Origin: Azolla caroliniana
Lineage: Eukaryota > Plantae > Polypodiophyta
Length of the DNA stretch: 64,000 nt
Assembly: GCA_043228905.1 (NCBI GenBank)
Contig: JBHGNT010000005.1
Span: forward strand, 14,384,001-14,448,000
Reading direction: 5' to 3'
Below the pieces are notes generated by a model. It worked only from the letters and a program-made list of their open reading frames with translations. It searched no databases and was not told the DNA's origin. A program made the translations under genes and the position numbers. Positions 1-64,000 of the stretch are shown piece by piece (within the stretch, counting starts at the first letter, position 1; every line of letters begins with the position of its first letter).

Positions 1-897
1 GAGGCCAAAGCTTTACGGGATAACACCGCTGCGTCAACGGCAAAGTTTCTATATGAGTACATCTGGTGCCGTTACGGATGCCCCATTGAATTGATAAGTG
101 ACCAAGGGGGGCACTTTCTCGGACAAGTAGTGGAAAGCCTAACGACCTTCTATGCCGTGGTCCACAAACGAAGCACACCTTACTATCCACAGGCGAACGG
201 ATTAGCGGAATCAACAAACAAGCCGCTCCAGAATATCCTTCAGAAGATCGTCAACGAGAACCGGACGGATTGGGACACAAAGCTACATAGCGCGCTTTGG
301 GCATACCGGACGGCATACAAAACGAGCATCCAAACAACACCGTTCCGGTTGGCGTTCGGACTCGAGGCGGTCATGCCGGTAGAATTCCAAGTACCTAGCT
401 TACGGATCCAGCTACGGGAAAGGCTGAACGAGAAGGAGTCGGAGGCAATAAGGTTGACAGCGCTGTGTGAGCTCGAGGAACAACGACTGGCCAGCATCCT
501 ACATTTAGAATTGGAGCAACGCAGACGGAAAGCATTTGTCGACCGACACAGGAAAGGTAACGAAAAAATGTTCGTAATCGGCAAACCGGTGTTAGTATTC
601 CAAACCCGGATGGGCAAGATGCCGGGTAAACTAAGGTTTAGATGGACCGGACCATATTGGCTAACACAGGAGTATAATGGGTCCTACCAGTTGGGGACAC
701 TTGCCGGCGAAGTTCTAGGCAAATGGGTCAACGGATTCCGGTTAAAGGCATATAGAGGACCGATGCCTAAGAACCCATTTGAGCAGAGGACCGACACCAG
801 TGAGGGCAACGGCAACCACCAAGACGGCAGAGAAGGCGAGCCGGTAACTGGGGAGAACGACGCCGGTAAGGGTCCGAGAGGACCAACGGACAAGTGA
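1..897 (+). CDS. pol: Gypsy integrase, catalytic core and C-terminus (partial pol, no chromodomain)
   Basis: LISDQGGHF, STPYYPQANGLAESTNK, WAYRTAYKT, GKLRFRWTGPY and VNGFRLKAY motifs. The frame is open from the window start. Confidence 0.93.
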   Translation, partial: EAKALRDNTAASTAKFLYEYIWCRYGCPIELISDQGGHFLGQVVESLTTFYAVVHKRSTPYYPQANGLAESTNKPLQNILQKIVNENRTDWDTKLHSALWAYRTAYKTSIQTTPFRLAFGLEAVMPVEFQVPSLRIQLRERLNEKESEAIRLTALCELEEQRLASILHLELEQRRRKAFVDRHRKGNEKMFVIGKPVLVFQTRMGKMPGKLRFRWTGPYWLTQEYNGSYQLGTLAGEVLGKWVNGFRLKAYRGPMPKNPFEQRTDTSEGNGNHQDGREGEPVTGENDAGKGPRGPTDK

Positions 898-1054
898 CGT
901 CACAATAATAATAATAATAACTGAAAAAAAAAAAAAAAAAAAAACAATCATGCAAAAGCGAGGAAAGAATGGAGGAAAGAGCGAGGAGCGAAAAGGTACA
1001 TAGTGGGCATTTAAAGCACCACCACAGGACATAATGCTATTTTAAGTACGCGAC

Positions 1055-4045
1055 ATGCACACACTCGAAAAAGGCGCCAGAATGCACAGACAAAAACCAC
1101 TGCGCGTAGAGACCCTCTACTTTCGCGAACCCAGGAGCACAGAAGCACCAAGACGCTGCAAGATCATGAGACGAGAACCTGCGCACAGAGAATCCCCGCC
1201 TTCTGAACTCTCTCTTTCTCAACCCCACTCTCATCACCATCCATCCTCGCCACCGCAATCCGACCCCGACACAGAAATGGACCCGCAAACGCTGTCGGAA
1301 GCCGCCAAGACATGGTTGAAGCAACACGGGCTCGAGGGCTTCTTGATGATGATGGAAGTACCGCCACACAAAGAAGCCGACAAAGTGATCAAGGAAATCG
1401 ATACAACGGTCATAACGACAGAGGCGATTCGAGCGTTAACAGGCCTTCCGGAGGGAGGCATACCCACGATCGACAATCCAACCCCGGAGCAACTCATCAG
1501 GTATTTTGGTGAGTACTCTCTAGCCAGCAAGGGCTACCGGACACAGGGCGGCGGAGATATGTTGTTCCGCGAAATTGCTCGTGTGCTCCATGAATACGGC
1601 CACGTGTACCCTAGACCCCCTGTCATGCTGCAGAACCGGGCAGGGATGATCATCGCCACCTATGAAGGGATCAAGGTGGATTGGCCGGTATTGATTGCAG
1701 ACGGGTTGTGTGCGGCGATCGAGATCGTCACAGGCAAAGACGGCAAAGAAGGCCGAGACGGACGAAGGATATGGCACACCGTAACGCAGTGGCTCACCTT
1801 GCTGGTGCCACCCGTTCAGACCATCCAGCCCAAGAAGCGAGGAAGAGTGGCAGACGGCACCCCAAGGACGGCTTCCAAACGGCAACAACTGTTGGCCTCT
1901 AAGGCCAGTAAGGGAAAGGCGGCGGATGCAGAACAGGCGGCAGCAGGAAGCGGCAGCCGGAAGCGCCCAACGGAGGCGCAGGAGGAACCACCGGCACGGC
2001 CCGTAAAGGTCACACTCCGCCGACCGGTGAATCGAGAAGTGGACCCCTTGGCGGCAAAACTCAATGTCGGAGCTCAGGAGGAGGAAATAGAGGAGGAGCC
2101 TACGGAGCACCTCCAGCGACGGTCGTCGACAAGGACCGTTGAGACATCCGGGAAACGTTCGGACCCTCAGACGGAGGGAACACCGGCTCCCCATACTGAG
2201 ACTCCCACGCCAAGGAAGGAACCGGAACCGGTGCAGATGGCACCGGAAACAGAAGCCCCGACACCACCGGCAACACCGGCAAGTCCCATCCCGCCAGAGC
2301 CGGAAAGGTCACTGCAGCCTCCCTCGGTCAGCCAAGAAGAAGTGCAACGGGAACCAGGACAGCAGAATGGTCCACGGGCAGAAACGGAACTGCAACTCGG
2401 CGCAACCAGGCAGGACTACCCCTCTACAAGTGAGCCCATCTGTCAAACCTCCGTGCAAGCACAACAAGGCACCGGTAGCCTGTGGCTCCGGTGGATAGGA
2501 GAACAGATAGCCGGAGCAGTGGGGTATATTGAGGCGGAAGAAAGAGCGCACAACGAACGGTTGCTCGTCACAACCGAACAACTAGAGACGGCCTGGTCCA
2601 GAATCCGGTGCCTTGAAAAAGACTTGGATTAGGTCACGACAGAGATGGCCAAAATACGGATCCAATCACCGGTGACTCCGGTAAGTGTACAGAATAAAGA
2701 AACGGAACGACCTGTACATAGCAATAAGACCCCGACAACGGAAACCGTTCCGGCGAGAGATGCGGCGCAAGCTCAGGAGCTTGCGGAATTGAGAGAGGAA
2801 CTTGCCGCACAAGAAGCGCTAAGGAGCCGTGAACGAGAATTGAAGACGGCGGCCGAAGCCGAATTAAAGAAGACTACTGAGAACCTCCGTCGGGCAGAGG
2901 AGAGCCTCCGGAAAGGCCATCAAGCGTACGACCGGCTAAAGGAGGCGAAAGACAAAGTGCTGCAGGAAAAGCACAAGCTGCGGAAAACGGAGGAAACAGA
3001 GATGGAACGGCTAAAGGAAGAGCTCCGCCAGCAGAAGGACCGCGAGGACCGGGCCCGTCGTCAGATCAATGCACAGCTCAAGCAAAAGACGGATGATTTT
3101 GAGCACCTGCACCGGGACTACAAACGGCTGGAAACGGAGCATAAAGAACGGATGGCCGAGCTCCAGCAGGCAGTTGATCGGGCCGCGACGGCGATCGCCG
3201 ACGAACGGGCGGAAAATACAAGACGCTTGGACGAGGCGGACAAGGCCCGGATGGAACTCCAGAGGTAGCAGCAGGAAGACAAAGAGAGAGCGTCAACAGT
3301 ATTGCAGAAATTACAAAGCACATATCAAAGGCAATTGACGCATTACAAGGCACAGGCGGAGGACAACGTCAAAATCATCAAACAACTGAAGGAGGAACGG
3401 CAAGCGGCGGAAACCAAATCGCAATTGGGAACGAGCCGGATTCAGTCCATCCTCCGGACATGGCTGAATCAGACAAAACACTTGATTGATGAAAGCTCCG
3501 TAAAATGGTGGACAAAGTGGGCACAAAACGCGGCGGAACTCCAGTTGCTACGGGTGGATGTGGCAAACCGGCAGAAGGAAGGAGATGATTGTTATACGTT
3601 GACTTCCGAGGACTTTACCGCCATACGGGACGAGCTGGCCGACGACTTCCAAGTCCTGGCGGATGAACAGCTGGCGAAGGTCAGGCAGCTCGTAGCTCAG
3701 CTGGACGATGATAGGCTGGACACTCAAATCCAGTTTGAAAGCTACGAGTGGTCCCGGTTGCGGGAAGAAAAAGCACGGGAAGCGGCAACGGTTAACCTTA
3801 GTGATGAGGAACCGTCGCCGGCTGAGGGCCAGCTGGGAACCAGTCAATCGGAGACCACTACGACGCAGGGAGCAACGACGAAGACGTCGGTGTCAGAGCC
3901 ACAATTGGAGGAACAGCCGCAACAACCACCAACGGACCCGCCGCAGCAGACTGCAACAGAACAACAACAACAACAACAACCACTTCCAGATGAACCATTG
4001 GAGCCTCTCCAACAAAGCATTCTGGACATTTTGGACGAAGAATAG
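1055..4045 (+). pseudogene. Large sense-strand 3' extra ORF of element A (globular N-terminus, basic NLS-like motif, Pro/Glu linker, long coiled coil), with two in-frame TAG stops
   Basis: ORFs 1055-2632, 2645-3268 and 3302-4045 are in the same frame and separated by single TAG codons. The C-terminal half is E/K/R/A/Q-rich and heptad-like. Confidence 0.8.
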
Positions 4046-4080
4046 CAAGGGTCGGTTGTGGATTCGATGTACAAGGTACT

Positions 4081-4097
4081 GTCCCATGGGCGTGCCA
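4081..4097 (+). other. Sense copy of a tRNA-Arg(UCU)-like 3' end (reads as a PBS on the minus strand), immediately upstream of the 3' LTR
   Basis: GTCCCATGGGCGTGCCA vs the plant tRNA-Arg(UCU) 3' end as recalled, GTCCCACTGGGCGTGCCA. It lies 2 nt from the LTR TG, and no purine tract is present. Confidence 0.65.
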
Positions 4098-4099
4098 TG

Positions 4100-4434
4100 T
4101 GTTACTGGCCGGTAAAGGAGTCCAGAGTGGGAAACGGAGAGCTAATTAAGTAGTAGGAATGTGGTTGTAATTAAGCTATGAGTGTGGACGGACGGACCGG
4201 AATCGGTATGCCGTTCCGGATCCGGACCGATCCCGAACAGGTGCGGATGGCACCGTTTTGTAATACAGACCGGAAACCTATTTAAAGGCCCAGATACAAT
4301 GTAATAGTTAGCGGTTAATTAATGAAAGCTTAAGCGTTGTTATCTCTCTGTGTTAATTGCCGTTCTGTCTTAATTGTTATATCTTACGCGTGTTATGAAA
4401 GAGTTAGGCCATTGTCCGGCCCGAAGAGTTAACA
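4100..4434 (+). repeat. 3' LTR of element A
   Basis: TGTTAC...GTTAACA ends. Plus-strand TATTTAAA (~4279), AATGAAA (~4321) and a GT-rich U5. Confidence 0.75.
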
Positions 4435-5339
4435 TATGTATACGATATTTTGTCGAATCGCCGAAGGCTCGCACAATCCCTTCTCATGTGGTCCATGCTA
4501 TTGCACCACACGCATCTAAAGGGTTCTTTTCCTTTAGGGCCCCGACGATTCATGTTGGCTAGCGTGACCTTCTCGAACTTCTTTGCTAGCTCTTCAATGA
4601 TGTCGTCATCAATCTTCTTTTCTTCCACGTTACTTTGTCTTGGCGGCTCAACTACTTTCGGCGGTCTTGCTTTCTCCGTGGTAGTCGATGTCGTCAAGTC
4701 GGTGTCATCAACCCATTGGCAATGCTTGTCGAGCCTATTACATGCCCGCTTCACCGCAATCCAGTCCGCTACGAGCCCATTTTCTTGGGTATCATCTTCG
4801 AGAAGAGTCCCCAACTCCCGTCTATCCTTTATGTCCACGGCCTTCAAGAAGTACAAAATCTTGTCCTCTTCAAGCAACACTTGGTCCGTATTGGGGAGAC
4901 GACTAAACATTTGGTCGAATTCGTCGTACACCCTCGAGACGCTCATCTTCTTATTCTTCTTCTCTATCCACTTCATCAGGGCATGTCGAGTCATCCTCGT
5001 GGAGTCTTCAGTCATGAACTCCGCTAGTATCGTTTTCTCGAACTCGGACCATGTTGTCTTACCTTCTTAAAGCTCGATGACGCGTCTTTGGCTGTTGTTG
5101 GCAACAACTCTCTTGAAGCTTGCGATTTGACGTGCCTCGGACACGTCCCTCTTATTCATCTCCCTTCTATATGCATCAAGGAACTTCGTAATGTTCCTTC
5201 CATCGAAATGGCCCTCGAGCTCTACGACACGATCGACAGCCTTCTCCACGCTCGCGTCGTTGTCCCGAGATCTCATCATTTGCTCGACGATTAGCATCAT
5301 CCTTTCGAGCTCTCCCGCTTGGTTGCTTGAGGACGCCAT
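4435..5339 (-). pseudogene. gag: gag of element B1, interrupted
   Basis: MASSSNQAGEL...; CCHC knuckle CVWCNSMDHMRRDC; in-frame TAA at 5069-5067. Confidence 0.85.
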
Positions 5340-5380
5340 CTCCAAGTATTAATCTCGACTTAATCCTTCCTACCGCCTCT

Positions 5381-5398
5381 TTCACGTCGGGTTCACCA
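5381..5398 (-). promoter_or_regulatory. Primer-binding site, tRNA-Trp
   Basis: TGGTGAACCCGACGTGAA is the 18-nt complement of the plant tRNA-Trp 3' end (TTCACGTCGGGTTCACCA) and lies next to the LTR. Confidence 0.9.
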
Positions 5399-5869
5399 CT
5401 TAATTATGTCGTGAAGATCCGTCACTACGCGCGGATCGTGAGGCGGAACCGCCGGGGTTTTGGACTGGAAGGATTCAAAGTCGGTACAAGTTTTGGCGCA
5501 AGTTTTAGCGAGAAAGTACTTAAGATAGATTAGGAAAGAGAGAAGTTGAGATTACACGATTGAGAGAGATTGATTGAACTTTTAACTTTAGATTTAAGAA
5601 ACAAGTTACACGATCAATTTGATAACGAATTTCTTCCTCTTAATTTTCATAAAAAAAAACCGTCTTTTTTTTCCTCCCCCTTCCTTCCTTTATAGATGCT
5701 CTCATGCATATGATGCATGTGAGGGTACAAGACATGCATAAATTGCATGTTTGCCATTTGGCACTTATGTATTACATGTGGTGCATGATAACCATGTCAC
5801 TCATTTTAGCTCTCATGTATGAGAATTTATATGTAAAAGTACAATGATAGAAATATAATTTCAACTAAA

Positions 5870-5930
5870 TAGCTTAATGGTAAGCCAATTGACTCCTAAC
5901 TTGGAGGTGCAAGGTTCGAATCCTTACTTG
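5870..5930 (+). promoter_or_regulatory. tRNA-like A-box/B-box module inside the B1 LTR
   Basis: TAGCTTAATGG (5870-5880) with D-arm GCTT/AAGC; GGTTCGAATCC (5913-5923) in a T-arm hairpin. Confidence 0.75.
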
Positions 5931-6068
5931 CCCTCCTTGTATATGTAAATATGTATATATATTTATATATTTATTTATCTAGTCGTCGGACGCCGGATGC
6001 CGTCGCCGGATGCCGTCGGTTACCGGTGCCTCGCCGGATGCCGTCGGTTACCGATGCCGTCACCGGAT

Positions 6069-6368
6069 GCCGTCGGATGCCGGTGTCTCACTGGCACCGG
6101 ATGTCGTCGGATCATCGGCTCCATCGTCGGTCCGGTTTTGGTTGCCGTCGGATGCCGGTGTCTCACTGGCACCAGATGTCGTCGGATCATCGGCTCCATC
6201 GTCGGTCCGGTTTTGGTTGCCGTCGGATGCCGGTGTCTCACTGGCATCGGATGTCGTCGGATCATCGGCTCCATCGTCGGTCCGGTTTTGGTTGCCGTCG
6301 GATGCTGGTGTCTCACTGGCACCGGATGTCGTCGGATCATCGGCTCCATCGTCTGTCCGGTTTTGGTT
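6069..6368. repeat. 4 x 75-bp CCGG/TCGG-rich tandem repeat in the U3 of the B1 LTR
   Basis: Unit GCCGTCGGATGCCGGTGTCTCACTGGCACCGG...CCGGTTTTGGTT starts at 6069, 6144, 6219 and 6294. Confidence 0.95.
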
Positions 6369-6743
6369 GGCCAAAACCCTTTACGAGTAGCTAGCCCACC
6401 TCCACTCTTAGTTCAAGTTACCTTGACCTCTCTATGCTCCACACATAGACACAAAGATAATATCTTTTGCTCCACCTTATATATGATGAGAGCCGTATTT
6501 GTCGTGCCTATGTGGGATATCTCACAATTTTCTTTTTCCTTTCACAAACTTTATACCCTCATATCTTGACATTTAGTTGTCCGTTTCTCGTGTAATAAAG
6601 TGCATTCGAAACCTCCATCATTTTGTACTTAGATATTAAATTTATTTAGAATGTTATCTTCACAATTATTGTACTATGTGATTCATACTCGATTTCATAC
6701 GTTTTATGGGATTTTCACACTATTGCCGAAAATCTTCACGACA

Positions 6744-8177
6744 CCGTATTGGCACCTTCATACCAAACCTTACCCCTATCAAACAATCCACATCCGGATC
6801 GTGCTCCACCCGAATCGGAATGCCGACTAATTCCATCCCCGGTCGGGTCGACATCCGATTCCGCTCCCTTCAGTGCCGGCTCTCATTTCCCCTTTCTTCT
6901 CTATCGCGGCTCCGTCCTCGACCTCCTCGCAGGCCGTTTCCCATCCATCTTCGTTGGCATCGTGCCAGGAGTCCTTGATAGCGCCTTCCATCTCTCTGGT
7001 CTTATGCTGGCACACGGGCTTGACTGTCAGAGTCTCTAGAGTCTACGTGGAGGGTTCTTCTCCTCTCCCGACCTCCACCTTGGCCGGTCTCGCTCCACAC
7101 CCTCTCCCATGGTACCATCGTACCATTCCTCGGCCTTTGCCTGGGCCATGTCCACCTTGTCCGGAAGGCCAACTTGCTCTTAGTCTTCGGAATCCGTCCA
7201 TGTGCCGAATCTCTCTTCTTCTTCAACCATCGACTTCAGAGCCTCGTACGCTTCCCAGACCAAGGCTTCGACATCTAGCTTCGTCGATCCTTCTTGTTGC
7301 ATGCCCGCTTCCTGCCGTGATGACACGTCGTCGTGCGTTATCTTCCTTTTGCCTTTCGCGGACCACTCCTCATCCAACCGTCGGCATACTCATTTGACTT
7401 CTGACCAGTCCTCGGTAAAGCCATTCGCTCCGTCATCGTCTTCGAGCTCAATCCCAATGGCCTGCCGTTCTGTTCGGTCTATCGACCTAACGAACAACAG
7501 GACTTTGTCCGCCCCCACCAGACTTTGATCCCGTGCTGGGAGCCAAGCAAGCCACCGCTCGAACTCTCGGAACGCCGTCGTTGCACCCCGGTGGGTCTTC
7601 GTCGATGCAACCCACTGGTCGAAGTCGCGTCGTCCCCGGCTCTTCCGCCATCTTCCATATGCCTACAAGAGTGCCTCTTCGAAGGCTTCCCACGAACTAT
7701 TAGCTTCTCGGAGTTCCTTCACTTCCGCGTGCATACGAACGGCGCCGACCTGACAGAAGAACTCCAGCCTCAACGCCTTGTCCACGTCTCGCTCCTCCAT
7801 TTCTACATTATAGGCTTCCAAGTAGAATGGGACTTTGTCCCCGTTGAAACGGTCGACTCTTTCAACCACTCTCTCAATAGCTTGTTGCGTCGCTTCTCGT
7901 CTCACCACCATTCGTCTGAAATCCAAGACCACTTCAGCCACCATATTCGCGAAGTCATCGTCTTCCGATTCCATCCTCCCTTGCCGCCCTTTCACGTCAG
8001 GTTCACCAAAGTTGTTGTGGTTTTCCACAGGTACGTGATGAAAGGGGCAGAACCACGAGGGTCTCGGATGAAGAAGAGATGGATTTCGAGAAGTCGACTC
8101 CCTCCAGTCCCGGGTGCACCGGTTGTGGCGCAAACCGGTGGATTCCAGACGCGTACCGGCAGCTACCGAACACGAGA

Positions 8178-8209
<32 letters not shown>

Positions 8210-8911
8210 CCATGCGTGCAACACCGACTCAACACACGCCTCTTATATACATGAAACAAAGGGAAAGAAATGCACCCCACACCAACAGAAACACAAATAT
8301 GCACAACCTTTTATATATTTAATTACAAGAGTAAGATACAACTCCGGCTTCGAGCTAGACCAAGGTAGGTTAGGTTACAACAGTTGTCTACTGCGAAGCC
8401 GCCGATCTGGGAGCTCTCGAGCTCGTCACGCCAAGCAGAGTCTTGCACAGGAGGTCGAGCAGAAGCAAACCCCACTGAACATAGAAGCTCTTCGCTGGAC
8501 TAAACCCTAAACAGACACGAAGGAGAAGAAGAAGGTGAAAGCTGCCAAATTGAAACCCTAAACGAAATAGGGTGAAAAGACCAAAGTACAAACCCTAAGG
8601 GAATAAGAGAAAGATGAAGACCAAGAACTACCAAACCCTAAATCTAATGGTATACTCTCCTAACTCAAAATGGGCAACCCCTCTACAAGGGAGCCTCCCT
8701 TCCTTTTATAGAACAAGGAGAGGGATGCGTAACAATGTGGGATAAATTCCGATTTACATGGGATTCTCTATCCCAACTTTACTTCTACTCGACGCCATAA
8801 AGGCACCCCTATCCCCTACACTATTAGTACAAGGGTGAGTGCACATGCTCCACCCCGCCGATTCTTCCGATATACCCCGGGTTCTCACCATGGCCCGGAA
8901 TCTTCATGACA
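6744..8911 (-). mobile_element. Phygy-like Gypsy element D (5' LTR 8013-8911, tRNA-Trp PBS 7991-8008, decayed gag); host of B1
   Basis: PBS TGGTGAACCTGACGTGAA. The gag segment RFNGDKVPFYLEAYNVEM is homologous to B and C gag. The LTR has TG...CA ends and a minus-strand TATAAAA near 8705. Confidence 0.82.
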
Positions 8912-8990
8912 CAGTGCACTAAAGATCACCTAGTCGTTCCGAACCGTTCCGGTCTTCTCGACCGATCCGTGTGTCCTGACTAACCCGCGC

Positions 8991-11900
8991 TGTCGTGGAG
9001 AATGTGTTTCACGATATAAAAATGAACTTAAATATTGTTTTTAGTAGTATTTGAGAGACTTGAACCCACACCCTTATATACGAAGTACAATATACATACC
9101 ACTAAGAATGTGCTTCACAATATAAGAATGAACCTAAATATTGTATTGAGTAAAATTGAGATACTTCAACCTTCAACCTTACCTACCAAATACAAAGTAC
9201 ATACCATTAAGCTAGGTTATTTGTTTTTAAAATTATCTTTCCATCATTATACTTATCCTAGTTTATTTTCATACATGAGAGCTCAAATGAGCGAGTTGTC
9301 TATCATGCATGTACGCCAAATGGTGATCATGCATCACATGCATGTCTTGTACACTCACATGCATTGTATGCATGGGGCCAACTATAAAAAGAGTGGAAGG
9401 ATCAAGAAGAAAAAGTAAGAAATCAAATAATATAATCAAGCAAAGAAGCTTGCTCATTTGGGTAAATGTCTTGTCTCTCGGTGTTGAAATCAAGGGTTCA
9501 AATCAAGAGTCGATAAACAAAGGTTTCATCTTGCTTTCAAGCATTGTAAAGTTGGTAAAATCTTGTTTTCTTAATATAAATAATGTTCATATCAAATACT
9601 CTTGCTTCTTAAATCATACATTGTCTCTATCTTTTATCTATACTCACCTCTCACACACGCATTACTTTGTCTTCCTATCCTTAATCTTTCTAACATCAAC
9701 ATAGAAGCCTTACGAAATATATAGCCAACTTCCTTTAACCTTAGTCCCTGCGACTTCGCCGCACGAACCACAACTACCCCGACACATTTGGTGAACCCGA
9801 TGTGAAGGAGGCGACAAATGGAGGAGCAAATGAGGCTTATGTGTACGATGATGGAACGAATGTTGCAGGAGCAAGGGATGATGGCAAGCGTTGACAAAGC
9901 CGTTGACAATATTCTCGCACAAGTAGGAATCTTCGAAGGTATGAATTTAACAAAATTTCTGTAGATTTACAATGAGGAAATGCTTAAACGAGGCATCGAC
10001 GAAGCCGCAAAAATTAATAGCTTCCGTCGAGTTGTTGCGATTAGGTTACAAGAAAGGATCCTGGAGCTATAGAGGGAGCATCAGACATGGGCAACTTTTG
10101 AAAGAGAATTACTAAATGAATACAACCTCAACGATATGTCAAGGATGACAAGGCGATTTTTCATGGATTGGGTAGAGTTTGATAAATATTTAAGTGTTTT
10201 GGAAGTGTTAAAAGATTTTTCAGAAAGATTTGCGCAATTAAATGTTAGGGATAGAAATATAATATTGCTAGATAAAATAATATTATTTCTACAAGCCACT
10301 AATATTAAAGACAAGAAGGACTTGGGAATGCTTTTGGAAGATCAGAATAGTCCGAGTGGACTTACCAAAGACTGGGAGGAGGTGAAAAGGGCTTGCGCCC
10401 ATTTCTGTAAAAGAAAGTTATGGTTTATGGAGCTGTCGGAGAGGAAGGGAGACAAAACGAGGAACATCTCGGGAGAGAAGAAAATAGAAGATTCACTCTT
10501 GCATGAGTTGGTGAAAGGCATGAAAGACTTGTTGATCAAAGTGACGAAGCTAGAATTGGGACATAGTTTAACTTCGTCAAGGCAAGGAGGTGGAATGGTC
10601 CGAAGGTGTATGTGGTGTGACAATATCAACCATCAGAAGAAAGACTGTCAAGAACATAGGGATGCTCTTAATCATGATAAAGTCTATTATCAAGATGGTA
10701 AGATTCACTCGATAGAGACTCGACAACCACTTGAACTCAACTTCGAGCGAGGTGGAATGAAAAAGCTAATGGAAGATGCCTAGAGAGAATCGACTCAAGC
10801 GATACAATCTGTGGCAACCTTAGGGTTGCGTGTAGAAGACTCATATGGTGGATCTGACTTTTGGCAAGGTGTGCTGGAGTTTGCAAGAAAAGGGAAGGTT
10901 CGGGTGGATGAATTAAAAAGAGCGGGAGATGAAATATGGCACTTCACTATCAACATTCGCCCAAGTGAATGCACAAGATGTGCTAGTGGAAGAGAAGCGG
11001 AAGAGAGCTGAGGAAGTTGATCCAACAAAGAGGCATGACACATGAGAACAGAAGAGAAGGGAGATGGAAAAGGGTGCTACTGAGCCGAAGGAAATTGATA
11101 AAGTAAAAGGGAAGACAAACCCATCTTTCAAGCTTGCTTCAGACATAGAAACCACGACGGATATAAAACAAGTACTAGAGACAAGAATATTAAATAGTAA
11201 GGTAGAATTTACTTTAAGAGAAGACTTGTTGGGTATATTAAAGAAAGAATTTCATGAAGTTATCATAGATATTATTAGAAGAAAGAGACAAGTGACGAAG
11301 GAAGTTACGGAACGGTGTACAACAACCCTCTAAGATTTGTATGGTGACACACCATTAACACTGCAAGTGTAAAAAATACAAATGGTGTTGGGGTTCATGA
11401 AGGGGATAGGAGCCATTATACAAGGGACCATTGGGCTCGAGCAACAACAGAGGCACCTGCAAAAATTGGGGAGCAACAAATTCCATGTATTGCTTTGATC
11501 GATCATGGATCCGAGATTAACATGATGTCGTCGGAATTTTACGCTCAAGGACGGTGGTCGATCGATAAGAATCATGGCTGGAAGATAAGAGCTGCCACAG
11601 AGACTATGGAGGATCTATTCGGAGCATGCCCCAATATGAAGGTAACAATTGGAAATGTGTTAATGAAAATTTCTTTGTGCAGGATTGATCAACCTACCTC
11701 GTCATCCTGGGTCAACCATACATCACCGCAGTAAGGATGGAAACAAAGGTGATTGATGATGGTTCAGCTTTTGCGAGGATTAAGAGTCGAGATGGAAGAA
11801 AGACAGTCTAATTCTAAACCATGAGGCCCAACCACGAAAGAAGAGAAGAATGCTTGAGGGAACATCCAGTTCGGGAGGTGGATGAAGAATTTTCTCAAGA

Positions 11901-13200
11901 TTTTTAGATAGGTTTTTTACAGGTAGGGGTTGTGATAGCCCGAACATGAAAGAAAACCCCGTAAATAATAATGTAAATAAAGACATTCCTTCTACAATCT
12001 CATCTAGTGGTGCTACTTGTATGCTAAAAGTAGATAATAATAAAATACAAAATGCTTCCGAGTACTTAAGTGTTCTGGATAAATAGATGATGATGAAAAA
12101 ATTCAGGATATGTTTGAAGAATTAAGTTTTGAAGATACAATAACTCATCTGGAAGCAATGGAGGACGCTAACAAAATCCAAGTTCCTGTCCATTCGATCA
12201 AGATGTACGAGGTCATTGAAGAAGTTGCTCGAAAGGATCATGAGGCACATGTCCTTACAAAGTACAAAACAGTGGAGAAGAAGGTTCGTCCTATTGCTGC
12301 TCCACTTCCAAGGGATAGTGAAAGGGAAATCAAAGAAGCAGCCACAGAGCCAATGATCAAAGACCCACGAAAGGTGGAACATGTATTTACTCCAGAAACA
12401 ATACAAGGGATGAAAATAGGAGGGGGTGACTTCCTATTACCAACTGAAGAAAAGCAATTCAGAGATGTTAAAAAGGCATGGAAAGGCGTTCGAATTCCAA
12501 CCTGAGGAAATAGGGTGTGTGGATCTAGGAATAGTAGAGCCCATGGTTATATTCACTATCCCGCATATTCCATGAAATTTTAAGCCAATACCAATGTCCA
12601 GGGCTAGAATCCCTCAACTATTAGAACTTCTGAAAGAAAAAATAAGGATGGGTATCTTGGAACCATCGAACGCTCCTTATTCGAGTCGATGGTTCATTGT
12701 GTTAAAGAAAGATAGGCGACTCCAATTTATCCAAGATATGCAACCCGTAAATAAGGTAAACATCCGAAACTCAAGATTAGGACCAATTGTGGATGAGTTT
12801 GCTGAGATGTTTGCAGGAAGAGCTATATATTCAATGCGAGACCTTTATTCTGGGTATGATCAATTTCAACTTGCTGTCAAAAGTCGAGATATTACTTCTA
12901 TCAAGAGACCTAGAGGGTTAGTACAGATGTGTACCTTCCCGCAAGGAGTGACCAACTCAATGGCGCATATGATGAATGGAATGAACAAGGTACTTCGTGA
13001 TTTTATTCCTCACATTACAATGCCTTTTTTAGATGATGTTCCGATTAAGGGATGCAAGGAGGAAGAGAAGAATGAGGAACTGGACGAAAGTGGTTGCCGA
13101 CAATTCGTGGCTGGCCATATCAAGGATTGTGAGAAGATATTATCAAGGATGGAAGAAGTGCATTTGACCGTATCAAGGGCGAAGTCAATATTTGGGGCAA
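8991..13200 (+). mobile_element. Phygy-like Gypsy element C (5' LTR 8991-9784, tRNA-Trp PBS 9789-9806, decayed gag-pro-RT, 3' truncated)
   Basis: TGTCGT...CGACA LTR; PBS TGGTGAACCCGATGTGAA; CMWCDNINHQKKDC knuckle; IDHGSEIN protease; DLYSGYDQ and PFLDD RT motifs. Confidence 0.88.
9053..9214 (-). promoter_or_regulatory. Two tandem degenerate tRNA-like A/B-box modules in the C LTR
   Basis: Minus strand reads TAGCTTAATGG...GGTTGAAGT and TTCTTAGTGG...GGGTTCAAGTC, within an ~106-bp duplication. Confidence 0.55.
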
Positions 13201-14200
13201 GTATAATTATGAGCCCGATGCAGAAGCACATATATATGCTTTCCTTACGACATGATAGGCCAACCATGTATCTCAGAGATTGTCAGAGGCCAATGCTGAC
13301 AAATCGAAAATCGTCGAATTTGGATTGTCTCTTGGGCAATCTACTAATACTCACAACATCAAGAAGGTGAGTTTGGGTATTTTAAACTTAATACCAAATT
13401 TATTAGATTGTTTCATAGACAAGTTCCATAGAGGGAACTTATGAGTCGGTTTTATGCAATATCTCAAGAAACTTGGAGATTGTACCACAATTTATAATTC
13501 GGTTTCAAAATCTTTAGAGGCAGTTAGCACGTCAACCTCCTGAAGACGATGCAAAAGAGACTTTCCTGTCTGCTCTCAGGGACCCAATTCGAACAACCTT
13601 AGAGGTGTGTTGGGATTTCGGTCCCTCCGGATGGGATGATGAAGGCCTAGTGAGAACCGGATGATGTGTACCCGGCAAGGAAGACCCGGTGAGAACCGCT
13701 CACCAGATGAAGGGACATAGATGTAAATATGTTTCTGTTAGCCCATTGTGGCTATATTTGTAAATAACCCGAATGTCATATTAGTATAAATATGACCTAG
13801 GGCAAACACTATTGTGGTGTTGTTGGTCATTCTTTGTGTTGTCAGTGTACTGTTGTACAGAACATAACAGAGAGAGAGAGATAGTGAGAGTGATTCTCTG
13901 TTGTAACCGCCTTCACGCGAAGAGAGTGAGCACGAGGTCGTTGCCTCTGTGCCCCCTGTTGTATTCTTTTGACATAGTGATAGTTTGGAGTCTGGGGGCT
14001 CCTGTGGTTTTTCCCTCTCAGGGTTTTCTACGTTAATATATTGTGTACTTTCTCTCACTTATGTGTATTCATGCATTTACCTTTCATTGCCCATTTCTTT
14101 TGTGTTTGATTATCATTAAGTGATCGAAGTCTCAGTTGTGGCCGAAGATTATTCCGCATATTCTTGTGAATCTGGTATCAGAGCGAAACGACACAGAAAA

Positions 14201-17200
14201 ATGGAAGATTTGTTGGGAGGCATGTTCAAGCTCACCGGCTCCAACTACTTAGTGTGGAAGTCGAAGATGAGGGACATGTTCGTGGTTAAGGATCTTTGGT
14301 TTCCGGTTCAGTTCAGGTACAAGAGACCGGACAAGATCAATGCCACAATATGGGAGGTGATGCACATGAAGACAACGGTGTACATACGGTGCTTCATTGA
14401 CATGAGCTTGTACAACAACTTTAATGAGGAAAGCAAGGCTCATGAGCTCTGGGAGAAGATCGCCATTATATTTCAGAACAAAAATGTTGTTAATCAGGTT
14501 TTGGTATTTCAGAAGTTGGTGAGGCTTCGGTACCAGGACGGCTCCAGTATGGCGGAGCACATGAATGCCTTCCAGGGGCTGATTCACCAAGAAACCTTGT
14601 TGGAAGTACCTCTCGCTGATGAGGTACTTGCTCTACTCCTGCTTGGTTCCCTCCCGGATAGTTGGGAGACATTAGTTGTCACTTTGAGCAACACCGGGCT
14701 GAAAGGAAAACAGTTATCCCTAGCAAGAGTCAAGTTGAGCTTGCTAGATGAGGAGGCGCGTCGGAAAGACAAGGATACGATCTCCAACTCCAAAGCGCTC
14801 CTTACCGAATTGGAACGCAGAAGACAAAGGAACCGTAGTACCCAGAACCGGGAAAAGTCGGGGACACGGTCAAAGTCAAGGGGGAGGCCTACTTGCTTCT
14901 ATTGCAGCAAGCCGGGACACTTCTAGAAGAACTGTCGGCACTTCTGTAAAGACAAGGAAACTGATAGTACTGATTCGAAGCAGTCACCGGGCCGGAACGG
15001 TAAAGACCGGAGGGAACCGGACCGGAAGGGAACGACGGCAATCGCGGCAACTGAAGAAGAGTTGATGCTTATCACCGAGGAGAGTGAGTTAAACCTTGCC
15101 GGCGACGAGACACCGTGGGTTGTCGATTCCGGAGCGTCGTTCCACCTGACCCCAGACCGGAAATGCTTCTCATCCTATATAGCTGATGAGCACGGCTATG
15201 TCTGTATGGGAAATGAAGGGACATGCCAAATTATCGGCATAGGATATGTGTTGTTGACGACATCAACCGGATGCAAGCTACTGCTAAAGGATGTCCGACA
15301 CGTTCCGGAGGTTCGCCTGAACCTAATATCAACCGGTTGGCTAGACGATGAAGGCTACACGGGTAGCATCCGGAACCGAGTCATGAAGTTCAGCAAAGGG
15401 AGCCTAATAGTGGCTCGGGCCCGGAAAGTCAACACTCTGTACCTAATGAATGCCCGGTTATGCCCGGAAGAAGTGAACGTTGCATCCGACGTTGTCGATG
15501 AGCTGTGGCACAAGAGACTGTGTCACATGAGCGAGAAGGGGATGAAGAGGCTTACCAATGACAATCTCATTCTGGTGAAAGACGTGCATCTTGAGAAGTG
15601 CACCGACTGCCTGGCCGGTAAGCAAAACCGGACCTCCTTCCGCTCAAGGCTACCGATGAGACATAATCCACCATTGGAGCTGGTGCATACTGATGTGTGT
15701 CAAGTGGACACGAAGTCACATGCCGGATCACAGTACTTCGTGATGTTCATAGATGACCACAGCCGGAAACGGTGGCCACACCGCTGAAGACAAAGGATCA
15801 AGTGTTATCCATCTTCAAGGAGCTCCACGCGAGAGTGGAAAGAGAAACCGGTCGGAAGCTGAAGGCGGTTCGAGCAGATAACGGAGGAAAATAGCGGGGG
15901 CAGTTCGAGAAGTACTACTGCTTGAAGGGAATCCGGCTCGAATTTACCGTGCCGAAGATGCCGGAACTCAATGGGCTGGCCGAGAGGATGAACCGGACCA
16001 TAATGGAGAGGGTCCGGAGTATGCTAGCACATGCCAAGTTAGCCAAGACGTTTTGGGCTGAGCCACTAACGACAACGACATACATGATAAACAGATCACC
16101 CTCAGTACCCTTGGACGGAAACACGCCGCAAAGAGTGTGGACAACTGTCACAAAATGTGAATGTCAAGCTTTGAACTCATGACCTTCAAACAATGGTCTT
16201 ACACTTCAACCATTGCACCAACTCATTTTCATTAATAAATAGATTTTCATATTATTATTATTCAAGAACTCTAGAGCACTAGACACATTAGATGACCGTC
16301 AAATGGCATGCACCCTGTACGCCAAGTGGCGCACAACATGTATGCCAAATGGTGATCATGCACATTCTGATGTACAGTATATAAGTCGAAGATCTACTTA
16401 GTGTTGAACCGTTCCGGTTCAACACCAGTCTTCAGCAACCTTGTAATCTTGGTTTCCGGTAATAGAAATTCTTGTATTTTTGTCTTGTAAACGTCTTCTC
16501 GTTTGTTATTATCTTCTTTTCTTCCAAATCAACCTTGTCTTCGAAGCTTGGGTCGCGACAACAAATAAGGAAGTGTCTTACCGGCATCTGAAGGTGTTCG
16601 GGCGTCTCACTTACGTGCATGTTGCAAAGGACCGGAGAGCAAAGTTGGATCCAAAGTCCCGGCCATGCATATTCCTCGAATACGGAGATGATGAGTTCGG
16701 CTACCGAGTGTGGGATCCGGTCGACAAGAAGGTTTTCCGGAGTCGAGATATTATCTTCATGGAGGACAAGACCCTTGCCGACTGGGAGTCAGAGAAGAAG
16801 ATAGTGAACTCCAAGTCAACCGGTAAGGATTGGTTCGATGAGATTCGGACCTACCCGGGTAAGAGTCGGTTGACACTCGAAGAACCGGCTGGTTACAGAG
16901 AGGACACCGAACCAGCAGAAGAAGAAGAGGAAGCAGAAACCGGAATCGGCGAAGATCCCGAATCAGATTCGGATGAAGAACAAACAGAGTAGCCGTTTGC
17001 CGGAAACCAAGGACGCAGATATCCTCTCAGAGAGAGAAGGTTCCCCTGGAGATTTCCGGATCCAGAGCATGTACTGCTAACCGATGAGGGGGAGCCAGAA
17101 AGCTTTGAAGAAGCTAAGAGAGACACCCACAGCCGCAAGTGGTTGAGTGCCATGTAGGACGAGATGGATTCCCTACATGAGAACCACATGTATGAATTGG

Positions 17201-18663
17201 TGGAGTTGCCGAAAGGAAAGAAGGCACTCCGAAACAAGTGGGTGTACAACCTGAAACCGGGAGATGTCGGCAACCCCCCGAGATACAAAGCCAGGATCGT
17301 GGTGAAGGGGTTCCAGCAGAAGAAGGGCGTGGACTTCGACGAGATATTTGCCCCGGTAGTAAAGAGGACTTCCATCCGGACGGCGTTGAGCATAGCGGCA
17401 AGCATGGATCTCGAGGTAGAGCAATTAGACATGAAGACGGCATTCCTCCACGACGACCTCGAAGAGGAGATCTACATGCAACAACTGGAGGGATTTGTGA
17501 AGAAAGGGAAGGAGCACCTAGTTTGTCGGTTGAAGAAGAGCCTGTACGGACTGAAGTAGGCTCCCCAGCAATGGTACCGGAAGTTCGACTCCTTCATGAC
17601 CGATCAAGGGTACCACAAGACGTAGGCCAATCACTGCATATTTGTGACGAAGTTTGAAGGTGGACACTTCCTGGCACTCCTCCTGTACGTGGACGACATG
17701 TTGATCGTTGGACAAGACCAAGTCAAGATACGGACGTTGAAGAAAGCTCTGAACCGGACCTTCTCAATGAAAGACTTGGGTCCGGCAAGATAGATACTGG
17801 GGATGCATATCATCCGGGACCACTCGAAGAAGCAATTGTGGTTGTCACAGGAGAAGTACATGACAAAGGTGGTTCGGCAGTTCAACAAGTCAGATGTGAA
17901 ACCGGTCGGATCGATACTCCCAGCCAACTGTAGGTTATCCGGTAAGCAAAGCCCGAAGATGAAGGCAGGGAAGGCGGATATGATGAAGATACCATATACC
18001 TCTGCCGTTGGGAGCTTAATGTACGCAATGGTGTGTACCCGACCGGATATCGGATACACAGTCGGAGTGGTGAGCCGGTTTATGAGCAATCCCAACAAGG
18101 AGCACTGGAATGCAGTAAAATGGATACTCTGATACTTGAAAGGCACCTCAACTGTGTGTCTCCAATTCAGCTCCGGTAAACCCCAACTTGACGGTTTCAC
18201 CGATTTGGATATGTCGGCTGATGCGGATACCAGCTGGTCAACATCGGGATATGTTATGACATATGCAGGGGGATCTATTTCGTGGCAGTCGAGGTTGCAG
18301 AAGACAGTTGCGTTGTCAACCACGGAGCCGGAGTACATGGCGGCTATGGAAGCCGGGAAGGAAATACTATGGATGAAGGACTTCATCAAAGAGCTAGGGA
18401 TCCGGCAAGAGGAATACCAGCTCTATTGCGATAGTCAAAGTACCATCCACCTTGCGAAGAACACTACGTATCATTCCAAGACGAAGCACATCCAGCGGAG
18501 GTACCACTGGATCCGGGAGCGAGTGGAAGATCTAGAGTTTGTGCTGACGAAGATCCACACGGAGGAGAATGGGTCAGACATGTTGACCAAGGTGTTGAGG
18601 CCCAACAAGCTGGACGCATGCCGGAAGCAAGTTGGACTAACCAGACATCCCATGCCAGAGTGA
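14201..18663 (+). pseudogene. pol: Copia gag-pol polyprotein of K, with stops, frameshifts and a solo-LTR insertion
   Basis: CFYCSKPGH, WVVDSGASFH, LWHKRLCH, NGLAERMNRT, YKARIVVKG, LYVDDML and KTKHIQRRYH motifs. Confidence 0.93.
16146..16560 (+). mobile_element. Solo LTR inserted in the K integrase
   Basis: TGTCAC...GCGACA ends; TSD ACAAC/ACAAA (one mismatch); removing it restores RVWTNKEVSY. TATATAA near 16378; antisense A/B-box at 16163-16220. Confidence 0.85.
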
Positions 18664-19429
18664 AGGGGGAGTTTGTTAGGATTTTGGTCCCTCCGGATGG
18701 GATGATGAAGTCCCAATGAGAACCGGATGATGTGTACTTGGCAAGGAAGACCCGGTGAGAACCTCTCACCGGATGAAGGGACATAGATGTAAATATGTTT
18801 TTGTTAGCCCATTGTGGCTATATTTGTAAATAGCTCGAAAGTCATATTAGTATAAATATGACCTAGGGCAAACATTATTGTGTTGTTGTTGGTCATTCTT
18901 TGTGTTGTCAGTGTAACTGATGTACAGAGCATAACAGAGAGAGAGAGAGAGAGAATTGTGCTTTCAACAGGCAATTCAATGCACTACAGTCGAATGCACA
19001 CTGGGAACACATTGCCCAATTTTCCATTCAAAGGCACATACTATCGACCAGTGTGAGTATAATCTTCTGAATAAAGCGGCGACTCTGATACAAAGGATAG
19101 AGCTTCAGGATGATGTCCAGGAAGATAGGAATTGGAACCGATTCTGGGATGATGATCAACCGCATTATGATGACCGGTATCAGACGGACAAAAACAGACA
19201 CGACGATTATCAGCGAGATGATCAGTATAGTGATTACAAAAGGGAGGATGATTGTCGCGATGACTACTATAGGGATAATCGTAGCAGGTATGACCATGAT
19301 TATTAGCCAAGAAATTATAGAAATGACCGGAGGCCATACAAAGGTCATGGTTATAATGATGATCGGCATAGGAATGAGAATAATCGACAGAATACTAATG
19401 ATAATAGACGACCCAAAGGATACCCAGAG

Positions 19430-20028
19430 TCAAATGGTTGGAGTCGAACAAGTGTGAAAGAGAGTCGGAGTCGGAGTCGATAATAATAGGAGTCGGAAAT
19501 GTGAACAAGAGTTGGAAAGGCAAAAGGACATGGATAGAATCGGAATATGAAAAGGACGGAAATTTATATAATGGAAAATGTAGTTTGCCAAGTATAAAAT
19601 ATAGTAGTTAGTTAGAACAGTTTTGATGTAATTCTTGTTGAAAAAGGCAAGTGTAATCTTGGAAAGAGACTCTCCGATTACCTATAAAAAGGGACCGAAA
19701 GCACTGTAACATGATCGTTCTATTTTGGAGTAATATAAGTTTAGTAGTTATTGTATCTATTGTGTCGACTACATTGTGTCATGTCTACTAATTGTTTCTG
19801 TGTCGAACATTCGCATACAATCTCTGCTACAACATTATATTACAACAAGTAGTCGATCATCAATACATGTTAAACATAATAGTTATTCTCTATGTATCAA
19901 TCTCTGGTCACAGGACTAGTGTCGACCTATCTAATTCCATACCTCAATCATCTTAACCTAACGTTTGAAGTCGACGTTCAACCTATTGTGTCTATCGGTT
20001 ACAGATGTCGGCTGTCAGCGGGTCAACA
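19430..20028 (+). repeat. LTR remnant of another family
   Basis: CTATAAAAA near 19682; ends GGTCAACA directly before RT sequence; the left boundary is uncertain. Confidence 0.55.
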
Positions 20029-20340
20029 TTGATCTACTCAAAAACTCAAGAGGAGAATGATATACATGTTCACCAAGCTTTGCAGTGGTTGTAGGAAAAT
20101 GGTCTCTATGCAAAATTGGAGAAATGTAGTTTCAACCAATGTCAAGTCGAATTTTTGGGGTACATAGTCTCTTCAAATGGCATCTCTATGGATCCATCAA
20201 AGGTTCAAATAGTTTTGGATTGGCAAACACTACAGTTTGTGCGAGATGTACAATGTTTTTTGGGGTTCACAAACTTTTATCACAAGTTCATCAAAGATTA
20301 CTCAAAGATCATATTGCCCCTCACTCAACTAACACAAAAG

Positions 20341-20830
20341 AATCGACCATTTGTATGGAGTACAAATGCAAACTTTGCATTTGAGGGTTTAAAGCAAGCA
20401 TTTACATCTACACCAATTTTGATGCATATTGATCCAATGAAGCGTGTTAGACTCAAAGCTGATGCATTCGACTTCGCACTAGAAAGCGTACTATCCCAGA
20501 TTGGCGATGATGACCAACTGCACTCTATGGCTTTTCACATACTAGAAATCAACTATGAGATTCATGATGAAGAGCTTCTTGCCAGAATCGACCATTTGTA
20601 TGGAGTACAAATGCAAACTTTCCATTTGAGGGTTTAAAGCAAGCATTTACCTCTACACCAATTTTGATGCATATTGATCCAATGAAGCGTGTTATACTCA
20701 AAGCTGATGCATTCGACTTTGCACTAGAAAGCGTACTATCCCAGATTGGCGATGATGACCAACTGCACTCTATGGCTTTTCACACACTAGAAATCAACTA
20801 TGAGATTCATGATGAAGAGTTTCTTGCCAT
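20341..20830 (+). repeat. 245-bp tandem duplication within RNase H
   Basis: AATCGACCATTTGTATGGAGTAC at 20341 and 20586. Confidence 0.9.
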
Positions 20831-22699
20831 TGTGGATTCTTTTCAACAATAGCGTCATTTTTTGGAGGGTTCTTCCCAACAAATTATTGTCTACAATGAT
20901 CACAAAAATAACATACTTCCAAAATGCTCAAGTCTTAAGTCGTTGACAAGCTCCTTGGGCGCAATTCTTAACTCATTTTTATTTCATAATTCTATATTGC
21001 CCTGGGATGCAACAAGGAAAAGCATATGCTTTATCTCAACGTTCGTATATGCAACTTCAACCATGAGAGGCTGCATTTGAAAGTTAGAAGCAAATCCTCT
21101 TAGGTCTTGATCATCTACAACTAATGACAAATCATACTATAAACACACCTAGAGATTCAAGTCTTCTTGATTCCATTCGGGAACCATATTATCCCATATT
21201 GTGCTTCCTGCTCATAATCTCAAAATCCTCGTCAAGACTACACCAACTTCAATTGGCATGATGGTTTACTTTTTCGGCAAAATCTCTTGTATGTGCCTGA
21301 CGGTCCTTCTCGACTCCAAGTCTTGCAACAATGTCATGATACACCAATGTCTAGACATTTCGGTATCCACAAGACTTTCGAGTTAATTTCTCGACGATGT
21401 TGGTGGCCGTGACTTCGTCATTTTGTTATGGATTATGTTCGTAATTGTGATACATGTCGTCAATCAAAAAAACCTCAACATCATCCATATATGGCTTATT
21501 ATAGCCAATGCCTATTCCTAAGAGCCCATGGAAATCTATTTCATTGGACTTCATTACGGATCAACCACCTTCCACGGGTTTTGATTCTATTCTCATGGTA
21601 GTAGATCGTTTTACGAAGATGGCTCATTTTCTTCCATGCACGAAAGCTATTACTAGCCAAGAGACAGCCAATTTACTCATGCGGGAGGTGTTTCGGCATC
21701 ATGGTCTTCCATATGATATTATCAATGATCGGGGTACCCAGTTCTATCTCAAAATTTTGGCGGCATATGTTCAAACTCTTACATACTTCTTGCAAACTCT
21801 CTTCTGGCTACCATCTAGAAACTAACGGGCAAACTCAATGCACCAACCAAACAGTAGAGCAATATCTTCATTGTTTTGCCAACTATCAACAAGATGATTC
21901 GGTTGATCTATTACATTTGATGGAATTTTCTTATAACAACTTAGAACATTCTTCTACTAGATATTCTCCATTTTTTGCAACCATCGGGTACCATCCTCAT
22001 TGGACAATGCTTGACCATCCCGAACTCCCAACAACCTGGCTGCTAAAGATCGACTCACTTGACTCCAAGAAATTCAGGATATCCTTTCGCATCATTTATG
22101 TGATGCTCAAAACACTCAAAAGAAGGTTGTCGACCATTATTGACATGATTCATCGACTACGTTTTAAGTGGGAGATTGAGTATAGCTCTTACAAGGTAGC
22201 ATTAAAACCACCATACCTTGCTACAATCTGGATTAGCAACGTTTTGGCCCATATATGATCTCTGGTAATGTCAATGATGTGGCATTTCGCCTTGATCTTC
22301 CTCCTTATATGTGTCTTCACCCAGTCTTCCATGTTTCACTTTTGGAGCCCTAAAAGGGGGGGATAATGTCATGAAGACATACATTTTGGTTTACAAGGAT
22401 TTGAACCCACAACTTCTTGGTCTATGTGTTAAACCTTTAACCATTATAATAACATATATCATATATAATTTATATTATTAGTTATTATAAGATATTTAGA
22501 ATATTCTAGAACATTCTAGAATATTCCATGTTTATCTTAAATAGCATAAATATCTAAAATATTCTAGAACATTCTAGAATACTCCATAAGGACCTATAAA
22601 TAGGTGTCTATTCATTCATCACAACTCATTCGGTTCAACACCAATATTCACCCCTTAGCCTACTCTTTGTAACCCTTGTTCTCTTATAATACAAACTCC

Positions 22700-23822
22700 T
22701 TCTCTTGAATGTGTGGAAAACTTCAAATATCTTGGCCTTGAGGTTCCTTCAAATCATAGATGGAATGAATGTGCTACACGCCGCTTAGAGGCGGGTAAGC
22801 GAGCATACTATGCATTTGAGAACACATGCAATCTTGGAGATATTAAGTGTTGGGTCCTCAAGAAATATCTTTTCGACACTTTGGTGACACCGGTTCTTCT
22901 CTATGGGGTGGAAGTATGGGGCGGTAGCATCCCTAAATCTATGTGGAAAGAGTTTGAAAATGTCCAAAAACATTTTCTTACAAAGTTTCTACAAGTTAAG
23001 AAACAAACTCCCTACACCCTCCTCCTCCTTGAGACGGGATCGCTTCCCATTGAGATCATGGCCATGGAAAGGGTTGTTGAATACATGCTTAAGGTTCAAA
23101 AAAGTCCCTCACATCGACTTCCTAGAATTGCATGGGAAGCAAGCAAAAAGATCCAAAAGACGCATAAAAGCAAAATTTTGTGTTCCGGTTGGATGCAAGA
23201 TATAGAAAAATGGTTTGGTAGATGGGATGCGAGACACTTGCTTGATGATGCATCATTAGATTCCTCTGTAAATGAGGCCTTTTTGCAATGCCAATGTATC
23301 ATGACATGGGACAAATGTGGAGGCTCACGCTTCACACATTATACTACACATGTTGCACCTAACTACAAAACCATATTCTTTGCGGAACGGGGAAATCGTA
23401 CACATCGATCCATGTTAGAGCCCATACCGTTATCTGTCATTCGAACCATTGCTTCCATGCGACTTAGCTCACATGCATTGCGATGTGAAACAGGGCATTG
23501 GGGCACAAGTGATGAGAGTGGTCGGGCTATGCACACTTTTCCCTAAACAAGTTCGTGAGTCTGAGTATCACACTTTGATACAATGCTCTACCTTTGATCA
23601 TATTCGACCATGCTTTCCACATCTCTTCAACCGAGCCCAATCTTCGCATGAATTCCTCTCACAACCACAATGTGCACTCTCGATTGCAACATTCATTGGT
23701 AAAGTTCTTGAACATCGAGAGTCACTACTCACTTTCACACGTATCACGTGAAATGTAATATTTTTGGTCTCATAGGTCATATTTGACCTCCGAAGACAAT
23801 AATATAATCTATCTATCTATCT
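22700..23822 (+). mobile_element. 5'-truncated non-LTR retrotransposon (RTE-X/CR1-group-like ORF2 C-terminus) with a (CTAT)n tail
   Basis: FKYLG, LFDTLVTPVLLYGVEVWG, RLSSHALRCETG and ESEYHTLIQC motifs; ends in tandem CTAT repeats. Confidence 0.8.
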
Positions 23823-25934
23823 CTACCTTCTATCATCATCTTTCTTCTATTCTCTCTCTCTCATGCTCCCAAGTCACAACATGAGAGGACTTTAGAGAGA
23901 GTGAGTGTTATACCAACAGTCGATCGGTACTTGTAACTATGTATTCATAATCAATTATTCTTTCTTGTGGGGTAACCATGTGTGTCTAACATATGCTTTG
24001 AAGTGTATTGTCTGTGTGTAATCGTGAGCCTATAATCAATTGTAGTTTATTCAACGGGATACATGTTATTGTGTTCCTAATGAAGTTCTAGGAGAGGTCT
24101 GTATCCCCGAGTGTCGTGTAGATTAGACGAGCTCAAGTATCAATTATAGAGAAAGAGTTAGCTGGGAACCCTTGGGGTTGAGTTACCTCCCTAACACCTG
24201 CATTCGGCTACGTACACGGTCGACGGGACGACCCGAAGTCCCTTCATCCTGCCGACCACAATTACCTTGATCCGGTTACTCAGAAGTAGTAACTGAGGGT
24301 GTGTTTCTCCAAAAAAGGGGTAACAACAGTGTGAAAAGGGTCACAGATAGATGTATTTACACATCTATACTTGTTTTTTGAAACTGAAATAAGATAGTAG
24401 CTTTTTTCTGTAGAAAAGAAAAACAATTTTCTGGAGAACTGATACTCTCCTTGTCTTGCTCCATCAGTGCTCTTGTGTACACCATTGATCGTAGACACTT
24501 CAGACATCACAACCTTTGTCACCAACCACGTGTTGTGAGTCTTTGGTGGTTGTTTTGTGACTTGTTTGTTGGGCTTAAGTTGTTAGAGAAAATTTTACGA
24601 GTTTATACATTGATAGTGAATTGTTTCTAGACTAGGTCTTATAGTTTTTACCTCCTTGAGGGTTTTCCACGTAAAAGTTTTTGTGGTGTTTCGTGCATAG
24701 TTTTTTGTTGTGTATCTTTATGTTTTCTTTGTATAATTTTTCACAACATAATCTTTGTCTCATATAAGTGGTAAAGTGTTATCGAGATTCCAATCAAATA
24801 GTATTAATGCTGGCTTTTAGCATTTTCTTATGGAATTTTTTTTTTCCACAATGGTTTGCTTGAACGGCACAAACTACCATAAATGGAAAGGGAAGATGAA
24901 AGATGTAGTTTTTGTTATAAATCTACACTTCCCTATTTTCGAAATCGAGACATGTACGAAGCTGAAATTACATTTGTACCAATAATGGTTGTGAATATTT
25001 CATGTTTTTTGGTGGTGTCCTTTGATGTCACCGGTAGGTGAACATGGAATTAAGCATCAAAAGACACCACCAAAAACCCCACATCTAAATGGTTTGGCGG
25101 AAAGGATTAATAGAACTCTAGTTGAGATAGTTAGATGTTTGCACTTAGATGCAAAGGTATCCAAATATTTTCGGGTTGAGGCCTTGAGAGTATCATTTCA
25201 TATGTCATTAATTTATCTCCTACTCTTGCATTGCAGGACGTTGTTCCTAATAGAGCTTGGTATGGTAAGGATGTTTCCTATGATTATTTATGTGTGCTAG
25301 GTTCTAAATGTTTTGTGCATGCTCCTAAAGATGAAAGTTCTAAGTTAGATGTTAAATCTTAACAATGTATCTTTATTGGATATGGCCAAGATGAGTTTGG
25401 TTATAGATGTTATGACCTTGTGGAAAGGAAGCTTATTCAAAGTCATGATGTAGTATTGTCGAAGATCAAACCATTGAAAAGGTAAAAGGGTCAAACACTC
25501 AAATAGACGGTAGTCTTATTGATTTTGACCCAATTCTTATGACCAAAGACGGTACATATGGAGATGCTTCCCAACAAGATGAAGACGGTGAAGATGTTGA
25601 TGAACGAGGTACTACAAATAATAGAGTTGAAGCTAATCATGATGTTATTTTACCGCAGACAGGCATTGAGTTGGGGGGGAGCAAAATTCCTTACAACATA
25701 CGGTTAATTAGCAAACTAGAAGGTCTATTAGAGAATGACAATCGTCTACAAGCTATCCTAGTTCAATTTATGTCTTGATCTTTGAAAATGGGGGATTTAG
25801 AAAGTTTTTATGTTGTTCTCAACCATAAGGATAAGGATAATTGGATAAAGGCCATGCATGATGAAATGACCTCTTAAAGGAAAAATAATACCTTTGATTT
25901 ATGGAACTTCCAAAGGAAAGAATCCTTGAAAATT

Positions 25935-26012
25935 TGTTAAGAAATGGAATGGCAAGAGTGGTTGTAATGCAACGGAAGGTGAGCGTATGTGTGTGTGTGT
26001 GTATAACATCAA

Positions 26013-26049
<37 letters not shown>

Positions 26050-29000
26050 GATGATATTAACAAAATGAGATACATCCAACCGCAACTAAATTACAATGAG
26101 CTGGTTTATATACCAACTAAGCTAGGGCAAGCGCCCTTTCTACTATTTACACAACTAGCTTGGAGTGTCCATGAGCTAGTGTGAAATCTATCTATGGGAA
26201 GTTGAGTTCGATTCTCAACACGCCCCTTCGAACACAACTTCCATCTGTCGGAAAGTCATTCGGTTCGTACTTCGACTTGTCTAGTCGGCTTTGTTGCGTA
26301 TTGCGTAGCCTAACCGTGCTACGTCTGCGTCTACGTACTCCCCCTCAAGCTTGACAGTGTGGACGTTGTGAGATCAAGATCCGATGCAAATTGCCCGAGC
26401 TTGTCGATGCCTAAGGCCTTCGTAAAGATATCAAAGACTTGTAGGTGTGTGCTAATGTGTTGGAGGTCAATTTCTCCAGCCTGGACGCGCTCGCGGATGA
26501 AGTGGTAGTGCACTTCGATGTGTTTAGTCCACGCGTGAAATACGGGGTTACGCGCGAGGTTGTCGCAGTACAAGGATATTGGATCTTTGATGGGTATGCC
26601 CAGATCTTTTAGTATACGCTTAAGCCATACAGCTTCGCATGCGGCGACTGTCGCGCCCCTATATTCGGCTTCAGTCCTCGACACTACGACTGTCAGTTGT
26701 TTCTTGCTGCTCCAGGAGATCGCTCCGTTGCCGAGGGAGAAGAAGAATCCGGATGTGGATCGTCTATCCACTTTGTATCCTGCCCAGTCCACGTCGCGTC
26801 TGTGTACCCTTCAAGTCGAATGGTCGTATTCAACTTATACAAGAAGTCATGATCCATTGTCGTATTGACATACCGTAGTATCCTCTTAGCACAATCAAGA
26901 TGAAGGTTACGCGGATTCTGCATGAATTGACTAAGTAGGCCGATCGAATAACTTAGGTCAAGTCGCGTAATGCTGAGATAGATCAAGCTATCGATCAGTT
27001 GGCGATACTGAGTCAGTTCAATCTCGACCGTGCCAGAACTGGCATCAATCTGGATATTGCGATCAAGGGGGGTAGTCACAGGTTTGCACTCTGTCATTCC
27101 GAATTTGTAAAGTAGGTTGAGGACGTAGTGCCGTTGTGAGATCATTATCCCGATTGGTGTCCGAATTACTTCAATACCACTATAAAGTAATGAAGTTCGT
27201 GCAGGTCTTTCATTTCGAATCTGTCGAAAAGAAGTGATTTAACTTTGCTAATCTCGGCAAGATCCTTTCCTCCGATGACCAAATGATCCACGTACAAGAG
27301 GATGATTATCGGGCTATCCGACTCGTTTTGGATGTACAGGAAACTGTCAGATTTTGACATCTGAAATCCGACTTGATGAAGATACTACGTGATTTTCGAA
27401 TGCCAAGCACGCGGTGCTTGTTTGAGGCCGTAAAGGGGCTTCTTGAGTCGGCATACGGCGTGTGGATGAGTACGCGATTCGAATCCGGGTGGTTGTGTCA
27501 TATACACCTCTTCTTCTAGCTCTCCTTGGAGGAAGGCGTTTTTCACATCCATCTCATGGAGGTGCCACCCTTTTGCTGCTGCTAGCGCGATTACAGTTCG
27601 TATTGTCGTCATCTTTGCCACCGGGGCAAAGTTTTTTTCATAGTCTATGTCATGTGTCTGTGCGTAGCCTTTTGCAATGAGCCATGCTTTGAAGCAATTT
27701 ACGAAACCATCAGCATTGTGCTTCACCTTATAAATCCACCTGCAACCAATTGATTTCTTGTTGGGGAGGAGAGGAACGAGATCCAATTTCTCATTTTTGC
27801 ATAACGCTTCCATCTCCTCATTCATCGCGTTGACCCATCGAGGATCCTTTGCAGCTTCGGAAAGTGTTTCCGGTTCCCGTACTGATGTTACCTTCATCAT
27901 GAATGCGTAATGATACGCCATGTATTCGTCGTAGCCATAGCGGTTTACAGGGTTCTTCTCGCGCGTGGATCGGCATGGCTTGTCATTTGGGGGTTTCTTC
28001 ACATCGTCCGTGTGGATGTAAAGGCCTTCGACCTCACTATCGAGATCAAAATGATATTCATACTCCTGCATTTTCGCCTTGCCTTTGTCTAGCAGTGGAC
28101 TCGGTCGAGATGTGCTTTGATCACTTGGGGGCTCTTATGGTCCGCTTAGCCATGTCGAGATTGGACTTTCTTCGTGCATATGCGTGAGACGATCTTCGGC
28201 TTCTATTCTTATTTCGGTGTTATCCGCATCGAGCGAGGTTGGAGTCGAAGTATTCTCCTGTGCGTACCAGGATGCGTATTCATCGAAGACTACGTCTCGA
28301 CTTGTTCGAACCTTATGGGTAGATGGGTTGTAGCATTTGTACGCCTTTTGTTCGAGTGAGTATCCTACGAGGATACATTTCTTCGACTTTGGGTCAAGCT
28401 TTTGCCGCATATTGTCGGAAATATGTACGTAGGCTATAGAGCCGAAAATGTGGACATGTGATAAGTCCAGCTTCTTTCCAAAGAAGTTCTCATGAGGAGT
28501 TATGTCGTGTACTCCTGAGGTTGTGCATCTATTCATGAGGTATACGGCCGTGTTCGCCGCTTCTTCCTAGTACGATTTCGGTAGGTTCTTCTCATTCATC
28601 ATGGCGCGTGCGACTTCTACTATGTGGCGGTTTTTACGCTCACCTACGCCATTTTGCTGAGGTGTATGTCGACATGAGAACTCTCGTCGGACTCCTTCCT
28701 TGCGGAGATACGCTGAGAACTCAACCAAAAAATATTCTTTCCCTCCATCTTATCGAAGGCCGCGTACATGCCGGCCCGTGGCTTTTTCCACTTCGGCTTT
28801 GAACTTCTGGATGTGGCCGAACACTGTACTCTTTTGCTTCATCAGATAAATCCAGGTATTTCTGGAGAAGTTGTCGATGAACGTGACATAGTAATGGCAT
28901 CCGCCGAAAGTAGTTATTTGGGCTGGTCCCCACACGTCTGAATGTATGACATCCAGGATCCCTTTGCTTACATTCTGCTCTTTTGGAAATGGATGACGGC

Positions 29001-30121
29001 GTTGCTTTCCGAACTGGCATGCTTTGCACACGCCCGTGATCTCCTTTGCTGTAAAGTTCGGAAGTTCGATTACGACTCCTTTTGTCTGCATGTTCTGAAG
29101 CTTCTGGAGATTGATGTGGCCGATTCTCTTGTGCCAACTTTAAGTCGGTTTCGAGTTTCTGGCCTTTTGCGTACATGGCCGACTTTACTTCACTCGACTC
29201 AAGGATGAACATACGGTCTTCTCGTCTGCCGTGAGCTACAATTTGATCGCCTTTTTCAATGAAGCACCCATCGTTGTTAAAGCGTACCTACATTCCTTGT
29301 TCTACAATCTGGCCGACCAAGACCAGATTTTTCGTGATGGTGGGAACATGCAATACGTTCTTAAGGTAGGTATGTTCGCCGTCGTTTCCGAATGGGACAT
29401 TCCCAATATGTTGTATTGGATGAGTCGTATCATCACCTTGCGAGAATAGCCGATCTAATTGCGCCAAAACGCGGTGCTAAGCCTCTGAGGCATATCTGCA
29501 CCAGGTCATCATCGTCAATGACAATGTTGATCGATCCAAGGGCGTCACATAGCTCCTTGATCTTCAAGGTAAAGTTGCCGATTGACATGTCCCTTTGTTG
29601 AAGATTGTTCAGCTCCTGTCGAAGTTGGAGCTTTCATGCGGCCGTATTGGCTGTGAAGATCTTCTTGAGGTTTTCCCACGCCTGCTTCGGTGTTTTATCC
29701 TCTCGAATGTAGCCAAGCATATGATCATGAACACATGATGCAAGGCAATACAACACACGGTTTGCGGCCTGCTCCCAAGCGGGATAGTCAGTGTGTGTTG
29801 GGTTGGGGACTTGTGATTCGTGAGCTCCATCGATGTAGCTCCAGTAGCCTTGTCCGACAAGATATTGATGCATCTTGTATTCCCAAGATGCAAAGTTCGT
29901 TCTGTCGAGCTTCTCGGTAGGAAGAGCGCTTCCCATTTGATTATTCATGGTGATTTCTTCTCTGTCGATGGGTCGGCTCTGTTGATCGTTGGCGTGCAGC
30001 ACAACACAGTCGAAAATTGCTTGATCAGGCAACCACACGCTCTGATACCATGTTAAGAAATGGAATGGCAAGAGTGGTTGTAATGCAGCGGAAGGTGAGC
30101 GTATGTGTGTGTGTGTATAAC

Positions 30122-30161
<40 letters not shown>

Positions 30162-30342
30162 CAAAAGTATATATGATATTAACAAAACGAGATACATCCA
30201 ACCACAACTAAATTACAATGAGTTGGTTTATATACCAACTAAGCTAGGGCAAGCACCCTTTCTACTATTTACACAACTAGCTTGGAGTGTCCATGAGCTG
30301 GTGTGAAATCTATCTATGGGAAGTTGAGTTCGATTCTCAACA
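25935..30342 (-). mobile_element. Copia element G, full span (LTRs 25935-26220 and 30051-30342; Met-i PBS 30039-30050; decayed gag-pol with an internal deletion)
   Basis: Matching LTRs; TSD AAATT/AAAAT; TGGTATCAGAGC on the minus strand; HSDVWGP, MDVKNAFL and [13 protein letters not shown] motifs. Confidence 0.93.
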
Positions 30343-30427
30343 AAAATAAATGGGTATTCAAGTTGAAACAAGGTGATGGTAACCTTGTAAAACATTTGAC
30401 TCCTTTTCAGACAAAAGAAAGGTATTG

Positions 30428-30585
30428 TTTTTTTTTTTAAAGAAGGTTCACCTTGGTATTAATGGAAAGATGCCGAAAGGCTACAACGAATTCATACAAT
30501 ATATCACAACCCTCATATCCACATCAACCAGCATGTCAAGTATCAAAAACCCTCATGTAGGGTTGTTCCAAGACGGGGGGGTGGA
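30428..30585 (-). mobile_element. Short poly(A)-tailed retroposed insert (SINE or truncated LINE)
   Basis: 15-bp TSD AAAAGAAAGGTATTG (30413-30427 and 30586-30600), with a T-run at the left end. Confidence 0.8.
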
Positions 30586-30759
30586 AAAAGAAAGGTATTG
30601 ATTTTGATGAAATTTTCTCACCAATAGTGAAAATGAGTTCTATTCGAGTTATTTTAAGTTTGGAAACTAGTTTAAAACTTGAGATTGAGTAGCTTGATGT
30701 GAAGACTGCCTTCTTGCATTGAGACTTGATAGAAGAGATCTACATGGAACAACCCCGTG

Positions 30760-31737
30760 TTGCAAATAGCTCAGGATAATATAAAAATGACTTAGGATAG
30801 AGCACGATTTTATGTTGACCATCATCATTACCTCATGTTCTTTTCCCTCGAGAGAACATGTTTTTATATGTGCCTCATGACTCTACAACGTTGTCTACGG
30901 GTAAGTGTGCTAAATTTGCCACACGTTTTTGTGGACCTTTCACAATCCTCAAGTGCATTGTCTATTGCCCCGATCTTCCAACTTGCATCAAAGTCCATCA
31001 TGTCTTTCATGTTAGTCATCTCAAAGAGCTCTTAGGTTTGGTAATAATTCAGTTTCCATCAAAAATCCATTTATTCTTCAGGATTTTTAATCCAAACCTC
31101 ATAAGCCAAAAAACAAATTCAATTCAAAAACTAAACATTAACATTCTAAGCATATTTGAGAGTTTAAATTTAAATGGATGGATGGTTTGATTAAATATGT
31201 TACTTGTGAGTGAGAAGATGCTCTTAAAACAAACTTCCCTGACTTTTCTTTGCAAGAGTGCAATCTTTTGGAAATGGGGAGTATGTTATGAGCATAACCA
31301 TAACCATAGTTGTGGGCTAATTTGTAAGGACAATGAGTGAGGATTGAATTATCTCAATACTAAGGTAGGAGAAAACTTTAGAGTGTTTCATAAGTTTGCT
31401 ACTTCTATAAAAAAAAGCAACCAAGTGTGAAACACATAAGAGCCTAGGGTTTGAGCCTATATAAGAAGGCTACCAACCTGCTTGAAGGGGGATCTCTTTT
31501 CTTTATTGTTTTGAAATAGAGACTTTTATAGTGTGGCAAAGCTTTACCTTCATACATGTCTGCCTCATTGTTCTCCAAACCCAAGGTACGATCCATGTTT
31601 GTACACGGTGGTATAGGACATCGATGGGGGACTTAGATCCGTTTCTCACCTTCCTAGGGGATGGCCAACTGGATTGGTGCCCTTTCTTCCTTAATTTTCC
31701 ACTTTAATTTGTCTTAACATTAATTAAGGTTCTAACA
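30760..31737 (+). mobile_element. Chromovirus 3' end (integrase GPF region, PPT, LTR 31284-31737)
   Basis: TGKCAKFATRFCGPF and KVHHVFHVSHLKE motifs; GAAATGGGGAGTA then TGTTATG; the LTR is homologous to 43485-43940. Confidence 0.72.
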
Positions 31738-34343
31738 CTCATCCTCTTTAATTTTGCTTAACCTTTCATATGCATGCACGTAACTTTGTGACAACGTATG
31801 TGTGAATAAGAGTAACTGAGTATGGGTGTTTATATGTGTCTTTTGCGTATATATCTTAATTTAAAGATGTATGTATATAAGTGTGTGCCAAACTAGCATG
31901 TGTGAAGGCAAAGCTTGGACCAAGCCTAATCTTGAGGTTTGGATGCTCCAATTGAGGTCTTGGCTTGATTAAATTGTTGAGAATCAAGCCCAACATAGTG
32001 CAACGTGTGAACACACCTTTTGAGAATCCGTGATTACTCAAAGGTCAAGAGTCACACCACTCTCTACACATTAATTATGTGTCATAGAATCATATTCTAT
32101 GACACATAACTAATGAGTTACATATTCCCCATGACTATGAGTCTTCACATTCCCCAAGAGAGAGAGTGGTTATTGTAAAGTTAATGAAGAGAGAGGGTGA
32201 CTCTATATAAAGCACCCTCCTCATACTTCATACTAAGTTGGTTGTGACTCCTTATTATGCTACATTTTGTAATTCTTATTCTACTTGTGAAATATACACT
32301 TTCTTGAGTATTCCTTTTTCTATCTATCTTGTGTTCTCTCATCTCTCCTCTAATTCCTCTCACACATACACATAACACACATCTCTTCCGCTCCACAAGA
32401 ATTATACCATCGATTCTTTACATGGTATCTGAGGGATTTGGTAGCTCGATCAAGCCCACTCGCCTCATCGTCATCATGTGTTGTGCTCTACGCCGATGTT
32501 AAAGAAGAACCGGCTCATCGCTATCGTAGTACCACTACATAGCTCGTGTTCGGGAGTATCCACGGGATACGGCAACAAAATCTAACGTGGGAGGCATTTG
32601 AAGAGGTGCTAAAGACCACGTTCGCCATCGAGGACTCCTCCAAGGCAACGAGGAGGGGATTCGAAGATTGGGTGGAAACACCGGATAAGGGGATGAAGGT
32701 CCTCGATGTGTTTTCGTCATTCGAAAGTCAGTTCGGAAGGTTGTCTGTGAGAGATCAAGCTATCCTCGCACTGGACAAAGTGATCATGTTCCTACGAGTC
32801 GTGGACATCCGAGACCGGAAATATCTTGGAGTACTTTTGGAGGACACGACCACTGAGAGTGGCCTCACCGAAACATGGGAAAGCGTTTGGGACATCGTCG
32901 CACGATACACGAAGACGGGGCAATGGCTTGCTAGCGAAGAAAAGAGGGTTTCAGAACCGATTCCGAGACCGAGATCTGGATTGGAAGACCATCAACCGAG
33001 GGCTCAGGAGACTACAACCGAGAAGGGAATCGATGCAACCACGGTGGAGCAGTTGCTGAAAGAAATGGAGAATCTAAAAATCGCGATGGTAAAGAAGTCA
33101 GATGACCGTCCCACAAGCTCCAAGTATATGGACCGTCAGTGCATATGGTGCGATGGCACCGAACATGATCGGAGGGATTGCGACGAGCACAAGGAGGCGT
33201 TACGACGGGATCTTATCTACTACGAGGGAAAGCGGATCCATTCGATGGACTCTCAGAAACCACTCCGACCGAACTTACGGAAAGGCGGCATGAAGAAGGT
33301 CCTCGAGGAGGAAATAGTGGTGAAAATCGATTATGCGACAACTGCGGGAATACGTGTCGGGGAGTCATCGGGAGCAAAGGCATCTTTTTGGCCGGAAGTG
33401 CTAGGAAACCCCAAGAAAACCGATTCCAATGATATCCGAAGCACCGCGGAAGGCATTCGAGAAGCTACAGGATGGGAGTGTCCCGTTGATAAGAATAGTG
33501 TACACCTATGCCAATTGCATGAGGTGTATGTAGACGAGAAACGACGGCGCATGGATGATGCGGCCGAACCATCAAAGACACCAGAAAGCTTGAACTCTGG
33601 AGGGAAGGGGAAAGAAAAGACAATTCTGGCATTCAAACTCGCCTCGGACATCGAACAACAAACGGACTTGAAAAAAGTGTTCGAGGAGAGAGTCCTCGAG
33701 TGGGCCGGGTGGAATTCTCGCTTCGGGAATTACTCGGAATAGCAAAGATGGAGTTCCATGATCTTCTTGTGGATCTCGTGAAGAGAAAAAGACAAAGTAC
33801 GGAGGAGAACGCTCCAAGGGTAAATGCGAACACGGTTTTAATGAATGACACCGAAGTGGAGGACGAAATTCCGAACTCCCACTACACAAGGCCACACTGG
33901 GCACATGCAACTACGGAGACTCCGGTCCGAATCGGCAACATCAAAGAGCCCGTGCTAGCATTGATTGATCACGGATCGGAGATCAATTTGATGTCCAAGG
34001 AGTTCTACCGGAAGGGGAAGTGGCCTATAAACACTAACCATGGATGGAAGATCCGGGCAGCCACTAAAGCAACGGAAGATCTATTTGCGGCTTGTCCGGA
34101 TGTGACGGTGAAGATTGGGGATATCAAGATCGACCAAAATTTCTTCGTAGAAGACGAGGTCTCACATTCCGTGAGCCTCGAGCAAGCCTTTATCACGGCT
34201 TCACGGATGGAGACAAAGGTGCTCGATAGCGGTGCGGCTTTCGCACAAATTCGGAGCCAAAGCGGAGGGAAATCCGTCCAATTCCTAACTGTGCCGGAAA
34301 ATCATGAAAGGAACAAGAGAGAGCTCTTGTCCCAAACAAGAAT

Positions 34344-34407
34344 GGATTTTTAGAGCGGACTGTTGCGGAGTGGGGAAGTGATAGTCCAAGAAGCCCTGAT
34401 ACCCCAC
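34344..34407 (+). promoter_or_regulatory. Predicted -1 ribosomal frameshift signal (G GAU UUU + pseudoknot), element E
   Basis: Heptamer directly before the protease-frame TAG; stems GGACTGTT/GATAGTCC and GTGGGG/CCCCAC; downstream pol is in the -1 frame. Confidence 0.75.
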
Positions 34408-37400
34408 ACAGGAAGAAAACACTCAGAGCAAAACAAGTACGAATCGGTCCGGATGGGGCATCTAGGTACACGGTCGTAACCGGAGGAAAGAAGAAAGAAT
34501 ACCGAAAAGTAGAGGATAAGTTGCGGTAGGCATCAATAATAAAAGAAGATGAAGAAATCGTGGGGGTAGTCGAAGAAGTGTTCTATGGGAGCACGCTACA
34601 ACGGCTTGAAGAGCTTGTGGAGGATACAAGCCAAGGAGACTGGGTAGTCCCAGTGGAATCGGTCGAGATGTACGAGATCATTGCGAAAATGGGGCCGGAT
34701 GCGCTCCGCAAAGAAGAAGCAATGGTAAGTACGAAATACAAGACCATGGAGAAGAAAGTGAAACTGGCCGCAGGACCGTTACCCGCCGATAGCGAGCAAA
34801 AGAGGAAAGAAGTCTCAGGAGATCCAACACTTCGGAAGTCCGTGGATATCGGACATGCCTTCACGAATGAGACTCGGAAGAAACTTCGGATCGGTGGAGG
34901 TGGTTTCCTTTTACAAAATGAAGAAGAACGATTCCGTGGGATGTTGGAACAACATGGGAAAGCATTTGCATTCACATCGAAGGAGATAGGGTGTGTGGAT
35001 CCGAAGATAGTGGAGCCAATGGTGATCTTCACGATTGACCATGTGCCGTGGAACCTGAAGCCGATTCCGATGGCGCGGGGGCGCATATTCCCAAAATCAT
35101 CGACTTGCTCAAGGAGAAGGTGGCGACGGGGATTCTAGAGCCATCAAATGCTCCGTACTCAAATCGATGGTTTACAATTCCGAAGAAGAATGGGTCACTC
35201 CGATTTATCCAAGACTTGCAACTAGTGAACAAAGTCACGATCCGGAACTCCGGAGTCGGTCCGATAGTGGACGAATTTGCGGAAGCATTTGCCGGTCGTG
35301 CGATATACTCCATCGGAGACCTATACTCGGGGTATGACCAATTCCAACTAGCCGTGGAGAGCCGAGACATCACTACCATGCGAACACCGATAGGATTAGT
35401 CCGAATGTGCACACTACCGCAAGGAGCGACAAACTCGGTTGCACATATGATGAACACGATGAACAAAGTGCTTCAAGATTGCACTCCGGAGATAATGATG
35501 CCGTTCCTAGATGACATTCTGATGAAAGGATGCATGGTAGAAGAAAAAGATGAAACTATGGATGATCGGGGATGCCGAAAGTTCGTAGTCGACCATATTC
35601 GTGATTGCGAGAAAGTGCTTCGAAAGTTAGAAGATGTGCACCTAACACTTTCTGGGGAGAAATCAGCATTCGGGCGAGAAGAGATATTGGTAGTCGGACA
35701 TCTATGTGGGCCCTACGGCCAAAGACCGTCACCAACCAAGATCGATACGATTCAAGCTATGAAAGAAGTATGCGAGTCACAATCTGAAGTCCGAAGGTTT
35801 CTTGGAGCTTGTGCATTTTATCACATATGGATTCCACACTATGCACATATTGCGGACCCACTCTATAACTTATTGCGGAAGGGGAAGAAGTTCGAATGGA
35901 AACCGGAACACACCAAAGCCATGAAGAAGCTCAGGAAAACACTACGGAGGGTTGAAGCACTTAAGAAACCGAGCTATGAGCGACCGATCATAGTAACGGT
36001 TGATACAAGTCCAACTGGGATCGGATGGGTCATCAATCAAGCTGACTCGGATGGTTTGCGATATCCGATCCGATTTGGAGCAAAGGTTCTCAACGAAAGG
36101 CAACACGGATATGCACAAGTCAAAGGAGAATTATGGGGAGTTGTGTCAGCAATCAAATCGGATCGAGATTATTTGATCGGAGCCGAAGTAGTGATCGAAA
36201 CGGATTGTCTTCCGATACTCGGGATGATGCGGTGTTGCACGATACTAGATGTGGCTATGCTAAGATGGATTGCATATGTTAAATCGCTTAACCCGAACGT
36301 ACGACACATCTCCGGAAAAGAAATGCAGTAGCGGATATGCTATCAAGGGCTCGGTTTGGAGACGACATAGCCGAATCCGATAATGAAGAAGTTTCTGAAA
36401 ACTATTTTGCTTCGAAGCACATATGCCGAGTAAACGTAATCCGAGAATTCCGAGAAGAAGAATACGAGGGAGAAAGCTTGATGATCGGGAAGCTGCTACA
36501 AGAGATTGAGGAATCATCGGACGATAAAGAGAAGAGAGCCGAGAGCCGAGATCCGAAGGAAGAAGAGGCAAGTCCAAAAGTTCTTCTTGAAAAATGGATT
36601 AATATGGAGGGAGCCGAAAAGACCGGATGGTATATCACTTCGGGTAGTCGGGACGAAAGAGCAACGAAACCGGATAATGTCCAAGTTTCACGAATCCGAT
36701 TGGGCTGGACATTGAGGAACATGGGCAACTTTTGTGAAAATCAAACAAAAATATTGGTGGAAGAATATGTAGAAAGATATAGCGGAGTTCACAGGAAGCT
36801 ACGAGAAGTGTCAAATCTACTTCGGAGTTCGAAACCGAGATGAGTTACATCCGACATTCTCACCGACAATCAACTTCAAATGGATGGTTGACATTGTAGC
36901 CATGCCAATCAGGATCGGACAAAAGAAGTACTTGGTGTTAGCTCGGGAAGATCTCACAAACCAAGTAAAAGGTCGGGCGCTACGAAGGAAAACGTGTTCT
37001 GCGGTATGCCACTTTCTTTTGGAGGAGGTGTTTTGCAGGTACGGGTGCGTAGGACAAGTGATTGCGGATCGGGGAGAACTCGACTCTGATAAAGCTAGGG
37101 AATTCTTCACCAAACATGGAGTTCGGTTAACACTAACAACAGCATACAATCCGGAGGCCAACAGGAAAATCGAACGAGGATATAGTCCGATCGTCAAAGC
37201 TCTTGCCAAAGCATGCGACAGAAGGGTGAAGGATTGGTCGCAAATGCTTTCGTATGCACTATGGGCGGATCGGACGACGCATAGCTCAATGACCGGGTTT
37301 ATGCCAGCCGAACTCATGACCGGACAAGCACCGGTAATGCCGACGGAAACCGCGATCGTGACATGGACAATGCTACCATGGAAGGAAGAGATGAGCCGGG

Positions 37401-37890
37401 AAGAACTACTAGCGGTCCGGATACAACAACTAGAGGGAAGACCGGAAGACATAGCGGAAGCAACACGCCGACAACAAGAAGCGCAATTCCGGAACAAATG
37501 CCGATTCGACACAAAGCATCGACTACGTTCGCGGAAGATTGAAGAAGGAGATTGGGTGATTGTCTATGACAGTAGTCTGGATCATCAACATACAACGATA
37601 CGGCGAATAATGAGCATCGGGAACTTCGGCACATACTGGAGGATGTGCGAGTTTGGGGGGGGCGAGTGTCGTAGTGTAATTCGCACACTACGTGAAAATT
37701 GTATTTTGGTTCCTCCGGATGGGACAAGGAGGAACCAGTAAGGACCCGATAAGAAGAACCGGTGAGAACCGACAAGGAGGACCCGGTAAGAACCGGATCA
37801 AGCAAAACCGGCAGCCGGATAAAGAAGGCCGGTGAGAGTCTCTCACCGGATGAAGAGACAAATTTGTAAATAGAAAAAAATATTGTTACG

Positions 37891-37954
37891 TGCATAGGAC
37901 AGGATTCGACCCTATACCTCCACGTAGACAAGCCCCAACCTTACCATTGTACTA
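37891..37954 (-). promoter_or_regulatory. tRNA-like A/B-box module in the E LTR
   Basis: Minus strand TAGTACAATGG...TAGGGTCGAATCCTG. Confidence 0.6.
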
Positions 37955-38310
37955 ACTTATCTTAAGTGCTTTAAATACAGATTTAATATATATAAGACCT
38001 TTATTTACACCTACCTTTATTAAAAAGTAAGTCATGCATTTTTAGAATCTAGCAAGAATGAGCACTATATTTAGGAAATAAAGCATAGTGTAAAAAGCAA
38101 CTCATGCACATTTAGTGTGCATGAACACTTTAGAAAAAGCATGAAGCTACACTTAGCCTCTTCCATCCTTATATAAGGAGGAGAGACGGATGTATGGGGT
38201 TGTTGATTACTTACAAGGATTGATCAATCTAATATATTCGTGGGATTCACGAGTTTATCATCAAAATTCTCTTTCTTACTATCTAAATATTGATTAAATA
38301 CACTAAACTC

Positions 38311-39045
38311 GTGGGATTCACGAGATTCGTAACTAGTCTTATATTGTATTCTTCTTTCTCCTAGTCCAAAACCTCAGTGGTTCCCACCCGACTCAGGCAA
38401 CGATCCGCAGCCAAAAGGCACGACAACATCAATGTGGATGATGATGAGATGGTGCAAATATGCCTCGGCTTCCTTGCACCACGATTCGGCGCGATGCGGA
38501 CCGCCGTACTAGCACGGGAGAATCCACCCTCCTTCTTCGATCTTCAATCTATGTTGTGGGATTCACGAGATTCATAACTAGTCTTATATTGTATTCTTCT
38601 TTCTCCTAGTCCAAAACCTCAGTGGTTCCCACCGGACTCACGCAACGATCCGGAGCCAAAAGGCACGACAGCATCAATGTGGACGATGATGAGATGGTGC
38701 AAATATGCCTCGGCGTCCGTGCACCACGATTCGGCACAATGCGGACGGTTGTACTAGCACGGGAGAATCCACCCTCCTTCTTCGATCTTCAATCTATGTT
38801 GTGGGATTCACGAGATTCATAACTAGTCTTATATTGTATTCTTCTTTCTCCTAGTCCAAAACCTCAGTGGTTCCCACCCGACTCACACAACAATCCGGAG
38901 CCAAAAGGCACGACAGCATCAATGTGGACGATGATGAGATGGTGCAAATATGCCTCGGCGTCCTTGCACCACGATTCGGCGCGATGCGGACCGCCGTACT
39001 AGCACGGGAGAATCCACCCTGCTTCTTTGATCTTCAATCTATGTT
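38311..39045 (+). repeat. 3 x 245-bp tandem repeat spanning the E LTR end / F gag junction
   Basis: Units start GTGGGATTCACGAG at 38311, 38556 and 38801. Confidence 0.95.
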
Positions 39046-42000
39046 GTTGGTCGAAGAAAACCATGTTCGAACGAGGAGCAACGCCTCGGAAGGCCACATG
39101 CTCTACACGCATTCGGACGGAGGAAGAGGACGTGGTCGTGCAAGAAGAGGCCGATTCGGCCCAGGATGAGGCGGACGAGGCCCAACTTACGAAAACAACT
39201 CGCAACTTCGGCATGAAGGTGGAAGCCATCGAGGAACCTTCGAAAGAAGGGGGAGCTTCCATTCCGGCCCGAACCGACAAAGCTCAGTCGAATGCGGATA
39301 TTGCGGAAAAATCGGTCACCACAAAGAAGAATGCCATAAGAATATACGCAAGTTGGCTTCCAGTAGCCAACAACTCACCAATTACGCCATCAACTCCGAC
39401 TATGACGATCGCGGCGGAATGTTCATGATGAGACATAGAGCGAATTCTATGTCAGCCTCTACTTCTACTAGTGCCTGCGGTCTAGAAGACATATGGTTCG
39501 TCGATTCCGGTGCCTCAAACCATATGATGTCGCATCAAGAATAGTTCCGAGAACTTCGAGATCCGAACCGACCCGACTATGTCGAAACCGGAGACGACAC
39601 TACGCACCCAATTCGGCACATTGGCAATGTTCCTTTCGGAGAAGAAGGTAAGCAAACTTATATTTAAAATGTCTTGCATGTACCAACTATCACGAAGAAT
39701 TTGATCTCAGTCGGCCAAATTGTAGAGCAAGGAATGCAAGTACGATTTAATCAAGGCGGTTGCATCATCGAAAAAGAGGGCCGACTCATCGCTCACGGAC
39801 GAAGAGAGGGCCGAATGTTCATTCTCGACTCACACGAGATGAAATCGGCCATGTTCGCAAAGGTCATGAAAGCTGATTCCGACATAGAGTTATGGCACAA
39901 GCAGATTGGCCATATCAACCTCCAAAAGCTCAAGGCAATGCAATCGAAAGGAGTCATCATCAGGCTCCCGACATTCACGGAGAAAGAGATTGAAGGCATG
40001 TGTGCCGCTTGCCAATTCGGGAAGCAACATAGGCACCCATTTCCGAAGGAGCGGAACATGAGCAAAGGAGTACTCGAAGTAATTCATTCTGATGTATGGG
40101 GTCCGGCTCAGACGGCTACATTCGACGGATGCCGATACTACGTGGCCTTCATCGACTACTTCTCCAGGCACACCTGGATCTACCCCATGTGATAAAAGAG
40201 TTAAGTGTTCAGACACTTCCAAAAATTTTAGAATGAAGTCGAGAAAGCCACGGGCCGACATGTACGATGTCTTTGGTCGGATGGAGGCAAGGAGTACTTC
40301 TCCGACGAATTTTCGGCATTTCTACCGAAAGAAGCAATACGGCGAGAGTTTTCGTGTTGACATACGCCACAACAAAATGGAGTGGCCGAATGCAAGAATT
40401 GGCACATCCTCGAAGTGGCACAAGTTATGCTTAACAAAAAGCACATCTTGAAATGGTATTGAGCGAAAGCAGCTAACACGGACGTCTATCTCATGAATTG
40501 GTGTACGACATCGGGTGTGCACGAACTTACTCCGCACGAGAAGTTCTTCGGAAAGAAGCTAAACCTATCGCATGTTCGGATATTCGGCTCCATTGCGTAC
40601 GTGCACATCCCTGACAAGAAGTGTCAAAAGCTCGACCCGAGGTCGGAGAAATGTATCCTCGTAGGATACTCACTGGAGCAAAAGGGGTACAAGTGCTACA
40701 ACCCCTCAACTCGAAAATCTCGAGTAAGTCGAGACGTCGTTTTCGATGAGTCCGCATCTTGGTACGCACCAGAGACAACTTCGACTTCGATTCCACTCGA
40801 CCCGGATTCCGTTGAAATAGAGATAGAAGCCGAAGATCGACTCACGCGCATGTTCGAAGAAAGCCCAATTATGACAAGGTTTAGTGGGCCACAAGAGCCC
40901 CCGAGCAATCAAAGCAGATCTCGGCCGAGTCCGAAGATGGACAAAGGGAAGGCGAAAATGCTGGAGTATGAAGACGATCACTTCGACGGCAACGAATCGA
41001 CTCACTCCCTCGATAGTGAGTTCGAAGGCCTTGAGATCCAGACAAATGGAGCAGAGAAAGTTGTAGTATCCGCAAACAAGAAGCTCCACCAATCCACCTG
41101 TGAAAAGAACCCCGTAAGTCGATTCGGTTACAACGATTATATGGCGTACCATTACGCTTTTAGGATGAAGGTAGCGATAGTACGGGAGCAGGAAACATTT
41201 TCCGAAGCCACGACGGACCCCAGATGGGTTGAAGTGATGAATGAGGAGATGCAAGGACTCTCCAAGAACGAGACATGGGATCTCGTTCTCCACTCACCGC
41301 ACAAGAAGGCAATTGGCTATAGATGGATCTACAAGGTGAAGTATAATGCCGACGGCTCCGTAAACCGTTACAAAGCTCGACTTGTAGTGAAAGGATACGC
41401 ACAAGCACATGGAGTCGACTATGAAGAGACCTTTGCCCCGGTGGCAAAGATGACGTCGGTGCGGACCGTGATCGCACTTGCAGCGGCAAAAGGGTGGCAC
41501 CTCCACCATATGGACGTCAAGAACGCCTTTCTTCAAGGCGAATTAGATGAGGAGGTGTACATGGTACAACCACCCGGCTTCGAATCGTGCATTCATCCAA
41601 AAGCCGTATGCCAACTCAAGAAGCCTCTCTATGGCCTCAAGCAAGCACCGCGTGCTTGGCATTCGAAGATTACGCAATATCTTCATCAAATCAGCTTTCG
41701 AATTTCGAAATCTGACAACTCCCTCTACATATGACACGACTCTAGAAGCCTAATTATCATCATCGTATACGTGGATGATCTGGTCATTGGAGGTGAAAGG
41801 CTAGTCGACATCAACAAGGTGAAGTCCCTCCTCTCCAACAAATTCGAGATGACGGACATGAAGGAGCTTCATTACTTCGTAGGCATCGAGGTAATTCGGA
41901 CTCTAGCACTACATCCTCAACTTGTTATACAAGTTCGGGATGACTCAGTGTAAATCTATGGCAACCCCTCTCGATTGAAACCTTAAATTGGATGTCGACT

Positions 42001-43484
42001 CCGGCACAAAAGAGTGTGAGCCGACCTAATATCGTCAACTAATCGGGAGCCTCATCTATCTCACGATCACTCGACTTGACCTTAGCTATCCAGTTGGACT
42101 CCTTAGCCAATTCATGCAAACTCCGCAAGATATCCATTTCGATTGTGCTCAGCGAGTATTACGATACGTGAGCAGCACAATGGATTACGGCGTTCACTAC
42201 ACATCGGCCACACCAATACGACTCGAAGGGGTACACAGACGCGAACTGGGTAGGCTACAAAGTCGATCGACGATCAACCTCCGAATTTGTCTTCTCGCTC
42301 GGTAGCGGAGCAATATCTTGGAGTAGTAAGAAGCAGCCTACCGTCTCACTTTCGAGTATGGAGGCCGAATACAGGGGCGCAGCCGTAGCTACATGTGAAG
42401 CCGTATGGCTCAAGAGGATTTTGAAGGATCTGGGCGTCCCCATCAAGGATCCAACTCCCATTTATAGCGACAACATGAGCAGTATATATCTGGCTCAGAA
42501 CCCGGTGTTCCACGCACGCACAAAGCATATCGAAGTGCACTATCACTTCATTCGAGAGCGCGTATAGGTCGGAGATGTCGATCTTCAACACATCAACATG
42601 AATCTTCAGACGGTCAACATCTTCACCAAAGCCTTAAGAGCCGACAAGCTTCGACAATTCATGTCAAACCTCGGATTAACGATTCCTAACTTCCCAAGCT
42701 TGAGGGGGAGTACAAGTGAGAATCGGATACTGTCCGAACCAAGTACGAGCCGAAGCGGACACCGGAGATTGTCCGAACCGGATACCAACCGAAGTGGACA
42801 TCAATCAAAAGGAACCGACCCGAGTTGAGCTTGAGGGGGCATGTTGAGAATTAAGCTCAACATAGTGCAACACGTGAACACACCTTTTGAGAATCCGTGA
42901 TTACTCAAAGGTCAAGAGTCACACCACTACTCTCTACACATTAATTATGTGTCATAGAATCATATTCTATGACACATAACTAATGAGTTACATATTCCCC
43001 ATGACTATGAGTCTTCACATTCCCCAAGAGAGAGAGTGGTTATTGTAAAGTTAATGAAAAGAGAGGGTGACTCTATATAAAGCACCCTCCTCGTACTTCA
43101 TACTAAGTCGGTTGTGACTCCTTATTATGCTACATTTTGTAATTCTTATTCTACTTGTGAAATATACACCTTCTTGGGTATTCCTTTTTCTATCTATCTT
43201 GTGTTCTCTCATCTCTCCTCTAATTCCTCTCACACATACACATAACACACATCTCTTCCGCTACACAAGAATCACCATCGATTCTTTACATAAATGTTTG
43301 CCATCATAAGTTGGGTGTTTTCTCTCCTAAAAGTAAAGCTTTCATCTTTTTAATGTGTGAAATGCACTTCCCCCTCTTTTCCACTTTATTTAGATTTACA
43401 AAAGATGATATCCAATTTATTTCTAAACCCCTCCCCCAATTAAAATTTAATTTCTACCTTTTTTCACATATTGGATAACCTCAT

Positions 43485-45480
43485 TGTTAACATAATCGTA
43501 ATAGCAGTTGTGGGCTAATTCATAAGGAATGAAGGGTGAGGATTAAGTTATCTCAATCTTACATTAGGAGATAACTTTAAAGTGTTTCATCACTTCGCCA
43601 CTTTATATAAAAAAAAGCAACCAAGTATGGAACATAAAAGGGCCTAGGGTTTGAGCCTACATAAAAAGGCTAACTTAACTACCTTCGTGAGGGGAAATCC
43701 CATTTCTTTATTGTTTTAAGATAGAGAATCTAACGTGTAGCAAAGCTCTAGCTTCATATGAGTGTGCCTTCTTCTTCTTCAAACCCAATGTACGCACCAT
43801 GTCCTTAGTCAGTGTATGGGACACTAATGGGGGACTAAAATCAATCTCTCACCTTCACTAGGAGGTGATTGGGTGGACTGATGTTATTTCTTCCTTATTT
43901 TCTTTCTTAATTTTTCTTAATGATAATTAAGATTCTAATAGTTGGTATCAAAGTGTAATTAATATTTTCTTTAGATGCACTAAGAGTGATTTGGTTGATC
44001 TTTGATGGTGTGGCCAGGTATTAGATCAAGGGAATGTGTGTCAACTCTTAGGTTACCCTAATGGTGTTAATATCTCATCACCTTAAAGTTTGAATTGGAT
44101 ATCATAAACAATTTTTAACAAGTTTATGTATTAGAAGTCTCAAGTTTGGCCATTTAGCACTCATCTCAAAGTGATGCCAATGATTTCTTATTTTTTCCCA
44201 TTATTATCATGGACAAATAACTCATTTTATCATTTGGCTTGTTCATCTAAATATACATTGTGGAAGAAAGAATAATTTTTTTTGTTAAGAGTTGGTTTCG
44301 TGGAACACTATATGTACCCCAAAACGTTTAGGGGGACTTGCATTACTAAATTTAGAAGATCATATGGTGGCTCAAAGATTCAATCTTTGAAAAGGTATGT
44401 GCATAGGTACTAAACCTTGGGAAAAAATAATTGGCCAAACTATGGAAAATGTTGGTATATACACCATAGGAGAACGATAATTACAATATCGTGGTGGCAT
44501 GTTGTTAACAATACTTGTGCATTTAAATGTTTATAATTTATTATGGTTCAACAATTAGTGTTCCTTGGAAATGATGTTTGAAATTGTTTAATTGGAACCC
44601 CCTAATTACATAAAATATAGTAATTCATTGGCAACAAAGGTGTTGGCACCCTCAAGAATATTACATTGGATGGAAAAGAAAGTCTCCACTCAAAGTTCAA
44701 TCGAATGACAAGGCTTGGCTTGGTAACTATAGAAGATGTTAACTTAGAATCACATAGGAAAATGATGGGCTTTTGGGCAATCCAAAATAAGTTTCTTATA
44801 CCACAAAGATATTGGTATATTTGGCAATCAATATTTGCATTGCCTAGTTTAGTTTTCCCAAATCCAGGGTTGGTGGTCAAGAACCATGAAAAGATTGGTC
44901 ATTTTGCATTGAAAAATCGATATTTGTGGTGCACAATGATTATGTATACAATAAGTTGGTTGAAGATAGAATTTGGTTAGCAAATAAAGTTCTGGATACG
45001 TGGTACATTACTCGATATGTTAAGTGGTGGTGTTCAATTTTAGATGCAGGATGACATTCTCACCTTCCATTTTGTGCAAAGGGGTTTCTTTGGCTTCTGA
45101 TGGGCGGTTGCCTTCGGCAATGGCTTAAAAATGAACATGCATTTCGAATGAAACATGTTTTTTTTGTATAGACGTTGATGACGATGACAGACACAATTCA
45201 TTACTTGCCCGGTTGCTAAAGCCATTTGGGTGGTTATATCACAAATTTGGACATCAATAATAATAAGTTTTTTGTCACCTTTTAAGTGGGTTTTCATTGA
45301 TGGTGGTAGAGCTCTACCCACCCCATCATTTTAGGTGGTGTTTGAACAACTTAGTTATTGGGGGGATATGGTTTAACTAGACCATGAAAAGTTGGTTCTT
45401 GTTTGATGACTTTGTGGGGTACCACAACAACTCAGTAGGCTTAAAGGAAAATTGATTTCACATTTCTCACAACTATGTTT
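43485..45480 (+). mobile_element. Degenerate chromovirus: 5' LTR 43485-43940, Met-i PBS 43943-43953, eroded internal region
   Basis: LTR homologous to 31284-31737, followed by TGGTATCAAAG; the right boundary is uncertain. Confidence 0.6.
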
Positions 45481-45492
45481 TATGGGGATGTT

Positions 45493-46358
45493 TGTTACTC
45501 CCTAGTAACACAGTCAAATATCTTTTCACAAGATATCCTCACCAAAGGTAGTGGTCAGAGAATGGTAATGAACCGTAACAAGTCGATGGTCGAATCGACT
45601 ATGGCCAAATCGGATAGTAACAACACAACACTTAATATATGAAATCAAAATACAAAACAAACACAAATATAATCAACGACACTATATATCCAAAAAAATC
45701 TCTCTATTAAGTTCCCCTGTTACAATACACATGCCCCCTTTATATAGGAAAGATATAGAATTTACAATGTCATCCGGCATACCATCAGACATATGTTTAA
45801 ATTACAATTTCATTAGACACACTATTTCGGATCTACTATTATCTATCACATTAAATCTACTATACATATTTCGGCAATATGTTCGATAGTATGTTGGATG
45901 ACATTGTAACTTCCATGTCTTTCCTATATGAAGGGGGCATGTGTATTGTAACAGGGGAACTTAATAGAGTTTTTTCTGGATATACAGTGTCGTTGATTAT
46001 GTATATCATTAGACACACTATTTCAGATCTACTATTATCTATTACATTAAATCTACTATACATATTTCGGCTATATGTTCGATAGTATGTTGGATGACAT
46101 TGTAACTTCCATGTCTTTCCTATATAAAGGGGGCATGTGTATTGTAACAGGGGAACTTAATAAAGTTTTTTTTGGATATACAGTGTTGTTGATTATATTT
46201 GTGTTTGTGTGGTATTAAGTGTTGTGTTGTTACTATTCGATTTGGCCATAGTCGATTCAACCATCGACTTATTATGGTTCATTATCATTCTCTAACCACT
46301 ACCTTTGGTGAAGGATATCTTGTGAGAAGATATCCAACGACATTACTAGGGAATAACA
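45493..46358. mobile_element. Non-coding element with ~300-bp inverted LTR-like arms, TG...CA ends and a 5-bp TSD
   Basis: 45493-~45797 is the diverged reverse complement of ~46073-46358; ATGTT at 45488-45492 and 46359-46363; internal ~195-bp direct duplication. Confidence 0.8.
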
Positions 46359-49300
46359 ATGTTGTCCCGACTCCCAAGTTGAGGTAGATTTATGCCATAT
46401 AGTATTACAACACTTGAGAGGGTTTACCTTGCCAGATCGTTGCTAATGAAGTGGTGGATATAACAAGGGTTGTATTATCATCTTGTTTTAATAACAAACA
46501 TAGATTTACTATAAAAAAAAGGAGAGAGGGAGAGCTCTTTAGCTTGGATTCAACGGGGCTTTAGACTAAAAGCTGAAGAAGAAGAGCTTAAACATGACTT
46601 TTATAACTCACAAAAATGGTGTCCCCTTTCACATTGGGGTGGTTGTTAGTATAGATCTCTAAATGCATTTTTGTTCTATCCCCCGTTTTTCCTAGTATAG
46701 CACATGATTTAGTACATACACCAATGTTTGTGTCTTCCTAGGTCATGCTTACGACATGTACTTAACCACTTATTTGTGAGACCATCCCATGCTATGTGCC
46801 TTCAATGAAAGATTTGTGGCATTGTAGACTATGCAAATATTTTGTTGAGTTTGTTGTCATCGGAAGACATTGCTTGACTTCAGACATTGGAATTAGCTGG
46901 TGGCCATTTGGAATGCAATCATGATAAAATGGACTTGTTTTTACATGTTGGAGATTGTTTTTTCCTTTACATGTGGTCTCCTAGCTTGTCGTAGCAAAGT
47001 CTTGTGGAAGTGTAGAAGCTATCGACAAGGGAAAACCGGATATGGATCTTGTGGATAATGATATAATGGTATTGGGCAATGCTTCGATGGACATGTATGA
47101 CAAAGGTGGTGGGTTTGGAACAGCCAAGGAAGGGCTGGACAACATGGACAGGGTCACAAAGCACTCGATTCATTTGAACAAATACAAAGCATGGGCATTT
47201 CTCTGATTTGGATAAAAGACAAAATGATAGTATTGCTACACATATGGATTCTACATTGTTATTACAAATTTCTTTTCAAAAGCTTTGAAGTTGTATTCTA
47301 GTTTTTCAATGAGTAGATTGTAAGATGATCTAGCAGTTTCCCCCCCTTTGTTGGTTGTTCTCCGTTGTAAGTTGGGATGTATATAGATCCATCTCCTTAG
47401 CCTCTTTAGGGAAAGATCTATGATTGCCCATTGAATTTTACAAGAGGGCTTTAGGAAGTATCTTGGCTTTCTTTCCACATACTTTGTATGTTGTAGCAAA
47501 CTTGGTTTTCTTATCTAATGGAAGGATATTCGTTTTTGGAAAAAAATAAAAATAAAAATTGTTGAGTCACGAAAATATACCATGAGACCCACTAATGAAT
47601 TCTATAACTTACATTTGGGTTGTACCTTATGTCATTCATCCTTTGAATTTTTTGTCCCATCATCCAATCAAGGGAATGAATATATGTAACATGCATATAT
47701 CCAATGATCCTTTCTTTTAGAATTTATCTTCCATAATTGGGATCTTAAATGCACTTGATTGATTACATAGTTGAGATGACATTGATCATACAGAAATGCA
47801 TATGATATCTAATTGGTTCCATGAAAACCTTATCATCACCATTATTTATACCAAGGTGAATCTTTATTCAAATAATAATAATAATAATAATAATAGTTTA
47901 TGGGTCACATGTTCACATTATGAAATGATGTCCTATGAAGCTTAAACTACAATGGGTCAAAACCTTATCATACAATAGAGAGAGTCGAGGAACCACTATC
48001 CTACCAAGGAACTAACACTTTCGTTTGGCAATGGTGACATTAATCATATACAGATGGCTTCTAAGTTTCTAATGATATGTTTTGACACAATACTTAGAAG
48101 ACCAAATGTGACCTTAGGCATCAACCCTTTCATTCTCATACATTTCACACACAATGCATATAACACATATCTCAAGATACCACAAGATATGGTCGAAACT
48201 TGATGCCTGTGATTATTGCGACACAACTATGGGTGTGTACAATTCTTGGGAGATAGTGATGTTGTTTGATAATAGTGCTATGAAGGTTACTAAAAGATAT
48301 TCTCGACTCCCTTGATTCACATACACATATAGTCTATGCGTGCAAGGCCACTCTTGGGATACAACTAAACCTTCTCAAGTTGTTTGTGATGATGATGCCA
48401 ACCACCAACCCCTACTACACATGGGCTAGACTAGCACCATCATCAAACCAAACAATTTAGATGAAGCTTTGTTCAGACAAGTTTAGATTTTCGCAAATCA
48501 TGAAAGGGAAGATGGTTGGCCATTGGAGTAAACTAAGCAATGAATGCCCACTAGCTACCTATGAATCATCAAGGTACATATGTATATGGATTCCTTTACA
48601 TACATATGTATTTATATGCATTGCATATATGTATATATAAATAATAAGACTATATCTATATGATCCATAGATTGAAATATTCGCATTCGTGGAGCTTGCC
48701 CCATGAATTCATACGAATGCATGTAAATGTATTCGTTTTCTTCTTCTTTTTTAGAATTTAAAAATAAATAAAAAACTGTTTTTTTCCTGTGAGCGAGTGA
48801 ACGAACAACGAGGAAGCCTCACCCTACTCCATGTGCGTGTTACCCTCGCTTCCCTCTGCATCTTGTTCTCGGCCAAAAAATTAGGGTTTCAGCTGAAAAC
48901 CCTAATTTCTATCATAATCCTAATTTCGATAGTATTTCTTTCTTTTCAACCCACATCCTTGACTCCCTCTCATGCTCTACTCTAATCCTACATCTTGTTC
49001 TCTGCTGCAAACTCAGGCTTTCACTGAAACCCTAAGTTTAGCTAAGTTTAGCAGAAGCCCTAATTAATTAATTATTAATTAATTATTAATTAATTAACTA
49101 ATATTTTTCAATGAATTAAGATATGTATTAGTAAATTAATTAATGTATAATGAATCAATTAATGTTTAAGTGAATTAATTAATTAATATATTAATGGGTT
49201 AATTAATTATTGATGTATGTGTGTATACACATATATGTATATGTGTATATGGCTCGTGACTAACTACTACCAAATATTTAAGAGGGCAAGTGAGGGAATC

Positions 49301-49518
49301 ACGGAGAGGGACGGTGCAAGTCGCACTGCTTATGGCGCGTTCGATCCCCACCGTCCAAGATGGATAAAAAGCTGACAGCGTCTGTCACCAGGAGCCTGAC
49401 TCTCTGACAGCCTCTGTCACCAGGAGCCCGACTCTGTCAAAAGGAGCCCCGATGTCAAACAACCTCTGTAAGAAGTACCTCGACTCTGTCAGAAGGATCC
49501 CTGTTGGGCTCCTTTTTT

Positions 49519-49968
49519 TTATGCACATTTTTCAAGACCATTCTTATCTCGTTCTTGTAACAAAATGGCATCTCGATGGGCCACACTTCTTGCATGTTCT
49601 TCTAATGCAGAAGTCTTAAAGTTTTTGGCACCTGTTTTGCCAAATGAAGACTTACAATGAGGATCACTCCTACAATAACTACACCATAAAAGTCCAGTTT
49701 CCAAATCTTCTTGAAGCCACTTAAATTTAGTAAGCCAATCTTCTTGAAATTTTAGTTTGGCCGTACTAATTCTATTCATTTCATGAAGTAATTCTTTAGA
49801 GTGTTGATGGTCCTTTATAGGCTCTTCTAGAGACACGTCTTCATTGGAAGATGGCAAGTTTTTCCTAAAACCAGGCATTGTAAAGAGGCTGATTTGCTTT
49901 CCTTTGCCTTTCGTATTTTGGTTGTGGGACATACTGTAACAATAATGTAGAGAACGTTCGACTAACAT
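49519..49968 (-). pseudogene. TTF-type zinc finger (ZNF862/hAT transposase N-terminus-like) fragment
   Basis: KFQEDWLTKFKWL...LWCSYC...SFGKTGAKNFKTSALEEHARSVAH. Confidence 0.7.
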
Positions 49969-51169
49969 AATCTATGGATTCCATTTACGAGAAGGCGAAA
50001 CATACATACACAATCCATGTTTCCCAAAGAGAAAAAACAAATTAAGATACCTGTGATATTTGAAGATTACGAGGCAATAAGGATTGAGTTTCCACTATAG
50101 ATCTTCCAATCTATCAAAAAATAAAGAAGAAAGAGGATGGCTCACATTAGCTTACACACACATTCAAATCCATGTATGTAATGTGAAAGACATTGAGGAA
50201 ACAAATATATTGCAAACCATATTGAAGGAAATGATGAAGACAAAAAAGGTAGTGTATATATTAAAACAAGAGGACAATACAAATGCAATTAAATGAACAT
50301 TTTGTCATGAACAATTGATCAATCAAACACTCTTGATAGTGTCATTAAAGATATTATGTTGCAAGTCGTGACAATTATATTGATTTATATTCAAAAGACA
50401 AACATAATACTTATAAGTAAATCTTCGATGCATTCTCCAACATATACTCCTTGCATGAATGTAAATTCCTCATCGTTTGAAGGGTTTATCACTCGTTCCT
50501 TGCAATTAGGTGATTTGTGTGCTTTCACGAATGGCACGATTTTATCATGAGTGAACATGACAAATAACAATGTTGTAGATGTTTAAGTCTTCATGACTAT
50601 TATACAAATTCAATATTTTTTTGAGGGCAGCCATAGAATAGATTTACTAGAGCCTCCTCATTTTGCACAATGTAAACATAAGACTTGCAATAATTTGATG
50701 GCCTTAATAATGTGATTGCAAGCACACAATTAAGTGCAAATCGTTAATTTGGAATGCAACAAACATTTAGTTATCTTACATTTGTAAGTTTTCAATCACA
50801 TGGATATGAAGCATTCATAGTCTATTTGAAAACTTACAAATAGACTATGAATGCTTTCCACTATCATAACTTATTCAGATGGTTATGTTATTTGAAAATA
50901 GAGAAAATAGATTAAAAAAAAGAGAGAAAATAGAGAGAATTCATAAACAGAGAAAGACAAACATACGTACTAAAGTGGTAGAGTGGCAACAAGCATGCAA
51001 GGAGGAGCAACCAACAACGAGCTGCAAATTTTATGTGAAGTCCCATTTGATTATAATCTAAACACTGAATATTAGGTTTGTTCAAGCTTCAAATAAACAA
51101 AGTGAAATCATTAACATGATTACATCTCATAAATGCACATATCTTAAAACTATTTTAGAGTTCTTCCTG

Positions 51170-52070
51170 TTCTAAGCCCATCAGAACTGGAAAGAACACG
51201 CAGCTAGTTGGAGGCCATTAGCAGGAAAAACTGGTAGTGCTAAAGATTTGGGAAAGAGACCAATAAAGACCTTAATTATATATGCAAGTGACCTTGTACA
51301 AATTATTGCTAAGGTAAAGTTTATGCAGCATATTTTGCCTTATGTTTATAAATAAAACTTTGATTGGTGTTGAGAGCACATTTGATGAAGAATTGTATAC
51401 AACCAAACTCGAAAGGGGTCCTCAAATGCGAGAGCGAGAGCGAGATGCATGGCGTATTGCTCGTGAGATTGAAGGACAAAGCACAAAAAATCTTCATTTG
51501 GCTGAGGTAAAATTTCTTCAAGACTGTGTACCCCATCGTGCAATGAACAGTTTTTCTCTGTGGCATAAAATTTACCTTGAAGTATTGACAAGCTAAAACT
51601 AAACTTTATGATGGTTTTTCCTTATGATTGAGGCCAGTTAACGTAATATAATCAGCACATGTTATTGTGCTTTCAGGAAAGAGGTGTGGCCTTGAGCAAG
51701 GAATTTGAGCTAATAGATGAAGGGAGTAGACTCTCCTCTGTATTACGTGCCAGTGAAGACTTTGGTGATGATAATGAGGATTCAAGTATGAACCTCCTTA
51801 ATAATATGACATTTGGAAATCTGTTGTTGAACTTGAGATCGTGGATGTTGGGTCCAATGAAACTGAGCCTTGTCCCAAAAATATGGCTGAAGGGAACACG
51901 CAATCCTCTAGTTTGTCTAAGGTAATAAGCCTTTGCAGATTAATAAAGTTAGCTTAACTATGCTTAATTATTGGCCCAATGTGTTCTTTTTAACAGCTGA
52001 AGGATAGATCTGCAGAAGGGGGCCCATCTCCTTCAGAATAGGAGCCCAGTACAAACCCAATGGAGAGTTA
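51170..52070 (+). pseudogene. Intron-containing fragment of an ataxin-2/Pbp1-like (CID3/CID4-type) gene: SM-ATX end and LsmAD domain
   Basis: KTLIIYASDLVQIIAK|gt (51314); GVESTFDEELYTTKLERGPQMRERERDAWRIAREIEGQSTKNLHLAE|gt 51507...ag 51676|ERG...RLSSVLR. Confidence 0.8.
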
Positions 52071-53979
52071 TGTTCTTGAGTGTAATTCTAACACTATCAC
52101 CTCTTGCTATTGTAATGCATAAGTTTTATTGGTAGCCAAAGCTTAACAACCGATCCGTGAGTTTTATTGGTTTGAAGCGATCCGTGAGTGCGCGCATGAA
52201 ACAAGAGCAGGAAATAGACCGAGAGAGAGAGAGGGAGGGAGAGAGGGATTCTCTGTGTACTGACCTTGACGTTGACGTGTGTGTCGGGAGGGGTGAAGAC
52301 GATGGTTCTATAGAAGATGGAAGAGCTGGAAATCGCGAGGGGCAATCAGCAACGGGGGAGCAGGGAGGAGCAATCAACAACGAGCGAGCAGGGAGGCACA
52401 ATCGACAACGAGCAAGCAGAGAGGATCAATCAGCAACAAGTGAGCAAGGAGGAGCAATGGGCAACGAGCAAGCAAGGAGCCAAGTAGGGAAGAAGGAAGG
52501 CGACGCGAAGAGAAAGAATGGAGCAGCGCTACGCTTAAAATGGAACAGACAGGGAGCAACGAGCAGCACGAAGAGGGGAAGCAGTGAATCGTGATTCGTG
52601 AATAGTGAACAATAAAAAAAAATGAAGAATAGGGAAAAAGAGGGGGAAACGAAATATTTACATAAATATACAATACCTTTTTCTAATCTATATAAATAGT
52701 CGGCCCATAAAATATGAACCGGCTAGATTTTGGCCAGTGGAAAACCTGGCCAGAATCAATTCCGGCTATCTCTCATGGTGGCTAGCAAAAGTCCCAATTC
52801 AACCGGAACCTTGACACTGTTCCTGGGACTTTGCCCAACACTGTTGTCGAGTCTCTTCCACACTTGAAGAGGGACATAGGGTCCACTACAATAATGGTGT
52901 GACATTTGCATTATAAAAACCCAATATATAGTTACTTCAATAATGATTACAAGAATGTACATCAGCTCACCATTTAGTTTGATATCTTCAACACCTGGCC
53001 CCAGTCATGTATGGGGTTCGTATCCATGTTCGAGTCTTCAGTAATGATGTTTTTAGCATCCATATCGTTGGATTTGGGGCACCTAGCACCCTTTCTTACA
53101 AAAACCCTAAATCGTCATTCAAGTTAGCACACAAACATCACTATTTATACACAATATATAGTTGAGAAATGATTCAGGCCATACCTCCCTTCATAGGATA
53201 TTGTTTCACCCCAATCTGCATCAAAGTCTATGAAGGTCTTGGACCGATTAGCCATCTGTACAAAACACATGCCATCTTCAAAAACCACCAATTTGTGCAA
53301 CTCACATTTGTGCAACCCACCCAAGCAGTACATGATTGAAGGTTCGGGTCTTTTTTCTTCTTACCCTATTTTCTGTTAATATGATTTAGATCTATCTATT
53401 TGTCTATCAATAAAGTTTCTAGCTATGTCCTTTTTCATGTGTCTATGCTTCCTTTCATGATTTGAAGGAATGCACCTCAATCTATGTTTCTCTATTCTAT
53501 GCATCTCCTGTTTTTTTTGTTGTTGTCTACAGTATGAGTTTATTTATATACTCACTGACTACACTTATTTTCCATACTAATTCATACAAACAACGCTTTC
53601 ATACATGTCCCCTGTTTCTTATCTTTAACTATATGTTTGGTATTATTTTCCATACTGTTGGTTCTCCTTTTCTTTTACTAAACTTCTGTTTTGTTACTAA
53701 GTTAAGTAAACTTATACGCAGAATTTTTAGGCCTTCTGCTATTATTTCAGGTTCACATACTTTCATCATCATCTTCTTTACCAGTTATGAGACTTTAATT
53801 ATGGTTTTTGTTTTTTTATTTTACTATTTTTTGTTGCTGCTTATGAAACTAGATAAAGAAAGAAAAGAAGGATTAAGATAAAATGCTTATGTTGTCATAC
53901 ATATTGACAAGAAATGCATATTTTATAGTTCTTTGAAAATGAGAAAACAGCGCAAACAGCGCAACCACATCGACAGATG

Positions 53980-54372
53980 CTCCTAGCACGATCAGGAGAT
54001 CGACCGCGGGCCAGCCACATACTTCTTCTGCGGCTAGACCCTATATGCGAGCAGGGGAGTCTAGTGCACCCCCCCAACTTTCGCCTCATCTGTGTGATGA
54101 GTCAGTCGGCCTTGTATTGTCAGAGGAGGATAGAGCTATTGTTTTGGGTGAGGTAAGTAGGTTGGAAGTTTTCTCTTTCGTAGTGCAGGTACAGGGTTCG
54201 CGAATGAATAGATCGGAACTACGTCATACTCTGTACATTGCTTTCTTGGAGGAAGTGGATAACATTCTCGACATTCAATTCATGTCTCGGGGATGTTATC
54301 ATGTGGAATTCACGATTGAGGAGTCCGTCAACAAGCTATTAACGATTAAGGAGGTAGGAGTGGAAGGTGCGT
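53980..54372 (+). pseudogene. L1-type LINE ORF1 N-terminus (DUF4283-like), interrupted by B2
   Basis: FVVQVQGSRMNRSELRHTL...DIQFMSRGCYHVEF pattern. Confidence 0.55.
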
Positions 54373-54840
54373 TGTCGTGAAGATCCGTCACTACGCATGG
54401 ATCGTGAGGCGGAACCGCCGGGGTTCTGGACCGGAAGGATTCAAAGTCGGTACAAGCTTTGCCGCAAGCTTTAGCAAGAAAGTACTTAAGATAGATTGGG
54501 AAAGAGAGAAGTTGAGATTACACGTTTGAGAGAGATTGATTGAACTTTTAACTTTAGATTTAAGAAACAAGTTACACGATCAATTTGATAACGAATTTCT
54601 TCCTCTTAATTTTCATAAAAAAAAAACATGTTTTTTCTCCTCCCCCTTCCTTCTTTTATAGATGCTCTCATGCATATGATGCATGTGAGGGTACAAGACA
54701 TGCATAAATTGCAGGTTTGCCATTTGGCGCTTATGTATTACATGTGGTGCATGATAACCATGTCACTCATTTTAGCTCTCATGTATGAGAATTTACATGT
54801 AAAAGTACAATGATAGAAATATAATTTTAACTAAATAGCA

Positions 54841-54900
54841 TGGCTTAATGGTAAGCCAATTGACTCATAACTTGGAGGTGTAAGGTTCGAATCCTTACTT
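54841..54900 (+). promoter_or_regulatory. tRNA-like A/B-box module in the B2 3' LTR
   Basis: TGGCTTAATGGTAAGCCA hairpin, CTCATAA, and GTAAGG-TTCGAAT-CCTTAC. Confidence 0.8.
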
Positions 54901-55499
54901 CCCCTCCTTGTATATGTATATTTGTATATATATTTATATATTTATTTATATAGTCGCCGGATGCCGTCGGTTACCGGTGCCTCGCCGGATGCCATCGGTT
55001 ACCCGTCTCCATCGCCGGTCCGGTTTTGGTTGGCCAAAACCCTTTACAAGTAGCTAGCCCACCTCCACTCTTAGTTCAAGTTACCTTGAACTCTCTATGC
55101 TCCACACATAGACACAAAGATAATATCTTTTGCTCCACCTTATATATGATGAGAGCCGTATTTGTCGTGCCTATGTGGGATATCTCACAATTTTCTCTTT
55201 TCTTTTCACAAACTTTATACCCTCATATCTTGACATTTAGTTGTCCATTTCTCGTGTAATAAAGTGCATTCGAAACCTCCATCATTTTGTACTTAGATAT
55301 TAAAAATGTTATCTTCACAATTATTGTATTGTGTGATTCTTACTCAATTTCGTACGTTTTATGGGATTTTCACACTTGCCGAAAATCTTCACGACATCCA
55401 CCCCCACCAAACCGCACGTCCTCCGGTACGTGCCAAGAAGAGAGGAAGTGAGATTTCGGCTACGATGATCAATTAGATTCCTCCATGTCTTCATTTTCA

Positions 55500-58400
55500 T
55501 CCAGCCTATTATGTTCATTGTCGAGGTAATCGAGGTCAGGATCCTTGTCTTGTCTTTTCTTGAAAAATCTTTACTCTTTTTCCCGCAATGGGTACGGCCA
55601 ACCTTGATCCGTCTAGTTCTGTAAGGTGGTATGTGGCATTATCGTTGGCACTTGTCACCACATACGGCCCGAACCATCTTCTTGCAAACTTCCTTGTTGT
55701 ACTGTGTTGATTGTCAAGGGTGCTGTCGTAAACCAAAACCCAACCCCCTTCTTCAATCTTCTTGGGACGAAGTTGATGCGTGTTGTCGAACCGAACTTTG
55801 TTCTTTACTCGGGCTGCCTTCATCATCTTTCACGCTTTTTCTAAATCTTCAGGTCTTCTTTCAAGTTGCCTTATCCGCGCCGCTAATAACTCTTCTCGGC
55901 TCATCTCGTTCTCCCACGGTATCGCTACCCATGAGGCGATCGTCCTTTCGATGGGCATAATCGGCTTTTGTCCATACATAAGCTCCGTCGGCATATACCC
56001 TGTCACCGAGCTATGTGTCGTTCTATCGGCCCATAAGGCATAGGGTAATAGTCGTGGCCAATTCCCGACTCGACCGTTGCATGCCTGTACGATGGCTTTA
56101 ACGATAGGTCCATGCCCTCGCTCGATCTTCCCATTTGCTTCCGGATTGTAGGCAGTCGTGAGGGAGAGCTTCACGCCTAGTCTTTCGAAGAGCTCCGTCG
56201 CTTCGTGCACGTCCAACTCCCCTCGGTCGGCCACTATCTTCCCTACACATCCATATCGGCAAACAACATCTTCAACTAAAAATTTACAAATAGCTGAAGT
56301 CGTCTTATTTGTCAAAGCTCGTCCTTCCACTTGATTTGTCAAGTCTTCCCTTGCCAGCACTTAGTACTTCATTTGTCCCACTCCCATTGGCATCGAGATC
56401 AGATCCACCATCCATTTGAAGTGTATGGTGAGTGGGTATGTCGGCTTTAACTCATCACGATGACATATATTTGAATATACTTGGCAAGTTTCGCATGTGG
56501 ACACGAAATGGAGTACATCTTTGTACATGCTTGGCCACCAGTACTTCTCCTTCAACTTTTCGAACGTCGCCCATGTTCCTCTATGACCTGCCCAAGCACT
56601 CTCGTGGAATTCGGTCATCAGCGTCTCTTGCTCTTCTTTCTTTACCACCACTCGACGTGGTATTCCTGTCCTTCTTTTTGGATGTCGCCAAAGGAATCCT
56701 CCCTTCAAGAAGTATCGGTTTTCAGATTCGTAGGGCCTCCTCCTTTGTCAACGAAGCATCTGTCGTCAATGTTCTTAGGAATCTACCGATGAGTAACCAC
56801 TCTCCTTCGTACTCGTTCTCGTTGAAGGCGTGGAGGGTTTGCGTGTCCTGGTCTTCCGCCGACAATCGAGCCATCTTGAAGAAGTCGAGGGTGACATCTT
56901 CATCTTCCGAAACCATGTTACTTCCATTTGAAAATCTTGCCCTTGACAGCATGTCAGCCATGGCGTTCTTCTTCCCTGCGATGTGACGGATCTCTAGGTT
57001 TAAAGACTTGATGTAGGCGATCCACCTTAGCATAGCAAGATCTGGGGTCGCACATCCCGAGACCATTCCGAGAATTGGGAGACAATCTGTCTCTATTATC
57101 ACTTCTGACCCGATCAGGTAATCTTTGTCTGTCTTCACTGCCGACACAATACCCCAAAGTTCCCGCTTGACTTGGGCATATCTTTGTTGCCGTTCGCTGA
57201 GAACCTTTGCTCCGAACCGGACGGCATATCGCGCATTATCTTCACCTTCTTGATTGATGACCCACCCGATTCCGGTTGGGCTCGTATCTACGGTCACGTA
57301 AATTTGTTTCCCTTCGACATAGTCGGCCTTCCTTAGTGTCGGAGCTTCAAGAAGCAGTTTCTTTAATCTTCGCATCGCCTTTGTGTGCTCGTCTCGCCAT
57401 TCGAACTTTATTCTTTTCTTTAGTAGTCCATATAACGGTTCGGCGACATGAGCGTAGTGAGGAATCCATATATGATAAAACGCGCACACTCCAAGGAACC
57501 TTCGAACCTCCGTTTGGTTTTCGCATTCTTCTTTCATGTCTTGGATTGCGTTCACTTTGGATGGCGAGGGCTTCCGGCCGTATGCTCCACACAAGTGACC
57601 TACCACCAAGATCTCTAGTTGCCCGAATGCAGATTTTTCTCCTGAAAATGTCAAATTCGCATCTTCAAGCCTTTGAAGCACCTTCTCGCAATCTTTCATA
57701 TGATCCGCAACGAACTTTCTACAACCTTCCTTATCTTTCGATTCATCTTTCTCCTCACCCGAACATCCTTTTATCGGAATATCATCCAAGAATGGCATCG
57801 TGATGTCCGGAATGCAATCCTTCAAGACTTTATTCATGGCATTCACCATATGAGCCACCGAATTCGTTGCGCCTTGGGGTAAGGTACACATCCGCACAAG
57901 CCCAATCGGAGTCCTCATGGTTGTAATGTCCCGACTGTCGATCGCCAATTGGAATTGGTCATATCCGGAGTAGAGATCGCCAATGGAGTAGATGGACCAG
58001 CCCGCAAACGCTTCGGCAAATTCGTCCACGCTCGGACCGATTCCGGCATTTCGAATTGTCACCTTGTTGACGGGTTGAAGATCTTGGATGAATCGCAATG
58101 ATCCATTCTTCTTCGGCACCGTGAACCACCTATTGGAATAAGGAGCATTCGACGGTTCTAGAATTCCCATACTCACCTTGTCCTTTAAGAGCTCGATCAG
58201 CTTCGGAAGGTGTGCTCTCGGTACCGGTATCGGTTTCAAATTGCAAGGCACATGAGGCACCGTGAAGATCACCATCGGCTCTATAACCTTTGGGTCGGCG
58301 CATCCGATTTCTCGTGGGAAGAATGCGAAAGCCTTCCCATGTCTCTCAAGCATATCGCGAAACATTCGCTCCTCTTCAGGGAGAAGGAAATCCTCCTTTC

Positions 58401-58950
58401 CAACTCGTAGCTTCCCCTTCGTCTCTTTGGTGAAGACATGACCTATCTTCTTCGGATCTCTTAAGCTTGGATTGTTAGTGACTTCCTTCATCTTTTGCCA
58501 ACTATCTTCCGGTAGCGGAACCGCAACTAGCTTGATCTTCTTACCCACCGTTTTATATTTCGTGTTGATGTCAGCTTCCTTCATCGAGATGCCACGACGG
58601 TATTCATCGATGATAGCGTACATGTTGACGGAGTTAACCGAAATCACGCGTTGGTTGTGAAGATAGCTCAAGTCCACGACGTCCTCGATTTCGCCGATGG
58701 TGTCGTTAAATGAGGCTTCTTCCATAATATGAGTCACGAACTCTCCTTCTTCTATTATGTTCTCTTCTTTCAGCATCTTCTCGAATTCTTGTATCCGGCG
58801 CTTGTACTTCTTGTCGGGTAGTACTAGTTTACATGCGCCACTAGGTGTGACACATGTTGCTTCTCCTTGCAATCCACGCACTCTTCTTTCTTGTGGGGTC
58901 TTGTGATTGCTCGGACTATTTGTGCCCCATGCTTCAATAGTCCGCTCTAA
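55500..58950 (-). pseudogene. pol: pol (RT-RNase H-integrase) of B2
   Basis: 719-aa ORF with DLYSGYDQ, PFLDD and VTVDTSPTG; HHCC zinc finger and IVADRGELD/EANGKIERG integrase motifs; few lesions. Confidence 0.93.
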
Positions 58951-58956
58951 AAATCC
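58893..58956 (-). promoter_or_regulatory. Predicted -1 frameshift signal (G GAU UUU + pseudoknot), element B2
   Basis: GGATTTT TAG; stem CGGACTATT/AATAGTCCG; loop TGGGG pairs with downstream CCCCA; the -1 frame is open into RT. Confidence 0.8.
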
Positions 58957-61145
58957 GAGGATTCACCTCCGAGACTATCTCGATTCCTTTCATGATTGGC
59001 TCGCACCGTTAGGAATTGGACCGATCTTTGGTTGTCAAGACTCTTTATTCGTGCGAAGGCTGCTCCATTATCGAACACTCTGGTCTCCATCCGAGATGAT
59101 GTGATATAAGGTTGCCCTAGGATGATAGGATGCGACACCGATTCTTGTACGAAGAAGTGTTGATCCATCTCCACATCCCCGATCGTGACTTTGACATTGG
59201 GACAAGCTCCGTACAAATCCTCCGTAGACTTTGTTGCCGCGCGAATCTTCCATCCGTGGTTTGTATTGATTGGCCATCTTCCTTTTTTGTAGAAGTCGGT
59301 TGACATGAGGTTGATCTCCGAGCCGTGGTCGATCAAGGCTACCACGGTCTCTTTCTTCTCCCCGATCTTCACCCGCGTCTCCGTTGTCGCTCGTGCCCAA
59401 TGAGGTCGAGTGTAGTGGCTGTCCACCATATCTTCATTGATTTCGTCTCTTGCCATCGTTATGGCATTCGTTTTTGCTTTTTGTGGCTTCTCTTCTTCCT
59501 CGTCCGATTGTTGTCTCTTTCTCTTTACAAGGTCCACGATCGTGTCATGGAACTCCTTCTTCGTAATGCCAAGCAATTCCCTCAAGGACAAAGTTACGTG
59601 GCTATCAAGAACTCGTTCTTCGAGAATCTTCTTTAGGTCCGTCGTTTGCTCTATGTCCGACCTTAGCTTATAGGTAGGTATAGTCCTTGTCCTCCGAGTG
59701 GGGTCTTCGACACCAACCTTCACGGGCCGAACCGTTTCTTCAACACGTATGCTCGGCTCCCCTTTTCGGCTTGATTCTCATTCCTCCGTTTGTAAAGGTC
59801 GACTCATCTCCGCATCGTCTTTCTTTTTCGCGTTCCTTGTTTCATGTCTTTTTGATGGGCCTTGCTCTTGTATTCTCTTTCTCTTTTCTTCGACGAACAC
59901 CTCATGGTTGTCGCACATCACCTCTGCGAGTATGGTGTTGTCGTCCACCGGATCAGACCACCCGGTTATGCTTTGCACACTTCGGTCCGCAAGCTCTACC
60001 TCGTTCGATGTGACTTTTCCCTTCTTCTCATATTCGAGAACGGAAGTCCAAAACTTTGCTCCCGCTCTAGCAGCTTCAGTCTTGTCTTTCCCGACTCTTA
60101 TTCCGGCCGACGCAGCATAGTGCATCGCATCCACATGAGTCGCATCGGCATCCTCCATAGATTTCTTCATTCCTCCTCTTCCGAAATTCACCCGTAGGGG
60201 TCTTCTAGTCTCGCTTGAGCAGATCATGTTGTCCTCTATGTATACGATATTTTGTCGAATCGCCTCTCGAAGGCTCGCACAATCCCTTCTCATGTGGTCC
60301 ATGCTATCGCACCACACGCATCTAAAGGGTTCTTTTCCTTTAGGGCCCCGACGATTCATGTTGGCTAGCATGACCTTCTCGAACTTCTTCGCTAGCTCTT
60401 CAATGATGTCGTCATCAATCTTCTTTTCTTCCACGTTACTTTGTCTCAGCGGCTCAGCTACTTTCGGCGGTCTTGCTTTCTCCGTGGTAGTCGGTCCCGT
60501 CAAGTCGGTGTCATCAACCCATTGGCGACGCTTGTCGAGCCTATTGCATGCCCGCTTCACCGCGATCTAGTCTGCTATGAGCCCATTTGCTTGGGTATCA
60601 TCTTCGAGAAGAGTCCCCAACTCCCGTCTATCCTTTATGTCCACGGCCTTCAAGAAGTACAAAGTTTTGTCCTCTTCAAGCAACACTTGGTCCGTATTGG
60701 GGAGACGACTAAACATCTGGTCGAATTCGTCGTACACCCTCGAGACGCTCATCTTCTTATTCTTCTTCTCTATCCACTTCATTAGGGCATGTCGAGTCAT
60801 CCTCGTAGAGTCTTCAGTCATGAACTCCGCTAGTATCGTTTTCTCGAACTCAGACCATGTTGTCTTACCTTCTTAAAGCTCGATGACGCGTCTTTGGATG
60901 TTGTTGGCGATAACTCTCTTGAAGCTTGCGATTTGATGTGCCTCGGACACGTCCCTCTGATTCATCTCCCTTCTATATGCATCAAGGAACTTCGTAACGT
61001 TCCTTCCATCGAATTGGCCCTCGAGCTCCACGACACGATCGACAGCCTTCTCCACGCTCGCGTCGTTGTCCCGAGATCTCATCATTTGCTCGACGATTAG
61101 CATCATCCTTTCGAGCTCTCCTGCTTGGTTGCTTGAGGACGCCAT
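58947..61145 (-). pseudogene. gag: gag-protease of B2
   Basis: CVWCDSMDHMRRDC knuckle; YKLRSDIE...LSLRELLG block; LIDHGSEIN; stops at 60875 and 60569. Confidence 0.88.
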
Positions 61146-61680
61146 CTCCAAGTATTAATCTCGACTTGATCCTTCCTACCGCCTCTTTCACGTCGGGTTC
61201 ACCACTTTATTATGTCGTGAAGATCCGTCACTACGCGCGGATCGTGAGGCGGAACCGCCGGGGTTCTGGACCGGAAGGATTCAAAGTCGGTACAAGCTTT
61301 GGCGCAAGCTTTAGCGAGAAAGTACTTAAGATAGATTGGGAAAGAGAGAAGTTGAGATTACACGTTTGAGAGAGATTGATTGAACTTTTAACTTTAGATT
61401 TAAGAAACAAGTTACACGATCAATTTGATAACGAATTTCTTCCTCTTAATTTTCATAAAAAAAAAACATGTTTTTTCTCCTCCCCCTTCCTTCTTTTATA
61501 GATGCTCTCATGCATATGATGCATGTGAGGGTACAAGACATGCATAAATTGCATGTTTGCCATTTGGCGCTTATGTATTACATGTGGTGCATGATAACCA
61601 TGTCACTCATTTTAGCTCTCATGTATGAGAATTTACATGTAAAAGTACAATGATAGAAATATAATTTTAACTAAATAGCA

Positions 61681-61740
61681 TGGCTTAATGGTAAGCCAAT
61701 TGACTCATAACTCGGAGGTGCAAGGTTCGAATCCTTACTT
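61681..61740 (+). promoter_or_regulatory. tRNA-like A/B-box module in the B2 5' LTR
   Basis: TGGCTTAATGG (61681-61691), GGTTCGAATCC (61724-61734), T-run near 61781. Confidence 0.8.
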
Positions 61741-62089
61741 CCCCTCCTTGTATATGTATATTTGTATATATATTTATATATTTTTTTATATAGTCGTCGG
61801 ATGTCGTCGGTTACCGGTGCCTCGCCGGATACCGTCGGTTGCCGTCGTCAGATGCCATCGGTTACCCGTCTCCATTGCCGGTCCGGTTTTGGTTGGCCAA
61901 AACCCTTTACGAGTAGCTAGCCCACCTCCACTCTTAGTTCAAGTTACCTTGAACTCTCTATGCTCCACACATAGACACAAAGATAATATCTTTTGCTCCA
62001 CCTTATATATGATGAGAGCCGTATTTGTCGTGCCTATGTGGGATATCTCACAATTTTCTCTTTTCTTTTCACAAACTTTATACCCTTAT

Positions 62090-62258
62090 TGTCGAATACA
62101 TGTGTATAATGGACGTATTCACACTATCCCGTTTTGGCCATTTATGTAATTAGCATAAAAGGTAGTTGCCCTAAGTCGGTCACTATATATAGTGACCTTG
62201 TAACCTCTTTGTGAGGTTGGATGTTGTATTATTGCTTTGAGAAATAAGAAACTCTTTT

Positions 62259-62301
<43 letters not shown>

Positions 62302-64000
62302 CACGACCTACACTCTGTCACACGCAGGTATTCACAAGAATCGAATGCTTCTTGATCTTCCGCACAGACGACCTTCCTCGATTACAACATCTGGTATCAG
62401 AGCAGAGGTTCGGCCGTCATCACCGCCTGCACAGCATTCGGTTCTTCACTTCATCACGGCCTGCACAGTATTCGCGTCATTCGAAGAAAGAGAGAAGAAG
62501 AACAAAAACGAGGTCTGCACCTCATCGCGTTAGATCCTCTTGCTTGGAGTAAGCCATCAGGTTGTACTCTGTCCTTCGTGATCGTAACCGCTCGAGGTGA
62601 AATCCCCTTGTGCAACATTGACACGATCGTGCTCCATTCGGTTAAACGGCATCCGAAGAGGTCATCAATCGCCGCTCGTTGTAACCACTTGGTGCAGATC
62701 GGTCTCAAGACAACAACCCCAATTCGTGCTTCATCCGGCTGATCGACATTCGAGAGGATCAGTTGGATCCATCTCTCTCGTCGCTGCAGCCACCCGAAGC
62801 AGAATCGGTTCAGATAATCGGTTTTAATAATCGGTATTCGGCAGATATATCCGAAGCGAACCGGACTCACTCCGACTCGGTAACATTCGGGAAGACCAGT
62901 CGGTTCTGTCCCTCAAGCTACCGAAGTCAATTCGAGCAAGCTCCGAAGCCGAACCTACTCGGGTTCAAATCCGACTAGAACGATATCGGGTGAGCCAACC
63001 GGCTGCACTCCAACAAGGTTCGTAGTCGACTCCGAACCGAGCTTCGTCAACCGAAACCGAATTTGATGGCATCAACATCCGGCTCGTCAGAAATGAGTCT
63101 ACGAAAGTTCGATGGATCGAACTTTAACTTCTGGAAGGAGCAAATGCAGGACTATCTCATAGTCAAGGGGCAAATCGATCCCATCGAAAATGAAGAACCT
63201 CCAGAAGGATACAAACCAATCGAGTGGCAGAAGCTGGACAGAATCGTCCGCGCCACGATTCGGATGCACCTATCGGAATCGGTATATTTTACGGTGCAAT
63301 CGTGTACGACAGCATTCGAACTGTGGAAAACACTGTCGGACACTTACGAAAAGAAGGTCGCCGCAACGAAGATGTTTCTGATCCGGCGCCTCTACAACTT
63401 GCGGATGAAAGAATCCGATTCGGTCCAAGCACACCTCAATGAGTACGAAAGCATAAGCTCCCAAATCTCGTCACAGGGGACGGCAATCGAGGATGAACTC
63501 AGAGCAATGATACTCATGAGCAGCCTTCCCTCATCATGGGAAACTTTCGTCACAACCGTGTGCAACGCGTCAACCACGGCTGTTAAATACTCCGAAGTCA
63601 CGAGCGCAATCCTGACCGAAGCAGCTCGGAGAAAGTCTTTCGCCAAAGACTCAACAGACGACGCTTATGTAGTACAAGGTTCGACAGACCGATCGAACAT
63701 ACGAGGAAGAGATTCCTCACGACCGCCGAACAATCAGCGAAGACGGAGCCAGTCACGGGATAACCGAATCTGCAACTATTGCAAGAAACCCGGACACATC
63801 AAAGCCGACTGCCGCGCACTCAAGAACAAAAAGAACAAGAAGAGTGGCCGGCATGAGGAGATCAATTACGTCAGCTTCTCAGCTGATGTACTACCGGACG
63901 ACCCGAATATACTATCAATCGAAAATCCCGTCGGATCAGAAGTTCTACTCACGACTAAAGAATCGAGCACATGGCTCCTAGATTCGGGCGCGTCATTTCA
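62090..64000 (+). mobile_element. Copia element I, 5' part (LTR 62090-62389, Met-i PBS 62392-62403), inserted in the B2 5' LTR
   Basis: TGTCG...CAACA LTR, TGGTATCAGAGC, long leader, then gag. Confidence 0.92.
63066..64000 (+). CDS. gag: Copia gag-protease, apparently open to the window end
   Basis: MASTSGSSEMSLRKFDGSNFNFWKEQMQDYL; CNYCKKPGHIKADC; WLLDSGASF at the window edge. Confidence 0.9.
   Translation, partial: MASTSGSSEMSLRKFDGSNFNFWKEQMQDYLIVKGQIDPIENEEPPEGYKPIEWQKLDRIVRATIRMHLSESVYFTVQSCTTAFELWKTLSDTYEKKVAATKMFLIRRLYNLRMKESDSVQAHLNEYESISSQISSQGTAIEDELRAMILMSSLPSSWETFVTTVCNASTTAVKYSEVTSAILTEAARRKSFAKDSTDDAYVVQGSTDRSNIRGRDSSRPPNNQRRRSQSRDNRICNYCKKPGHIKADCRALKNKKNKKSGRHEEINYVSFSADVLPDDPNILSIENPVGSEVLLTTKESSTWLLDSGASF

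What the first reader, a model, noticed from the sequence alone, without database searches (positions are those of the whole stretch)
5870..61740. tRNA-like Pol III promoter modules built into LTRs of several different families, always antisense and upstream of the TATA box
Seen: an A-box and B-box at tRNA spacing occur in U3 of family B (5870-5930, 54841-54900, 61681-61740: TGGCTTAATGG...CTCATAA...GGTTCGAATCC). They also occur in C (two tandem copies, 9053-9214), the solo LTR (16163-16220: TGGTGCAATGG...GAGTTCAAAGC), the Tcn1-like LTR (22395-22452: TTATAATGG...GGTTCAAATCC) and E (37891-37954: TAGTACAATGG...GGGTCGAATCC). In each case the module is on the strand opposite the LTR's own TATA and 5' of it. 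The boxes and T-arm are kept while the acceptor and anticodon stems are not, and the spacer sequences differ between families. Established: A/B boxes recruit TFIIIC/Pol III, tDNAs act as chromatin barriers, and Cassandra TRIMs carry 5S sequences in their LTRs. Inference: these elements carry a tDNA-mimic as an insulator/anti-silencing module or as an outward-firing Pol III unit. I do not know of a description of this in plant LTRs.
Basis: partly seen in the sequence, partly recalled or inferred. Interest (0 to 1): 0.85.

Follow-up and report, generated by a model that had tools for sequence, protein, structure and literature searches.

The report
tRNA promoter cassettes inside retrotransposon LTRs
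Several protein-coding jumping-gene families of a probably fern- or moss-type plant carry a worn copy of a tRNA gene's two promoter boxes about 100-220 bases from their own TATA box, facing either way, which likely lets the tRNA transcription factor TFIIIC keep that promoter open, although binding is untested.

Summary
The modules are real. Five hits with at most 1 mismatch to the A+B consensus occur against 0.015 per shuffled window. The C and solo-LTR copies are weaker (3-4 mismatches). All lie in U3, antisense, 144-216 nt from the LTR's TATA, in class-I tRNA register.

In 80 relatives fetched by integrase alone, 14 modules lie in 103 kb downstream of pol and 0 in 133 kb upstream. 12 of 49 readable 3' LTRs carry one.

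'Always antisense' fails: three lineages carry it sense. C and one relative also have a sense module downstream of TATA. B, C and E are one Gypsy lineage, not independent cases. Between B and C the box cores stay 81-89% identical with fixed 32-nt spacing, while the anticodon arm is about 25%.

Best reading (0.45): a cis TFIIIC site protecting the Pol II promoter. Rivals: neutral relic (0.27), small Pol III RNA (0.17). No binding or RNA data. Closest known: Helenus TRIMs, which are non-coding. The scan noted similar LTR modules on other, probably fungal, DNA.

The parts
5870..5923 (+). tRNA-derived A-box/32-nt/B-box module in LTR B1 (antisense to the element)
   Evidence: 0 mismatches; LTR 5407-6743 on minus strand, TATA near 5694
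5407..6743 (-). LTR B1 (non-chromovirus Ty3/Gypsy), followed on the minus strand by a PBS-like TGGTGAACC
9056..9109 (-). Module C2 (A box damaged, B box nearly intact)
   Evidence: 4 mismatches
9161..9214 (-). Module C1 (A box intact, B box damaged)
   Evidence: 3 mismatches
9450..9505 (+).
   Evidence: nhmmer E=0.002; 4 mismatches, gap 33; worn homologues in L003 and L007
8991..9784 (+). LTR C (5' LTR, PBS-like TGGTGAACCC follows)
16167..16220 (-). Module in the solo LTR
   Evidence: 3 mismatches, gap 32
16146..16560 (+). Solo LTR inside a copia integrase; 5-bp TSD with one mismatch; TATA 16378
22397..22451 (-). Module in the 3' LTR of the distant ('Tcn1-like') Gypsy element, gap 33
   Evidence: 1 mismatch; RT-RH 23-27% to B/E
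22367..22720 (+). 3' LTR of the Tcn1-like element (right end approximate); TATA 22595
37902..37954 (-). Module in LTR E; this copy lacks one base of the B box
   Evidence: 1 mismatch, gap 31; added A in other copies
37667..38425 (+). 3' LTR of element E; TATA 38170; 5' part homologous to a copia LTR
54841..54894 (+). Module in LTR B2 (3' LTR)
   Evidence: 0 mismatches; Rfam tRNA 13.3 bits, below the gathering score of 29
54374..55397 (-). 3' LTR of the gag-pol element B; proximal TATA near 54660
61681..61734 (+). Module in LTR B3 (5' LTR)
   Evidence: 0 mismatches
61214..62089 (-). 5' LTR of element B, cut at 62089 by another element; 578 of 587 aligned bases identical to B2

Best explanation
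These LTRs carry a tRNA-derived A-box/B-box cassette in U3, about one nucleosome from their own TATA box and in either orientation, which likely acts as a DNA-level binding site for TFIIIC (with or without TFIIIB/Pol III) that would keep the element's Pol II promoter open and hinder silencing from spreading into it. SHOWN: tRNA register, fixed 31-33 nt spacing, kept box cores, position, both orientations, two distant Gypsy lineages, extra copies that bracket the TATA in C and L074. INFERRED: capture from tRNA or a tRNA-type SINE at least 2-3 times; spread between families by U3 exchange; selection acting in replicating source copies only. UNTESTED: TFIIIC binding, Pol III transcription, any effect on chromatin or transposition.
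For: (1) Enrichment in relatives chosen by integrase only: <=2-mismatch modules 14 in 102,825 nt downstream of pol versus 0 in 132,980 nt upstream (two of the 14, L028 and L034, are not U3 modules). 11 of 49 readable 3' LTRs score <=3 versus 1 of 560 shuffled strands, plus L018, whose contig ends in the B box. (2) B-type versus C-type modules, aligned through their shared promoter block: invariant A-box positions 0.89, B core 0.81, positions 44-47 0.92, but anticodon arm 0.24-0.25 and positions 63-73 0.18, with the 32-nt gap unchanged, while the promoter block is 74% identical with indels. (3) Distance from the module's near edge to TATA: 144-216 nt in the window, 155-197 nt in six antisense loci, 150-161 nt in three sense loci, about 96 nt in L016. 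(4) Orientation by lineage: 7 antisense, 3 sense; S. pombe tDNA barrier activity is orientation independent (PMC2040200, abstract). (5) B-box C56 intact in 10 of 10 modules from contigs of coverage >=6.9 versus 3 of 7 at coverage <=5 (Fisher p=0.015; coverage read from contig names, cut-off chosen after seeing the data). (6) Family E: no polymorphic site >=5% at 37925-37948 versus 12 of 57 in the flank (p=0.015). (7) Different D-loop types and gaps (32 vs 33) point to more than one donor placed at the same site (inference).
Against: No binding, RNA or chromatin data exist here. 37 of 49 readable related LTRs and 9 of 14 LTR clusters, including the largest (21 loci), lack the module, so it is dispensable. 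Among 8 B-type orthologues the boxes (0.83, 0.82) are no more conserved than the spacer (0.81-0.96), although above the flanks (0.61-0.76). In family B contigs the A box and first 19 spacer positions vary as often as the upstream flank (6 of 30 vs 9 of 36, p=0.77); the B box was not testable there. In family E, A-box G10 is changed in 30-65% of depth, and the tool's majority line for 17 clipped contigs implies C56 to T in the B box. Non-promoter tRNA features (U33, A37, variable-loop AGG) are also retained, as expected of a relic. Each C copy has one broken box. The plant barrier review cites TFIIIC/tDNA barriers only for yeast and animals in the passages seen (PMC9540200). Cross-family box conservation is partly circular because modules were found by their boxes. 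Nearly all loci come from one series of assemblies.
Confidence: 0.45

Rival explanations
1. Neutral relic: tRNA or tRNA-type SINE pieces entered U3 a few times and ride along on promoter cassettes that families exchange; box likeness between families only reflects that all tRNAs share the boxes and spacing.
For: Whole module about evenly conserved in B-type copies; non-promoter tRNA features kept; broken boxes in C, L002, L005, L007 and possibly much of E; 37 of 49 related LTRs lack it; U3 mosaics are common here (E shares its 5' part with a copia LTR); a free tRNA-like repeat occurs outside LTRs (L021, L028).
Against: No TSD or A-tail around 9 of 10 modules tested (the one shared repeat is the C tandem junction); similar distance to TATA in both orientations and two distant lineages; no indel between the boxes while the anticodon arm is randomised; CpG resolved to the tolerated CA in 4 of 4 high-coverage lineages (p=0.06); local multiplication in C and L074.
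Confidence: 0.27
2. Independent Pol III gene: the module makes a 70-110 nt RNA (3' hairpin, then oligo-U) and the RNA is what matters, as a decoy or small-RNA precursor, like the Pol III miRNA cassettes in foamy-virus LTRs.
For: B-type modules keep a hairpin joining tRNA positions 45-52 to 66-73 (most pairs kept in 7-9 of 9 sequences), followed at once by T6-T7 in L005, L007 and L029; E folds a similar hairpin with different letters (z=-2.7). Precedent: PMC3993851 (passages).
Against: Covariation for the cloverleaf does not exceed shuffles (44 of 500); the B-type hairpin has no pair changed on both sides; no strand preference in folding (module strand lower z in 18 of 29, mean -1.37 vs -1.19); the hairpin is not seen in C, Tcn1-like, L010 or L074 modules; no T4 within 66 nt in 12 of 29 modules listed, B1 and B2 included.
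Confidence: 0.17
3. Landing pad: TFIIIB/TFIIIC on the module attracts integration of other retroelements just upstream, as tRNA genes do for Ty3 (lead from earlier scan notes on fungal DNA).
For: Intact boxes could recruit the factors; the window is a nested cluster.
Against: The insertions mapped in the window are not just upstream of an A box (B3 is cut 355 nt beyond its B box); no clear LTR end was seen by eye in the 45 nt upstream of the 29 modules listed, L047 being unclear. Not tested statistically.
Confidence: 0.05
4. Helenus/Cassandra-type use: Pol III makes the element's genomic RNA from the LTR module.
For: Sense modules exist (L010 family, L016 insert, downstream modules in C and L074); the L016 insert is non-coding with a ~210-nt interior.
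Against: Most modules are antisense; the LTRs have TATA boxes; element B spans 7.7 kb with gag-pol; T4 runs follow sense modules within 24-26 nt.
Confidence: 0.04

Closest known systems
Helenus (TRIMp3), Kojima 2024, PMC10886601 (text parts 1-5 of 6, figure legends, supplement passages seen)
   Same: [quoted passage not shown] The paper also says 'not a few' Repbase LTRs hold part of a tRNA, but analysed only TRIMs.
   Different: Helenus is 311-1263 bp and non-coding, and its module is proposed to make the genomic RNA (the Selaginella and wasp LTRs seen read sense). Here the carriers encode gag-pol, keep a TATA promoter, and hold the module mostly antisense in U3. The paper expects autonomous partners to use Pol II and not to share long LTR stretches with TRIMp3.
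Cassandra TRIM (5S-derived Pol III promoter in LTR); PMC10853983 (passages), PMC10886601
   Same: Pol III internal promoter captured in plant LTRs; present in ferns.
   Different: 5S type, non-autonomous, drives the element's RNA; Cassandra-like TRIMs have a TATA instead of the module, whereas here both coexist.
tDNA barriers and ETC sites (S. pombe cen1 tDNA-Ala, PMC2040200 abstract; S. cerevisiae ETC4/ETC6, PMC3395662 abstract and passages)
   Same: [quoted passage not shown]
   Different: Host chromosomal elements with shown TFIIIC binding; not carried by a retrotransposon; not shown in plants in the review passages seen (PMC9540200). The ETC 10-base B-box extension was not tested here.
Foamy-virus LTR Pol III miRNA cassettes (PMC3993851, passages)
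   Same: A/B-box Pol III units inside the LTR of an autonomous retroelement that also uses Pol II.
   Different: They make defined pre-miRNA hairpins with terminators, shown experimentally; here the sequence is tRNA-derived, structure is not shared across families, and no RNA is shown.
Phygy/Selgy non-chromovirus and Tcn1 Ty3/Gypsy clades (Neumann 2019, PMC6317226, passages)
   Same: B, C and E are compact non-chromovirus-like elements with relatives named from Riccia, Adiantum, Calypogeia and Ceratopteris.
   Different: Clade membership was not tested against the reference set; the passages seen mention no tRNA-like U3 module.

Membership tests
Helenus / TRIMp3 | tRNA-like sequence with boxes A and B in the LTR | tested here: met
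Helenus / TRIMp3 | Short, non-coding element (about 0.3-1.3 kb) | tested here: not met
   Element B spans 54374-62089 with RT, RNase H and integrase regions; C, E and the Tcn1-like element also encode pol parts
Helenus / TRIMp3 | Module placed to transcribe the element (sense) | tested here: not met
   All upstream modules in the window are antisense and a TATA is present; sense cases in relatives are followed by T4 within 26 nt
Helenus / TRIMp3 | Pol III transcription | not testable with these tools
   No RNA holder listed
Functional tRNA gene | Full cloverleaf at tRNA-model threshold | tested here: not met
   ARAGORN 0 genes; Rfam tRNA 13.3 bits vs gathering 29; acceptor stem 31% paired
tRNA-derived SINE insertion | Flanking TSD and A-rich tail | tested here: not met
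   No shared >=7-mer around 9 of 10 modules; A-runs of 1-5 in 9 of 10; old insertions could have lost them
tRNA-derived SINE insertion | Free copies of the same family outside LTRs | tested here: inconclusive
   A tRNA-like repeat lies outside LTRs in L021 and L028 but is not hit by the module profile; no genome was held
tDNA barrier / ETC site | Intact B-box core, with or without A box | tested here: met
   B family, Tcn1-like and high-coverage relatives; broken in some copies
tDNA barrier / ETC site | Orientation independence | tested here: met
   7 antisense and 3 sense lineages at similar distance from TATA; comparative only, not a functional test
tDNA barrier / ETC site | TFIIIC occupancy and barrier or insulator activity | not testable with these tools
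   Needs ChIP/CUT&Tag and reporters
LTR Pol III small-RNA cassette (foamy-virus type) | Conserved hairpin plus oligo-T terminator | tested here: inconclusive
   Present in some B-type copies and E, absent in others; no covariation
Phygy clade (B, C, E) | Placement in the reference RT-RH-INT phylogeny | not tested
   Only homologue names and a DUF4100 hit
Tcn1 clade (element ending at 22367) | Tf1/Sushi-type pol with chromodomain | tested here: inconclusive
   Closer to Ty3 RT than to B/E by score (different programs); the PPT follows the integrase end directly, so no chromodomain is seen

The most novel reading that the evidence does not exclude
Protein-coding Ty3/Gypsy retrotransposons of a non-seed plant have repeatedly captured tRNA promoter boxes and use bound TFIIIC to flank or bracket their own Pol II promoter as a self-carried chromatin barrier against host silencing: a mobile tDNA-type insulator, traded between distant retrotransposon lineages, and a first tDNA barrier in plants.
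Probability: 0.3. Interest if true: 0.85.

Novelty: new variant of a known kind. Interest (0 to 1): 0.6.

Why it matters
Known plant transposon defences against silencing are mostly proteins or small RNAs (recalled). A cis element borrowed from tRNA genes would be another route, and it would make an open question testable: whether TFIIIC/tDNA barriers work in plants. Sister families with and without the cassette, and with it in either orientation, are natural controls. Thousands of dispersed A/B-box pairs could also draw TFIIIC and confuse tRNA/SINE annotation in large non-seed-plant genomes. If the module is neutral, it remains a marker of U3 exchange between distant LTR lineages.

Tried and rejected
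No whole genome is held, so no genome-wide counts. Rfam over the window gave no tRNA hit; small stretches gave tRNA 13.3 bits for B2 and no tRNA hit for L074 or L028. Relaxed ARAGORN is too noisy (40 calls at ps80). Three scans of viral contigs found nothing. No RNA holder was listed, and the one guessed RNA run laid had no contig on LTR E: no evidence either way. B-box variation in family B could not be read because contigs are cut at the AT-rich tract. The donor tRNA is unresolved: phage blastn gave weak tRNA-Arg/Asn hits (E>=0.2), and the loop is CCT in most B copies, not CAT. A phage-tRNA PWM was planned but not built. Pfam typing of the Tcn1-like integrase tail was not obtained. In one search the fixed-register pair counts are invalid for rows with offset -45 and were not used. 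The stricter geometry was set after seeing the hits and misses E. Rejected: functional tRNA gene; recent SINE insertion; Helenus membership; fixed antisense orientation; five independent origins. Not found in print: searches (open-access library only) listed no report of A/B-box modules in U3 of protein-coding plant LTR elements; Repbase entries and subscription papers were not seen.


Full report
Setting. The window is a nest of copia and Ty3/Gypsy elements. Named relatives of the B reverse transcriptase and E integrase come from Riccia, Adiantum, Calypogeia and Ceratopteris, so the host is probably a non-seed land plant. No genome is held. The B LTR is abundant in DNA runs of coded organisms A and B and in leaf metagenomes.

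Observation. With a recalled consensus (A TRGYNNARNGG, B GGTTCRANYCC, gap 28-38), the window has 5 hits at <=1 mismatch: B three times, Tcn1-like and E. 200 local dinucleotide shuffles give a mean of 0.015 and a maximum of 1. C1 and the solo LTR score 3 mismatches and C2 scores 4, which is chance level on score alone (18 observed at <=3, mean 5.5, max 13), but they have the 32-nt gap and the same place. All are antisense, 144-216 nt upstream of the TATA. No copia LTR scored carries one. They are not tRNA genes: ARAGORN finds none and Rfam tRNA scores 13.3 bits. They are in class-I tRNA register: in 17 aligned modules G18, G19, G45, G46, G53, T54, T55 and A58 are invariant with no gap between the boxes. 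Pairing is 72% in the T-stem, 68% in the D-stem, 56% in the anticodon stem and 31% in the acceptor stem; covariation does not exceed shuffles (44 of 500).

B, C and E are one lineage (RT 67-75% identical); only the Tcn1-like element is distant (23-27%). B and C share the promoter block up to the A box (74% over about 200 nt), and C shares 26 nt with the solo LTR. The CAT loop is a minority allele. C holds a further, sense module downstream of its TATA at 9450-9505, so its promoter is bracketed by outward-facing modules.

Relatives chosen without regard to the module. An alignment of integrase C-termini fetched the best 80 of 228 confirmed metagenome loci, nearly all from one series of assemblies. 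Modules at <=2 mismatches number 14 in 102,825 nt downstream of pol and 0 in 132,980 nt upstream. A 3' LTR start was found in 56 of 80 loci, and 49 had more than 200 nt. Of these 49, 11 score <=3 (8 antisense, 3 sense) against 1 of 560 shuffled strands; L018 is a twelfth, cut in its B box. Five of 14 LTR clusters carry it; the largest cluster (21 loci) does not. Sense modules upstream of TATA occur in the L010/12/13/18 family, in a non-coding element inserted in L016, and, worn, in L037. L074 has two antisense modules and an extra B box upstream, and a near-perfect sense module downstream. By lineage the upstream count is 7 antisense to 3 sense. The near edge lies 150-197 nt from the TATA in nine loci and about 96 nt in L016.

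Tests of constraint, for. Between B-type and C-type modules the invariant A positions are 0.89 identical, the B core 0.81 and positions 44-47 0.92, while the anticodon arm is 0.24-0.25 and the 32-nt gap is unchanged. A recombination between two tRNA-derived pieces in register would give the same picture. C56 is intact in 10 of 10 modules from contigs of coverage >=6.9 and in 3 of 7 at <=5 (p=0.015, cut-off post hoc), as expected if boxes are kept in multiplying lineages and decay at CpG after insertion. In family E contigs, 37925-37948 has no polymorphic site against 12 of 57 in the flank.

Tests of constraint, against. Among 8 B-type orthologues boxes and spacer are equally conserved (0.82-0.83 vs 0.81-0.96; flanks 0.61-0.76). 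In family B contigs the A box plus first spacer part varies like the flank (6 of 30 vs 9 of 36); the only A-box change is at the tolerated purine, and the B box could not be read. In family E, G10 of the A box is changed in 30-65% of depth, and the tool's majority line for 17 clipped contigs implies C56 to T. Most sister families do without the module.

Mechanism. Either orientation, an inconsistent terminator and no strand preference in folding argue against an antisense RNA and against a promoter for the genomic RNA. Fixed spacing, kept box cores, a similar distance to the TATA and local multiplication fit a DNA-bound factor. In yeasts, tDNAs and B-box-only ETC sites block heterochromatin, and the S. 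pombe barrier works in either orientation (PMC2040200 abstract; PMC3395662 passages). I therefore favour a TFIIIC site that keeps the LTR promoter open (0.45). Binding and its effect are untested, and repression of the neighbouring Pol II promoter by a tRNA gene, known from yeast (recalled), is not excluded. A neutral relic (0.27) is the main rival. A small Pol III RNA (0.17) rests on a hairpin and T-run in B-type and E modules. Landing pad (0.05) and Helenus-type use (0.04) have little support.

Comparison with what is known. Kojima 2024 describes tRNA-like A/B boxes in LTRs of non-coding TRIMs, including one Selaginella family, and notes that other Repbase LTRs hold tRNA parts (part 6 of the text not read, supplement seen only as passages). 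The present carriers fail the TRIM size and coding criteria. Foamy viruses carry Pol III units in their LTRs (passages). Cassandra uses a 5S promoter in place of a TATA (passages). A plant barrier review cites TFIIIC only for yeast and animals in the passages seen. Nine searches of the open library listed no report of this arrangement in protein-coding plant elements; Repbase reports and subscription papers were not seen. Earlier scan notes report tRNA-type boxes in LTRs on other, probably fungal, DNA; these are unchecked leads, and nothing matched this sequence.

Verdict. A real, tRNA-derived, patchily distributed U3 cassette, new as a variant of known LTR-borne Pol III modules. Function is plausible but unproven. 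Interest 0.6.

Noticed in passing
window 26199-26220 and 30321-30342; 31975-31996 and 42842-42863: The first 20 nt of copia LTR H form a perfect 6-bp hairpin with a T-loop-like TTCGATT loop on the antisense strand, without a good A box; copia LTR D has a worn version.
   Followed up: partly
window 16416-16426 and about 22633-22643: The solo LTR and the Tcn1-like LTR share a 20-nt block with a B-box-like GGTTCAACACC about 38 nt after the TATA, sense, with no room for an A box.
   Followed up: partly
window 37703-37872 vs 13615-13729: The 5' part of Gypsy LTR E is homologous (69-82%) to the 5' part of a copia LTR: U3 exchange between superfamilies.
   Followed up: partly
window 55100-55260; L072, L076: LTR B is composite: a second TATA-bearing block upstream of the module is shared with L072 and L076, which lack the module and the proximal promoter.
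   Followed up: partly
L021 3390-3590; L028 3040-3270: A tRNA-like repeat outside LTRs, next to microsatellites, keeps an acceptor-like stem and seems to be followed by a second, inverted tRNA-like unit; possible SINE or donor.
   Followed up: partly
L016 1852-3346: Non-coding element with 1.2-kb LTRs, a ~210-nt interior with PBS and PPT, and a sense module about 96 nt before its TATA.
   Followed up: partly
window 8825-8878: Perfect A box, antisense and upstream of a TATA in an LTR fragment (8383-8990), but no recognisable B box (4 mismatches).
   Followed up: no
window 5865-5880: B1 lacks 5 nt that B2 and B3 have at the start of the A box, yet still reads as a consensus A box.
   Followed up: no
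window 54840-54898 (-): Weak Rfam hit to 'Plastid-ycf2 5UTR' (E=0.12); that model reads like the reverse complement of a plastid tRNA-Ile (recalled), a possible donor hint.
   Followed up: no
window 20339-20829 and 38311-39050: Two unrelated tandem duplications with the same 245-bp period; the second includes the end of LTR E.
   Followed up: no
window 45492-46359: Fold-back element with ~300-nt inverted arms (85%) and an internal 194-nt direct repeat.
   Followed up: no
window 49061-49971: AT-rich palindromes next to an ORF with a zf-C17orf113 domain (E=7e-14); probably a DNA-transposon remnant.
   Followed up: no
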